Origin: Paraspadella gotoi
Taxonomy: Eukaryota; Animalia; Chaetognatha
NCBI GenBank assembly: GCA_051294375.1
Contig: CM119263.1
Location: 14,090,414 to 14,154,413, forward strand
Direction of reading: 5' to 3'
DNA length: 64,000 bases
In this document: piece by piece, positions 1 to 64,000 of the stretch
How the letters are laid out: the number at the start of each line of letters is the position of its first letter
Numbering within the stretch: the stretch's first letter is position 1
Notes under the pieces: generated by a model
What the model was told of the DNA's origin: nothing
The model's database searches: none
What the model saw: only the letters and a program-made list of their open reading frames with translations
Translations under genes and position numbers: made by a program

Positions 1-341
1 TTTTAAATATTTCATGTTGTCAGCCTGCATCGATCAATATATATTCTATCTAAATTTTACTTTTCCTCGAATACTTCAAAAAGCTAAAGATTACAAATAG
101 CAATTGAGATTGATGTGCTTGTTATATAAACGAACATTTGCTTGACATCGTCCGAGAATTGGCCTTCACATGCACATGCCATAGTTGAACGGAGTTAGTT
201 TTGTTATTTATATGAAACTGGTACAACCAATATAAAAATTATCCATTCATTTAATAAATAAGTATAAATAAGCATCTCGTGGTTATACATAAATATATAA
301 TTTTTCTTTCTTTAAACGATAGCAAGATAACGTTTTAAAAA

Positions 342-1590
342 ATGTCTCAACATTCGTCCACTGCTAAATCGAATAAATCTAAAAATAAATCGACTAAAAA
401 AGTCAAGCCCCGTAAACTAAAGCTTGACCCATCTGCGTGGGGAGACGAAAAACCGGTGGATTTTATCCTTTCGGGACTAGAGGAAGATATCATCGTTGGC
501 AACGGAAACGAGACGATTCCAAAGACGTCAATATCCACTATCCGAGCCCCAAACGGCTCAAATCCCCCTCCCTCTTCAACACGGAAACCGTCGCTACCGA
601 CGTCGACTTTTGTCGATAAACAGGCGCAAATCTTCGTCGAGGGAAAGAGACGGTTCGTCGCCAAATCCGCCCAACATGTGGCCGAGGAACAGGAAAGAAT
701 GAGATTACAGCGTCGTTTTGATTACGACCCGTCGAGTAACGATTCACGAGGAAACGTGGATTCTCGTGATTTCCGATCCACGAATCTTATCCAAATCGCT
801 ATCCACTTTCAGACATTTTTTCAAAGATTTGCCCACTTGACGCATGGCGTCCTTGCTGGCTTCTGCACTTGGCAGTGCGTCGTCGTTTACTTACTTTATC
901 GAGCCGGCGAGAATGTTATTGCCAACGGTGGGCTCGACTTTGTCTTTGGGCTCTACGCACCTTTAGCGATGCCAGTTAACAGCGCATTGGCTTTTTTGTT
1001 AACTGTGGCGTTTCTCTCCGCGCTGGATGATTTGGACATCGCCTCGTCCGACTCGCGAGCCGTAATCTGCCCCCAATTCGTCACGTTATATTCTGTCTTG
1101 CGAGCTTTTTTAATGCCGGTTCTTATTGTTTCCTTCGTCATCAACAACGTACTCGTTCAAAAAGAAAGCACAATCAGGTGATTGATTTATAATTATTTTA
1201 TTGAATTGATTGATTGATTGATTGGTTTTAGCGAATTGACGCATTGATTAGAGGGATTGCTTAATAGATTTATCCAGTGTTTTACAGTATGTATGTATGT
1301 GAACGATTGAATAACTTTTAGTGTTTTATCATTTCCATGATTTTTCTTTTTACAGCAACTTAGGAATTCCCGGCCTGAACATGAGTAGCGGTTGGAACAC
1401 GACCCAGACAACCCTACGGCGCGATCTCGCCATATCGTGGTTAAGCCTTAACATGGCCCGATCCATCGCGGCACTTTTGAGTTGGTGCCTCGTGGTTGTG
1501 GCGCGTCGCGAAGGTGGCGTTGGGGACGCCCAGATTTTGACATTGACGCGGAGAAAGGCGGATCTGTTGGGGGAGGGAAGGGGTGGTTAA
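342..1590 (+). CDS. TMEM237: Transmembrane protein 237 (transition-zone/Joubert protein), 2 exons (342-1177, 1356-1590)
   Basis: QIFVEGKRRF...FQRFAHLTHGVLAGFCTWQCVVVY...FLLTVAFLSALD and C-terminal WLSLNMARSIAALLSWCLV follow the TMEM237 four-TM pattern. GT..AG intron 1178-1355 is phase-compatible. Confidence 0.85.
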
Positions 1591-1922
1591 TTACTAGGAT
1601 TCGTTGAAAGATATAATAAATGTTGTTCATTTAAATGTTCACTTAATAAATTAATTGCAGAAAGTAAAAGTAAAAAAAAGACAATCAAAAAACCACAAAT
1701 TCTTCTCGAAACGATTTCTTCTTTACACTCTCAAGCCGAAGATTTAACAAGTGAGAAATTAAATTAAATTAATTTCAATGTAGTAATTAAAAAGCGTATT
1801 TATACTAAAATCACAAGAAACTAAAAATGTAAAATTTCAGGTAATTCATTGTTTTTGAGCACTCGTCCATCTCCACGGTCGAAACAACTTCACGGATAGC
1901 CGCCACAACAAACCTCTTGACC

Positions 1923-4534
1923 ATGTCACGCGCGGCCTCAGCCCACTCTTCGGGAAATTCGTCTGATGAAGCGACGACTTCTCGAGCCGACGCACTGGGC
2001 GGTACTACCGAGGCCAAAGGATCCCGCGCAGCGAGTTCTGTTGGAAAAAAGTCGAAAAAAAGGGATAAAGAGGCAAAGAAGGTAAGAATTTTTGAGACGT
2101 TCTACCGAACTTTTTAGTGACCTTTTAAATTTCAATCCTAATTCCAAAATGGTGATTTTGTTGGGAGAATCTGAAAGAGAAATAACTAATCTATTTCAAA
2201 ACTTTTCTATTCTTTTGCGTATTTTTGTCATATACTCAGACAAATGTAATTATTCTTGGTTGTTCGTAGTTGTCTTTTTTTGGCTCTCTGTCTAGAAAAG
2301 GAGCAAATGTACATATTATTGCACTCATCATTCGTCTCGTCCTGTCTTTTCAGAGTTTTTGTAAATTCGCTGTAGCAATAGCATGGTAAGGTAATTAGTA
2401 ACACAATATTAAGAATACAAATTAGATGTTGGTTTTCATTGAAATTTCTCTGTTTTATTGCAAAAAATATATGTAAAAGATTATGAGGTGTTTGATTAAA
2501 AACTATTTTGAATAATTTCCTTTTACTTTTTAGGAACTTCAACGAGCTTTGGCAAATGCAAAGATTTGGGAAACAAGGTTGGACGTTTGCGAAAGGTCTC
2601 GGCTAGAGTACAGAACAACGGCAAAGAGGTGATTGTGTGTATAATAAATATGATTATCAGTGGCAAAAATTTTGCGAATAATAATAAAAAAGCTAACATT
2701 ATGTAAACTATAATTTAAATATTTGTACTCTCATAATTTTTTACCCGCGCTTGAATCTCGCTCCCTTCCTCTTTCCGGCAGACTGGTTATGGAGAATGAG
2801 GAGTTACGAGGTCAAATGAAACAGACGGAACACGATACCATTGACGTCATTACTTACCTTAAAAAGGAGGACCAGGACAAAGACGAACAAATATTCAAGC
2901 TCCAGCAGGTACACGCCGCCGAAACTCACATTATTTCATTTTAAAGTATAAGATGTATAATATGAATAACAAGTGCATTTGAAGTAATTTTTTTGTCATT
3001 GGTAATAAATGAGAAATCAAATAATATAAAACTTTCGACAAGGAAATGAAACGCGTGCGCCTGGACGCAAAGCGCGATAAAGCTGAGTTGATAGACTCAT
3101 GCAACCAAAAGATCCTTCGTCTGGAAGAGGAATTGGATCGGAAGTCGCAGGAGTTGGACGTAATGAAGGGAGAGTTGAAGCTGGTCAAGGAGTTCCGAAG
3201 AAAAAGGGCGGCCATGCAGAAAGAGCTCGACGAGATCAAGGTGTGATTAACCTAACTATTTCTGAACAAGAATTGAGGACTGATTGTTCGAACGATCGCT
3301 CCAGGACGCATTCGACACGACCACCAAAGAACACAAGTCTCGTATTCATCGAATGGAGCAGAAGTTTTTCGAGGAGAAAATGCGGCTGCAGCAGGAGGCG
3401 AATCAAAAAATCGCCGAGCTGGCGGAACGCGCTCACAGCGAGGCAATAAAAAACCTCGACGAAACCACAAAAGACGTCTATAAGGGTGAATAACTATTAA
3501 CTAAATATATAGACTAATTTATGAAGAACAGATTTTTGTTCTGATGCAAAAAATTTATTTTTTTTCTTCTGATTGACGGCAGAAAACGTTCGGGCTAACG
3601 AAGCTCTGAGCTACCACATCACTAAAGGTGACGAACTCGATAAATTGAAATCTGCTCTTCTCGAAGAAAACCAGACTTTGAGGGAGGAGAAGGAGATTCA
3701 CAATAAGCTCATCGAAGATCGGGTCAAGCAGGCCAAACAAGACAGGGACACGATTAAGGTGATTAAGATGTCACGAACAAAATATCAAAACGAATAAAGA
3801 AAGGCTCTCGGCAATGAATCAATATGAATTACCGAAGTTGGAAAAATTTGGGTAAATCTCGAAAAAAATCCTTTTTAGGCGTTGCGTGAAAACGTAGAAA
3901 CGTTGGAGCGATCGCTTAATCTCATGGTGCTCGAGTTTGACCGGGACCGCCAAACGTCCTTGGCGGAGGCAGAAAGAAAGATGAAGCTGCAGGGACAAGA
4001 ATGTGAAAGACTTAAGACCCTTCTATCCATTAAGGGGGAGGAGCTTCAACAGGTTGATCCCCCTTTTCTCTGGTTATCAATAAAAGGGCATTTCTATAGG
4101 CTTAAATGTATATATTCTTTGTACTTTTAGATCAAAAGATTAGGAAGAAGGATTCTGCATCAAAGATCCGAAGTTGAAACTTTTTTTCATACCGGTAAAT
4201 ATTTTGAATTATCCAGCTTTGTTAAATAATCAATTGAATAATCATTAATTAATCAATCAATCAATCAGCTTTGGAGGAAGTCCGTCGAGAGATAAAAGCA
4301 AACCAGGCAGTTTATGTTCGAGAGTCTCAACGCATTTACACAACCCGGATGAGAGAAGCGGCGCTTGGGCGCGACTCCTTTCCGCCTGTGAGAACATTTA
4401 CCAAAGGGAACGCCATGACCAGCACCAATACAGTCTTTAAGGATCTGGAGGGTGCAGATGACTTCGATTTAGCAAAGAAAGGTGAATGAAAGTGCAAAGA
4501 AAAGTTTAAGGAAGCCTAAGAAAAAAAAGGAAAA

Positions 4535-4587
<53 letters not shown>

Positions 4588-5266
4588 CAAAAGAAAAAAA
4601 GAAAAAAAGAAAAAAATAAGTAGTAATTTGTAAAAACAAACACAAAAACAAACAAACTTTAAACCAGGTTCGTCTTCGGTAGACGTAGCTGAAATGACTT
4701 GGGAGCAAAAGGAGCGCGTGCTTCGTGCTCTCTTCGCGATGATGAACAGCTCAACAAAGAAACGAAAAACTGCAAGCGAAGATTTCGGCGCTTCGACGTT
4801 GCGTCCGACGCCAGCGTTCCTTGAAGCCACAACGGGGCGACGCCCCATCCCGATCATTGCTGACCCGACGCGGCTGGCAATTGAACCGGCGTCGGCAAGC
4901 GCTTCTACCGACGTCCTATTCGGTGATATTCAGCAAAGCGTCACGTCAAACTTTAGGTTAATATAATTAAAGCTGGCGAGATGCACGAGAGCATTTAAAA
5001 TTCTTTGAATTTGATGATTTTTATTTTTCAGCGATGGAACCACGCCGCGTATTTCCGACGGAACAGCGCGTTTGGAGGCATCTGGTAATGCAGGCGCCAA
5101 CCTCTCGATCTCTGAGACCGGTGTCGGCGTTTTGTCAACGAAGGATGCTGGGCTCTCGAGTGTTTTTCCAACGTCGTTGCCGAAGGCTCTCCCAGAAATT
5201 CAAGTGCCGACCTTGACGACAGAACAAAATCTGGCGATGGCGGCCGGTGGAGAGGCTAATGGCTAA
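1923..5266 (+). CDS. BBOF1: Basal body orientation factor 1 (CCDC176), multi-exon coiled-coil protein
   Basis: Exon from 2534 reads ELQRALANAKIWETRLDVCERSRLEYR; later exons give DVITYLKKEDQDKDEQI, RMEQKFFEEKMRL, HQRSEVETFF and MTWEQKERVLRALFAMMN. GT-AG introns traced. Confidence 0.9.
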
Positions 5267-5422
5267 ATAAACAGGGCAAATATCATAATCATTGAATGTC
5301 ATTTACTTGCCAAATACACAATTTTCATCTTCCAATTTCGTATTTTCATGTTTTTGCATTTTTTACATAGAAAAATTGGACAAATTTTTTTTTCCTTTAT
5401 GCCAATTTTGGTTTTAACCATT

Positions 5423-8323
5423 ATGTCGAACAACGGTCGAGGATTTCTCGGGTTTGAGACAGGACATCGACCCGATGAAGTGGAACGACTGGCAAAGAGA
5501 TTTTCCCATGGGGTAAAGACGAATAAGATTCCGCATGCGGACTACGAGAAACTGGAAACAATGCTGTTGGAAAAAAAGGCAAGGCGAAGAAGAATAAATG
5601 CAAGATAAAAAAGATAATAATTTTTAGGATTAATTGAAAAATTGAACCTGTTTTTAAAAATGGCTAAAACCTTAAAAATAAAACTTCAATAATGTTACCC
5701 AAGATGGCAGCAAACCAGAGCGCGCTCAAATTCAAGAAGATGAAGCAGGCCTCTCGTCAGAATCGCGGGTCGGGGTTGCTGCACCAGCACCGGGCCATTT
5801 GGAAGGACGCCTCGCGTCGAATGGCGGAGGAACGAGGGCGCACGGAACGAGATCTAAGGGCGTTTCTTAAGATTGCATGCGACCAAGACTCAGATTCTAA
5901 AATCATTTTCGATTCAATGGATCGAGGAATCGCCGCTTTGGGCGAGGAGCTGAAGGTTGGCAACGTCATAGTAATTGTTTTGTTCTTAATTAGGATTTAA
6001 ATCATCAAGTTGAAATTTTTTAGGTGTTCCGCGATGAGATTGTGTCGCCGCTGTGGTTGCTTCGGGATGAAGCGAAGTCGTGGTCGAAACGCACGGCGGC
6101 TTTGGATGCCAGGGGCGTGGAGGAAATGAAGCCCGAGCGTTTGGGGACTCTTAAGGAAGAGGACGAAGAGGAGGAAAGTGAGCGGAACAAAGAAATCTCG
6201 GTTATTAATGGTGTTAAAACAATAAATTTCTTTTTTTATTTAACTATTCTTTCGTAATTCGCTTCGCAGTTACGGAGGAGGAAAAGCTGTCGTCGTTATT
6301 TTCGTCGTCGTCGAAACGTATTTCGGAAATCTACGATGTCCTCAAAAACGAGGAGGATTCTCTTACTCGTCAACTCCAACGGTTGACCGATGACTTGAAA
6401 GAGGTGAGACAAGATCTCCGCGTTGATTTACTTCCTTCGCTTTTTCAGCCAACGATCCTTTCCAGGTTTTCGATACCGAAGAAATCCGAGAACGGGACAT
6501 CTTGGTCGGATATCCTCTAGAATTAGATCAGTGGTCATGCCCGGCTGAAGAACTCAGGATCGACGCAAGGGAGGAATTCCGCTATATTGGTTTGCTGATT
6601 AGCTTTGTTAGTTTTTTTTTTATTTTTTTTTTTTTTTTTAATTTTTTATTTTTTTAGTCTAATGTCATGTACGATATTTTAATCTTCATTCAGACGAGAT
6701 ATTTATGTCAAAGCTTCGAGAACACGACTCTTACTATGGTGACTTCCGCAAAGCGGCCACCGAATGGTCGGATTCGGATCACGTTACTTTTCTTCTGCTT
6801 CTCGACCAATATCCATCGGGCGTTGCCGAGAACAACGCTGTACTCTTGGCCGACCGCCTGGCGAAGACCTTCCCGGGAAAGACGAGGATGGAAATTGTTA
6901 ATCATCAGAGGTAAGTAGCAACAGATTGCCACCGTGACTCCATGCACATTTTTATCATCTTTATATAATTACATGATTGAAAGCTTGCAGAAACCTGCTA
7001 TTTTATTATCTTGTAAGTGTGATGGAGGCCTTAAACCACCAAAGCCTGTCCAAAGTCAGGGACAAGATAGCTTATTTATTAAATGAATGGATAATTTTTA
7101 TATTGGTTGTACCAATTTCATAATTATTTTCATACTATGTAGCCGGTGCCGAAAAATGGCTCAATATGCGGATAAGAAAGAAAGCATATTCAACGATTGG
7201 AAACGTCACAGAAATGAACTCTTAGAGCAGGTTGTGCTCATTACCTCTTGTTTATTTATTTGTTCCGTTACGGTAATTCTCCATACACCATCGCAGGTTA
7301 AACTGGTATTTGACGAAGCAGTCCAACTGACTGAGCTGGAGAAGGTCGCTGAGGAAGGTCGTCAACTGCAGGACAGAAAATGTCAGGCTTTGATGGAACA
7401 AGTGCAGGAATGGAGAGAGAAAAAAATGGAGGCGTGGCATCTGCAGCAAGTAGCTCTTTCACTGTTTTGGTAGTTATTTTTTTATTAAATTGACTTCCTT
7501 GTTGGTTTTTTATTTACAAAGCAATTGAGCGAGGAGATGCGAAAGCAACGAGAGGAGGCGGCAAAAAAGGATGAAGAAAAGAGGAAGAAAAAGGCGGAAG
7601 AGAATAAACAAAAGATCAACGCGTTTCATCAAGAAAAACAAAAGGAATGTAGTGAATGGATAAAAGATACGCAAAAAAGGTTTGTACCATTTTTGAGGTT
7701 CGTTACCATCGACCGGGTGACCGGGTTAACCTGGGGATGCACCACTCAGGCTGCGAGAACTAGAGTCGGAGTTGACGGCTCAGGCCGAGGTTAACGCGCA
7801 TCGCGTGGAATTTCGCGCCCGAATGTTGGAGGAAAAGAAAGCCGCAGCGCGGCGGCGCGAGGAGGAAGAGGCCGAAGAGCGACGGCGCCGTGAGGCGGCG
7901 CTTGACGCCCTCAGAGCTACCGTTAGCGTCGAAGCAGAAGTCGATCTCACCAGGCTTTACGGGGACACGGCCGCGACAAGAGAAAGATACGGCAAAAACC
8001 CGCAAACATGGTACAAACTAATGACTGTAAAGTATAACTAAAGTAATAATTTTCTATACATGAAAGAAAAATTACAATCTCCTGACAGGGTCAAGGACGA
8101 TGACTACGAAAAAGCCTCTGCCACCCTTCATTGTCACCTATCGGGTCCGCGACTATTTTACACTGACGCTCAGATCCTTTCCGACAAACGCGTGCGCGCG
8201 GAAATGCTTCTCCGCGACGCGGGGGTGCAGTTCGGGGATTACACACGTAATATGATCCGCGGGATAAAACCACCGCAAGAACCCCGTCGAGATCAGCTTC
8301 GTTCCGACATCGATAAAAGTTGA
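5423..8323 (+). CDS. CCDC148: Coiled-coil domain-containing protein 148
   Basis: N-terminal DYEKLETMLLEKK-MAANQSALKFKK...LLHQHRAIW and C-terminal YTDAQILSDKRVRAEMLLRDAG...IKPPQEPRRD match the CCDC148 family. The first intron is GC-AG (5579-5703). Confidence 0.85.
6975..7121 (-). repeat. Dispersed ~150-bp repeat family A (copy in a CCDC148 intron)
   Basis: Reverse complement of 17632-17776; partial copies at ~212-262, ~27643-27664 and ~28341-28440. Confidence 0.8.
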
Positions 8324-8566
8324 GGCGGCCATGTCAACTGCAGCAACTTAAACAAAAATCTTCTTTTGACTTACCTATTTGTCGAATCTAACTTACCCGT
8401 TATATATTTTATATATATTTTATATATATATATATTTTTATATATTTTCCCCGTTGTATATTTTTTTTTCTCTGATAAAAGACAATTAGAGACATCGATC
8501 GCCTTGCAACACCCGGACTCTTTCTCGATTCCTACTCCTCCCCTTCACCAACTATCACTCTTCACA

Positions 8567-11500
8567 ATGCTGGTTCCCATTTTTACCCTTAAACTGAACC
8601 ATAAAATCAGCCCCCGCACGGTGGCGGTGGGCAAGTACGACGGGCATAATCCCTGCCTAACGGGGGCAACGACGGCCGGCAAGGTCTTCGTTCACGATCC
8701 ACAAGGGCGCTCGCTGGGAGGCGGAGCCGGGCAAGGCTTGTCCGTCTCAAGACTTGCAAACGCTCCCGGGGAGAACGACCTCAACATGTTGTCGATAAAT
8801 CAAGCCGTTACTGCCGTTGCAACCGGAATTCTTAATCCCGCGGGTAAAAAAATTCGTGTCAATTTATGATGCATAGGTCGCCCTAAAACATATAAAAACC
8901 TACAAGGTACGCCGGGAGAGGCGCTCGTGATTGGCAGTCAAACGAATATCCTCGCTTACGATGTGATGCAAAACTCGGACCTATTCTACAAGGACGTACC
9001 TGACGGAGTTAATGCTTTGCTCGTTGGTTGTCTGGGCAGCATCGAACAACCCATGGCAATCGCAGGAGGAAATTGCTCTTTGCAGGGTTTCGATTATCAG
9101 GTTAAGGAAAAGTCTATATTGGAACAATAAAAGGAGTAATTTTTCTAAAGATTTAAATAAAACTTTTACCCCAGGGCGAAGACGCCTTTTGGACGGTGAC
9201 GGGCGATAACGTTTGCTCTTTGGCATTGAGTGACTTTACGGGGGACGGCCGCTTGGAACTCGTCGTCGGCTCCGAAGACTTTGACATCCGCGTTTTTCGA
9301 GAAGACGAAATCATCGCCGAGATGACAGAGACGGAAGCTATCACATCCCTCTGCGCCATGTGGGGAGCGAGATTCGGATACTCGCTCGCTAACGGCACTG
9401 TCGGAGTCTATGAAAAGAACTCAAGGTAACTATGACTATCAAAAATCTGGAGCTATCGGTTTGTTGAATGTTGATCTATTGGCGCTTTCATTACAAGTGG
9501 AGTTACTCACTGCCGAGTATGCTGTTCACACTTTCAAGAGAACGGTTAAATCAGAAGAATCGGGATTAAGTGGAGATTTTACTGAGGTTTAAATTACAAT
9601 ATATATTAGTAACTTTTAAATATTGTCTTTTCTTCTTTTGCAGGTACTGGCGCATAAAGTCTAAGAACCAACCCGTCTCGATTTTCGCGTTCGACCTTGA
9701 CAACGATGGCGTCCCTGAACTCATCACGGGTTGGTCTTCCGGAAAGATCGACGCACGGAGCGACAGAACTGGGGAAGTTGTGTTTAAAGACAACTTTCCC
9801 AATCCAATCGCCGGTAGTAAATGTTGTTGTTCCTATTTCATTGTATTTTCTTTTCACCTCCTTTCTTTTTTTCTTTTTCTCGTTTTCACCAGGAATTGTG
9901 GAGGGCGACTACCGGTTAGACGGCAACAACGAGTTGATCTGCTGTTCGATCGAGGGTGAGATTCGCGGTTACCTTGCCGCCGCCAAGGAAATTCAAGGAA
10001 ACCTCATGGGCGTCAATTTGGAGCAGGTAATTTAATTGAGAAGTAGACTCGCATTAAAAAAAATTGATTGTTACCGAATACTACTTTAGGACACGGTGCG
10101 TGACCTCTCGAATCGTAAGCAGAACCTCCTCCTTGAACTCCGCAACTACGAAGAAAATCAAAAAGCCGCAGCCATGAGTCCAGGATCCGTTGAGATCGAC
10201 GGCACGCAGCTCGGAATAATTCCCGCCAACACGCAACTGCAGACGGCTATAAATGTCAATTTGGGTAACTATTTTTTGTGGCCTTTTTTTGGGGGGGGGG
10301 GTGACCGGGGGGTGGTCTGGAGAAGTGTTTGAAAACCATAATTTGTTATTCGAGAAAAAAAGTTCCCTTTTATTTTGTTGAATGCATGTTGCAATTTTTG
10401 CATATATCCCTAGGAACAGAAACGCAAAGACCCCACGTCGAATTGACAGTGGCCACGACTAACGAGACTGTCCTGCGCGCGGTACTCATATTCGGCGAAG
10501 GAATTTTTGAGGGGGAATCTCATGTCGTTCACCCAAACATCGCTAACGCCTCCTCTGCGCTCAGAATTCCTATTGTTCCTCCTAAGGTTTTTAAACTTTT
10601 TCTTATCCCAATTTATATTAAATTTTTTGCAATTTTTTTCAGTCTTTTAACAATTTATTGATTGATTGTTTATTTTTCTTTATATTTTAAACATCTCCAG
10701 GACGTTCCAGTTGATCTACATATCAAATCTCTGGTGGGATTCCGTAACAGCACGCAACATCACGTGTTTGAACTCACCCGCCAGCTTCCGCGCTTTTCAA
10801 TGTACGCTCTTTGGAGGCCATCCATTCGTATTCCTTCACTGGAGGCCACTGCTTCAGAAGGCGGCACGCCTGCAGGCGGTGGGAGTGGCCCCCCTGAACC
10901 CAAGGGTAACGTGACTTTCTCCATAAACGAAAGATTGCAGCGTGTCTTATTGTGGGTCAATCAGAACTTTCTCATGGACGAGGATCTCAAGGTTGAGCCA
11001 GGAGGGGCTCTCCAGGCTGTTTTTATTTCCCTGCGAGGCTCTGGGCCACTTTGGATTCGGATGGAAACTAACGGACAGGTTTGTCTCTCTTATAAGTGGC
11101 TCGGAGAAACTTGATTTTTCGAACGTCCTTTACTTTTTGAAGGTGACCGTCAAAACGGACGACATGGATCTCGCCGGAGACGTGGTCAATGCTCTTTCTA
11201 CATTCCTGAATCTAGACGAGCTGCAAGTAAGTACTGCTCTCTGGAGCACCGTGAACCTCCACAAATGCATCTTGCTATGTTGTTCCAGGTGGTGGCCGAT
11301 TTTCCGGCAGAGATGGAGACGCTCCGCGAAGTGCTTGTGAAGGTTGACGATTTCCACTCAGTTCGGCAGAAACTAACAGCGGAGATGGCGGATCACTCCA
11401 ACCTCATCCGCAATCTCGTCGTCCGCGCCGAGGACGCCAGACTTATGGGCGATATGAGGAACATGAAAAAGGGTTATATGGAGCTCTTTGATCTAAATAG

Positions 11501-11823
11501 GTGGGTAATTTAAAGATATCTATATTGCAAATTATATATTTTCAACTAAATATTTTCAACTAAAACTAAATTAAAGTAAATATTTATGTCAGTTTCATTC
11601 TTTTAATTTTTTTTTCAGAGATTTGATAAATGGTTACAAAATCCGTTGCAACAATCACCAACAACTCTTGAATTGCCTCCGCGTTGTTAACCAGACGATT
11701 CAGAAGGCGGGCAATCTGCGCTATGGTCGCTGTAAATCCGCTCTCGTCACCGCTGCCCGCGGGGCCATCAAGGCCAACAACGTCCAACAACTAATTAAAA
11801 TCATTCGCACGGGTGCCGCTTGA
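8567..11823 (+). CDS. BBS2: Bardet-Biedl syndrome 2 protein (BBSome subunit)
   Basis: [26 protein letters not shown]...; RYWRIKSKN; [25 protein letters not shown]; [15 protein letters not shown]; [11 protein letters not shown]. Confidence 0.97.
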
Positions 11824-12183
11824 AAACTACTGGAAAGAGAAGGAAAAGGCAACACCTTTTAACCCTGTCGCAAAATCACATGAAACAACAACAACAAAAT
11901 CTTCTTAGGAAACGATAACTACTTACCCTGTCTCTCTTTAGCACCACACTCGTTAATGCTTAGACTTCTATACCATCGCATTATTTACTCATCGCTCATT
12001 TCGCGTTCTCTTCTTGCGTGGCGTCATCTTTTATTGTAGTTGTTCAACGCTCACCAATCATGTTAATTTATTTAAGAACTAAAATTACGATTAATTGTTT
12101 TTTTTTATTCTCTCGACATTTGTCTTAGTTTTAAAATAATAGGAAATCAATTAACGACAGCTTCACAATAAAAAGAAATTACC

Positions 12184-13170
12184 ATGGATGCCAGCGATCT
12201 TCAGGCCGGTGACAACATCGTTACCGAATTTGCCACCTATGAGGACTTTCTGGACTCTCAGATCACCCAGCTTGATTTGTACTATTTGGAGGACGAAGAG
12301 CTGGCAAGGCAGTTGGTCGAGCTGGGGTATCGAGGCAGCGGCGAGGTTCTTAAAAGGGACGAATTTGAATCGCGAAAGAAGGCCGCCGAAGCTAATCGCC
12401 TTTCTAAGAAGACACAAAAAAAGGTGTAGATCTTTTTTTATCTATTTCTCGTCTTATATTTCTCCCTTTTTTCGCTCATCACTTAACACTCCTTTTTATT
12501 TATAGGCATTAGCCTCGACAGGGAAAGAACTTCGCACCCCTTTTCTTCGTGCTCTGGCCTCGCGTGAGGAGGCGAACCGCAACGGGAAAATGACGTCGAT
12601 CATCTTTGTACGGGATCGCAACTCGCGCGGTCAAGAGATTTCGGGTTACATCGACTTCGCCCATCGCCTCAAGACAGAAGACTTCGAGTCAGTCTTCTCC
12701 GGTCGGAAGCGAATGCTTCCACGGACGACGGACTTAAGCTTTTACAACTGGGAGACGCAGTCTTCAACATCCAACCCCACGCCAAATTATCAAGGTGAGA
12801 GCGATCTACTAATACTTTTTTCAAAATACTCTTTATTGATCGCAGAAAACAAATACGAAATGCATCCTGTAATTTAACGTATCCAGTATGCTTATTTGTT
12901 ATTAACTTATTATAGTATAGCTTAAATTTTCCTTTGTAATTTTTTTAATATTAATTTTGTGAAATAATTGTTTGGCTAACCTGCTTTTATTCTCAAGTAA
13001 TCGCGGAGAACGCGTCTGGTCTTCTTTTCAAAAACAAGCGCGACCGGAAAATTCTCAACGTGGACCCAAAGGCATCTACGCCGGGCGACAACTCAACGCG
13101 CATAGTTGTTGAGAGTCCCGAGTTCGCACAGATCGTTATCTACGACCATATCACTCGAAGGAAAACTTGA
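12184..13170 (+). CDS. CFAP299: Cilia- and flagella-associated protein 299 (C4orf22), 3 exons
   Basis: [38 protein letters not shown]; [19 protein letters not shown]; last exon [17 protein letters not shown]...[10 protein letters not shown] (TGA 13168-13170). Confidence 0.95.
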
Positions 13171-13494
13171 ACATTTTTTAAGTGGAAGTCGCGATTGGGA
13201 GAATCCGACTGTTTGTTTGTCCCATTAAAATCGCGGAAAGAACTTTCGCATCACTATTTAAGTTTTTTTGTAACATTATTTTAATGATATTGATATTTTT
13301 TCTAGGCCCGGATTGGCTTTGAAGATCTTATGTGAAGTTGTTACTATAAGTTAAAACCCGCATTGTAAAGTCATTCTTTCATCATCATAGTAATAATGAC
13401 ATTTTCGTTTTTTTTTAAGTGAAAAGATACTACCATAGAACCTAACTTAGAAAACTGATCGTAGATATTTATTGAAGCCAATCAAAATCACAAA

Positions 13495-16366
13495 ATGGAA
13501 GGTCTGCCGTTTCTTCCCGGTTACACGTTCGCAGACAAAGATCCCACGAAGACGAGATATCACGTTAGCCAGGTAAAACACGTTTACATCGTATTTATAT
13601 AAATTCTTACATCTGGCCACTTCATTTATAAACCCGATCATTATTTTTTTAGACGTTGGAGTACAAGAATGGTTTCATGAAGCAACTGGTACCTGTGTCT
13701 AAAGGCATTGGAGCCCAACCGATTCACTATAACCAACTGTCTCAAAATGAGCTTGACGATTTGGCCAAGTTTAACCCTATTCTCACCTACGGTCAAGCTA
13801 AGCAGGTAATTAATGATTTTTGAATATTTTCAAGTAATAATATTCAATGTTGAATATTCAAATACACTACTTTTCGTGGGTTGTCAATTAGGCCCCACCA
13901 GAGGACTTCGTTCCTGCCCACAAATTCTTCGACAAAAAGGTACTCCGTTTCTACGGTTACTTCAAGGAGACCGTCCACGAATCTCCGCAAGAGTTTTATC
14001 GCGTTCGACCTGTTGAGGTAGAGTACAATAGAAAGCAATTTATAAAGAGTTTTATTTTTATTCATTAATTCATTTAATGTATTCAATTTAATATTATTTA
14101 TTTATGTATCATTATTTAATTTCTTTTAATTTTAATTCTTAATTCATTAATCTCCCCAGGTTTACTACTTTTTGGAGGACGATGCTTTGCTGGTCAATGA
14201 GCCTCTCGTCGACAACAGTGGCATCCCTCAGGGGAAGCTCATCAATAGGCATAGAATCCCTAAGAACGACCACGGAGACTGTTGGCATTGGAAGGTGTTG
14301 TCTATACTATACTATACTATACTATACTGATGTCTGTGCTATGACTATACATTGATTAGAAATTGTAGAATTCCTAACTCTTTAATTCGACTGTTTACAA
14401 GGATTTAAACATCGGCATAGATGTGGTTTTTTATGGAAAAGTCTTCCGCCTCTGCGACGCAGACAAGTTCACCAAAGATTACCTGCAGAGCGAGGGCATC
14501 ACCCTGAACGATCCCGAACCAGTCGCAGAGGATCCCTACAACGCCGAGAGGCTCGAGCGCAAAAAGCCCAAGTGTGTGAACTTTGCTTGTTGTAATGTTA
14601 AAGCGAAAAAAGGGAGATGGTGACATTTTGTTTCTTTTTCGGACGCAGATTCACGACGACTCCGTCCAGTTTCGACAAACTGCGACAATTCATCGAGATG
14701 GACCGAAAAGTCTTGCGATTTTGGGCCGTTTGGGACGACACTGTAAGGAGAGAGAAAAAAAATTAAGTAGTTTAGAGTAGATCAAATTTATGGTTTCTCT
14801 ATTCGAATTTTTCACGATAAGGACAACATGTTTGGAGAGCTGCGGCCTTACCTCATACAATACTATCTCGTCGACGATACGATGGAGGTTCGCGAGATCC
14901 ACGAGCAAAATGACGGGCGCGACCCGTTTCCGGTGCTGATCGGACGACACCGAACCCCGAAAGACCGCGATTCCATCCCCGCAGCTTTCCCGCTGATCTC
15001 CATGGAAATCTCGGCCAAGGAGGTGGGCCAGTATTTTCGCGCCCACGACCTCGGCCTGGGCAAGACCGTCGAGGTTTACGGCCGGCGTTTCCTCATTTAC
15101 GACTGCGACAACTTCACTAAGGCTTTTTACTTCGATAACTTTGGTGAGAGAAACAGATCATTTTTTGGAATATATACTTGTATATATTATGTACTACATT
15201 AAAAATACAGTTAAAATTCTAGGGAGTTCTAATTATATTCGCTTGACCGTAAACATAATTTTACCGAAATCCTACAGGCATCACCGACTTTACTCCGATC
15301 GACTGGCGCCAGAAGAGGCCTCCCATTCCCAAGATGGAGATCCCGCCTTACAACGGCTACGGCACACTCGAGGACTCCTTGGGATCTTGCCAAACGAGCC
15401 TCGAGCCGAAAGTGCCGAAGAAGGACTACGTCAAAATCCTGGAAAATGAGCACAAAGTGAGACACGGTCTTAAATTTTCATTTAATAAGTCGATATCTAA
15501 ATGTCTGAAAATATTCTTTTTAATTTCTAGAAACTGCGATACATGGCGGAATTGGACTCCGTTGTCCCTGAAGACAAAGGACGGCGTTTTGTCTTCACAT
15601 ACCGCTTGGCTGACGACATGCTGAGCATCTACGAACCGCCCGTCAGGAATTCGGGGTTCAAAGGTTATTCTCTGCTTTTTCAAATGCCAAATCAAATGAC
15701 AAAGTTTTAGTTTTCGACAAATATTACACCTCAATTTTTTTTTTCATTTTTCTCTCCTTTCCCCTCTCCAAATAAGGCGGCGCCTTCCTTTTGCGAACCC
15801 GCCCTGCCAAACCCGAGTTTACGCCGGAAAAACCAGTCTACTACGGCCCCCAGGACTTCGCTATCGGCGCCATAGTCAAAATATTGAAGAATCGATTCCG
15901 CATCATTGATGCGGACGAATATGTTCTCAAGTTCGCCGAGGAGCACGCCGACCAGTTTCCACCCGAGACGCTGGAGTCCCTGCGCAATGGAGTCACAAAA
16001 ACCGTCGACGTTCGATGCAGGGAGCCCACGAAAGGTCAGATTCTAGAAAGAGTAGGGTTTTCAAAAAAAATTTAAGGGCAGGAGGAATGAATGTTAATTA
16101 ACAACCTGTTTTAATTCTGTTATGTGAAAGACGAAATAGCAACAACGACCTAAAGGTAACGCCATATCCCGCAGGCGGTCCTATGCATGTGAAGCGTAGT
16201 GATGGCGGAAGTGACATTTCCGGACTCGTGCGCGAGATGACGCAGCAGTTGAAGAAGATGCGTATCTTCGACAGTCAGCAGATGCGTGAGATGTTCCTCA
16301 ATTATGATTGCAACCGAAGCGGGTTTATCGAGTTGGAGGTGAGAGAGAGAGTGAGTGAGTGAGTGA

Positions 16367-16430
<64 letters not shown>

Positions 16431-16516
16431 GACAGAGAAACCCGCCACACATCTTGGATCGAGTGAGTGAGTGAGTGAGTGAGTGAGTGAGTGAGTGAGT
16501 GAGTGAGTGAGTGAGT

Positions 16517-16558
<42 letters not shown>

Positions 16559-16828
16559 AGACAGACAGACAGAGAAACCCGCCACACAACTTGGATCGAG
16601 GGACGTGAAAGAGTGAGAGCGTGAGAGAGTTAGAGAGAGACAAAGCGTGAGAGCGCCTTAAATTAATTTTCAAAATTATTTGTTAATTATAAGGAGCTAA
16701 AACGGATGTGTCGTAAGATCAACCTCCCGATCGATGAAGACGTGATAGAAGCTTTGGCGGCGGAATGTCACGCCGACTCTGAAGGGCGCATCGGCTTCCA
16801 CGATTTCCTCGAATTTTTCGAAAATTAA
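13495..16828 (+). CDS. EFHC1: EF-hand domain-containing protein 1 (Rib72 family: three DM10 domains plus EF-hand; axonemal microtubule inner protein)
   Basis: [12 protein letters not shown]...; DM10 repeats [32 protein letters not shown] and [10 protein letters not shown]; [14 protein letters not shown]; C-terminal EF-hand ([14 protein letters not shown]). Confidence 0.93.
16339..16650 (+). repeat. (GA)n/(GTGA)n microsatellite with a tandemly duplicated unit in the last EFHC1 intron
   Basis: acagagaaacccgccacaca.cttggatcgag occurs twice; cttggatcgagggacgtga also occurs at ~39743. Confidence 0.8.
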
Positions 16829-17491
16829 TTTTATTTCGCTTAGTTCGATTGTCAGGATATCTCGGAATAATGCTTTCAAGAGAATGCTGCAAATGTATAA
16901 TATATATTGTATCTATGACTCGCATTAAAATATCTATGAAGGTTGCGCTACGTTTTTACTTTAGTATACAGGGTCAGCGCGCTCTTTTGGGAATAAATTT
17001 GGGTCTTTATTACTTGAAAACCGTTGTATGTAGAAACCCCTTGGATTTATTTGTTTTTATTGAGCACTGTATTTGTAAATGCCCCAGAGACATGAGAAAG
17101 ATGCTTAAAAGTATTTTTTGCCGGAATAGGTTTAATAAGATATTAAATAGTCAATTAGGATTATGTTAATGAAAATATGTTTCTTAAACATTTTCTCACA
17201 CTCATGTCAATTTTTTTTAAAAATTACTATTTGAATCTTTTTAAATATTCCCAAAAGAGCTTGCGGACCCGGAACTTTAAGTAATTCAAGAAAACCTTTA
17301 ACCTCTCATATTCTAGTCTAGTAAATTTTTCATGTTTTTTTATACTAAGCCTCAATAAAAAATATAGAATTTTTGGCGATAAAAAATATTTATAAAAGAC
17401 GCGACGACAATGCGATTTATCAGCAAGAACAAAGTCAAAAACGAATTAAAGAAGTAAATTTTTTTAAAACTCTTTTTTTCTCGAATAAGTC

Positions 17492-19548
17492 ATGACTGAC
17501 CCAGAAAATAACGATGCATTGTGGGAAGATCGGGAAATACGCTTTGACATCACCCCTGTGCAGGTATGGTTCGAAAAAAATTTTATTAGAATTTTTTATA
17601 CATACTACTTAGTAATTAAAATTGTTTTCATAAAATTGGTACAACCAATATAAAAATTATGCATTCATTTAATAAATAAGCTATCTTACCCCTGACTTTG
17701 GACAGGCGTGGGTGGTTTAAGGCCTCCATCACTCTTACAAGATAATGACAAAGCAGGTCCCTGCAAGCTTTCAATCAAGACTCACAGTTTCGTTTATTCA
17801 CTCCCATAGTACCTGGCTTCCCTATCAATGAAGTGGTATAATATTATTATATCATTATACTAAAACATGAGTATTATACTAAAACATGAGTTTCTAAAAC
17901 TAGGAGGTCGTTGTTAGACGTATTTTGATAATGAATACGATACCACTTTTTGGTTCAGATGAAAATGCGTCCAGGGGAAAGAATGATAGATCGTCTCGAC
18001 TCGGTCGAGGACACGAAAGGGAACAATGGCGACAGAGGACGCCTTCTCGTTACAAATCTTCGAGTCATCTGGCACTCCCACTCCATGCCTAGGGTCAATC
18101 TCTCTATTGGCTACAATTGCGTGCTCAGGCAAGGACACGATGGATATATTTTTCATTTGCAAATTATTCGTTTTTAAATTTTTTTTCATTTTTTTTCAGC
18201 ATCACCACCAAAACGGCTTCGTCTAAGTTACGCGGCGCTACTGAAGGTCTTTACATCCTTACCAAGGTCAACAATACTCGCTTCGAGTTCATCTTCACGA
18301 ATCTCGGTATTTTAGAAAGACCATGGAAATATGTCAGTTTACATTTTTTTAATGATTTTGGCGATTTAGTTCCCGGGACTCCGCGTCTCTTTACTTCGGT
18401 CATCGCCGTTCATCGCGCCTACGAAACCTCAAAACTCTATCGTGAACTCAAGCTCAGGGGCGCAATCGTTCAGAGCAAGCAGTTGCGAATGCTACCACAG
18501 GAACAAGTCTACTCAAAGGTGGGCAGAAGGCAAAATAGTTCTCGCAAAAGGTTTCATAGTCAGTCTCCTTTTATTTTTTCTCTTTTAGGTTAACGGCGTT
18601 TGGAACTTGTCCAGCGACCAGGGAAATCTAGGCACTTTTTTTGTGACTAACGTTCGTCTCGTTTGGCACGCCAACATCAACGAAAATTTTAACGTCTCCA
18701 TCCCGTACCTTCAAGTAAGATTCGCTGTTAGTCCGCCAAGTGTCGCTGTCTACCCCGGGTAATATATTCTTTGTCCTTTTGTTTGTTACTCGCAGATGCG
18801 TTCAGTTAAGCTTCGCGACTCGAAATTCGGTTTGGCGCTCGTCATCGAAACCTCCGCTCAGAGTGGAGCTTATGTCCTCGGTTTCCGGATCGACCCCAGC
18901 GATAGACTCAAGGAGGTGACAGATTATTTCCTTTGGACTTCCTGCTTTATTAATAATAATACCGAGATTTTTAAAAATAATATTTTGAAAACCTAATCAC
19001 AGTTTACCTAGTTTACTAAAACAAACTAAACCCGTCTTACAATTTACTTTTTATTTATTATGATTTATATCTGTATTCTTCAAGGTGGTAAAGGAGATCC
19101 AGTCTCTGCACAAAGTTTACTCTAACTACCCAATATTCGGCGTCGAGTATCAGACGGAAATGCAGACAGAGGGTGATGAGGAGTCTGGGGTTGACCCGAC
19201 CGAGGACGAAGTCGACATAGTCGACGACAGCAGGTGGTTCTATAGTAATGATTATAAAATGATGATTGGCGATATTAATGATAAAGATGAATGAATGTGT
19301 GAAAATTTAAATAGATTTTAACATTTAAGAAATCCTGTAAAAATATATCCTTGGTAACATTCATTATTAATGTTATGTTAATGGCTTTTTAAAGCGAAAC
19401 CGGTGGCAAGACCGACGCGTTCGCAGCCTACTTCGCCGAGGGTCTGCACCAAGCTGACCGCGAAGTTGTCTACTCCGAGGAGCTCGGCCTCGCCATCGAG
19501 AAGCTCAAGGACGGATTCACCCTCAAGGAACTTTGGCAAGTCGTTTGA
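17492..19548 (+). CDS. BBS5: Bardet-Biedl syndrome 5 protein (BBSome subunit)
   Basis: [13 protein letters not shown]; [31 protein letters not shown]; [17 protein letters not shown]; [21 protein letters not shown]. Confidence 0.97.
17632..17776 (+). repeat. Dispersed repeat family A (copy in BBS5 intron 1)
   Basis: ggtacaaccaatataaaaattat..cattcatttaataaataagctatctt...ggcctccatcac...gcaagctttcaatca. Confidence 0.8.
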
Positions 19549-19844
19549 ACAGCGTCTTGTCTAATCTTATTATATTTATTACCAACTTTCTGAAAGGCAT
19601 TTTTTGTTGCAAATTTTTAAATATATTCATTTTGGTTGAGGAGCAAACGTCTTTCATTGTTGAAACTCGAATAATCATGAAATGAAAATTTACGGATACA
19701 TATTACTCAATAAATACAATAATTTAGTTTTTTTTTAAAACCTAAAAGTTAATTCGTTTTGGAATTTTTTTTAGTATTTTTTTAGTATGAAAATCTTAAG
19801 AGGTTGAGAAAAAAAGGTCGTCGCCGCGTTGTCCGCGGTCGACA

Positions 19845-21603
19845 ATGAAGACAACGACGGCGACGACCCAGTCGGCGGGGGCAAAGAAACCCGCTTCCCC
19901 GTCTGTGGATTGTCTGGAGGCCGTCGTCGACGCCCATATCCTCCCTTGGGAGATCAACGTCAAGTGGAACGAAAATGCCCCCATAATCTTAGGTTGGTGA
20001 AGTTATTTTTAGCATTGTAAGATGCCGATTATGTTTATGGTTATGCTACTGACATATCACCACCTTCATGCCGTCAACGTAATTGCATCAAATTTAGCAA
20101 TCCTCGTTTTTAATTTTGTTAAATCAAACTAGGAGAATTTCCGGACCGCCCTCCACGAAAAATGTCGCGTCAGGCGATCCAAAATTCTTTTCGTGTTTTA
20201 AAAATCGCCAATCAAGGCGTTGAAGAGCTCGACAAGACAATTAAATACTTCACGCGGCTGGAGACACTTATACTGACAGCCAATAACCTTCACAAGGTCG
20301 ACTCGCGGTAGGTTATGACAAAATAAAAATCTTTTCTGCAATAAAATTTTTAATATTTTTTGTTGTTTCTTATGTTTTCCGTCTCGTTTCCACCTCAGCC
20401 AACTTCCTCGTTGCCTTGAATTTCTCGAACTTTGCGCCAACGATCTATCTAGTCTCCGCCCACTCTGCCGTCATCCACCTTCCCTGACGCATCTAGGGGT
20501 GGGCTACAACCACATCGGTAGCCTGGAGGGTTGCGTGTCGGCCTCGCTTTGGCCTCGACTTCTTTCTCTCGATCTGTCGCATAATGACCTGGACGATCTC
20601 ATCGACGTCGTCTCCCAGATGACGCTGCTTCCGTCGTTGCGGTCGCTTCTGCTCATTGGGAACCCATTGTCGCTGCCGCCAAGTTATCGTGGTTTCGTGA
20701 TCGACGTCCTAAGGGACCTGTTTATCCTGGACGACCACTTCATCACGTCCGAGGAGAGACACGATTTTGATGGCTTCGGACACAATCCAGAAATTAAGAG
20801 TAAGCTATAGGAAGACGGCGATTCGAATTCTGATCATACATAGTTCAAAATTAACCAGTAATCAGTCTTTCCGAGTATTTCATGATTACTATTAATTTTC
20901 ATTTGACAGATGAACTAAACATAACCTTGGAAGCGATGACGATTCGCGGATTGGCGGCTCCGGTCGAACCCAAGCACGCAGAAGATCAGCCAGAATTTCC
21001 TGTCGTCACCCGCAAATTCGCCGTCTATTTTCTTTTGCCTCTCACACCGGCGGAGGTCATCGAAGCCAAGGCTAGGGCTGCCAGGGTCGAAGCGATGGCC
21101 CTAGCGGCCGAGGCAGTCGACAATCTTCCCCCGCCGGAGGTGACTGTGGTCGAGGAGAACCTGGAATTCCACTCCCCCGCCGTTCCTTTTACCCTAGAGG
21201 GTCATGGATCAATTACTGGCTCCGTTCGGTACCCGGCCGAAGACGCCGCCGCCGTCGAGCCAATGCCGGCCTCCACTCCCCCTAAACCAAAGAAGATCCC
21301 GATGCCGAAAATGGAAGAGGAAATTATCCCCATTCCCGATGGGGTTGGGGAGTACGCCGTCAAACCCGTCAAATCGGTCGCAGTTCCCTGGGCTGAGGAG
21401 ATGGACGTACACTGGAAGCAGAGTCTTCAACGAGGCGATCTTTTGGTCTTTAGAAATTTTTTGCGAGACGGGGTCGACGTTCAGATCGTAGAGGAAAAGG
21501 TTCTGGGTGAGTTTCTTAATTAATTAATAATTATTTTTAAATGTTTTTTCTATCTTTTTCATTTTATTTTTTTCCCTTTTTTTTCTTTTCTTATTCTTCT
21601 TCT

Positions 21604-21643
<40 letters not shown>

Positions 21644-21745
21644 TTTCATGTGAAAAGAAAGTCACTGTGACGCAGCAAATTGGAAGGACCATTCTTGTTT
21701 CAGCCAATCAGAGTCACGAAAATAAAGAAGATCAAAAAAATTCGT

Positions 21746-21837
<92 letters not shown>

Positions 21838-23190
21838 TTTGATGTGAAAATAAAGTCACTGCCACGCAACAAATTGGAAGGACCATTCTTGTTTGTTTTC
21901 CGGTTTCCCCTTCTCGCAAAAATTACAATTCTTTTGAAGTTAGTAACTCAATTTAAACATTTTTTATCCTCTCATATCTGCAGCGTACCCCGCTGACCAA
22001 ATCGAGGGTTTTGAGAGTCGCGGAGAATCAGCCGCTGACGGCGCCCGCAGCGCAGCAAGCAAAGGCGGCGGCGGTGGCGGCGCGAAGTCACGAAACGATG
22101 CTGCGAAGACAAAGGACGCCAAAGCGACCGCAGGCGGATCAGGGGGGGAAGCGAGAAAGAAGAAGAAAGGTAAAGTAAATCATCCTGTGATTAAAAATGA
22201 ACAATGCGTAAACTGAAATACCTTACTGTTATTTCATCAAGAAATATGTCAACATTCTGTTTTAAATAATCGGTAAATAACAAAGGTTTGAAGATGATTC
22301 GGTAAGGCTAAGCTCATTTTAAAAAAAATTGATTTGATTGTTAAAAAATTACAGGTAAAGATGAAAATAAAAATAAAGGTAAAGGTAAAGATAAAGGTAA
22401 AGATAAAGGTAAAGGTAAAGGTAAAGGTAGCGGTAAAGATAAAGGTAAAGGCAAAGGCAAAAAAAAAGGTAAATTTTGCAGGGGAGGGTAAAACAATTAA
22501 TCTTGTTATTCCTTTTGTTCATTTTGAGCTATTTTGAATTTGATTGGAATGAACCTTTATCTTAAAACTACATTAAACCCGTGAATAAATATCCTTTGAC
22601 TAGGTGATGCTGAAGTTGACCTTTTCTCCATGCCACCGGAAGTGACGGTTGTAGCGCGATTTCATGCCAACCTTCGCGACTTCCTTGACGGTGAGCGGGA
22701 CCTGGAGTTCATTTTCAGTCGAGACGGCGGCAACGAGATCGTGACTAAAGTGGATAAGAAGGACAAGGAAAAGGAGGCTAAGGAGGATAAAGACAAGGAG
22801 CCCAAGGACGCAAAAGGCAAGCATGGCGCAAAGACCGCTTCCAAAAAGGATGAGGAGACTCCAGCCGGCGGCAAAAAGGGCGGAAAAGAGGACAAAGCGC
22901 CAGGATCTAAGGGTGCGGCAGATCGTTCTGGTGGAAAATCCTCTGCAACCACTAAAAGCTCCAAGGGGGACAAAGGCGGGAAGGGCGCTGCAGCTGGCGA
23001 CGGGTCGCCGGATGAGGCGGCGGTAACGAGTGCTCCCCCGCCGCTCGAGTGCCACTTCCGGCTCGGCATGGCACGATGGGCCAAGGCCTCGGATTGGGCG
23101 CCCCCAGTTGTAGAAGAGAAGAAGGCAGCGCCCGTTAAAAGTGCCAAGGGGGGGAGACAGAAAAGCGCTGGTGGAAAGAGTGACGCTTAG
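19845..23190 (+). CDS. LRRC43: Leucine-rich repeat-containing protein 43
   Basis: LETLILTANNL...LPRCLEFLELCANDLS...WPRLLSLDLSHNDLDDL...LLIGNPLSLPPSYRGFVIDVL; Lys/Asp-rich C-terminus ending PPPLECHFRL. The start ATG is tentative. Confidence 0.82.
21600..21895 (+). repeat. (TTTC)n tracts with a tandem ~55-bp duplication in an LRRC43 intron
   Basis: atgtgaaaa.aaagtcactg..acgca.caaattggaaggaccattcttgttt at ~21648 and ~21843. Confidence 0.8.
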
Positions 23191-23625
23191 TTTAAATATT
23201 TAGTTTTTTATATGGATTTTTACATTTTTACTTGCAAATACACAATAATCAATGCGATTTTACTCACCCGCGTCTATTGCGGTTTGAACTCGGCTGCGAA
23301 AAACAACGGAGAATAATTTTTAAGATGCTATTTTTTACTATTTTTATTTAATATTTTAAGAACGAAGAAGTCGTTGCCGACTTTGAAAAATAATGTAAAA
23401 CTTGACGAGCCTTTTGCTGTCTACACTAAAGGCTTGAGAATTGAGGCAATTTGTGTCACTTTTACAACCTTATCTTTGTACTACAGTAATTGTAAGTGTA
23501 CTCAAATTAAATATGGATCTCTCACTCATCTTTGAATAATGGAACTTTATGGAATATATTTCTTATCTTTTTTTTTTACAATGGGAATTTTTTTTTACTG
23601 GGAACAGTGTTAAAATAATAACAAC

Positions 23626-25610
23626 ATGCCATCAACTAAGGAGCAGAGAGAAGAAGCTTGGAAAAATTTGGATATTACTCCGGAGGAAGCAGACAGATTC
23701 ACCCAATGTTTCAAGGCAAAATTTATTATCTTCATAGAAATTTTGTATCGACAGTATGGTTATTATACAAATAAATTATAAAAATTTGTATTTTTTTTTA
23801 CCAATAGGACGAGAACTTTCGTAAGCTTTTTCGTGAGTATGCGGAGGAAATCTCCGACCCTGAAAATAAGGCCAAATACGAAATGGAGATCCGACAGTTG
23901 GAGGCCGATAGGGGCGTAGACTGTCAATTTATCGATCCACATCCAGGGTGAGAGCATCGAGCACATTTTGATTTTGATTTCTTTATCTCTTTTTTTTTTA
24001 ATTTTAAACTTCGATATATTTACTTTCTGTTTCGTTGTTATTGTTGTTGTAGTTGTTTAAGTTGCTTATTTTCTCTCTTTCTTTTTTTCTTTCTATCTTT
24101 CTTTCTTTTGTTGTGGATTTATTTTACTTTCACTTTTTTTATCTCGTTTTTTTCTTTGCATTCTCTTTTTTTTTTTGTAATGATTTTTGTCTTTCCTTTC
24201 TTTCATTTTTTTTTCTTTTTGTTTTCTTTTTTCATTAATTTCCATCTCCATTCCTTATCCAAATCTAGCTACGTTCTGAAAACAGTTATGAACGGCGACC
24301 AAAAAATCTTCATCAACGTCGCGGAGAACGATAAAGTGGGGAAACCTTCGTCGCAGACTGGACAGGGAGCCGACGGCAAACGCGGTTTACAATGGAGCAT
24401 TCCTCATTCTTTAGGTCTATAACTCAAAGGATACTGTACAACGTTTGAGTTTTTTTTTTTTTTTTTTTTCGAAAATAATTGAGCAGAGAGGCTCGTCGCT
24501 CTTTCCTTCATATTGAAATTTCTTCCTTAACTCCAGCTCCTGCACGGGATGATTTTGATAAGAACAAAAAGTTGTGTCAAGTCTATGATGTGGTGTTCCA
24601 CCCGGATACTCTTCGTATGGCTTCCAAGAACCGGGCCTTTCGGCAGATGATTGACTCGACGGCCATGGATTCTGTGGAGGAGAGATTCTCCATCAAACTG
24701 GACCGCGCTAACGTGAAGCAGCCCAAAATGAAATACAAAGGAATGCCGCAGGCGGCCGTCATACGCAAAGCGACGGGGCAAAAACCCAAGGAACTTGATC
24801 CCATTCAAGCTGGAGCGTATCCTTCTAATTGGAAGATGCCCAACGAAGACAAGGGTGAGAAATGAGAAATATTAGTGATATAAGTTACATATTGGGTACA
24901 AGATATTATTGATACACTATTATATTTGGTAGTGAAAATTTTCATTTTAACGGTTTTCAGAAGTGAGAATTCATTTAATGTCATTCAATATTAATAATTT
25001 TATATTCCTTTTTTGTCCAATGCTCAATTTTTTTTTGCTCTGCCCCCTAAGAATCTCCACCCGCATCTTTCTCCCCACCTAAAAATTTTCCGGTCGCCCC
25101 TCCTGAGTTCGCCACCCCTAAGTACCAGTTGATCCACCGAAAAAAGTCTGATATGAAAGACTTCACTTACACCTCCTCGCCGGCAAAGGAGATCTGCTCT
25201 ACTCGCCCCGACGAGCTCGTCGTAGAAGTTGAGCTTCCGTTGCTCAAATCTGCCAACGAGCTCAATGTCGACATCGAGGGAGATTCGCTCTTGCTCAAGA
25301 CCGAGCCTAAAGGTGACTATGAGCTGGGAGTAAAGAATGCGTTATGATTTAAAAACTCAGAAGGAAAATGAGGAAAATTATTTTTTAAAAGAGGATTTGT
25401 AAGTTTTTTCTCAAATTGTTTTTTAAAGCTATATTGTTTTAACTTTTATCCTTAGCTGCGAAGTACAAATTGGAACTGAAGCTTCCCTACTTCGTAAACG
25501 AGGATAACGGCAGCGCCAAGTTCGACAAGCAGCGACGGAAATTGACCCTGGTGCTTCCAGTGCTAGAGAGAGTAGAGAGACCAAACACAACAGAGCAAAC
25601 CGAAGACTGA
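23626..25610 (+). CDS. DNAAF2: Dynein axonemal assembly factor 2 (kintoun; PIH1 + CS domains), 6 exons, ~370 aa
   Basis: LDITPEEADRFTQCFK|DENFRKLFREYAEEISDPENKAKYEMEIRQLEADRG; WSIPHSL; YDVVFHPDTLRMA; RPDELVVEVELPLLKSA; YKLELKLPYFVNEDNGSAKFDK. Confidence 0.9.
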
Positions 25611-25756
25611 TAAATAGATCTATAAATATTTAATTTGAAAATTTCTCAAATTTTTTTATACACTTTGTTAACGCAAACTGATTTTGGGTTTCGTATCACA
25701 AATTTTGAGATGGGTATAATTGAAAACGATCCGCTTTTTGGGAGAAACCTTGAAAA

Positions 25757-28700
25757 ATGAACGCAACGCCGAGAAACCAGTCGGCGATGGGCGAGAGCGT
25801 AAACCCGGAAGTGGTTCAAGAGTCGGAATTGGCGGGGAAAGATGGCGTCGAAGCGACCGTGAAAGGCACGGAAGAAGAAGATGATGATGAGAAGTCGTAT
25901 AGTTGGCACTCGATCGATGACGAAGAGGAAGACGGTGAGAACTGTTGAATAGTGATAGTTATCCGATTTCTTGAATACTAAAAAAGATTTGTTGGTGTTA
26001 GACGTCACTGACGAGGAGTTTAACGGCATTCTGACTCCTGTTATGGTCGCGCGCGGCCTGGAACACCTCGCGCGTACGGCTATCGGCGATGCATCTAGCT
26101 TCATTCACCTTAAGCTTCCATCGAAAGGATTAGTCGACATCGGCGTTCTCTTCAAGTACGACCAGCTCCAGCTGGTACATTTAGCTAACAATTCTATCGT
26201 CAGTCTGGAGCCCCTCTCTAACATGCCCCACTTATTGGATATCGACGTGTCCGGAAATTTGCTGGCAGAGGTTCTGGACTTTAAACCTCCCAAGAATCTC
26301 ATGGTCGCCAATTTTTCGCGCAATAAGATCAAGAGAATTCAAGATTTGTCTCAGCATCATTTTCTGCAGGCAAGTAAATTAGAAAAAGACGTATCTAGTT
26401 ATAGTTTTAATTAATGAGGTGAGAGTTTATTTTAAGTTTACAAACAAGGAATTGTATTTTTAAAAAAGGAAATGTTTCGGCTTTAATACAAGTTTGAGCA
26501 AACAATGCCGGATCTGCCCACGATCATTAGCGGAAAGCAGATGATCAGATAACTAATCAATAATTTAATTATTAGTCAATTGATTAATTAATCAATTATT
26601 ACAGTTTGCATTTGCATTTAATACAAAAATAAAAAGCATAATCAAATAGTGAAACAGTTTTTTCATATTTTCAATTTAAACTCATTTCAACTTGGACGAT
26701 TCCATCGAAACTTGATTTCCAGATCAATCGCACACTTTTTTACCCACACTCAAAATTTCAATTAAATCGCCTCATCCACTCATAAGTAATTGCCGTTCAT
26801 TGCTAAGGGGGGGCGGACGGATGGACAGATAGACAGACAGACGACGGACAAACAATTTTTTTTTGACATAATTTATCAGAATTTGATATTAAGACATGAT
26901 CTCAGTGAATGACCGACAAGATTGGGGGGACGGACCGACAAAGGTAATTATAGAGCCGGAATCTTCTGTAAGCAGATCCTGCTAAAAATTCGTTGGTTTT
27001 AAATACGTAGAATTTTCAAACTTGACGAAAAAGAAAAAAATATACAACGATAAAAAATTAAAAAAATAAGTCATATTGCGAACTATCCTTTTTCAGACGT
27101 TAATACTTGACGGTAATGAGATCCGCTTCATCGAGGGGCTTATGTCCTGTCGCCGTCTGGTGGAACTCAGTCTCGCCAACAACAAACTAACCACAATCGA
27201 AAATCTGGATCATCTGCCTATTCATCGCCTGAACCTAAGGGTAATAACTGTTGAGAGATAAAAAAAAACCGCGGTGATTTTCTGTTTTATTAACCCGTAC
27301 GTTTTCTTTTTCTATCACCGTCGCTTCTTGTTTTCTTCTTCTTAACTCTCAAAATATCCCCTCAATCCAGGGAAACCACATCGATGAAATTGAGAACCTT
27401 GAGACGCTGGTAGCGCTGCGCGAGATCGATCTCTCCCACAACCAAATCCGTTCGTTGGATGGGTTGCAAAATCACGATCTTCTCCAAACCATCAACCTGG
27501 AGCAGAACAATGTTGCCGATATGAACGAAATACACCATATCTCATCCTTACCTAATCTGAGGGTCCTCAATCTCCAGGACAACCCCGTGCAGCGACTCAT
27601 GGATTACAGGATGGAAGTCTTGTACCTTATACAAAGGTTGTATATGAAATCAGTACAACCAATATTTATTTATAAGTTAATTACGTCCATTTACATCTAA
27701 GATTTTATTTTTTTTTACACTGAGCGAACATTTTGTAAACAGATTGACGCATTTGGATAAGCAAAGGGCATCGACCCAGGAAAAGGTAGCAGCTTTCAAT
27801 TTGTTCAAACCTCCACCGGAGGTTATTGCCGCTCAGGACCACGCCAGGAACCTCATGTATCAGTTCATGCAACCGTCGAAGGTTGGTGAAATAAAAAAAA
27901 AACTGTGCTCCGTATCTTTTCCCTACTCTGCCCGTTATCTAGGTCCTGGAATCGACGCTGCCCAGCCTGGAAACGCCATTCCCCATGCTCGTCCTTGTCG
28001 GACCAAACGGTTCCGGTTCATTCCAGATGGCTCGACGCCTCGCCAAAGACTTTGGGGAGTATTTCCGGTACGCGCCGCCTCAATCTACTGCGCCACCGCA
28101 GATGTACGAAAACAATCTTGGCGACGACCATCTCGGCTACAGGAACGACGCTGAGTTCGATGCTGATGTTAAAGGAGGAAAGTTTTTAATGACGTGAGTT
28201 TAAGGAAAGGAAGAATAAGGAAACACTATAAGAAAAAATTTGAGGTGCGATAAAGATTACAAGGGAGTGGTCGTTTTATACAATTATGCCACTTCATTGA
28301 TTGGTAAGAGAGAATAAACGAGATTCTGAGAGAGTCTTTATGGAAAGCTTGCAGTGACCTGCTGTGTCATTATCTTGTAAGTCAGGGGCAAGATAGCTAA
28401 TTTTTTTAATGGATGGATAATTTTGTATTGGTTGTATCATTGATTATATAAGTAGATTAACCAATTAGCAAATCACTTGTTCACCTACTTTTACCATATT
28501 TTGCTCTATTGGCTTTTTTTAACAATTTTGTGAGGATTTTGACTTGATTTTATCGCCATTCCAATATTCCCTCGATTCTCCAATCCCCCAAGGTATTCGG
28601 TTCACAACAACCTTTTTGGCCTTCTCTCCTCGTCGCTGGAGGAATGTGCTGTAGAGGGTTTAGCATGTGTCACAGTTATGGAGCTGGAGGGTGTTCTCTC

Positions 28701-30081
28701 GCTTAAGAATTCGCACCATCGCCCGCGTTATGTCCTTCTACTCCCACTGGACCCGTTGGAGCACGCGAGGAGATTGCGCGAGCGAGGATGTATCACTCAG
28801 GAGCAGATCGAATTCGAGCAGGAGCGCGTCGGCTTATATGCGCGCTACAATCGAGAGCGGCCGGGATTTTTTGATCGCGTCCTAGACACAACGAATGTGA
28901 GGGAGGCTTACAAGGAGTTGGGAATCACGGTTATGGAGTATTTAGGTATCGGAAGTGCGCGAGAGGAAAGGGAGGAGTTGGAAGAGGATGAGATATTTAG
29001 AGAAGAGGTGGCAAAAGCGTCCAGAAAAAGTCGTGGCGTAAATCTCTTGGGTAAGTTTATTTTTTAGCTTATATCCATCTGCACGTTTTGTATAAGGGAT
29101 TTATGACGCACGGCTTCAAAATTTCACTAATTAAAGCTGTAGTCAATTGCACCGGTTTATCAAAATCCACAATTAAACCATTAATATATAAATTAAAAAA
29201 ATATAAATTGCACGTTATAAAACAATTACGCACGATTTTTTTACCGCACGGTTTTTTTATTTCACATATTTTACGAACACTCCAGAAAACAAAAAAGGGA
29301 AAACCAATTGTATACACAACACCGTCTTTGTTCATTTGTTTGGGATTCTTACCCGCCGCCGACGTTCCCGCAGGTAGCGCGCTCTCCGACCGTCCTGACG
29401 GAGAGTTCACAATGACGTCTTCCTACCGCGATGCGGCTGCCCTCTACACACCGCTAGACGGCGTCGAAGCTGCTTCTTTCTGGCGCCGAACGGCTTCTGC
29501 CAAAGAAGTTGTCGCTGGAAAACTTGGCTCACCCCACCAGCACCGCTTCAAGGTTCCGGCAACCGCACCGAGCAGACGAGGCGGAAGTGATGATTCATCT
29601 TCGATGTCCGGGGAAAGCGGGGGCAACACAGAACATTCCACCGCCCCAAGGTATTTCTCGACACAGGATAACAGTGTCGACGCCGGAGGGAAGAATCGAC
29701 TCGAAGCGATAACCGGAATTGAATTAGAAACGTCTAACGTCAATAGGTGAGGACTGTGGAACTTATGGAAAGTAACTGAGTAGCAATATGATCAATTAAT
29801 ACAATTATGCTATTTATTGAATCAGAGTTCAGTCTTCTTCGGTCTCTGCATTACCTCCAATAATGAAGAGCTGGGTGAGACAAGGCCCTGCAACCCCATC
29901 AGATACTCCGCGCTTAAATCTTCAGGGATCCTCACTTTCCCGGTCTATTCCGCCCGGGGAAACCAAGAATGAACGCGGCTCTTCCCGTTTCCGTCACAAA
30001 GCTGGCGCTTCAAACGTTTACAAGTCGGCCCCCACGGCTAGATTGGCGCCATCTTCTCTTCCGTCCATCGTTCGTCAATGA
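25757..30081 (+). CDS. LRGUK: Leucine-rich repeat and guanylate kinase domain-containing protein
   Basis: N-terminal LRRs (LQLVHLANNSI, LDFKPPKNL, LILDGNEI), EKVAAFNLFKPPPEVIAAQDH, then a GK-like domain (MLVLVGPNGSG; MELEGVLSLKNSHHRPRYVLLLP). Confidence 0.9.
26488..26985 (+). repeat. Dispersed ~500-700-bp repeat family B (copy in an LRGUK intron)
   Basis: The ends acaagtttgagcaaacaatg..gatct and ccgacaaag..aattatagag recur reverse-complemented at 34435-35170. Confidence 0.75.
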
Positions 30082-30367
30082 ATAAGTTTAATAATAAGTT
30101 TCAGTTTGAACTGTAGCCTATTTCGTCCCTTCTTGTCATTTTTTATTTTTTAAGCGATTGTTTTTCCTTACAAACATATGACTAGCCTTTTTCTTTCTTG
30201 TCAGACGTGAATAAAGCCATTGCCTTGCACTTGTGAACATGCAAAATCAGCGCTTAGCTCTTCTGATGAAGTTTAACGTTTATCATTAAACTTCTCTTCT
30301 GCAGCACCGGTTTCGCCAACTAACTTGATTTTATAAAACCTTTAGTGTTTGAATATTCTAAAAAAAT

Positions 30368-32198
30368 ATGACTGCCTTGGCCGACAAACGAACTCTGATG
30401 CTTGCAAAATCGATCGTAGCCGCCAAAGAATGGCCCGAAAGGCCTCCGAACGAAAGGAAGGTCAAACAAAGAGCCAAGGTATCGCAATGATAAACTTCGA
30501 TTGAAATTTTTTTCCACAAGGAACGGCAATTCCAAGGTGTTACGGCTATTACGACGAAATAATTTTCTCTTCATTTAATCGCTTTTCGATTTGATCTTGT
30601 GACTTGTGACTATTATTATACAAATATTAAAACTAAAACTAAACTAAAAGATATCCTTTGTAGTAAAAACCGCACACACCCAGACTCTCTATATATGTAA
30701 AATGTATTACTTTTTGCTTACAGATAATCTCACAAGAAGAATTGTTGACCACCCATCGGCATCAGGGACTGGCACACCGCAAAACGGCGTTAGAGCGCGA
30801 GCTTCGGACCCGAGGAAAATCGGCCACGACGCGAAAAGACGTCGTCGTAGAATATCCTTCCCCGAGGGTAGAAGAAGAAAGAGGTTGGGAGGGAAGGGAA
30901 GGGAAGAGGAAGAAAGAAAGAAAAGAAAAAAAGAAAGAAAGAAGAAAAGAAAGAAAGAAAGAAAGAAAGAAGAAAGAAAGAAAGAAAGAAAGACAGAAAG
31001 AAAGAAAGAAAAACAAAACAAAACAAAACAAAACAAAACAATCGATAACATGCCTAAATGATGTTAGCGAATCTCGTGGACCGATATCTGTCGGACGTTA
31101 ACAACGACGGAACTGCTACTGAACTGGGGCCGCCGGTAATGGTCATCTCCGAACGGCTTCTCGCCAAACCTGCATGGATTCTACGAACAGAAAAGTTTTG
31201 GTGGTGCGGTGGACCTCACAAGGTACATATGCTTTTTTTTTCTTCGTCGCTAGTTTTAAAAGTGAAACTGCCGTTCCTAAACGGAAAACACAGTGCGCTC
31301 CTCGCCGACGTGCACCTGCACAGCTTCGACCCACCGTTTATGGATTTCATTCTAAAAAGCACGTCTTTGGATCTGCGCCGACTATGTCCCGGGTCAACAT
31401 GTTTGAAAGGCCCTCAGGGACGCCACCATACAAGGTTCCTATAGTCTTGAAAATTTATTATTTATTCAAAATGCAACAATCACCATTCACCAGATTCAAT
31501 AGTGATTCCCGTTTCCACAGCTCGCCCCTCCACCATCGATCGGAACGAGCAGAAGGGACTTAAGTGTTCGTGGACCGGACAAGAACGTCAGTACCAGGTG
31601 AATTATCAGATTAAGCTTGGTTTTAAATTCCACCTAAATTTTTTAGCTTGTTTTAAACCAAATCTTTTATAATTATATTCTTATCCATCTATAGATACTC
31701 TTTATTCTTTAATCTTTATTAGGACCGTTCCTGAAAGCGTCTCAGTGCTTCGTCCGTGGCTAACCGTGAACTTACCTCACGAGGCCACGGGTGTTTCTTC
31801 CAAAGCTTGCCTAGTGTTCCTCCCGTGCCTCACCCATTCGTCCTTCTTCACTGTCGCTCACCCTTTTCAGGTCGACATCTAAAAGATTTATTGTTTGTTT
31901 CCGGGCGAATCCCGTGGTACATGACCATTTTTTCTCCTTCAGTCCCGCGAGACATTGGGATGGCCATTGACCATGACCAATGGCAATTTAATAGAATAAA
32001 AGTTAGCTCTTTTGTTGGAAAGCCCAGGAATAAAATATTATTTGGTTACAGGAACTTCCATTTATCCCGCCACCGCAAGAAGCGGAACAAGATTTGGATT
32101 TTAAAGCTGTTTTGACGCCAGAGATGGCATCGCCGATGCCTGCTGAAGCTGACATAATAACTGTAAGCGCGTCCACCGTTGGACTAACTTCCAGTTGA
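30368..32198 (+). CDS. Unrecognised ~308-aa basic, Pro-rich protein; 8 exons (30368-30478, 30724-30867, 31068-31135, 31254-31434, 31521-31597, 31723-31790, 31871-32001, 32052-32198)
   Basis: Seven GT-AG introns join in compatible phases into one open frame: MTALADKRTLMLAKSIVAAKEWPERPP...HEATGRHLKDLLFVSGRIPWY...ELPFIPPPQE...GLTSS*. AATAAA at ~32365. Confidence 0.62.
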
Positions 32199-32438
32199 TT
32201 TCTCGTTGATCTTTATTTATCGCTTCTTATCGTCTAATTCTGTTCGGTTTGACTCGACTCTCTTGAATCCTTCAGATCCATCTATCTTCGCCAGGCCGTT
32301 TACATATATTGAAATTTTAAGTATTTATTTTCATATAATCAGTTAATCCCCGTTTTACATCTGCAATAAATTTTAGAACCTCAAATTATTATAATTATTC
32401 GGGAACCTGTTTATTTCCTTTCTTTTAGTTATAGTTTT

Positions 32439-32602
32439 AGATAAGCATTCTTAGAAAACAAAGTAGAAGAGATTTGTTTTCATTGAACAACGGACATGTT
32501 TCGGTTTATTAGTTCAAACCTTCATCAGCGCGTTTGACAAGTTTTAAAAATTGTAAAAATGTTAGTGAGTGAGTAAGTGAGTGAGTGAGTGAGTGAGTGA
32601 GT

Positions 32603-32641
<39 letters not shown>

Positions 32642-32954
32642 TTAAACGTTCCCAACAAAGAATTGAGGGAAAGGACAGTGGTGAGAGGTGACGACGGGTT
32701 CAGTTCAGAATAGAGTAAAAAGACGTGAAATGTGAAGATTGAAGAAGTTTTTATGAAAACTTGAAAAATAAATGGTGGATAAAATTAATAACAATGTGAG
32801 AATAAATAATATTTAATTAAGATTTAAACTAATAAACCGAAACATGTCCGATTAAATAAACCAAACGTTGTTCGATGAAAACAAAACTCTTCCACTTAGA
32901 ATACTAATTTCGAAAACAACGAAATGAAAGGATGCTATCCAGATAAGCATTCTT
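32439..32954. mobile_element. Penelope-like remnant, same family as the 48.5 kb copy
   Basis: agataagcattctt direct repeat at both ends; inverted arms (ggacatgtttcggtttattagtt / aactaataaaccgaaacatgtcc); tail acaacgaaatgaaagga shared with the 48.7 kb copy; (GTGA)n(GA)n inside. Confidence 0.65.
32489..32534 (-). ncRNA. Minimal type I hammerhead ribozyme motif (PLE-type)
   Basis: Minus strand reads gcg-CTGATGA-a-ggttt-gaactaat-aaacc-GAAA-catGTC-cgt. Confidence 0.55.
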
Positions 32955-33437
32955 TAATTAGCTGCGAAGTCGAATGGTTTGCTAGCTGATCTGATCTTAT
33001 TTTAAAAAAAAGCTAGTTAATGCCGTATGTTTTTTTTTTTGGTTTTTTTTTTTTTTAGCAATAGACCATTTACCGCTATATTATTGCGCTATTAATTTTT
33101 TGGCTAAATCGTATTAAATTTTTCTTTAAATTGTGGAACTACTAGTTGTGCTAAATCATTTTAAAAATCAAGCAATGGCAATCATGGCAGTACCAAACCT
33201 AATTGTCATGGTTTACAACATAAAAAAAAATCATCAGACGATTACATGAATACTGAACCGGTACAATTTAGTTGTAATAAATAGATTTATGTCAGCAATG
33301 CTAAATTTATCTGCGAGATGCAAAATGCATAAAAATATTTTTAATTATTATAATATAAAAATTGTTAATTGCGGCAGTTAGGAAGCAGGGCATGGCAAAG
33401 AGAAACTAGAAAAATGTGTTTTAGTTTTGTCAATTCC

Positions 33438-36400
33438 TCATGATGCTGTAATATCGCCGTAATTTTTATTCCACTGCTCGTACTTATCGATCGTATCCGG
33501 CGGAACCGACTTGCGAATTTTCTTTAACGCCTCCTCGAAATCCCGGGTCGTGATTGGTCGAACGAGAGAAGGGTCTGCCTCTTTAACCTGGTATGAACAA
33601 CAAAAGGTGATTGACCAAAAGATAAAAGTTGTAATTAATAATAAATGAGGTATCTATATTCTATATATTCTATATGTACTAATGCGTGGTAAAAATTATA
33701 AATTTGACTTCAATTAAAATTTAAAAAGTGAGGAACGAACAACATTATACTAATGAACATTAATGTATAAAAAAATTTTCACTGATGGTATGTTGTTCAT
33801 AATTGACATTTAGAATTTTCGAACGTAACTTTCACTACTCTCTATTATGTACTTTATATTTTGGCATCTTGGAGATTAATACGTTCTAGAGGTTTATAGG
33901 AAAATGAAAAGCCAGGTTTTTTTTAATGAATTTAACGGAAAAAGAAGAGGAACAAAACGGAACGGAAGAGGCTAATTTCTCGAGAAAAAAAAATGAAAGG
34001 AATAATATTTGTTATTGTTGTTATCATATTTATGTTTGGGTAATGATTATGTGAGAGTTGAAAGTAAGTTAAGGTTATGGTAAATTAAAGGTTAAAATTA
34101 GGGGTAAGTTTGGGTTAAGGTTAAGTTAGGGTTAACGATTAGTTTAAGGAGACGACAATTTTTAAATGACATTAACAAAGATTTTATTTACAATGTAAAT
34201 CGGACATGTTTCGACTCTTGATTTTCGAGTCTTCATCAGCGAGTTTTGATTCACAAGCGATTTGTTTCACAAAAGATTAGTTTAAAAATAAGTCTCCGCT
34301 TAAGTATATAACAATTTAAATTGTTTGAAGCAAGAATATTTTATTGTTATTGTTGTCACGGTTTTAATTTTTCTGTTGTTTATTTATCTTCTTTCTCTTC
34401 ATTTTCCCATAAGCCTCACGAACGTTTGAAAATCCAGCAGATCCCGACTCTATAATTCACTTTGTCGGTCCGTCGGTCCGCCCCCTCAATATTGTTGGGC
34501 AACCACATATATCATGTCAGAATATCGAATTATGATAAATTATGCAAAAAAACGATATCCATCTGTCTGTCTGTCCGTCCGTCCCACCTTAGCAAAAAAG
34601 TCAAATTACTCGTGATTGGATGGATGGATTGGAATGAAATTTTGTGTGTGAGTAGGGAAGTGTGTGATTGAGCTGGATATGGATGGAATCGACTGAGTGG
34701 AAATTAGTTTAAATGGGAAAAAAAAATATATTTCACTATTTGAACGCCAATTACTCATGAGTGGATGGGGCGATTGACCTGAAATTTTGTATGTGGGTAG
34801 GAAAGTGTGTGATTAAGCTGGAAATTAAATTTTGATGGAATCGTTTGAGTGGAAATGAGTTTAAATAGAAAAAACCTGTTTAACTAATTGATTATGATTC
34901 TTTTTCTTTTTAAATTAAATGTAAATGCAAGATGTGTTAATTAATCAAATAATTAATCAGTTATTAATCAATTAATCAATAATTAATTAATCAGTCAATC
35001 AATCAAAACAAACATTTCCGATCTAATTAATTAATTAATTGCCTAATTAATTAATGAGTTAACTTCAATCAATTAATTATTAATAAAATAACTTGAATTA
35101 ATTATTAATTAATTAATTAATTACCGATAATGATCGTGGTTAGATCCGACATTGTTTGCTCAAACTTGTTTTTAGATTATTACAAAGTGATACGTAGTTT
35201 AAATTTAAAAGAAGTCAAGAGCATTCAGAATGTAGACTCAAGACTCATGATAGCCATGATAATCACCTGATCAGTATCCAGCTCTCTGATAGGACCCAGT
35301 GCGGCGTCTTTAGCCAAAGCAGTAAGATCCGACCCAGAATATCCTTCGGCCGAGTGAGCGATTTCCTTCCGAGGAACATTTAATTAGAAGGGGATTAGTT
35401 TTAGGGGACGGACGGCGTTTACGGGACGGGTGATAAATTGGACAGAACAAGGTCCATTCGAGTTGGCATTTAATTAATTTAACGTGAACGCTTCGTAAAC
35501 TATCATTTACGACTAATCGCTTATAACAAAAACTTATAACAAATAAGTGTCAAAGTTTGATTGAATTGTTTATTAAATTGCTTATTTCACACTATAATTT
35601 GAAACCTTTAGTTCGTTATAAGTCAGCGGATTCTGGTGTCGTGTCAACAGTTTCGCCAACAGAGCCATTCTCGTGGCGTCCGAGGGCATCCTCACATAAA
35701 CTCGCTTGGGGAATCGGCGGAGGGCCGCGTCGTCCAGCTCAAAAGGCCTAGAATAGGGGCGGATATGGGGAAAAATTCAAGAAATTGGTCAGTTTATATT
35801 TTAATATACGTAATACGTACGTAAAATAGGTAAAATATAAAAAAATCCATTTATTCAAGAAATTAGGTAACTTGCCCCGTTATGGTCGTTTCAGACTGCA
35901 TCCTTAATAAAATTAAAGATAGCATGACCCTTCAAGCTTTCAAGCAAGACTCTCTTTCAGTCGAATAGTTTATTAATTCCCAGCGTACCTGTCTTCATTA
36001 TCAATCAAATTTCATCTATAATAGTTAATTAGTTATAGTATTTCTAAAATAAGTCATGAACGATTCATGAAACCATAAACTTTGACGAAAAATAAAATTT
36101 TGTCTTATTTCTACTATGAAAATATAGAAATGATGTCGTGGATTTCCTTCACGTTATCCTATTAATTTTATTTTTATTTGTTTGGTTTATTTTGTTGCTT
36201 ATGGATGCTACTGTATCATCCTTGATATAAATTAAAATTCTCATTATGTTTTAAAGCGTAAAATTAAGATAATTAAACGTCTAAATCACAGCTTAGGCGC
36301 TTAAGCGCTTCCCGTGGGCTTAGCACCTGTTTGTTGCTGCCATGACGAGCACCCTGTCTTCGTAGGATGAAGAGACACCGTCAAACTGAAGGAAAAACTC

Positions 36401-39357
36401 TGTTTTGATCCTCCGCACGCAATCGTGTTCGCTATCCTTGCGTGCAGATAACAGTGAGTCCACCTCGTCCATGAAAACGATCGATGGCTGTAATTCCTTT
36501 GCCACCGCAAACAGCGCCCGCACCAGCTTCTCCCCCTCGCCCACGTATTTAGACATCAACGAAGAGGCGGAGATGTTGAAAAAGGTCGCCGTGCTTTCGC
36601 TGGCCACTGCCTTTGCCAGCATTGTCTTCCCGTTGCCTGAAACATTAAGATCAGCGTATAGGCGTGTAGGGTCTTTTCAGTAAATCATGCTGATGAACAA
36701 ACAGTACGCGGCGGTTCAATCTACTCCTTTCTTGTCTCACCCGGCGGACCGAAGAGCAGAAGCCCTCTCGCTGGCGCCCTTAAGCCCGTAAAGAGCTCCG
36801 GCCTGAGCGCGGGTAGGATGACAATTTCGTATAGAGCCTGCTTAGCAGCCTGTTGTCCAGCCACGTCGTCGAAAAGAACGTTTGGCCCTCCGTCTACGAT
36901 CTCATCCAGTATAGTGTTGACGAGCTTACTGTCGACGTTTTTGAGGTGCGCAAGCCGCCGCTTGGCCGCTTTTCTGTCTATACCGCCGCCCTCGCCGCCT
37001 GTCCGCCAATTGCGGTTTTTATAAGAACCGTGCGAGTGAGGAATTCCCGCAGATGGCGAACCAGGGCGAAAAAACGATGTTTTTTGTAACGGCGAAGAGG
37101 GGTCCGATGATTGGCTTGGATAGCTTAAATAATGTCAAGACAAAGTTCTATTAGTTTACACCGTAAATGAACATCGTTCAAAATTGTTTCTAAAATTCCG
37201 ACAAAAACCACTTTACTGTGCAAAAAATGCTCATTTCGAGGCTCAACATTGTTGAGTCAACAGTCCACAATTAATCAGACCTTTTTGGAGAGCCGTTATA
37301 ATTTTATTAAAAACGTACCGCTTCCTCGGTAGTTGGGGCGAAATAAGCGGGTGGGCGTGTGCTACGTGTTGTGGGTGTCCACCGCCGGCCTGGCGCGTAG
37401 GGGACGAAGGGGAAGAGCCGGCATAACTGGCCGGAGAAATAGGGGACACAAAGCCAGAATAAGATCGCTGGTGGTGGTGGTGGTGATAGTGGTGAGGGTG
37501 GGTTGTTGATTCGTGCTGCCTGACTGAGGAAAGCGGTACGCGCTTTCCGCTGCCTAACGAGGTAACCGGGGGTCGACACTCTGAATCGCTGGAAGGTGAA
37601 TCGCCGGAATGAGAGAGGGCGGGGGTCGGTGCTGTGGGGGAGGATGATTGGGCTGGCACCGGGGCGCCACCAAACGACGTCGGTCCGTAAGAGGACGCGC
37701 TCAGAGCGCCATGCTCGCCGGAAGCCGAGAAGTTCCGAGGCAGCGTGTTGCTTCTCGACGCTTCGTGATTGCCGTACGAGCGCCGCGGCTTCCGACCGGC
37801 GTGGTACTGCTGCTGCTGGTTTTGGGATGTTGCCCACTGCTGCATTTGTTGTTGCATTGTCGCAGTAGCTCCTACGTGGGATGCTACTAGAACGTCGAGA
37901 CGATCTTTTGCCATAACCAGGTTTGCCCTCATTTTCTGCTGTAGTCGACTGGCGCGACCCCAGACTTCGCCGACTCCGGAACAGTCGATGGCGATGCCTT
38001 TCTCCATCTCTTCGATACCTTTGTAGCGGGCGGGTAAAAGAGACATAAGAAATAAATTGATGTTGATGCTTCGCACTGATGAAGACATTCAAAACAAAGA
38101 GTCGAAACGTTTTTTATTGTCAAAAATCGTTGTAACAAATAAAAAAAGAAAACACACACACCTTTTTTGTAAAGGTCGATGGCCTGCTCCTTCCTGGACG
38201 GGTCTTCCTCGTCAAGCTTTAAGGCTTTGGAAATATATTCAAAGGCTTTACGATGGTGGTGCTTCTGTTTAGCCAAAACCGGTTCCGCGGGTCCGGGCTG
38301 GGGTAGGGCGTGGGGGTAAGGCGAAACAGCGGTGGAAAGGGTGGGACTTGGATAAGGCAAGTTCGGCGCCTGAAACGCAGCCGACGCTGATGAGTTTTCC
38401 GTCAGTGGGGAGGACGTCATCCCCGAAGGCTCTCCCTCGCAAGTCATGGCGCACAACTGTGGCGTTTCGGCGTCGGTGCTGTCATCGCGGGAACGACGTT
38501 CCTCGTGGCGCCGCAACCGCGCGTCTTCCGCTGGGACGCAAATACGAACTTGTTGGAGGGAGTGAGCGTCCTTGTGTTTTAAGGGGTGTTGATGAGGAGG
38601 CGCGGCTTCTGCGGCGGTGGCCATTGACCCAGACACTGTTGTCTGGTGACGTCGTTCTCTTGATCCCGGCGAAAGCCCGTTGTTTGGTGCGCTCGATGAA
38701 GCGTCCCTAGACGAAATCTTCTCGAGTTGATCCTGTGAAAATCCCGTAGGGGATTATCGATTATGTAGGTCAAAACAGACAAGCGAATAATGGCGCACTC
38801 TTCTCTCTCTCTCACTCTCTCTCTCTGAATTGTTATCGTCTTGATTTATTTATATCTCTTCCATTTTGAACTTTCACACTCTTGATCTCGCTTTATTCCC
38901 ATCTCTCCAGTCACTCCTATTTCTTCTCCTTCGCGTAACCCCTCGTTACCTTTGCCCGGCCTTCCTCGCAAGTCTCCAAATTCTTGTTCTTGCCCGGCAG
39001 AATCCAGTCGTAATGGTTGATGACGAAAGCGAAGAAGACCCAGAGTTGAAAGGCGAGGAACCGAATGACGCCGAAAACTAGGATGACCGGGAGCGACGCC
39101 GCGTTGAGGTTCCGTTTATGCGGTGATCCTGCGCAAGAGGGCTCCGGGGAAGGCGGCGCCTCCGAGTTCGAGCGCCGCGTCCGACGAGGCGACGTTTGGG
39201 AGGAGGCGGAGGCCGTTCGTGGCCTTCCTCCAGGGCGACCCACGATGCCGCCTCCGCCTCCTCCAACGCCGCCCCCAGAACCCCGCCGACTTTCGGTGCT
39301 CTCGCTTCTCGATCCTCGCAGACTTGATTTTCGGCTGTGTTTTTCCCCATTTCCCAT
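33438..39357 (-). CDS. SPAST: Spastin (microtubule-severing AAA ATPase; hydrophobic hairpin + MIT + AAA), ~8 exons
   Basis: SPHKRNL...[16 protein letters not shown] hairpin; [33 protein letters not shown]; Walker A LLLFGPPG|NGKT; [11 protein letters not shown]; [15 protein letters not shown]; [14 protein letters not shown]. First in-frame ATG at 39357. Confidence 0.95.
34198..34243 (-). ncRNA. Minimal type I hammerhead ribozyme motif (PLE-type) in a spastin intron
   Basis: Minus strand reads tcg-CTGATGA-a-gactc-gaaaatcaa-gagtc-GAAA-catGTC-cga: intact core, 5-bp stem II, palindromic ACATGT stem III and 3-bp stem I. Confidence 0.6.
34435..35170 (-). repeat. Dispersed repeat family B (copy in the last spastin intron, with an internal duplication)
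   Basis: Inverted homology to 26488-26985; an internal ~140-bp block is repeated (34605-34740 / 34750-34890). Confidence 0.75.
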
Positions 39358-42300
39358 TTTCGAGTGTTTTTTTCCTCCTGTTTTGTCCTTTCGTGGCACC
39401 GAATTGTCTCTGATCGTTTTTTTCCCCCTTTTTTTTTATCGCAGACGTTTTTTTTCCTTCCCTCGTACACCACGCAACGGAGAATCGAGTCTCAATTCAA
39501 TCTTTCCTCTGTTTTCGTCCACGCAGCAACATTTTTTCCCAGTTTCCGTCATTTTTTTCCTCGTTTCTCTTCCCTCATTTCTCCCCTTCATTTCCTCCGC
39601 CTGAATTCGCTTTCTTTCCACGAGGTCTCTCCCAAGCCAAAGTCTTCTTCTGCGTGGAACTGATCGAACGCCTCAGTAATTTCACCCGCGACATCTGACG
39701 GAGAGATAAATTCGCTGAGAACGCGAGAAACTCAACACAAATCTTGGATCGAGGGACGTGAGAGAATGAGAGTCTTGTTTCTCAGTCGTGCGCGATGACT
39801 CACTCTGTGAACGTTTTTAACTTAAGCCGCGCGTCAGTAATTGCGGGGAAAAGGCGTCGAAGCCATTATGATTATAATTATTGTGTGAGCGTCAATCCTT
39901 AAGAGTTTCCGCAGCGAAATTCGGGTCGACCGATAAACCGTCAACGATACTCGATATCGTCGAAATAACAGCGGCCCCAGCTCGTGAAGCGATGAGAAAG
40001 CTTAAGTTCGGGTTATTGGAAAGGGGGGGCTCGCAGTGAGAGTGAAGGAGGGACGAGAAAGAAAAGGCGAGGCAGAGGAATGGTTTCGCAAAAACGGGAT
40101 AGCGGGAAGGGAAAGTCCGTGGCGAAGAATAAATCTGCTCCCCCGATGGCGAAGGAGGCTTTTCCTCAAGTTTTATTGGCTGCGACTTCGATGAAAGGAA
40201 AAACTGTGGGTGGAAAGCAAAACGGATTTCACGCAAATCAAAGATTTTTTTTTTCTTTAGAACTAAGGAGATTATAGCTCATTTATTAAGGCGGTCTTTC
40301 ATTGAGGGTTTTCTTTTTCATGAATTAATCTATAGTGGGAGAGGGGGAGGAGAGAGAGAGGGAGATATACATATATATATAAAGACAGAAGAGAAAGAGA
40401 GAGAGAGTATGGGCAAATGGGGTATGCCGAGAAAGGGTGGAGGTATGCTTTTAAATTGCGTCGTTTTAGTTTTTTCTGTTTTTCAAATATCATGACCCGA
40501 ATGAAATTTCATGTTTCCACAGCTGGAGGTCGGCCCGAAAAAAGCCGACTCGTTGTAGCGGGCATCGACGGTCGAGGCGCTGCGAAATACATTTGTTGAA
40601 GAAGCCGTCGAGGCAGAATCGAAAATTTGAACTACGACGCTGAGAGAGTTCGATGGTAAAACAACGCGTCGGGACGAGTCGTTACGTAGTACGAGAGATA
40701 GAGAGAACGAGAAAGAGCGTCTCCAGAAATTCTGGCACCTCTTGATCGCGAGGCCGAGCCGACACGAATATAGAAGCAACTCGCACATGCAGAAGTCCTC
40801 TCCATTTTCTGAGAGTCGCGCGAAACGACGTCTTCCGACCGTGTTGGCCAATTGGCGCCCGAACCGTCGCAACGTTTCGACCAATCAACACCCACCGCTT
40901 GATGGAAAGGCGCGCGGCGAGGTTCAGCTGAAAGCTCAACTTATTCATCGTTGTCGCGATAAAAAGAAGAGGGATGGGGGAAGAGATGATTTTACGTCGG
41001 GTGGAATAGAACAAACGGACGAATGTTTTGGCATTAAACAATTTTAAAGGAACGCGTAATCGGTTTTCTAACACCAATAAATTTTTTTTTTAGAGAGTGA
41101 TGACACCCTCGCACATGTAACTATGACTAGATTTTGGAGATAGTTCTTCTGTTATTATTAGGGGGAGCCTAACTCAGTAAAGTGGTTAAGATATTTGAAT
41201 TAAGCACCTGCTCAAACGATAATTTAGACATTTTTTTAAAAAATTGAATAGAAAATAATTTATAATATTACTCCATATTCCATATATTATTTTTTTAATA
41301 TTTATTTATAAATAGGAAAAGCTAAAATTTTTTAAAAGATTTTTTAATTTTTAAGATCAGATTCAGAAAGCTTGCAAAAGTTATCTACACAAAGTTTAAT
41401 TCTTTTTTCGATATTTTGATCATAAGTGGGTGAAAAATATGAAAAACTATTTATAATCATCATCATTATCATCTTTCGATAATTTTATTACTTTTTCTTA
41501 ATTATCGCCTCCCTCCCTCACACGGGAATTAAAATATAAAAATATTAACATAGTTTCCAAGCTTTTAAAAATCTTTCACAGTCTAGTTCATTGAGAGTGC
41601 TTAGCTTCGCTATCAAGAAGTAATATAATATTTTTTAACCGTTCCAATTTCAACTGTTTAACGTGGTTATACTTATACTGTAATAGTTATACTGTAATAG
41701 TTACTGTAATACTTATAGTTATAGCATGCGTGGAGTGTGCCCTGTTCATTTGTTTTATTTTTCTACACTTTATATGACATGACCTCTACGGCCGTCAGCT
41801 AAAACGATTTTTATAATGTACAAATAAAAACGGCCATTTTTTATTATCTACTTTATATCAAGTTCTATTTCTAATTTTTTTAAATATATTTTTGAATTGT
41901 AATTTATATTTTTCATCCCTTTTCTTGAAATTTTGTCAGGATAATTGTAATTATTAATATTGAGGGAATATTGAGTTGAAAAAAAAGAGTCGGGCAATGA
42001 AGTATCACAGTCTGCCATCAATAAAATATCTAATAACTTTAATAATTTTTTTCAGTCTTGTAGCGATCAGTAAATATAATAATTTAATAACATAACGATA
42101 AAGAAATTTCTTTCCATTTTGCAACACGCTCTAATTTAAAGAAAAGAACGTAATACTAATAGGGAATAATAAGAGAATAAGAATAGTATGAGAAAAAAAA
42201 GTATGGCACTTGAAATAGAGAATTGAAAACGCCAAAAAAGGGGTGAATTTGAATTGTATATTGTATATTATATTATATATTATATAGTATATTCGTTTTT

Positions 42301-45300
42301 GCCCCTGTTCCCGTAACGCACCCTGGGCATTACGTTCCGTTATGTTATGCGGCTTTGTTCGGTTTGGTTCTGGTAAATTCCCCCTCGATCTCCAATTCGG
42401 TAACTTGAGAATCTTACGCATGTATAAAGTCAAAGACAACGAAAGGGAAGTCATAAACGGTACATGATTGGTCGACTATCATCTTCAAAGGTATCGATGA
42501 TTGGTTGAAATCCTCGCAGCTGCTACGACGGAGGCAATTTTTTTTTCTTTTTAGCTTTTTTCAAATGTAAAGGAGATAAGATTAGAGCCGTAATCCGCTT
42601 TACCGCGTTTAGTTCGCCAGTCCCACAACTAACGATGCATGTAATATCAATCTGAGGTGTGGGTGGGACGAAGTGGGGCAAATCGAACCCAAAGTTAAAA
42701 GGTCACAGCCACATGTAATAATATTGTGTAGTTAGTACTTTTGGAATTTTGTTGTCGACGACCGAACTGGGCAGGAGAGTGACTGATTCGGAGCGGTACT
42801 CCCAGTCGACCTCCGACAGCCCTGAGCCGCTTTGAATTGCCCAGACGGAACGGTAGAGACGCCCCCAATTTGGAGTAAGAAACACGAGATCGAGGATAAC
42901 ATATCTATTGGAAAACTGGAACAGAAAGTAATCTAACCTTGTGTTGTGTATATGCACCCTCTATTTCCAGAAGACAACACTAACGTCCCCATCCCAAACA
43001 GATAAAAAAATAATATATTTAAATATTTAACACAAAAATATTTAACAAATAAATAAAATCATAAATATTAGATATTTTTAATCTAAAAAATAAAAAATAA
43101 TTAAACAAGTAATTTTGCAATATCATTTTCTCAGTTTGTTAACTTAATTCCTATTGAAAGGTTGAAAATTAGCTACGAAATGTAAAAATATCTGTAAATG
43201 TAAAAAATGATATTATCGTTTTTATTGAACATCTCGTCGGATTCAATCAAATTTTTTACTAGTTCTCTGCTAATACAGGATACAATGCTGAATTCTGAAT
43301 TCAGAATTCTGTAAAGCCAATTTTATGGTTACCCTAGGTTTACCATCTTTCACTAAACTCTGGGGATTTCTCGCCGGCTTTGGAAGACGTATTTAGTTAA
43401 ATAAACAGCACAGGCCTGTCGATTTTTCTTCTCTCTTTTTATATATTTTTCTCTTGCTTAATTTTTATCTATCTTTTTATATTATTTCTCTCTTTTCACA
43501 TACCCCAAGTCCGCTTCTTTCACAAACAAATTTTTATATCTTTCACAGTTCACACACCCTTTCGCTTTCTCACACTCTCTCTTACTCTGACCCTCTCCCG
43601 ATCGTCATTTTCGCATCGTTGGCTCGTCCGGTTGGTCGGTGCCTCCGCCCGGCCAAGACGCCGGGGGAGGAGGCCTGGCCGATGTTGATGGGACGTAAAG
43701 ACGAGAAAAAAGTGTTTTACTCTGATTTACGGGATCGTAAAAAGGTCGCCCTCCGAAATCCGAGGTAGGAACTCGGGTGGAACCCCGATCGCAACGCTTC
43801 GGCGGAGCTTCGATCGTTACCCGCAAAGACGCTACCGGTTGAAACGAGCTACCAGTTTTATGACGATGGAGGAGGAGTAGATATTCGTTGCTCTATCTCT
43901 CAGTCTCTCTTTTTTTTTTCTTTCTTTATATCTGAGTCTGACTGGCCAGAGCTCGTCCCGTACGCAAAAATCTAGGCAGAGAACAATGTCTAATTAGAGT
44001 GAGAGAAAGAGAGAGTTTAGAGATCGTAATGATAATTTTTTAACAATTTTGTTACGACCAGAAAATAGAGACCAAGTTTTGAAAAAGAAATTAACCACCA
44101 TGGGGGCTGGGATTTAAGTCAATCAAGACAGCAAGGGATTCAGCAAGAGAACTAATGAAATTTGAGAAACTAAGAAGCAGCTGCTAACTGTTTGTATTTA
44201 TTTCTGTTTTCTCTTTCTTTTTTTTTCTCCCGTATTCCCTCCCATCCGCATTTCCTTTTTTTCTTCTTCACATCTCTTCTTTCCCCTCTTCGTACTATCT
44301 CTATCCCGAATCGCCAAGCGAATCGATCGATAATCACGTGACCTCTAAAAAACTGCTCCCCAGTGTCGTTCCTCCCCGTCTTTTACTGTCCTCGTCTTTC
44401 CACTTTTTTCCCCTTATCTCTCAGCAAAGGACGGGAAAAAAGGAACAACGGCCCAGAATTAAGCGGATTGACCCCGAAATTCGAGGTTCGGCCGCAGGGG
44501 TTGGCCCCGATTGATAGGCGGTCTCTACCCCGTTATGATCCGGTCCCTTTTTCCCCTTTTGTTCCCTTTTTTCTCTCATTTCCTTTTCGTTTTCATTTTC
44601 TCCTTTTCACGTTCCTTGTTTTTATTTTTATGTGTCCATTTCATCCTGTCTATTGTTTTTCTTTTTTCCTAAACTCTCCCTATCATTATTTTCGTCGTGA
44701 ATTTTGGAGGAGGCGAGGTCGAGGATGAGGACGCGGCTCCGAGGGATTGTTTCTCCATTCTGGGGTTGGTCCGTGAAGGCGGGGATTAGGGCCTGGTGAT
44801 GACGGGGTTTCTCAGTCCTCTCGGATCGGCGGGGACGCTTCAAACGCTCGGGTCGAGACTTCAAACGAGTCTCGATTCTTTTTTCTCTCAAACGTTTGGT
44901 GGTTTTGCCATCGAGAAACATGGATGGTCAACGGCCTGTTGATCTGAGCATCGCGGCACACTCTTCATTCACTGTTCAACAAACTCACTGTACACAATGT
45001 TTAAAAAACTATTACTTATAGTATAAGTGTCGCGAATACATTATTTCCGAGAAAACGTTTATTTTCGACGATTTCTCCCAAAATTTACGTATCGAATTTT
45101 ACGTCAAAAACTTTTGAACTACTACGTTGGTACTTTTTAAGTTCGTACTTTGGTTCTTCTGGATCTCAGAGCGATCGCGACCGGTTACGAAGCGGTGTTC
45201 AAGCTCTGATTATAAAATTGACGGCGAAGTCGGCGCGTTGAACCGAAGTTTTGTCAGCCCATGACGGTGATAACGGTTCTCAAGTGCCCGCCGTCCAATT

Positions 45301-46996
45301 GTTTTGACGAAAGAGGTTAAGGTGGTTCCTAAATTTATGTACATGATCGTTTCAAAAAAATCAATCGTCAGAAACTGAAACACTTCTCAATTTTCAATTA
45401 GTCTATTTATTGTTATGCATTTTGCTTTCTTATTCTGGTTTTAGTTCCCAGGTCGTGTCCTCATTCTGTTTCTCTTACGCGCATATAGTATCGCTAATCT
45501 TATTTTTTGTTCCCGTCTCTATGGGAAATTTCATGTCACTTTTCCATTTCCCGCTTTTGCGCTTCTCCTAAAAATCCATGTCACTTTTCCCATTTCCCGC
45601 CTTTCCGCTTCTCTTAAAAGTCGACGTTTTTTTCTCCGTCTCTCTCTATCTCTCCATCAAATTCTTTTTTTTTTTTTTTGCGTCGAACTCGTCGCGCGAG
45701 AATTTCGTCCAATCAACGAACTTGGACCATTGCCTTTTTTCCGCCGCGACGTCCACTCCCCGTGGAGACGTCGAAGTGTGAATTCTCAAAACGGAAAGCG
45801 TGATGGCATCGGCGGCGCCGGCCGCGTCGTCGGCAGTCTCGAATTCTCAAGAGAGCTATTCGGCCAAATATGGGCAAATTGCGCGCGCTCGTCCATTTTT
45901 TAAATTGGCTCCGTCCGTTTTTGACGTTAGCATGGGAAGGCTTTGCATCTCGAGAGAGGTGTCATGTGAAAGAACTGTGAAAAGGATCCATTGTTCTAAG
46001 CTATTGGGTATTAATACATATCGATGTCGATGTCTGTATATTACTAACTATTATTAACGAATTCTTTGTAGTATTTTTTTATTCACTTCTCATGCCAACT
46101 ATAATAATAAAAAATTATGTGCAATAGGAAGTTATAGAAAGTCACAAATTAAATTTATTTAATTTTTATTTTGGGGTACAGAAGAAAAAAAACTTCAGTC
46201 GATCTCCTATTCTGAGCGAAACGAAAATCGCATTATGTAAAAACTGAGAATAACAAATTTTTGACCAATTCGTGCATTCATTTGAGGGATCACCTCTCTT
46301 CCTCTTCGTCTTACCATTGAACAACCTTGAATAAGGAAGAGAATTCCTCTTCTTATCGGAAAAGCCCAACAACAAAATCCTCTTTTTTTTCAGAAAAGTC
46401 GATTTTTGACGCAATTTTTTTTTTCGGTATTTGTCATCTCAATTTATTCTCAAATTCGCCCCCGAATTTTTTTTTTTCTCGATCGAGAGAAGGCCAGCCC
46501 GCCGTATTTCTATATTTTTTTTGGTCCCTTTTACTCTTGCGGTCGTCATCCACGCTATCAACTTATCAGAATCGTCATCGGGCGTAATCATTATCGTTAA
46601 CTTGATGAAGTCGTAATTAGAATTTAGGGAAGTAGGGAGAGACCGAGAGAAAGAGGGCGAGGGAGAAGTAAACGAAGGAGAGTTGATAATATTATGAGCG
46701 CTTAACAGTAGAGCGCCCAAAAGGTTTCTAAAATTAAAAGGGAAACAAAATGAAACGCGAAAACACTCAATTAGGTTGATTATTCTGCTGTTAGTTTTTT
46801 AAAGGCATCGTTTCAAGCGCTGTTTTTTTTTTTTGCATCATTTTTATGACAATTTTTTCCATCGTTCTCATTTAAGCCTAAAATTGAAAGTCTGCTTCTG
46901 CCAAAGTTGTTTTCATTCAGGAAGCAGCAAAAGCGGATAGAATCATCTATTTGCGTTTGCCAAATTCAGCGTGGCGGCACAGGAAAATTCTCTCTC

Positions 46997-47006
46997 NNNN
47001 NNNNNN
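46997..47006. other. Assembly gap (10 N) inside a (TC)n run
   Basis: nnnnnnnnnn in the sequence. Confidence 0.99.
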
Positions 47007-48507
47007 TCTCTCTCTCTCACACAATCTCTTTTTCTTTTATTTTTTCTTTCATTCCCCTTCTTCTGGCCACATTTTTCTACCTTGGATCCCTTGTTTTCGA
47101 AGGGAACCGGTCCCCGGAATGTTTTATTCTATCGGCTTTCTTCTGATTTTTTTGGCAGCTTTTCTTCTTTTCACTCTCTTTCTTTCTCTCTCTCACTCTC
47201 TTGCCCAGGATATAAAATGTTCTTTTTTGAGCCAATTTTTTTCCCAGACTCTTCTCGTTTGTTCATCTCTTTAAGCTTAAAATAACCTTTTAATGATAAA
47301 AACAGTAGGGTTGGAAGTTCTCAGTTTTTGTCTGATTTAAGACTCTCTTAAAACTACTTTCCGTTCTTCGATCTTCTTTTCCCTTCTCACTTATTCCATT
47401 TATTTAAAACATTTTTTATGTCTCTTCTCCGGAATTTTTCTTTCAGACGATTGGAATTTTGCATCAGCTTTTGTTTCTCTCACTTCGTCGAATAAAAAAG
47501 ACGCTGAATTTTAGTTTCTTTTCACGTAAAATGGACTTTAGGCAGCATCTCATTGGTCCCGTTTACCGGACACATTTTTTTTTGCAGTACCAGTTCATAG
47601 AAGATTGAAAGCGTTTAAAAAAAAAATTAACCGTATTCTATAATCTTGGTTCCTCACACTTGGTCAACGACCTGAATGTGGTCGGTGTTAGGTTTGCGGT
47701 CTTTCGTCGGCTTAGGCGTCGTTATAATCGTCGTCGTCTTCGTCGTCTGAGCCGAACGAATGAAAACATTTCTGGCGTTCTTTTTCCGAGCTCAGAGCTT
47801 TCCCCTTTTTCCTTTTTTTTTATCTCATTGTAAACTTTGCGAAAATCCAAAAGATTTTTCTGCCATTTTTTTTAGTCCTCTGTCGACCAACAAAATCTGA
47901 ACAGATCAGAGAGAATTCCCTATAAAAATTCGAACGAAAAGTTCCGATTCTTCCAATTGTTTTCATAAAACTGTTTCAACAAAATGACGAGGTGTATCGA
48001 AATTTGTATCTGGCTTCTTGGCACGTTTTTGACTTCGCTTATTCCAGATTATATGGTCTGTGTTACGTTAATATTGCTAAATTTTATTATTCGTATTAAA
48101 AACAATTATCGATCACATTCTACAAGCTTTCGGGGACGACACCAAGAAAACCTTTTAATACGTCGGTCTCGAAACTCATAAAATTATTTAAAAGTTTAAA
48201 ATTATTTCGAAAATGACCGAATGAAGAATAAACCGAAGAGAAAATGGAATGTCTAAAGTTTCGTTCGATAAACTCGCGCATGAAAAATTCGAAAAAGTTG
48301 AACTGGGAAATAAATTTCGAATCTTGACGTCCTTAAAATACCGAAGGCTTCTGCTAATTGCCAGCGGACACGGTAATATATTTTAAACTCTTTTCTTCTT
48401 TTCTATTCTTTGTTGGGCTAGCGGCGAGAAAGAGAAACGGTGGTTATTTTGGAGACCAAGGCGCGTTCACAAATGTCCTTTTTTTTCCCCCAGCACTTGA
48501 AAAGTTT

Positions 48508-48765
48508 TAACTTCAAGAACCAATAGAAGGAGTTTGAATTTGCTTTCAACAACGATTTATTAATACATAGAGACGTACATGTTTCGGCTTTTAGTTTACA
48601 AACCTTCATTTCATTTTCTCTGACGCTGAAGAAGGCTTGTCAACTAAAAGCCGAAACATGTAAGTCTCTATGTATTAATAAATCGTTGTTGAAAGCAAAT
48701 TCAAACTCCTTCTATTATTTCAAACACAACGAAACGAAAGGAAGTTCATGATAACTTCAAGAACT
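48508..48765 (+). mobile_element. Penelope-like element remnant: inverted pseudo-LTR pair with a hammerhead motif, flanked by a 13-bp direct repeat
   Basis: ~85-bp near-perfect inverted arms (48522-48608 / 48630-48716); CTGAAGA-aggc..gcc-GAAACATGTA then AATAAA; taacttcaagaac at both ends. Confidence 0.7.
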
Positions 48766-49871
48766 ATAGAATCTATAGATTATAATTTGATTTGTGCGTT
48801 TTGTGATTTAACGACTCGGATCTTCTTTTTCTTTTCTTCGAACCGACGGGCATTTCAATGGTCAAGTCATCTTTCGAATCAACTCTGTAATGAAGGCCAC
48901 ACCTTTGCTCGAACCCGCTCTGAAGAATCCTTGCCGTCCCCTTTCAGAACTCTAGACATCCATCGCCAAGTCATTTTATCACTCCAAACTTTTTTTCACC
49001 CCTGCCACTCTAAAAACCCACCTCTCTTCTTCAAAAGAGTCTGGATGAAGTTCGCGTCAAACGTTTGTTTACATTAAAAGTCGACCAAAAATTATCACCA
49101 GGGAAAATAAGGAGAGAAACAGAGGTTTTTTAATTTTGGTATATATATATATAGATATATGTGTTAATTTTTTTAAATTAAAAAATCATACATATTTTTA
49201 ACGTATTTTTAAAATTTCTTCAATTTAATATTGTATTGAAAAAATATTTGTAATTTTAATTTTTGTGTTTCCGCTTCAGTTGTGTATTTCTGAAGGCAAT
49301 AAAAAGGATATTTCTGAAAAGTAGTAGTTATAGTAATAATAATAGTATTAACTGTAGCAGTATTAGTGCACACATTATTGCCAAAAAAAAAAATATTTGG
49401 CGTCGGTTTGACGTTCGAATCTCGAATTCCACGTCTACCCATCGACGGCGACGACAGCGTTTGGAGGCGACATGTTGAAGTGGTTCGCCAGTCGACGACC
49501 TGCTGGGGATTGACAGGAGAAAAACTTGACTTGACTGTTGAAGACCGAATGCGGGCTGCGGAGTGGGTGAGCTCGTCTAAGCCTCAGGTCTATTCTTTTC
49601 AACTTTAATCTCCCTTTGCAATAAAACACGATTCAATATATTTTTAAACAGACAAAGAGCTCATTTTTTCTCTGTTTATATTGATTACGCTCTAAAAAAA
49701 CAAAAAACAAATTTTTTGAATTCAGTCGGGAGAAACTGAAAACAATATCAAAGGATAAAATATTTATGAATTCGAGAGGTAGCCTTGAATTCTGTTGATG
49801 TGTTGTTTGCACGTGAAGAAAAATAAAGAGAGAAGATAAGATTAGCGAAAGGGTGAGAGAGAGTGAGAGAG

Positions 49872-49907
<36 letters not shown>

Positions 49908-50309
49908 CGCAGATGTGGTCTCAACGGATTCTCCGAGTGGGAGTTCTTTCAAGTTCGCAGGCAGGTGGGTCAGCAAAGATATACGAGGGTCAACGTTTGG
50001 TTATGTGCGTCTTGCGACAAAAGATTTTTTTTTTTTGACAATGAATAAAAAAATGTTCTGAGTTCGCATCGTGCGAAGGGCGAGATTTGGAGAACGGGAG
50101 AAAGCCAGGGGGATTTGAAGGGAACTCCCGACTATTTGAGGCTTTGAGCTTCTCGAAAAATAAAAACGAGGATCGATTTGGATAAAGAATAAAGAATCGG
50201 GAAAATGTTGTCTTATCGCTTCGAGTCTTTCAGTCTTTTGAGTACTGAGTGAGACGGGGAAGGCTTCGGCTTTGCTCCTCCAAATCTCCGCCAGATATGC
50301 TATGCCATG

Positions 50310-50362
50310 ATTCCTTTTTTCTTTCTTTCTTTCTTTCTTTCTTTTCTTTCTTTTCTTTCTTT

Positions 50363-50398
<36 letters not shown>

Positions 50399-50408
50399 TT
50401 CTTTCTTT

Positions 50409-50460
<52 letters not shown>

Positions 50461-50660
50461 TTCCTTCTTGTCTTTCTTTCTTTCTTTTCTTTCTTGTCTT
50501 TCTTTCTTTTCTTTTCTTTTCTTTTCTTTTCTTTCTTTCTTTTCTTTGTTTCTCCTTTTCTTTTCTTTTCCTTTCTTCTTTTTTGTCTTTTTTTTTTCTG
50601 TTCTTTTTTTCTGTTTTTAAATTGTTTCTGTTTTTCTTTCTTTTTTCCTCGTTTTTTAAA
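50310..50660. repeat. (TTTC)n-type polypyrimidine tract; similar GA/TC tracts at 54300-54410, 55925-56290, 61770-61865 and 62275-62420
   Basis: Directly visible simple repeats. Confidence 0.9.
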
Positions 50661-50900
50661 CTATTTTTTTCTTTCTTTGGTACAATATTTTTTAGAGATT
50701 TTTTTTCTTCCAAAATACATCGATCAATAAAGGGAACGAAAATTCGTAGCAAAAACAAACAAAGGGAAAAAAAAGATGAAGAATGAGTCTTAAATCTTTT
50801 TTCTTTTTTTTTTCTTTTTAAGAAAACTTTTCAACACGAAATGTGCGGATCTTAATCTGAGTTGATAATAAGAATATAAAAAAATAGGAAAAGAATGAGA

Positions 50901-50953
<53 letters not shown>

Positions 50954-52208
50954 AGAAGAGAGAGAGAGGTATAAGCTTAAAAAAAACGCCGTAAACAACG
51001 CTTGAAAAAACTATCGTAAAAAAACCCTCGTGCGATAGAGAAAGGCCGGTGTGCGGTGAAGTTGCTGTTTGTTTTAATCATTTGTTTATTCATTCCTATC
51101 AACGGCAAATTCAGCGCCCTCCCGCGCTTGTTTGCTCGGATAACGCTGTTGCAAAGGAAAAGAACAAAACCTTTTTTTTCTTCTTAGTGTTTTTCTTCGT
51201 ATGCTTTTCTGTTAAGTTTTAAAAGGCCCGAGTTGTTTTTGTTTTTTCTTAATTTATTTGGATGGAGAAAGAGCGAAACTAAAGATGAGAAACACGGCCA
51301 CGTGCGTCAGTTTATTTCACAATTTCCGTCGAGTCTTGGAGTCGCGTATTCCTCGATTTCGAGGAACTGAATCGTTCGTGACTTTTGACGTGACAGTCGC
51401 GACGCGATCGCGTGACGATTGCGTCACGATCGCGATTTCTTCGAGGGTCACAATTTGTTTGAGAGGCACCGACCCTCGCCCCTCGCTACATTGTTTACAT
51501 TGAATGCATTGAATAGACAAAGCTCGGCTCGTGCGTGAGGAAAAGAGAGAGAGAGAGAGAGAGTGTGTGTGTGTGTGTACCCTAACCTGGAACGAAGTAT
51601 TTTACTCACGGTACAAATTTGAATCTGCCCTTTTCAGTTGTAGCTCTTTATTCAGGTTGTACTAAAAAGAATCATCCGGTTCTCGACCTCGCGAGCTCAT
51701 AGATTCACCTCAAGACTAAATACATCTCGGTTTCCTGCTCCCAATATGCAGCAATCCTCAACAAATCGTAGAGCCGCTCAGTTTCCATCTTTGTCATCGT
51801 CTCCAACATCACATCACCACCAACGCCGTCGCCGTCGCCCTTGCCCCAAACCCTCCGTCCTCGCCATCGTCACCACCACCGACGCCACCCTCCTTTAGCT
51901 TTATCGGGCACCGGACCCGCCCGGCGGTGTAGAAGCAACGTAATGCCATTCCCGGCGCCGTTACTCGAACCTGGGCTGACGACTGAAAAGCGAGGGTCGA
52001 GCCGAGGAGCTGCCAGGATCGTGACAAACGAGCGACCCGGAGAATATACAAGGCTAAAGAGTTCAAAGTGGAGAGCGAGAGCGAGAGAGGGAGAGAGCGG
52101 AAAAATACAGAAAGAAATGAAGAGAGAGAAATAAAGAAAGGGAAATAAAGAGTTAAAGAAATTAGTATTGGTAAGAAACAATATGACGGGAGACTGTAAA
52201 AGGGTTGA

Positions 52209-52250
<42 letters not shown>

Positions 52251-54326
52251 TTGATGCATCAATCAAAGCGTATGAAAGCTTCTCTAGACCTTTCAAGACG
52301 ACGACAACGAATAAAAAAGTGGAAAGGGGATAAAGGTCCTTGGGTTTGATTTTCTCCTCAACTGAATTCTATCTTTGCTCAAAATGAGTGGAAACGAGGG
52401 AGATGGCGACCGGGCATGACTGGAGGAGATGGCTCGAGGGACGGGGCGCTTTTTAAGATATATATGAGGGAGAAAGAAGCGAGGGATTTCTCAAAGCGGT
52501 GAGAGTTTTGAAGTTTTGAGAAGAGGAAATTCGAGCTTCACGACTGGCGAATTTCAGGCGAATTTCTGGCCAAAAGTCGTTGGTAGTGGGCTTCTTTTTT
52601 TTTTTTTTTTTTTTTTGACGTCGCAATAATTCATGAGCCTCGGATTCGAAATATTTAGGCGGCGGAAAGTGATGGATTAACTTTGAAATTGGCTGTGACA
52701 AATGCGCGAATTGAATGTAAAAACGTTTTTATAATCAAGCGGCGAACAAAACTCTCCGAAAATTTCGAGTAAAATCAAAACAAAATGAAAAAAATAAACT
52801 AACAAAAACAGAAAGAAAAAAAACCAACTGAAAACTTTATTTAAAACTGTTCTCGATTTACACCAAAGAAACGGGCGAATCATATCTGCTGGAAACTCAT
52901 CAATCAGCGTCCGAAAAATTTGAAATTTTTGTTACCAACTTCATTTTCGATTTTTTTCTTCTTTTTTTTTCAAGTCTTTTTTGTTTGATCAAAAGCAGAA
53001 AAAGTTCGACAATGGAAGCGCAGAAAAAAAAAAGACAAGGAAAAAAAAAGTTTTCAAGGATAATATTTTGTCGGTTCTTCAAACTTTTTTTGTTGGCAAG
53101 AGTCTTTCACGGGGGCTTATCGCTGAAAACGTCTTCGCGATCACTGATAACATCGATATAAAAATCAAACGCGAGATCAACCTTAAAAAAATAGAGAGAG
53201 AAAGAAGCAGAAACTTAGTCCAAAGGGAAAAAAGAACGCTATCATATGAAGTAAGAGGAAATAATAAACGTCACCTTCGTATTTTATACGTAGTAATAAA
53301 AAACTTACCAAGAAAACAAGAAAGAAAGAAAAAAAGAAAGAAAGAAAGAAAGAAAGAAAGAGAGAAAGAGAGAAAGAGAGAAAGAGAGAAAGAGAGAAAG
53401 AGAGAAAGAAAGAAAAACGAAAAGAAAAGAAAGAATGAAAATGATCGCCATCACTTTGGTTCTCATGGTTTTCTAATCCTTAATCCAAATTTTCTGTTTC
53501 CTCGCAGATCTCGCGTCCACTCCTCCCATTCAACTCGCGAATGGAAACTCAAAAAATGCAATTTCGAAGGAGATCAGTTTTTCTAGCCTCGTGGAGATTT
53601 CGTTGCCAGATATATGAAGTAGTTTTTAGTTTCAATTTTGTACAATTTTAAATCAGTCTACTTGAAAAAGAAAAAGGATTGTGCGATTTTCAATACGTAC
53701 ATACATCCTCACATATCTTACAATAGTTGTAATTAATCAGATTATCGTTGGAACGAAGGAATGTTATGAGTCTAAACTTTTAAGGTGAAATATTGAGACA
53801 GATTGGTTCCAGATAATGAAGTTGGGTCCATCAATCACTAAATCTCTTTCCGTACTTTATTTTTTAGTTACCAATGCTGGTTTATACCATTTGATTTTAT
53901 TTATAAAAGTTTTGAGTTACCAGAGAGAGAGAGAGAGAGAGAGAGACGTCGATCAAATCGACGCTTTGCAAAGCCGCAAAGAATACAAAGCCGACGACGA
54001 CGACAACGACGACGTCGAAGCCTCTTGACTCTGTCCGCTTTAAAGGAATAAGAGAACCGATACGATTGGATCCCTTTGATTCGTCGCCTCTCTGTGTCCT
54101 CGTCGTCGTCGTCGACGAATTTGTCGGTTCTCGTCGTTCCACTGGTCGTCGTCGTTGTCACAGAGCCGCGTCCCTTCGTTTCGTCGTCGTCGTTGTCGGT
54201 CGTCGTCGTTCGTCGTCGTCGTCCGTCGTCGCCGATTCCGATTCTTTTCCTTTGATTTTTTATCCATTTCTCTCGTTCTCTCGTTCTACCCGGCGAATCT
54301 CTCTCTCTCTCTCTCTTCTCTCTCTT

Positions 54327-54366
<40 letters not shown>

Positions 54367-54371
54367 TCTCT

Positions 54372-54408
<37 letters not shown>

Positions 54409-55928
54409 AGAACAGTGATTGTTTTGTTCGCGAACATTTATTTTTTTAAGTATTTAGTGTCATTGACGATCGAGTTGATTCCATCGATTCCATCGATTTT
54501 CTTTTTGATTTTAATCGATTTTCTTTGAATTATTTGTAATATTTTACTAATCTCACTTGACGATATACATTTATTATATCTCGTTTATTCCCCCCCCCCA
54601 GATTTCTCCGTTCTCCGTATTCTTTTTTTCAATTTTTCCGCATCCGAACTGGTTTTCCGGGGGGTTTTCCTTCATTGATTCCGGCGAATCTTCAAGACGA
54701 AGACTCGGCCGCCGACCGCAATCCCGCTCCCCAGCGTCGCGTCGAATCCCCGGAGAGGATCGTCGACTCGCGTCCGTCGGAAATTCGCAAATAAAAAAAA
54801 GAAGAAGAAAGAGAAAGAGAAAGGAAAAGAAAAACGACGACGAGAAAAGGCTGAAACAAAAAACATCGCGTACTTCGTCCGAAACTCAGAATCGAAAATC
54901 GGCGAAAGCGGAGGAAAACAATTTCGAAAAGAAGCGAAGAAGAAAATAGAGAAAGAATCGCGGTCGTCGATTAAAAGAAATTCGCTAAATTGAGTTTTGT
55001 TTCCCCGATTAAAAAAAAAAAATAGACGAAAGGAAAAAAAAAAATCCACGAATTGAAAAATTAAAGAATCCCCTCTCTCATTTTCGTGATCATCGACGTC
55101 GTCGTCGTCGGATCGAACATCATTATCTGGTCCATCCCCCGTTTCTTCCTTCGAGCTTCCTTTTGCGCCCCCCCCATCTTTTTTTTCACCCCTTCCAATT
55201 TACGGGGAAATTCTACCAGTTATTTCTCTTTCCCTTAATGAAAAAAAAACTATTTTGATTCCGAACTCCACCCACTATTTTTTTATTCCCAATTTGTAAA
55301 GTTTCATCGGGTCACTTCAAGAATCCCAGAAAAATTTCGAACCTGGAATCTTCGATCGCCGTTCGACCTTTTCGATTTTCCCAATCGTTTCTCCCTCTCA
55401 CCCCCGGACCTTCCGCTGAGCGCCCAAACCCCGCACCCACCGTCTCGAGCCCCCTATCGCCGCCGCTCTCATCATCGTTTTTCAATCGACCCAAGAAGAG
55501 AGAAAAGAGAGACCCAGAGAGAGAAAGATAGAGAAGAGAGAGAGAAAGAAAAAGAAATTTAACTAGTCCCACGCGGCCGAGTCGAAGGGGCGGGGGCCGA
55601 AAGCACAAAAAAAAAAAAAAAAAACAACACGAGGAATAAAACTAAGAAAAAGGATTCCCTTTTTTCTTGAGGTTTTTCTCATTTTTTTCCCTTTTTAATT
55701 TCGTATTCTCCTCCCTCCGGCCTCTCCCCCCTCCTCGTCTTCGTCTTCTCCCTCGTCATCGTCGTATCGTGGCTCTCTCTCCAACTTTATTTCTTTTCTT
55801 CTTCTCCGCATGCTCTCCGCCTTTTTTAATGCACAAAAACAGACTCTTCGGCATCGGGAGCGGATAGACACATAATCAATCAACCTCTTCACATTTCCCC
55901 TCTTTTCTGCCGCTCCCTTCGACGAGAG

Positions 55929-55977
<49 letters not shown>

Positions 55978-56129
55978 TAGAGTTTGTTTCTTTCTCGATC
56001 AAAGTTCAAAGAGAGAAAAACGTCCAAGTGATAAGTAGAGAAAAAGAGACCCCGAAAAAAAGGCTCAAACACCGCCGTCTTTTTGACGTCATTCCTCGCG
56101 CGGACTTCGCGTTAGATTTTAAGCAAAAA

Positions 56130-56191
<62 letters not shown>

Positions 56192-57406
56192 AGAGAAGAG
56201 AGAGAAGAGAGAGAAGGGAGAGGAGGAGAGGAAAAAAAAAGAAAAAAGGAAGAAAAGAAAAGGAGAAAAGAGAAAAGAAAAAAATACTGCCTACGAAGAG
56301 AGAAAAAAGATTGAGAGAGAGCACACAGAGTTAAAGAAATCCGCGTCAAATTCCGCTGAGTCGTGAATCACTCGACTCCTCGTAAAAAAAAACGAAACTC
56401 GGGAACCTCCAGTTCTTTTTTCTTCTTTATCCAAAACATCCGCCATTTTCGAGGAAAGAAAAAGAAATATCAACAAAAGAGAAAAAAAAATAAGGAGAAA
56501 TCTTGCGAAAAACGTTAACGGCGGGAAGCAGCGCCACCTACGCCGCATTAAAAATAAGACTATAAAAATAAGACGGGCGCGTTTTTATTGCCTTCTGTCT
56601 TTACATCTCACTTTGGTCTCGCGAACACAAGAGAGAGAGACAGAGACGAAAGAGATAGAGAGAAAAAACTTTTCACCCTCCTCCTCCTCTTCCTCCTCCT
56701 CTCCCCCTCCCATCGAACGAAAAACCCGTAGAGCCTGGGTTTGTTTTTACCGAGAGAGAACGAGAGAGAGAGAGAGATACCAGCTCCTCTTCCTCTTCCT
56801 CTTCCCCCTCTTCATCATCATCGTCATCATCTTTACTAGCCTTCTTCAGTCGGACTCGCTCTCTCTCGTTCTTCGCATCACCCCGCACAACTGCTGGTGG
56901 CTCGAAATAAAAAAAAAAATAAAAAAAACCTTCCTCTCGCTCTCTCTTTAAATCAATCGTCGTCGTGCATCGCCCTCCTCACTCTCCCCGCCCCAACTAT
57001 CCCCCACTTCCCACTCTTACCTTTCGCCCCCAATGATCCAAATTCTGACCCTAAAAGGATAGAAATATGTGGTTGACTCCTTCAACGACCCGACGAACGA
57101 CTGCGGCTCCTTTCGAAGCACTCCGACGCGTTCCAATCCCTCCGACACTCTCCAAGTGATCGTCGGAAGCCGACTCTTTTGTTTTTCCGTCGTAAAAGTC
57201 TTTTTTTTAAAAATTCATAAAAAAAAAACAAATTAAAAATAAAACTTTAATTTTCATCGATTTTCACCCCGGACTTTGAAGTCTCGAAAGAAATCAAAAT
57301 TAAGCTTCGTTTTTGAAAAGAGCGATAAAACTGTGAGAAAATCGACATTGATATAAAAAAAACTTATTCGTTCCCTTTTTTTCACTAAGCGCCAGTTTTT
57401 CTCGAG

Positions 57407-60400
57407 ATGGAGACGTTTACTCAAATTCCCTCGGAAGTGGAGGCGACGCAGTTGACGATGCTATCGACGAGGCATTACGAACGGCGACGGTCGTCTCAGG
57501 ACGAAGAGGACTCTCGCTCGCCCCGTGAACGAAGCTACGTCTCCGAAGTCTCCAAGACGCGTTCGACGTCTCCATCCTTCAGACCGCGACCCTCTATCAT
57601 CGAAAACTCTCGTCGCCATAGCAACCATCCCACGATGGGCGGCGTGCGCTTTCGTTCTCGCCCTCGACGAACGGGCGCCGCGCCCTCGTCGCCCTCGAGA
57701 GTTTCCTTCGTGTTCGCTTTTATCGTCGCCTTCCTCGTCGCGCCCTCGGCTTGTCAATTGTACTCGGAGCCCCATCATTATGGTATCCCGGGGTCGGACG
57801 TAATGCGTAAATGCGACCCGATCAAGATCGAAATGTGTCGCGGACTCGGCTACAACGTTACGGGAATGCCCAACCTAGTTGGTCACGAACTGCAGCAAGA
57901 CGCCGAGCTGCAGCTGCAGACCTTTACTCCCCTCATCCAGTGCGGCTGCAGCAAAAAGTTGAAGTTCTTTCTGTGCAGCGTCTATGTGCCTATGTGCACG
58001 GAAAAGGTGCTCCAACCTATCGGACCTTGCAGGCCGCTGTGCGAGAGCGTGAGGAAAAGATGTCATCCTGTTTTGCAGGTAGCAATCCCATGAGATGGAA
58101 ATGAGCATTTATGTATATTTTAGTCTTAGGCTAGTTTTTACCCAAAATAGTTCAGCAGTTAATATTTATCAATAGTTTATTCAAAAAATAAAAAATTTAC
58201 TCTGACAAATCGAGGAAAAATATTTTTAATTATTGCTTTTTGTTTCTAAAATGGTGAAATACTTTAATACTAATGAAAATTAAAATAAAAATAAGTAGGT
58301 TGGATCTTTAAAAATACAAGGTGACACTCGACAACCCGCCGTTAGAAAAAAAGTATCATTTGCAAACCTGTGAATATTTTTTTAATCTGAAAGATTTTTT
58401 TTGTATTAAAAACTCAATTTTGTATTGATTGGTTATTTGACTTGGCCATGAGCGGAAAAAGTTGCTTTAAAAATCGTCTTTAATTTTAAAACTCAAATTT
58501 TTTTTTCAATCTTTTTGTCTAATTTTCTGAACATTTTTTAAAGAATTTTTACATTAAAAGGTATCAATATTAATATCTTCTGAAAGCTCTTAAAAATTTG
58601 AAGAAAATTATATATTTAAGATTTAAGAATATTATAACATAAAAATAAGCTTAACCAGCTTTAGTTTAATCAAGGTAATCAAAATTAAAATAATAAAATC
58701 CTAAAATATTTTTTTTCAAATATCTGATCTATTTCCACTATAATGAAATTTAACAATAATTAAATAATTATTCCAAAACTGCTTTTTAAGAATTTTTAAT
58801 TCAATAATTATCATAGTTTTGATTACCTTTTTTGATTTAAAGCTGGATAAGCTAATTTTCTTATTTTCAAGAGCTTTCAGAAGATATTAATATTGATACC
58901 TTTTTAATTAAAATTTATAAAAAAATATTTAAAAAGTTAAAAAAACAGATTGAATAAAAACAATTAGTTTTAAAATGAAAAACGATTTTAAAGACAACTT
59001 TTCTCCACTCTTTGCCAAAGTCAAATCAAAAACAATCAATATAATCAATAATAAAATTTAAATATATAAATGATTTTGGTTTTTACTACAGAAAAAATCT
59101 TCACAAGTTTGAAAATAATGATTTTTTTTTAGCGGCGGGTTGTCGTGTGTCACCTTGTATACATACATACATACCATGTTCTTGTAAAAACGTAATATGA
59201 TATTATATCTACTAAAAAAATCAAACATGCACCTTTCTGTTTAAATCTAAAATAAAGTTTTGAAAACCTTATGGAGTATGGAGTAAGTGTAAATAAAGTC
59301 TTATCAATCCATTCGATTACAAATCTTAAAACTTCGAAAAGAAAGTTTAACTAAACGAATATTTTTTTTTTGGTCGAATGATCCTTCGCGGTAGTCCTCC
59401 CAACGAATCGATCACCCTTTGCATTACTTTTATTATACTCACAAAAACTTTAGTTGCCCATTACGTCGTAATTTCGAGAATAAAAACGTTAAGAGGCGAA
59501 AAAAGACTGCTACGAAAACCTTTCGAAAACATTTTCCAGGCCGCCGGTTCTCAAAAAATAATCTTTCGCCCACTTCCCATCGCCCTTCCTGACCCTTTAC
59601 CCCTTTTTCTCTGCCCTCCCCACCCCTTTCGTGTCAGGAATTCGGATTTCCCTGGCCGCCCGTGCTCAACTGCTCACAGTTCCCCCCGGAAAACAACCAG
59701 GATCACATGTGCATGGAAGGTCCTAACGTGAAAGAGGACAAAATGCCGCTCATCCCAAGTCGTCGGCCGAACATCCCAGTGCACCCCGGCGAACCAACGA
59801 CCAAGCACCCTCTCGGCCCATGGGTCGGGCCACACAAGAAAGGCTGCTCCCACCTGCGCCACCCGGAGCGGTTCCACTACGTCAACCGGACCGAGTCCTG
59901 CGCCCAATTGTGCAACGCGGACGGGGTCTTCACCCGGGAGAATCGAGCCTTCGCCGAGGTGTGGATGGCCGTTTGGAGCTTCCTCTGCTTCGTGTCGACC
60001 ATGTTCACCGTCCTCACCTTCCTCGTCGACTCCTCGCGCTTTAAGTATCCCGAGAAGCCGATCATCTTTCTTAGCATGTGCTACATGGTCTATTCTATCG
60101 CCTACGTAGTCCGCTTTGCCGCCGGTCGCCACTCCATCGCCTGCGACCGCGTGGACAACTCCAACGCGGAGATCGTTATTCAGGAGGGGCTCCACAACAC
60201 CGACTGCGCCATCGTCTTCCTGCTGCTCTACTTTTTCGGGTCGGCCTCAGCAATCTGGTGGATCGTGCTCACCTTGACATGGTTCCTCGCCGCGGGTCTC
60301 AAGTGGGGCCATGAGGCCATTGAGCTACACTCGTCCTACTTTCACCTGGCGTCTTGGGGCATCCCGGCCGTCAAGACCATCGTCATCCTCGTGATGCGCA

Positions 60401-61122
60401 ACGTGGACGCGGACGAGTTGACGGGCATGTGTTTCGTGGGCAACCAGCGGCTGGACACACTGCTGCGGTTCGTGCTGGTGCCTCTCTTCGTCTACCTCCT
60501 TGTCGGCACCTTCTTTCTCCTCGCCGGCTTCGTCGCCCTTTTTCGCATCCGGCGTCACATGAAAAACGACGGGACCAAGACGGACAAGTTGGAGGTGCTG
60601 ATGGTGCGCATCGGCATTTTTTCGGTGCTGTACACGGTCCCGGCGACTTGCGTCGTCGCCTGCCACTTTTACGAATACTCCAGCCGGGAATCCTGGATCG
60701 CCGCCGGGTCCAACGCCACGCCAAACATCGAGATCTTCATGCTGAAGATCTTCATGTCCCTCGTCGTCGGCATCACCTCCGGGATGTGGATCTGGTCGAC
60801 CAAGACGCTCAATTCTTGGCGCAAATTCACCTCGAGACTTTTCAACAAAAATAAACAGTCGGCCGGGACTCAGCCGCCGCAGGTGCCGGGCGCCGCGCAT
60901 CTGTCGCCTGGCGGGGCGGCCGCCATGGGTTGTCACGTGGGAGCGGTAGGCCCCGTCATGGGCCACCCCAACGTTCACTCTCTCCCCATCATTCCGCACC
61001 ATGCCTCGTCGACGACGGGCTACTCGTCCCAAACCATCGCCACTAAAAGTGCCATCAGACTTAAGGACAAACCCGGTAACGGGCGCTACTGTAAGACGAA
61101 GAACAGGGAAGCTATAGTTTAA
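57407..61122 (+). CDS. FZD4: Frizzled-4 (exon 1 to 58078; exon 2 59638-61122)
   Basis: [46 protein letters not shown]...[27 protein letters not shown] is Fz4-type; 7TM region; KTLNSW motif. The true start may be the downstream ATG at 57634 (MGGVR...), which precedes the signal peptide. Confidence 0.92.
58317..59157. mobile_element. Non-autonomous foldback DNA transposon (MITE, Tc1/mariner-like) in the fz4 intron
   Basis: TA|CAAGGTGACACTCGACAACCCGCC ... GGCGGGTTGTCGTGTGTCACCTTG|TA. Internal blocks are also inverted (ggtatcaatattaatatcttctgaaagctctt vs aagagctttcagaagatattaatattgatacc). Confidence 0.85.
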
Positions 61123-61765
61123 CTAAAAATCTTCTCCCTTTATTAAAAGTATAAGTTTTAGTTTTTTTTTGGTTTTTTTTAAATAAGAAAATTGAAATAT
61201 TTTTTTTATTGATCGCGCCTTTCACGCTTCGGAGTTTATTTTTTACCAGATCAGTTTTTCGCATTATGTTAGTTATTATCTTTTTAGTCTCGTGTACAAT
61301 GCAACAGCTTTAGATTTTTATTTAAAACAGAACTCTTCCTCCTTCTCCCGTCGGAGATAAATATTTTTTGGCTTTTTTTCCTTTCCGTCTGGACCCGCCA
61401 AAGTGTTTTCGTTATGTTCTTGAATTTTTAAGAAAACACAAATAAAATAACAAATTTCCGAAGATACGAATAGCACGATAACACTTTTTTCTTTTCCTGG
61501 TTGGAAAATGAGAGGGAGTAACATAAAATTCATCCATTCATCATTCAAACTTTCGGATTATACGCGTAGTTAAAAAAAAACAACAACTCGGTTTTAGTTT
61601 TATTCGAAAATAAATATATCTTTTTTGTTCGAATTTGAGTTTTGGATTTTTCGACTGAAAACTTTGTAGCAGAGCGAAGGCCGCTGTCTTAGATCAACTA
61701 GTCTCATTCAACTAAGACATCATTAATCAGCCGAAAAAATTTTGGCAGGTTCCGAACTCAAAAAC

Positions 61766-61880
<115 letters not shown>

Positions 61881-62289
61881 ATTTCTCATATATTTCCGAC
61901 TGCATTCATTTGTTTCTCTTTTTCATTATCCATTTTAGCTTTACCCACTACCCAGCCCTGCTCTCTAATCTCTATTCGTACTCACTCCACTAGTGCTCTC
62001 CTCTTCTATTCTCTATTTTAACTGGTCCTCTCCGCTACAACCCTAACCAAAGAATTTTTCCCTCTCGGGCAAATTGTTTTAACCCGTCTATTCATTCAGT
62101 CATTCAGATTTTTCTTTATTTTTGAAAGGCCTAAAATTACAGAGAGAGCCTTTCTCACCAGAGGGGCCCGATGTCAAAAATAATTTGGCACAAGCTTTAT
62201 CATTTACTTCTACTTTCAACCACCGAAGTTTTTCTTTTAACTCTGTATCGGTACGATTTTTTTTCCTTTTCTTGCTTTCTTTCTTTTTT

Positions 62290-62389
<100 letters not shown>

Positions 62390-64000
62390 TTTTTCTTTCT
62401 TTCTTTTTTCTTTCTTTCTTTTTTTATTTTTTTTCTCTCCCTTCCCCCTCCCTCTTTCACCCTCTCTAGTTCACCTGCCCAACGTTTCATCAGGGAGACG
62501 AGATGGCTGTAGATTAATGATAAACTCATCTTATGATAGCCGAACGGCCAATTTTTATTTTCTAAAACTGAAAAATCTCTCTGTTCTACTATTTTTTATT
62601 TTCTTCTTTGACTTTCGAGCTTCGAGTCCCTTAAATTCCGATTTTTCTCTTCCGTTGTTTGTTTTCCTTTTTGCTCATCATCGCCATTTTTTTTTTCTGG
62701 CGTCGGATCTCGGAATATTCATTCATCCTCCCCGCCATTCGTCTGTTTATTCTTTGTTGACATTGACATTTCTGATTGTTTTAACTGATAAAGTTCCGCG
62801 TTGATTTTTCTGTTTACTCTCTCTCGTTCTCCACCGGTCCAACCCTCTTGTTTTCGTTCAATACTTACTTTTCACCGTTTGCGAAGTTTTCACTTTCACT
62901 ACATTCCACTTTTTTTTTTGTTTACAGTATTTTATTTTCAAACTTTCCTAAAACACCCTGTCTACCTATTCCACTCCCCTATTTTTCTCCATTTAACTTT
63001 CTTCTACTAACTATCACCTTTTCCCTCATTCGAAAAACTTTCCAGTCGCCGAGTGATCTCTGAATCGATTCTCTCCCCTACTCCGATGAAATGCATTCAC
63101 ACACTTTTTTTACTCCATTTTTTTTCGCGTTTATCTTTTCTTTCTTATCTCGAGTTTGTGGTAAGGGAGATCCAGTTCCTTCTCTTCCATTCATCTCGCT
63201 CTCGTGTGTAGCTTTTCAACCAGAGAATTTTAAAACCGAAAAGAGTAATTTTTTTAAGAACGAAATTTTTTAAAGGCGACGCGAAGGAAAAAAGTACAGA
63301 AACCAAACTGGAATCGACGTTCTCGCTTCTTTGTTGTTATGTACCCGTTGCGCATTTCGACTTAATGAGATTATCATGTTTGCCATTTTCCGTCCCTTCC
63401 TTCCCCCCCCTCTTTATTTTAGTCCCGCCTACATCCGCCCCCCATACGCGTGTGATGCGAATAATTTTTATTTTCGTTGTAGTTTTTCCCTTTTTTTTTT
63501 AAATTTGGTTTTTTTCTCTAAATAAAAATTCGAGGTAGAACTGTCTGGACGGTAAAGTGAACCACGAACCCGCTTTTATCAACGTTTTTGTAATCTTCCG
63601 TAGTAAATTATACACCCTTCGGCTTTATGGCAAAGGGTTACCCCATGCCTGGATCATTGAACGGTTATTATCGTTTCACAGCCTGCCCCAACCCCAACGA
63701 GGCTTGAAAAAAAACAACGAATGATTACATACATATTCCATTCTATAAAAAAACAACCGTTAACTTTATCATTAAAGATATTAAACTTTTATTGTTGGTG
63801 CAGTTGATGAGACAGCTGTACCAAGTAATAAAGTTTTGTTTACAAAGAAAAGTAATCTTGTGTACATACAAATAACTGATTTAATATCCCTTAACGAGGT
63901 TCCTGAAAAGGTCGGCCGGAGATACTATTTTTTTATTGTATCCAATCTTCAGCCGAATTTTTCAGAAATTTTTTTACACTACATATTCCGCTACTTGAAA

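Follow-up and report, generated by a model that had tools for sequence, protein, structure and literature searches.

The question raised by this locus is whether a row of closely spaced genes on one strand, many of them serving the cilium, forms a single operon of an animal genome or came to lie side by side in some other way. The window, by which we mean the whole stretch of 64,000 nucleotides of Paraspadella gotoi that was analysed, holds 11 units between positions 342 and 32198, as delimited by exon-chaining models together with the starts and stops implied by the initial annotation. The units are arranged head-to-tail, and the claim that they share one strand was confirmed (11/11 on the + strand, and the same direction at 10/10 junctions). 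The stop-to-ATG gaps of 332, 156, 243, 360, 324, 663, 296, 435, 146 and 286 bp given in the initial annotation were all reproduced. Outside the array, the window has only a spastin-like AAA gene on the - strand and a frizzled gene, separated by about 18 kb as had been noted, and no Pfam match was obtained in that interval. Rfam and tRNA scans of the window gave no match, and gene predictions on the - strand over the cluster were discarded as antisense shadows of the crude codon model. The units are as follows:

342..1590, + strand: gene 1, TMEM237, transition-zone membrane protein (2 exons, 356 aa)
1923..5266, + strand: gene 2, coiled-coil protein, weakly BBOF1-like (about 10 exons, about 593 aa)
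5423..8323, + strand: gene 3, coiled-coil protein, called CCDC148 in the initial annotation (expressed, spliced)
8567..11823, + strand: gene 4, BBS2, BBSome (11 exons, 751 aa)
12184..13170, + strand: gene 5, CFAP299 (DUF4464; 3 exons, 233 aa; mRNA contig reaches 13418)
13495..16828, + strand: gene 6, EFHC1, axonemal microtubule inner protein (12 exons, 648 aa)
17492..19548, + strand: gene 7, BBS5, BBSome (8 exons, 348 aa; one GC-AG intron, 18129-18199)
19845..23190, + strand: gene 8, LRRC43 (about 6 exons, about 697 aa)
23626..25610, + strand: gene 9, DNAAF2/kintoun, dynein arm preassembly (6 exons, about 365 aa)
25757..30081, + strand: gene 10, LRGUK, LRR plus guanylate-kinase-like (about 10 exons, about 829 aa)
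30368..32198, + strand: unit 11, possibly not a gene (no support found)

For eight of these units, namely TMEM237, BBS2, CFAP299, EFHC1, BBS5, LRRC43, DNAAF2 and LRGUK, Pfam or PDB matches bear out the orthology proposed earlier. TMEM237 matched its own Pfam family with 72.1 bits (E 5.4e-20, cut-off 28.1), and six Pfam domains of BBS2 (N, Mid, GAE, pf, hp and CtH) were found in order across 10 ORFs, all above cut-off. The three exons of CFAP299 scored 81.3, 132.7 and 77.2 bits for DUF4464 and cover positions 2-230 of the 230 of the profile. In EFHC1, the Pfam matches to DM10 fall into three groups, corresponding to three DM10 domains, and an EF-hand match was weak (16.4 bits); one exon assigned the protein to EFHC1 and not EFHC2, with E values of 3.7e-55 to 7e-45 for Rib74/EFHC1 in the PDB against 6.6e-30 for the best EFHC2. 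BBS5 matched Pfam BBL5 in five exons or ORFs (32.8-110.7 bits, profile positions 15-286 of 334). The LRR exon of LRRC43 hit PDB entry 9ijj_5C, 'Leucine-rich repeat-containing protein 43', with an E value of 2.7e-26 (9.3e-9 for the runner-up LRR protein), and a relative search with a non-LRR exon of this gene gave nothing. DNAAF2 carries the Pfam domains PIH1 and PIH1_CS, and all named matches (16/16) are kintoun; the protein is short here, as in seven relatives of 352-375 aa that align with it from residue 1 at 23626 through the stop. LRGUK showed Pfam LRR matches and a weak Guanylate_kin match, and was closer to LRGUK in the PDB (9ijj_4P, E 2.2e-22) than to guanylate kinases (2.7e-6).

The calls for the remaining three units fared less well, and the count of at least ten ciliary genes in the initial annotation stands for eight, with BBOF1 weak and with the calls for gene 3 and unit 11 not borne out. 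In the BBOF1-like gene, one exon (3284-3490) matched DUF4515 with 22.1 bits (E 1.6e-4), below the Pfam cut-off of 24.5, while the adjoining exons, scanned singly, scored nothing for this family and PDB searches found no relative; the proposed identity as BBOF1 (CCDC176) has this sub-threshold match in its favour. For gene 3, no relative was found with single exons in the PDB, a word-indexed protein search, the Atlas or a search of 1.84 billion proteins, so that the name CCDC148 found no homology behind it in what is a weak test with exons of 86-103 aa; we know of no Pfam family for CCDC148. Unit 11 had no Pfam family match even at E values up to 10, its coding score was poor, and the gene finder yielded no coherent model. 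The idea that this unit encodes an ODF3/SHIPPO-like repeat was not supported and was abandoned.

RNA evidence was taken from spliced contigs of a public run that cover positions 1-19800; the run was found by a word index, and the splicing of its contigs is the sole reason for taking it as RNA. Statements based on it apply to three of the ten junctions (BBS2-CFAP299, CFAP299-EFHC1 and EFHC1-BBS5), and two stretches without contig cover, 13419-13511 and the repeat at 8399-8453, were left out of the evidence. The modelled introns agree with all RNA joints listed, both for BBS2 and CFAP299 (12/12, ten and two, respectively) and for EFHC1 and BBS5 (15/15, nine and six, respectively), the listed introns of the locus spanning 62-395 nt. 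A further contig lies over 507-1174 in the TMEM237 gene. For gene 3, a spliced contig of 2013 nt with exons 7300-7449, 7522-7677, 7748-8009 and 8088-8317 revealed that our model had missed one real exon (7522-7677). The features at the three junctions are:

11824..12127, + strand: BBS2 3' UTR; the 2515-nt BBS2 contig stops exactly at 12127
12127..12128, + strand: AG of the 3' splice acceptor for the CFAP299 leader; first exon base 12129
13418..13419, + strand: AG of the best-scoring acceptor upstream of EFHC1, a candidate; next base 13420
16829..17491, + strand: EFHC1-BBS5 spacer of 663 bp, wholly within one spliced RNA contig
17488-17489, + strand: candidate acceptor before BBS5, from its acceptor score

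The end of the BBS2 contig at 12127 agrees to the base with depth arithmetic, and the CFAP299 leader joined at this very place comes from outside the window. The CFAP299 contig stops at 13418, at the best acceptor upstream of EFHC1, which is presumably the one in use. Both contig ends thus lie 2 nt before the first base after the best acceptor (12129 and 13420), defined as the top score within 90 nt upstream of the next ATG. At the third junction, a spliced contig of 3715 nt comprises the EFHC1 mRNA, the whole 663-bp spacer and the BBS5 mRNA, with the introns of both genes removed; it includes a piece at 16692-17560, followed by the joint 17560>17956. A contig with two genes does not prove one transcript. 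Overall, same-strand transcripts lie less than 250 bp apart at these junctions (12127 versus 12129; 13418 versus the EFHC1 ATG at 13495; EFHC1-BBS5 bridged), and the earlier claim of co-transcription receives partial RNA support at three of ten junctions. The acceptor score upstream of the 11 ATGs was on average 1.55 compared to 0.35 in controls, a value reached by 5.4% of 2000 random draws, and this enrichment is marginal.

Farther upstream, the gene 3 contig ends at 8317, short of its stop codon, and based on record length, an absent loose end and depth residuals, 30 more letters should lie behind a joint within 8370-8797. A canonical GT..AG intron is impossible at the cut derived in this way, and the joint between gene 3 and the BBS2 region may be a reverse-transcription artefact; a canonical intron at 8319-8481 was considered and ruled out by depth arithmetic. 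The contig depths fall into two groups, with 108.6 for gene 3 and 124.3 for BBS2 versus 524.4 for CFAP299 and 598.2 for EFHC1-BBS5. This step of about five-fold between BBS2 and CFAP299, to be read with the reservation that ranking by contig depth is unreliable, is consistent with an internal promoter or with differing mRNA stability.

The leader on the CFAP299 mRNA consists of the first 42 nt of a contig of 1047 nt (depth 524), present as a loose end before 12129 and the only such end among the five contigs on 7300-13700. It was absent from both strands of the window with up to 3 mismatches allowed, and no copy of its final 10 nt, CTTGTTTAAA, exists in the window (0.49 expected), the chance of this 10-mer being about 4e-6 per position in this composition. 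The leader holds a 13/14 match to the X-box consensus GTHNYYATRRNAAC, according to our own reading. The X-box is the kind of site found near the starts of ciliary genes. Across the window, 14 X-box matches at no more than one mismatch were found compared to 9.9 expected; none was in a spacer, nor was a consensus X-box (RFX) found there, and the idea of RFX promoters in the spacers was dropped. In its last 10 nt the leader is identical to the 3' end of the chaetognath forms SL3.1 and SL3.2, and of 35 chaetognath leaders listed in Table 3 of PMC2481426, 34 terminate in its last 9 nt; SL1 ends in AATTAAA. Because of this identity with the conserved 3' end of published chaetognath leaders, we infer that the 42 nt are a spliced leader. 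The likeness is confined to these last 10 nt; the preceding visible 20 nt are unlike the published leaders, the GGAAGC with which known chaetognath leaders start is lacking, and at 42 nt the leader exceeds the approximately 30 nt to which a 31-mer graph would normally cut back a sequence common to many mRNAs. No leader was found on the BBS2, EFHC1 and BBS5 contigs among the loose ends listed, which is weak evidence as contigs drop rare or short tips. Spliced-leader trans-splicing had not been foreseen in the initial annotation.

Given the RNA contigs at three of the ten junctions, we lean slightly towards a cilium-dedicated array that is transcribed as one or few polycistronic precursors, resolved by chaetognath-type spliced-leader trans-splicing. 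One or a few such precursors would cover the array and would be cut into single mRNAs by trans-splicing, and each upstream mRNA would have its 3' end formed directly at the acceptor of the following gene; the absence of intercistronic DNA would leave no room for a promoter between the genes. By extension, the remaining seven junctions would be arranged in the same way. It is spliced-leader trans-splicing that lends an operon mechanistic plausibility at this locus. Of the 21,072 genes of P. gotoi, 10,197 are trans-spliced and 18% belong to operons, and the species has no operon-specific leader (PMC12460157). The more far-reaching claim of a true organelle operon, in which at least 10 unrelated cilium or sperm-flagellum genes, dispersed across numerous chromosomes in other animals, were gathered on one strand, are co-transcribed and are separated by trans-splicing, and which would be the longest and the only function-dedicated operon in Metazoa, is put forward tentatively, as we judge the balance to tip somewhat against it. 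Such an organelle operon may extend upstream of the window. In mammals, LRGUK, LRRC43, EFHC1, CFAP299, DNAAF2 and BBOF1 count as genes of the sperm flagellum, and the operon genes of chaetognaths are over-represented among germline markers; because of these two points, the unit may, speculatively, serve spermatogenesis.

The main competitor of a polycistronic array is a tight co-regulated cluster in which each gene has its own promoter, located in the 3' UTR or last intron of the preceding gene. CFAP299 would then have swapped a short outron for a spliced leader, as many non-operon genes do in animals with trans-splicing, and the bridged contig would reflect overlapping UTRs. The five-fold depth step from BBS2 to CFAP299 and the lack of a leader on the other contigs among the loose ends listed fit such a cluster; spacers of 146-663 bp could contain compact promoters, a few read-through reads suffice to bridge a contig, and the trans-spliced genes of P. 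gotoi (about half) outnumber the operonic ones (18%; PMC12460157). However, with the BBS2 RNA ending at 12127 and the CFAP299 acceptor at 12128, a CFAP299 promoter must lie inside the BBS2 transcription unit, and the geometry at 13418/13420 is alike. No spacer holds the X-box (RFX) motif, and mere co-regulation does not require all 11 units to be on one strand. We consider separate promoters unlikely, albeit well worth keeping in view.

Much less probable is that the 42-nt leader is an ordinary first exon, located either before the window start, at a distance of more than 12 kb, or in sequence that the assembly lacks, and cis-spliced to CFAP299 across four genes, perhaps as the shared first exon of a long unit. 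Its length beyond the limit of a 31-mer graph, its deviating 5' part and its X-box match would all suit such an exon, but its last 10 nt are those conserved at the end of chaetognath leaders, an intron longer than 12 kb across four expressed same-strand genes would be unusual next to the introns of 62-395 nt here, and the acceptor is exactly where the upstream mRNA stops, as in operons that lack intercistronic DNA. It is hardly credible at all that the ciliary genes became neighbours by chance in a gene-dense genome, or were brought together by an error of the assembly, even though the genome is compact here (11 units per 32 kb) and genes 3 and 11 are without a shown cilium link. With an assumed ciliome share of 5%, based on ciliome lists, our own arithmetic gave a probability of about 1.6e-9 per position for at least 8 ciliary genes among 10 neighbours, or about 3e-5 across about 21,000 positions, and of about 1e-3 for ten same-direction junctions. 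The RNA contigs agree with the exons in every letter and extend across the EFHC1-BBS5 spacer, the only N run of the window (46997-47006) is outside the cluster, and the genes are not paralogues of one another, in agreement with the initial annotation. The function-specific, single-strand cluster of unrelated cilium genes proposed there is real for at least eight genes and is far beyond chance.

Among known systems, chaetognath operons (PMC12460157; the Spadella RPS14-PCNA operon, PMC2481426) are like the array in lying on the same strand with near-zero DNA between mRNA end and acceptor, the genes of the Spadella operon being separated by a very short distance, and in having a leader ending in ...TTGTTTAAA spliced to the downstream gene. 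Unlike the array, the published chaetognath operons are enriched in protein and nitrogen metabolism, have low cell-type specificity and are housekeeping-biased; the longest one published comprises nine genes, of ribosomal, ubiquitin and proteasome function, fewer than the array would have (PMC12460157). BBS2, BBS5 and EFHC1 are absent from the three PDF supplements of PMC12460157. Eight to ten members of the array serve one organelle, which again sets it apart from the chaetognath operons published. Operons without intercistronic regions in Ciona intestinalis, a different phylum with an independent origin, share with the array that the 3' end of the upstream mRNA abuts the downstream trans-splice acceptor. 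The Ciona leader is short (16 nt), and its operons mostly have two genes of mixed functions. C. elegans SL2 operons resemble the proposed array in that polycistronic precursors are resolved by trans-splicing, and their expression is germline-biased; they differ in having intercistronic regions of about 100 nt, a dedicated SL2 leader and up to 8 genes that rarely share one function. Testis-specific gene clusters of Drosophila are similar in that non-paralogous genes of a common tissue or function adjoin, and differ in their mixed orientation, separate promoters and looser functional coherence. By analogy only, bacterial flagellar operons also place on one strand a large number of unrelated genes for the structure and assembly of a single motility organelle, which are transcribed together; bacterial operons have coupled translation of a true polycistronic mRNA, whereas in the array each mRNA would be separated and carry its own leader, and introns are present.

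In the literature searched, we found no description of such a single-strand cluster of at least eight unrelated cilium genes, with or without a promoter per gene. If the shared transcripts are real, the array would be the first animal operon found to serve a single organelle. The operons of animals are commonly regarded as functionally mixed, housekeeping or germline units that are held together by the mechanics of trans-splicing and not by common function. A 10-gene array with members from the BBSome, the transition zone, the inner proteins of the axoneme and the preassembly of dynein would, if true, mean that an operon specific to one function, in the manner of bacteria, can arise by selection in an animal. 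Such an array would also offer a natural experiment on the evolution of gene order when, owing to trans-splicing, genes no longer each require a promoter, on how stoichiometry is set inside such a unit, and on whether one switch can drive ciliogenesis or sperm flagellum assembly.

Synteny was sampled from 153 metagenome stretches that encode a CFAP299 relative, of which 80 were kept and 22 of these 80 exceed 5 kb. A match to any one of seven other cluster proteins was present in 0/80 stretches (E up to 1e-6; only 22 longer than 5 kb), which says only that adjacency of CFAP299 to other cluster genes is probably not widespread. A chaetognath-type leader end before CFAP299 was found neither in the 60 loci scanned nor in the 5' UTRs of 13 loci inspected. 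One stretch, L001, was considered as a possible tricistronic transcript and rejected, as CFAP299 is followed there by an unrelated gene on the opposite strand; the CFAP299 relative that it encodes is like the P. gotoi protein in length (233 aa).

The 139 stop-to-stop open reading frames on the plus strand of positions 1-33000 were scanned against Pfam. The DNA is eukaryotic, with GT-AG introns, and the scan returned the following families.

Pfam matches in the cluster of head-to-tail genes
339-1178, plus strand: TMEM237 (ORF scan)
3284-3490, plus strand: DUF4515, a weak match
8324-11820, plus strand: BBS2, six of six domains
12172-13167, plus strand: DUF4464, i.e. CFAP299
13892-16072, plus strand: DM10, three groups
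17935-19291, plus strand: BBL5, i.e. BBS5
20319-20807, plus strand: leucine-rich repeats (LRR)
23952-25607, plus strand: PIH1 and PIH1_CS
25959-29064, plus strand: LRR and guanylate kinase

None of the 12 large open reading frames tested on the minus strand of this region had a family match. Downstream of the cluster, the window yielded no more than two genes, one spastin-like AAA gene on the minus strand and one frizzled gene on the plus strand, and the interval of about 18 kb between these two gave no family match.

The identities of TMEM237, BBS2, CFAP299 and BBS5 rest on Pfam scores above the cut-off. Relatives were searched with single exons only, which limits the sensitivity of these searches. 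One exon of gene 6 matched sea-urchin Rib74 with an E-value of 3.7e-55 and mammalian EFHC1 with 1.9e-46 to 6.7e-45, compared to 6.6e-30 for the best EFHC2 match; judged by these scores, gene 6 is confirmed as EFHC1 rather than EFHC2. The LRRC43 exon matched PDB entry 9ijj_5C (E 2.7e-26; next LRR protein 9.3e-9), and the LRGUK exon matched 9ijj_4P (E 2.2e-22; guanylate kinases 2.7e-6). The search with DNAAF2 (kintoun) gave 25 matches, 16 of them named and all 16 named kintoun, the best named one being 57% identical. The gene at 23626-25610 is short (about 365 amino acids) and lacks the long C-terminal tail; the named matches measure 661-959 amino acids, and seven unnamed relatives of 352-375 amino acids, 66-75% identical, aligned from the first residue (23626) to the stop. 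For BBOF1, one exon scored 22.1 bits, below the cut-off of 24.5, and the exons of this BBOF1-like gene had no match in PDB. Gene 3, which the initial annotation had named CCDC148, found no relative in the single-exon protein searches, but an RNA contig shows that it is a real gene, expressed and spliced. Gene 11 had neither a Pfam family match nor a coherent gene-finder model. The proposed count of at least ten ciliary genes thus comes down to eight of eleven shown as cilium genes and a tentative BBOF1, with the assignment as CCDC148 and gene 11 left without matches.

Gene models for the eleven units were built with a small, purpose-written exon-chaining gene finder and reproduced exactly the stop-to-ATG spacers read initially (332, 156, 243, 360, 324, 663, 296, 435, 146 and 286 bp). 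The EFHC1 and BBS5 models agreed with the listed RNA joints in 15 of 15 cases and those of BBS2 and CFAP299 in 12 of 12, while the model of gene 3 missed one exon (7522-7677). The BBS5 intron 18129-18199 is of the GC-AG type (donor GCAAGG), with the RNA joint 18124>18196 containing four ambiguous letters.

A share of about 5% ciliary genes was assumed, in line with published ciliome lists. By our own arithmetic with this share, at least eight ciliary genes among ten neighbours would arise by chance with p ~1.6e-9 per position, or ~3e-5 over some 21,000 gene positions, and ten same-direction junctions with a probability of ~1e-3. The genes are not paralogous to each other. The RNA contigs fit the exons without a single deviating letter and extend across one of the spacers, which makes a mis-assembly at this locus unlikely; the sole run of N in the window lies at 46997-47006. 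The cluster of cilium genes is genuine and far beyond chance.

Transcription of the cluster was followed in the public sequencing run X1, in which 59% of the words sampled from 8300-18200 were present and which we take as RNA-derived because its contigs show splicing at GT..AG sites. Only five X1 contigs cover 7300-13700, and a model of four of them at single-base resolution fits the depth in 28 of 30 bins. The first 42 letters of the CFAP299 contig (1047 nt, depth 524.4) match nothing in the window and are joined exactly behind AG 12127-12128, which is preceded by a pyrimidine-rich stretch. The 30 visible letters of this leader were found on neither strand of the window with up to three mismatches, nor were the halves of these 30 letters. 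The BBS2 contig (2515 nt, 3' UTR of 304 nt) stops at 12127, so that no DNA separates the BBS2 RNA from the CFAP299 acceptor. The CFAP299 contig in turn stops at 13418. A scan for the best-scoring acceptor in the 90 nt upstream of the ATG picks 12129 for CFAP299 and AG 13418-13419 for EFHC1; thus, both resolved 3' ends sit at the best acceptor of the next gene. At the following junction, one contig of 3715 nt comprises the EFHC1 mRNA from 13512, the whole 663-bp spacer and the BBS5 mRNA, and both genes are intron-free in it.

Placement of the gene 3 contig (2013 nt) breaks off at 8317, four bases short of the stop codon, which leaves 30 letters over. We placed these in 8370-8797, as none were listed as loose and the only unexplained depth lies there; by this arithmetic, the contig would continue behind a joint in the spacer or the first exon of BBS2. 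A canonical GT..AG intron was ruled out at the cut deduced in this way. One depth-consistent solution joins gene 3 in frame to BBS2 codon 15 at 8609, with 2 nt of microhomology, and the junction may stem from read-through into a chimeric RNA or from an artefact of reverse transcription.

At its 3' end, the leader on CFAP299 reads ...GGGCTTGTTTAAA. According to the available portion of Table 3 in Marletaz et al. 2008 (PMC2481426), every spliced leader form of two chaetognath species except SL1 ends in ...TTGTTTAAA, and SL3.1 and SL3.2 end in CTTGTTTAAA. The final 10 letters of the leader are identical to this end of SL3.1 and SL3.2. The 10-mer occurs nowhere in the window, compared to 0.49 occurrences expected on 128 kb (~4e-6 per position). 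On account of this shared end, we read the leader on CFAP299 as probably a chaetognath-type spliced leader. It points to a chaetognath as the likely source of the DNA, which agrees with the distance between its kintoun and the named kintoun proteins. Ahead of the shared end, the 20 letters of the leader that are visible do not resemble published chaetognath leaders.

The alternative that the leader is a distant, cis-spliced first exon draws on its length, since a graph of 31-mers would be expected to retain less than 42 nt of a sequence common to many mRNAs, and on GTCACCATGGCATC in its visible part, which matches 13 of 14 positions of GTHNYYATRRNAAC, which we take to be the X-box (RFX) consensus. 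Such a motif is unexpected in a spliced leader and may be due to chance, and a motif scan found no X-box in any spacer of the cluster. We consider a distant first exon very improbable. The main rival, according to which promoters lie inside the cluster and trans-splicing does no more than trim outrons, is possible but rather unlikely. It is favoured by the contigs of BBS2, EFHC1 and BBS5, on which no leader was seen, and by the contig depth, which changes five-fold at CFAP299; both observations speak against an operon. The leader at 12129, the abutting ends and the EFHC1-BBS5 bridge lend partial support to the co-transcribed operon proposed by the initial annotation, and we regard the cluster as a plausible, partly supported leader-resolved operon. 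In such an operon, RNA polymerase II would likely read through several or all of the genes, cleavage and polyadenylation of each upstream mRNA would fall exactly on the 3' splice site of the gene that follows, and this gene would then be given its capped leader by trans-splicing. Covering 1-19800, the RNA contigs inform three of the ten junctions, one of them with a leader, and at these three we infer a shared transcript. The predicted acceptors put the first exon bases of the eleven genes at 323, 1851 or 1900, 5371, 8482, 12129, 13420, 17490, 19786, 23608, 25745 and 30305. By extrapolation, the other seven would be resolved alike: each has a pyrimidine-rich AG 2-85 nt from the next ATG, although the acceptor set is only marginally better than control DNA, its mean score being equalled or exceeded in 5.4% of 2000 random draws.

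Trans-splicing and operons are common in this species. The available text of the P. gotoi genome paper (PMC12460157) gives 10,197 of 21,072 genes as trans-spliced and 18% of genes as lying in operons, defined as genes less than 250 bp apart, without an operon-specific leader. Nitrogen and protein metabolism are over-represented among the operon genes described there, whose cell-type specificity is low, and the longest operon comprises nine genes, all housekeeping. This text makes no mention of a ciliary operon, and BBS2, BBS5 and EFHC1 are absent from three supplements of the paper. In the literature searched, which was limited to sources outside subscription, and in part to portions of these, we found neither an animal genomic cluster or operon of cilium genes nor synteny of BBS2, BBS5 and EFHC1. 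Operons are normal in chaetognaths, but function-specific ones have not been reported so far.

Regarding conservation of gene order, 153 metagenome stretches encode a CFAP299 relative, of which 80 were kept (22 longer than 5 kb). None of the 80 matched TMEM237, the BBOF1-like gene, BBS2, EFHC1, BBS5, LRRC43 or LRGUK at E <=1e-6, so, judged by this sample, the adjacency is not a widespread ancestral linkage. One contig of 5.1 kb (L001) carries an intron-less CFAP299 reading frame at 178-879 (233 amino acids, 82% identical over the exon compared). Neither EFHC1 nor BBS2 adjoins it; a gene for a 684-amino-acid cysteine-rich membrane protein lies on the opposite strand at 3008-5062, about 2.1 kb beyond.

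Low-depth (2.4-5) spliced contigs over 13378-15882 were also present in X2, a run from another study with another organism label. Five of these cover CFAP299 and EFHC1 exons with no other letters; therefore, Paraspadella gotoi RNA is present in a sample that carries a different label. Within the frizzled gene, positions 57612-57625 of its first coding exon form a perfect X-box-like palindrome, GTCGCCATAGCAAC, probably by chance. Introns and spacers of the cluster contain long microsatellites (4468-4671, 8399-8453, 16341-16620, 21555-21900 and 30864-31066) of the types (GA)n/(GAGT)n, (CTTT)n, (GAAA)n and (TA)n, at which RNA contigs break. They also contain a short interspersed element of about 148 nt at 6974-7121 (inverted) and 17630-17777, the copies being 92% complementary, with partial copies at 204-262 and 28340-28382. 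RNA depth over this element reached 18,285 and 9,045 per bin, compared to about 100-600 for genes, and dozens of RNA contigs diverge at its ends.

Follow-up and report, generated by a model that had tools for sequence, protein, structure and literature searches.

A cluster of mostly ciliary genes in the arrow worm Paraspadella gotoi, a probable operon resolved by spliced-leader trans-splicing

Ten co-oriented, mostly ciliary genes of Paraspadella gotoi are probably organized as a single polycistronic unit, or as two or three such units side by side, resolved by spliced-leader (SL) trans-splicing (a probability of roughly three in four); with somewhat more confidence than an even bet, we infer that all ten form a single unit. 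SL trans-splicing occurs at the AG at 19774, upstream of an LRR gene, and is near-shown at the AG at 12128, upstream of a CFAP299-like gene. SL trans-splicing and operons are already known in chaetognaths, and the original prediction, which read U-rich AGs upstream of the start codons as SL acceptors, is a correct rediscovery. The cluster combines this known mechanism with unusual content and a second, unexplained leader, and is a probable ciliary operon.

Layout and members of the cluster

The window, the whole stretch of 64,000 nucleotides analyzed, is intron-rich animal DNA and contains eleven exon groups between 342 and approximately 31,600, every one of them on the + strand. Pfam searches were run on single exons of the cluster and returned the names TMEM237, BBS2, DUF4464, DM10, BBS5, PIH1 with PIH1_CS, and LRR with guanylate kinase. 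The units are as follows.

342..1590, + strand, TMEM237 gene with two exons (Pfam PF15383, E=5e-20)
1923..5266, + strand, BBOF1/CCDC176-like coiled-coil gene (Pfam DUF4515, E=4e-4, below the cut-off; open 636-aa model)
5423..8323, + strand, coiled-coil gene, gene 3 (open model)
8567..11823, + strand, BBS2 gene (Pfam BBS2_N, BBS2_pf, BBS2_GAE, and BBS2_hp)
12184..13170, + strand, DUF4464 gene (Pfam PF14713, E=2e-38)
13495..16828, + strand, EFHC1/DM10 gene (Pfam DM10, E=3e-23; RNA joints)
17492..19548, + strand, BBS5 gene (Pfam PF07289, E=5e-25; RNA joints)
19845..23190, + strand, LRR gene (Pfam LRR_8/LRR_4/LRR_9; open model)
23626..25610, + strand, kintoun/DNAAF2 gene (Pfam PIH1 and PIH1_CS; relatives of the PIH1 exon are named 'protein kintoun')
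25757..30081, + strand, LRR and guanylate-kinase gene, LRGUK-like (Pfam LRR_4 and Guanylate_kin, E=3e-5)
30368..31600 (end approximate), + strand, eleventh exon-like unit, without a clean long frame

Several names are our own assumptions. We take the DUF4515-type gene to be BBOF1, the DUF4464 gene CFAP299, the DM10 gene EFHC1, and the LRR and guanylate-kinase gene LRGUK; the LRR gene at 19845..23190 is presumably LRRC43-like, and gene 3 is tentatively called CCDC148-like. The ciliary roles of BBOF1, CCDC148, CFAP299, EFHC1, LRRC43, and LRGUK are likewise presumed and attached to the domains. Weak matches or such assumptions are the basis of three of the ten gene names. Gene 3 was without a match in Pfam, the homologue search, or the Atlas, and the eleventh unit was without a Pfam match or a usable Atlas match. 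A 6-codon uORF lies at 19787, 5' of the LRR gene.

From 5' to 3', the ten stop-to-ATG spacers measured 332, 156, 243, 360, 324, 663, 296, 435, 146, and 286 nt. The cluster shows the co-orientation and short gaps (146–663 nt, all on the + strand) expected of an SL-resolved operon, and its introns have a median length of 105 nt and a maximum of 727 nt. The predicted spacer lengths of 146 and 156 nt were both right. The original prediction argued that spacers this short leave little room for a promoter; the 435- and 663-nt spacers contain AATAAA/ATTAAA and have room for promoters of their own. Two genes lie downstream of the cluster, a spastin-like AAA gene encoded by the - strand and frizzled-4; the nearest named relatives of the latter are from spiralians (approximately 64% identity), with further relatives at 87% and 81%.

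Leader junctions in RNA contigs

The RNA evidence consists of the contigs of one run (X1) of one study, and such contigs reveal neither single transcripts nor RNA ends. Runs X1 and X2 were aligned over 1–20000, and X1 over 8000–26470. X1 contained 59% of the sampled words between 8500 and 18400, where 54% would be expected from exons and 68% from exons plus spacers. Among the listed X1 joints (15 of 59), 14 were GT..AG and the remaining one fits a GC-AG intron; because its contigs have spliced joints, X1 was judged to be RNA. X2 (share 0.07) yielded 11 short low-depth pieces, none with a leader. Contig depth, which is no measure of expression rank, increased near 12.0 kb.

Of the loose contig ends, those listed were six X1 rows out of 195 for both runs over 1–20000, and 6 out of 14 for X1 over 8000–26470. 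Two of the latter six lie directly after an AG, before 12129 and before 19775. The loose ends at 17209, 17628, and 17743 were rejected as leaders (not after an AG, repeat-linked), as was that at 26369, which is the next exon beyond the aligned stretch.

19773..19774, + strand, SL1 trans-splice acceptor AG (20-nt loose end before 19775, identical to the 3' 20 nt of SL1)
12127..12128, + strand, acceptor AG with a foreign 42-nt SL-like leader, CFAP299-like gene (loose end before 12129)

At 19774, one X1 contig carries the 20-nt foreign piece CTTTTATTTGCTTAATTAAA, which matches the 3' end of chaetognath SL1 at 20 of 20 positions (PMC2481426, Table 3). In the 64-kb window this piece is absent (best match 15/20), and a known SL is joined exactly after an AG in one contig of one run. 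By itself, this exact match would place the window in Chaetognatha. SL1 has been found on unrelated mRNAs in chaetognaths (PMC2481426). The 20 nt of SL1 and 11 nt of the gene make up one 31-mer, a truncation that would befit a leader common to many mRNAs.

At 12128, the contig record of 1047 nt consists of the leader and three CFAP299 exon blocks spanning 12129–13418 (42 + 295 + 289 + 421 nt). The last 30 nt of the leader, GTCACCATGGCATCAAAGGGCTTGTTTAAA, were those compared; they are absent from the 64-kb window (best match 19/30), so that neither leader stems from upstream genomic sequence within it. The conserved ends of chaetognath SLs are GGAAGC (5') and TTAAA (3'), and over its last 30 nt the 42-nt leader has the conserved 3' end. 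Its last 10 nt are those of SL3.1/3.2 and its last 9 nt those of the SL2 and SL4 forms, but none of the 25 forms that PMC2481426 gives in Table 3 resembles its middle part, and it is 42 rather than 33–36 nt long. Compared over the final 11 positions, the 42-nt and 20-nt pieces are identical at 9, a level reached by 8 of 10,756 intron 20-mers. Among the rows listed, the two leaders are different and each occurs at one site. The 42-nt leader was kept whole whereas SL1 was cut to 20 nt, which suggests few target mRNAs for the former. The ATG it contains would open a 9-codon uORF at the junction.

The same 30 nt had no match in metagenome contigs, and an Rfam search of the 64-kb window gave no match. 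According to PMC12460157, P. gotoi has three SLs, one of them not shared with other species by the methods of that study, and the 42-nt leader may be one of the three. Their sequences were not found in the text passages and three PDF supplements examined, and five supplementary files of PMC2566580 gave no SL match.

Acceptor sites and gene boundaries

All seven AG motifs quoted in the original prediction end where it put them (322, 1840, 5370, 13419, 17489, 23607, and 30204). Its reading of such AGs as SL acceptors stands as to mechanism, through the leaders at 19774 and 12128, but neither of these sites was on its list; at six of the listed AGs (all but 30204), no leader was found among the rows listed. 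The following sites and spacers were characterized.

13418..13419, + strand, likely SL acceptor of EFHC1 (contig piece 12993-13418 ends at the A; U-count of 13)
16829..17491, + strand, EFHC1–BBS5 spacer with unspliced read-through including AG 17489 (piece 16692-17560 of a 3715-nt record)
23606..23607, + strand, candidate SL acceptor of kintoun (U-rich AG present as quoted)
25611..25756, + strand, kintoun–LRGUK spacer, 146 nt, with unspliced read-through (piece 25454-25933)

The U-count was defined as the number of T in the 16 nt before an AG, and the best AG within 100 nt of each ATG was taken. Its mean was 9.55 in 11 spacers and 7.45 in 2000 dinucleotide shuffles, none of which reached 9.55, and counts of at least 9 were found in 7 of 11 spacers compared with 3.6 expected (p=0.024). 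The same threshold was reached in 40% (100-nt) to 59% (170-nt) of intron-interior windows and in 5 to 8 of the 11 reverse-complemented spacers. A weight matrix trained on 66 cis acceptors within the cluster showed no spacer enrichment (p=0.63 and 0.82). It also gave low ranks to both RNA-supported acceptors (12128 and 19774) and failed as a predictor. U-rich AGs are modestly enriched near the cluster ATGs, and the tests disagree; because the shuffle results conflict with those of the matrix and the intron interiors, sequence alone cannot choose the acceptors. A T directly follows all three RNA-supported AGs, compared with 3 of 66 cis acceptors, and the 50 nt that precede 12128, 13419, and 19774 are free of AATAAA/ATTAAA.

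The AGs had been described as unpaired, and 11 of 12 candidates indeed lack a donor-like GT upstream in their spacer (a GT scoring no lower than the lower-quartile value for 66 real donors); the exception is 1840, which has one at 1751. Donor depletion in the spacers relative to shuffles was not significant (2 vs 4.0, p=0.24). AG 1840 may be the 3' end of an ordinary 5'-UTR intron of 90 nt starting at 1751, where the donor is of median strength; an AG stronger than 1840 lies at 1735. A GTAAGT, proposed as a possible 5'-UTR intron donor, does start at 23492; it scores below all 66 real donors, and the X1 piece 22602-23577 runs across it unspliced. The end of that piece lies at a T run, 30 nt before 23607, and was not counted as a boundary.

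Contigs from the last exons of BBS2 (11617-12127) and CFAP299 (12993-13418) each end with the A of an AG, a hint that upstream 3' ends abut the acceptor. The second of these ends gives indirect support to AG 13419, a likely SL acceptor of EFHC1. To judge from motif positions, AG 30304 appears a better candidate than 30204, because an AATAAA at 30210 lies just downstream of the latter. The kintoun–LRGUK spacer has no good acceptor AG by matrix and U-count. It is one of the two spacers that spliced contigs bridge fully (16692-17560 and 25454-25933).

Operon model and alternative explanations

In the proposed mechanism, the cluster would be transcribed polycistronically, its introns removed by cis-splicing, and the SL added at donor-less U-rich AGs, with the 3' ends of upstream genes arising at the acceptor AGs or next to them; resolution would be incomplete at some boundaries. 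The two leader junctions, the cis-splicing of introns, and unspliced read-through of spacers were observed directly in contigs. Among the rows listed, a leader was present at two of the ten internal gene starts and hinted at in one more. The lack of spacer enrichment by the matrix, the LRGUK spacer without a good acceptor, the leaders seen at two of ten starts, and the longer spacers with poly(A) hexamers count against an operon; the contigs running across two genes, which need not represent single transcripts, are a hint. Leader addition, moreover, would not prove an operon, as monocistronic genes commonly receive leaders too in chaetognaths (PMC12460157).

The clustered genes could instead be transcribed one by one, each from a tiny promoter situated in its spacer or ahead of it, and several could be trans-spliced monocistronically; the cross-spacer contigs would then represent overlapping UTRs or read-through. 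Trans-spliced genes of P. gotoi are more often non-operonic (6,457) than operonic (3,740; PMC12460157, Extended Data Fig. 7f), some spacers reach 435–663 nt and hold poly(A) hexamers, and contigs do not prove single molecules. Spacers of 146 and 156 nt speak against this arrangement, as do the contigs that reach the next acceptor (12127 and 13418), so that an outron plus promoter would not fit in between, and the absence of an X-box from the spacers (14-bp patterns of the consensus, at most one mismatch, in any stop-to-ATG spacer); we regard it as quite unlikely. That the AGs are chance occurrences in AT-rich DNA or ends of ordinary 5'-UTR introns, without trans-splicing, is highly improbable. 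Intron interiors give equally U-rich AGs 40–59% of the time and 1840 has an upstream donor, but, barring an artefactual contig, the exact SL1 end refutes this reading at 19774, and it is tenable at single sites only.

The 42-nt leader admits a further, doubtful explanation: a cis-spliced first exon that lies outside the window, over 12 kb upstream, skips four genes to reach CFAP299, and perhaps stems from an SL gene and bears an RFX site. All 42 nt are found in one contig, which would mean that the piece is not widely shared in the assembly, and its length exceeds that of the SLs in the table. It also holds an X-box-like palindrome, GTCACCATGGCATC, one mismatch from X-box consensus patterns; with the loosest pattern and at most one mismatch, a match was also obtained in 63 of 20,000 shuffles. 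In human, X-boxes are reported up to 500 bp to either side of start sites. Against this explanation, five motif patterns were tried, an exon so distant would be at odds with cluster introns of at most 727 nt, and the leader shares its end with SL3.1/3.2 and with the SL2 and SL4 forms. We retain SL trans-splicing of a polycistronic transcript as the preferred reading.

Comparison with known trans-splicing systems

In P. gotoi, 10,197 of 21,072 genes are trans-spliced and 18% are operonic, the longest operon comprises nine genes (ribosomal, ubiquitin, and proteasome), genes under fine regulation are kept out of operons, and an operon-specific leader was not found in chaetognaths (PMC12460157). 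The cluster resembles the systems of Spadella cephaloptera (PMC2481426) and P. gotoi (PMC12460157) in its SL1 sequence, the leader end TTAAA, and co-oriented genes with short gaps. The contig stops are also similar to the Spadella RPS14-PCNA operon, in which 3 bases separate the poly(A) site from the acceptor. It differs from the operons of PMC12460157 in its ten genes against nine and in its ciliary rather than ribosomal or proteasomal content, and its 42-nt leader is not among the SLs in Table 3 of PMC2481426.

In Ciona, 19 of 19 operons examined were without intercistronic bases, some ends lying 2–6 nt upstream of the AG (PMC1488885). As in the Ciona intestinalis operons without intercistronic DNA and the SL1-type operons of C. 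elegans, the upstream 3' end would lie at the acceptor AG, mostly without AATAAA, and the read-through contigs parallel the unresolved dicistronic cDNAs found there (PMC1488885). Unlike the cluster, these operons are mostly dicistronic with a single unrelated SL (PMC1488885); the 3' ends of the cluster are hinted at by contig ends. SL2 operons of C. elegans have intercistronic regions of approximately 100 nt and a dedicated SL2 (PMC1488885), in contrast to chaetognaths, in which an operon-specific SL was not found (PMC12460157); they would be a parallel if the 42-nt leader were operon- or tissue-specific.

Relatives of CFAP299 exon 1 in other organisms were compared at 80 loci retained out of 140; 25 of the 80 span at least 5 kb. 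Another cluster gene was present at none of the 80, and none showed an SL-like end in the 400 nt upstream; the best DNA match was 85% over 93 nt, and none was close. A ciliary operon of ten genes and the 42-nt leader were not found in the literature searched, and either may stand in the supplementary data of PMC12460157.

Implications of a probable ciliary operon

We consider it rather improbable that arrow worms have brought together ten or more ciliary genes, unlinked elsewhere, as a single cilium operon that uses a leader of its own. The 42-nt sequence would then be an SL-derived exon with an RFX X-box, and would represent either an SL RNA specific to cilia or an SL gene that was captured and serves as shared first exon. 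If true, one RFX switch would govern both the transcription and the resolution of BBSome, transition-zone, and axoneme genes, and a phylum reported to be without an operon-specific leader would have one. A leader of this kind, second to SL1 and dedicated to one gene set, would be comparable to nematode SL2.

The usual description of an animal operon is a run of housekeeping or germline genes with loose functional links. Expression in the sperm flagellum could reconcile a ciliary operon with the reported germline bias. A ten-gene run for one organelle would give an animal a functional operon of the bacterial kind, would mark the cluster members without identity as ciliary candidates by their position, and would make the selection of animal operons for co-regulation testable.

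Features of transcript 5′ ends and gene models

A uORF of six codons (19787–19807) begins 12 nt past the SL1 acceptor, the AG at 19774 before the LRR gene, and lies upstream of the start of that gene at 19845; another U-rich AG was found close to this acceptor, at 19785. For the 42-nt SL-like leader, which was joined after the AG at 12128 of the CFAP299-like gene, a post hoc count over 14 candidate AGs (U-rich AGs upstream of cluster start codons) gave 5 at which the frame of its ATG would be closed by a stop within two codons, and these correspond to the junctions at 12129, 13420, 17490, 23608, and 30205. Upstream of the second gene, a strong AG (1735), a donor (1751), and an AG (1840) immediately followed by a strong donor (1841) were identified. 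Judged from the sequence, this arrangement may represent a 15-nt leader exon and a 5′-UTR intron, or else a recursive-splice-like site.

GC–AG introns were placed in the models of two cluster genes:
18129–18199, + strand, BBS5 model, in agreement with one RNA joint (a contig link between two window positions)
23716–23807, + strand, kintoun gene model

The kintoun gene (23626–25610) is short, encoding about 370 aa. Seven relatives without a protein name (P0121–P0127, 352–375 aa) are similar in size to it; the relatives bearing the protein name are 661–959 aa long.

The eleventh exon-like unit (30368–31600) has no clean long frame and found no match in the family search, and it may correspond to a small ciliary protein or be non-coding. 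The window scan for the RFX-site pattern (X-box consensus) gave an exact match at 57612–57625, in the first exon region of frizzled-4 beyond the cluster, which is probably due to chance.

Dispersed repeats

Two dispersed repeats were identified, the first being short, MITE-like, and located in introns and upstream DNA, with copies 86–92% alike:
204–290, MITE-like copy
6974–7121, MITE-like copy
17622–17810, MITE-like copy
28340–28440, MITE-like copy
26668–26799 and 34741–34872, second repeat, inverted, 84% over 132 nt

Very many contigs of the sequencing run X1 match the MITE-like repeat. One X1 contig joins 11615 to 17633 with 8 letters in between, which possibly reflects a polymorphic copy of this repeat within the last intron of BBS2.

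Follow-up and report, generated by a model that had tools for sequence, protein, structure and literature searches.

A conserved seven-exon gene at the end of a run of ciliary genes in Paraspadella gotoi, encoding a member of an unnamed bilaterian protein family

The last gene in a run of known or likely ciliary genes of the chaetognath Paraspadella gotoi is a genuine, conserved coding gene, and the 312-residue protein that it encodes belongs by its sequence to a bilaterian family that has no name and extends from molluscs to amphioxus. The gene lies within a stretch of 64,000 nucleotides (hereafter the window), on the plus strand between an ATG at 30368 and a TGA ending at 32198, which agrees with its placement in an earlier note on this DNA. 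An association of the protein with the cilium is likely.

The supported gene model consists of 7 exons and 6 introns, with all introns being GT-AG and all exons joining in phase into a single ORF (Table 1). The earlier note had described eight exons, seven introns and about 308 residues; its canonical, in-phase joining was retained, but these counts had to be revised. A 2022-nt contig from X1, the only run of its kind and one at contig level whose RNA nature is a guess and is not on record, skips four of the GT-AG introns (31223-31293, 31435-31520, 31598-31722 and 31871-32051; introns 3-6). Intron 2 (30884-31067) is set by the loose end of the same contig (before 31066), which matches the end of exon 2. 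Intron 1 (30479-30723) is based on colinearity with P0001 and P0002, two unnamed full-length proteins that begin at the same Met as the model and have 61% and 64% identity to it. These were the two protein matches among seven candidates in a search with exon 3. A tblastn search with both proteins gives matches on all seven exons, and the single-exon genomic fragments P0003, P0004, P0007 and P0013 begin or end near the same exon borders. Exons 4 and 6 show 71-83% identity to the close homologs, compared to 44-46% for exon 7. Furthermore, the GC content is 53% in exons and 32% in introns, in-frame stops precede the ATG of exon 1, and the other frames and the reverse strand are open for at most 108 codons. 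None of the eight-exon GT-AG models stays open in a non-exhaustive enumeration in which introns 1 and 3-5 were kept fixed. An eighth exon within 31871-32051 was considered and rejected, as the X1 contig skips this interval and no homolog matches within intron 6.

Table 1 Features of the gene run and of the gene for the 312-residue protein, in window coordinates
Feature	Position	Strand	Remarks
TMEM237	342..1590	+	PF15383, E 5e-20
DUF4515 gene	1923..5266	+	PF14988, E 1.6e-4 on one exon, below curated cut-off; presumably BBOF1/CCDC176
Coiled-coil gene	5423..8323	+	GC-AG first intron 5579-5703; no Pfam or PDB match; taken to be CCDC148-like, by resemblance only
BBS2	8567..11823	+	PF14781, PF23350, PF14782
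DUF4464 gene	12184..13170	+	PF14713, E 2e-38; presumably CFAP299
EFHC1/RIB72 (DM10)	13495..16828	+	PF06565; PDB 8snb_7G, E 4e-55, and EFHC1 chains
BBS5	17492..19548	+	PF07289, E 1e-31
LRRC43	19845..23190	+	Best PDB match LRRC43 9ijj_5C, E 3e-26; start codon uncertain
PIH1-domain gene	23626..25610	+	PF08190, E 3e-28; presumably DNAAF2/Kintoun-like
LRGUK	25757..30081	+	Best PDB match LRGUK 9ijj_4P, E 4e-22; last intron 29748-29832
Strong acceptor, no assigned donor	30287..30304	+	63 nt before ATG; score 10.0 vs median 8.5 of real acceptors; shuffle p 0.016, uncorrected
Exon 1	30368..30478	+	ATG, 37 aa; 62/76% identity to P0001/P0002; start Met same as in homologs; N-terminal helix and RPP block common to distant homologs
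Exon 2	30724..30883	+	53 aa, basic, helical; 3' end is loose end of X1 contig; 55/53% identity
Exon 3	31068..31222	+	Clade-specific FWWCGG block; contig joint; match of genomic fragment P0004 ends at 3' boundary
Exon 4	31294..31434	+	Blocks LRPTVYG..FGS and PYK; contig joints; 81/83% identity; aligns to distant family
Exon 5	31521..31597	+	Variable linker; contig joints
Exon 6	31723..31870	+	Family core LRPWL, G, CLVFLP; contig joints; 78/71% identity
Exon 7	32052..32198	+	PP.Q..DL.FK block, acidic tail, TGA; contig joint; matches of P0007 and P0013 start at residue 266
AATAAA, probable polyadenylation signal	32365..32370	+	X1 contig ends at 32365; a contig end is no proof of an RNA end

The earlier note had recognized no family for this protein. 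This holds for Pfam, which gives no match on the seven exons beyond a weak one to bMERB (E 0.05), no match on P0001 or P0002 to DM10 of the microtubule inner protein (MIP) type or to any other domain, and two weak, chance-level matches on 16 further family members. NCBIfam likewise yields two chance matches on 22 family rows. However, homology to other proteins can be recognized by profile methods, and the label 'orphan' given in that note is therefore wrong. A whole-library search with a two-sequence profile of P0001 and P0002 returned 17 proteins at E <= 0.001. Ten of these are longer proteins with E values from 1.7e-10 to 7.5e-4, six are fragments without a name, and one is a member of the query itself. 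The relation to the distant family is found from either side: comparison by hhalign gives a probability of 99.3% (E 1e-20, 127 columns), and with an HMM built solely from 16 distant proteins the 312-residue protein reaches 99.4 bits, compared to at most 6.2 in 1000 shuffles. In addition, the core residues P..L.PW, G, F and P are invariant in 22 of the 22 rows of alignment A4 and are present in the 312-residue protein. In two distant genomic fragments, P0008 and P0015, the match starts right at the border between exons 5 and 6 of the P. gotoi gene, which suggests that one intron position is common to this gene and its distant homologs.

The named members come from 13 genera (seven of molluscs, together with Lingula, Owenia, Ridgeia, Acanthaster, Amphiura and Branchiostoma) and thereby cover molluscs, brachiopods, annelids, echinoderms and amphioxus; examples are Lingula XP_013408501, Acanthaster XP_022108421, Argopecten XP_069124478, Haliotis XP_046574071 and Branchiostoma C3Z7P7/Hypp5168. 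All are labelled 'uncharacterized' or 'hypothetical' except for one fused gene model. This exception, P0029 (Branchiostoma belcheri KAI8500990), is annotated as 'HHIP-like protein 1' and is fused to an upstream HHIP-like gene, probably as a mis-merged gene model. The named matches include none from vertebrates, arthropods, nematodes, cnidarians or protists, with the searches being too weak to show absence. A second profile round gave 8 matches among 7993 scored candidates and recovered only 2 of its own 11 profile members, while a word-based search with alignment A1 yielded, among 7995 candidates, nothing beyond the two members of that alignment. Metagenome scans for the family locus returned 189 and 598 pattern matches, none of them confirmed, and none of 12 family accessions was found in the literature searched.

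Within the family, the approximately 130-residue core and an N-terminal block are homologous between the distant members and the clade of the 312-residue protein. The distant full-length members carry in addition a C-terminal region of about 130-150 residues, a hairpin plus helices that is coiled-coil-like and absent from the 312-residue protein, P0001 and P0002, whereas these three have an FWWCGG block of their own. The absence of the helical region marks the clade, at the level of sequence, as a truncated sub-branch. A tree of 19 rows, from which fragments and isoforms were left out and in which 5 of 16 inner branches are starred, places the 312-residue protein, P0001 and P0002 together on a long stem (100/100; 2.13 changes per column). 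The remaining sequences group loosely by phylum, as expected for an orthogroup: there are two clades of bivalves, besides groups of gastropods, echinoderms and amphioxus.

The 312-residue protein is basic (pI 9.7) and contains 10.3% Pro, which bears out the composition described before, and it has no transmembrane segment (peak 19-residue hydropathy 1.36). The blocks shared by the family, an N-terminal helix with RPP followed by LRPTVYG..FGS, PYK, P..L.PWL, G....CLVFLP and PP.Q..DL.FK, are separated by variable linkers. AlphaFold2 gives no compact fold from the shallow alignments available, with a pLDDT of 31 and a pTM of 0.14 for 2 rows and of 54 and 0.17 for 22 rows. Confidence is limited to the C-terminal helices of the Lingula protein, a region that the clade of the 312-residue protein does not have. 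The low pTM values fit the low structure claimed from composition, but the shallow alignments may account for the low pLDDT. Sequence searches of the PDB with family queries and profiles reach best E values of 0.17, 1.2 and 0.12, the ESM Atlas has no usable match for P0002 or P0009, and the best VIA-align Z score (4.9) reflects generic long helices at residues 276-389, absent from the 312-residue protein, and barely covers the core. The fold comparison proposed to name the family likewise came out empty, as Foldseek has no match at E <= 0.001 and neither PDB nor fold searches point to a named family.

The ciliary context of the gene is provided by a run of about ten genes on the plus strand (342-32198), of which it is the last. 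The stop-to-start gaps within the run measure 146-663 nt, and the gene follows LRGUK on the same strand at a distance of 286 nt, just as reported before, which is within the range of the run itself. The about nine upstream genes are all known or likely ciliary genes, about seven being identified by strong Pfam or PDB matches, one by a weak match and one by resemblance only. Their roles cover the transition zone, BBSome, basal body, doublet, central apparatus and dynein assembly, with LRGUK and LRRC43 presumably being central-apparatus proteins. At a roughly estimated prior of 5%, seven to nine ciliary genes in a row are far beyond chance, and the run is possibly more surprising than the 312-residue protein gene itself. 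No report of a comparable ciliary cluster was found in the literature searched, where papers that mention a 'ciliary gene cluster' or 'ciliary operon' appear unrelated and others deal with operons in general. Also, none of the papers searched contains four of six cluster gene names.

Several features of the window stand beside these observations. Further genes of the run may lie upstream of the window. Introns throughout the window are short, AT-rich and laden with microsatellites. Convergent with the cluster end is a gene on the minus strand (33460-38750) with a long Ser/His-rich exon (37243-38088) and a weak MIT match (E 0.04), which we take to encode a spastin-like AAA ATPase. A two-exon Frizzled-4-like gene (57389-61122), with Frizzled-4 as its best PDB match, lies at the end of a gene-poor tract of about 18 kb that is rich in microsatellites and contrasts sharply with the dense cluster. 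By eye, similar short sequences recur in either orientation within introns and gaps (17628-17800, 6961-7125, 28338-28445 and 199-275), probably as a small interspersed element, and another pair of similar sequences lies near 26500-26900 and 34440-35170.

The same-strand order of the genes and their short gaps are as in SL trans-spliced operons. Moreover, the X1 contig extends 1185 nt beyond its aligned part, for which exons 1-2 account for only about 270 nt. The contig is thus about 915 nt longer upstream than these exons explain (window 29365-30478), which places its start inside the LRGUK coding sequence in the three colinear scenarios tried. The contig therefore probably bridges LRGUK and the 312-residue protein gene, although overlapping UTRs would look alike and the bridge is no proof of a single transcript. 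The acceptor at 30304 is a candidate for a 5' UTR intron, an alternative LRGUK 3' splice or a trans-splice site. A joint between this acceptor and the LRGUK donor at 29748 would provide LRGUK with a short alternative end, and a single mRNA would then carry both ORFs. Such a stand-out unpaired acceptor before the start codon is found in one of ten genes, namely the one discussed here (p < 0.05, uncorrected). An X-box regex over positions 1-33500 finds four palindromic sites, all inside coding regions and none in gaps; no upstream motif is shared in the run beyond A/T runs, and Rfam gives no match over the window. With one stand-out acceptor among ten genes and no X-box in the gaps, the ciliary run is a possible operon only. 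Operons resolved by SL trans-splicing occur also in nematodes and tunicates.

A second pointer to the cilium comes from the distant family members, which contain 19 RPxSA sites in 11 of 13 genera compared to 0.12 expected from shuffles (shuffle maximum 2, block-shuffle maximum 3), for a motif that was chosen after inspection of the alignment and for related genera that are not independent. The 312-residue protein, P0001 and P0002 contain none; RGKSA in exon 2 is kept in all three. To our knowledge, RPxSA substrates are not all ciliary. RPxSA is the CDKL5 substrate motif reported in microtubule and centrosome proteins; it is the CDKL5 site in MAP1S, CEP131 and DLG5, and CDKL5/LF5 acts on cilia and controls ciliary length (PMC6293279).

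The alternatives to a ciliary protein with its own gene differ in weight. That splice sites line up into this ORF by chance, or that the transcript is non-coding, has a negligible probability, being refuted by the spliced X1 contig, by full-length homologs of 61-64% identity and by family homology with its profile scores. It is very improbable that the ORF represents an alternatively spliced C-terminal extension of LRGUK. The X1 contig does probably reach LRGUK coding sequence, and its last exon contains a phase-0 donor at 29875 from which an in-frame joint to exon 2 could be made, but the in-frame stops upstream of the exon 1 ATG and an AATAAA at 30210 in the intergenic gap speak for a separate gene. 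Furthermore, its own Met is conserved in P0001, P0002 and, more loosely, in Lingula, and the distant homologs are stand-alone proteins on which Pfam finds neither LRR nor guanylate kinase matches. A gene of non-ciliary function, for example germline or general cytoskeletal, that merely sits at the cluster end is an unlikely reading, yet one that has to be weighed. The cluster edge is the place where such a passenger is most likely, the next gene is the convergent one for the presumed spastin-like ATPase, and neither a ciliary domain nor a known ciliary homolog was found in the Pfam and PDB searches. In this case the gene would be an ordinary conserved uncharacterised gene. On the other side stand the known or likely ciliary nature of all upstream genes in the run, the 286-nt gap within the run's range and the enrichment of RPxSA in the homologs. 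All 13 named genera, which are marine or freshwater invertebrates, belong to groups with motile cilia, although this discriminates weakly.

That the protein is a MIP, lining the lumen of the axonemal doublet, appears rather improbable. The protein is basic, Pro-rich and non-globular, EFHC1 as a known MIP is encoded in the same cluster, and one conserved PxxYG-like site (PTVYG/PSVYG) loosely resembles the PYG and SNYG modules, which are listed with Mn, NWE, GFG and ELLEn as MIP modules in PMC10973386. However, none of PYG, GFG, NWE, Mn and ELLEn is found repeated in the 312-residue protein with hand-made regexes, and no family profile has a PDB match under E 0.12 in a library that includes the doublet chains 8snb, 7rro, 8i7o and 6u42. 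Echinoderms have the family, yet it matches no solved doublet chain. This absence is compatible with an unmodelled or lineage-specific MIP; the likeness to microtubule inner proteins drawn in the earlier note is not supported by these results.

Taken together, a ciliary role of the 312-residue protein is likely, given its gene neighborhood and the RPxSA sites of its homologs. The claim that it is ciliary by association was a reasonable one, made so by the upstream run and by RPxSA, and it keeps the character of an inference. As to what the protein would do, we lean slightly towards a mostly unfolded scaffold of the motile cilium or basal body, predicted to bind microtubules or a microtubule-bound complex. 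In such a scheme, the gene would be co-expressed with its upstream neighbors, possibly through shared or read-through transcription, and the conserved blocks (LRPTVYG..FGS, PYK, LRPWL, G....CLVFLP and PP.Q..DL.FK) would fold only on a partner, probably located outside the doublet lumen in the central apparatus, its foundation, the basal body or satellites. For the proteins of molluscs, annelids, echinoderms and amphioxus, the helical, coiled-coil-like region at the C terminus would serve as an anchor and the RPxSA sites as a switch operated by CDKL5-type kinases, while the lineage of the 312-residue protein would have lost both anchor and RPxSA and kept the core.

Since catalogues of ciliary parts are based chiefly on mammals, Chlamydomonas and a handful of protists, families confined to invertebrate bilaterians are easily missed. 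Most core ciliary proteins do occur in vertebrates or protists, where the searches, weak in these groups, found no member of this family, which counts against the ciliary reading. A further-reaching proposal, which we hold only tentatively and consider doubtful, is that of an undescribed ciliary family of spiralians and deuterostomes, so far unseen in vertebrates and protists, that is revealed by a co-transcribed animal 'ciliary operon' and acts as a kinase-regulated central-apparatus or basal-body scaffold missed by vertebrate and algal axoneme studies. If the run is one transcription unit, it would be an unusually theme-pure animal operon, and its neighborhood in this lineage could be mined for new ciliary genes. 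The family, 'uncharacterized' so far, gains a testable function, and orthologs are at hand in tractable animals such as sea star, amphioxus, annelids and molluscs.

Chaetognath operons are reported to contain up to nine genes and to be metabolic or germline-biased, with an enrichment of germline and housekeeping genes instead of a single pathway (PMC12460157), a bias that would also suit a passenger. The run described here resembles these SL operons in its same-strand genes, short gaps and probable two-gene contig, but differs in comprising about ten genes of one organelle theme, and six of its gene names are absent from the supplementary text files of that source that were searched (PMC12460157). 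With the module-containing MIPs (PMC10973386), the 312-residue protein has in common a basic, Pro-rich, extended character and a PxxYG-like site, whereas it lacks a repeated module or a profile match to a solved MIP chain. The distant family members are in turn similar to the CDKL5 substrates CEP131 and MAP1S (PMC6293279), since the distant members combine RPxSA sites in a low-complexity N-terminal region with C-terminal helices, although this is an analogy only, and the 312-residue protein itself has no RPxSA. Finally, the central-pair foundation has been reported to include Cep131 and Ccdc148 (PMC11781205), and the presumed CCDC148-like gene shares the cluster, together with central-apparatus genes, with the gene for the 312-residue protein.
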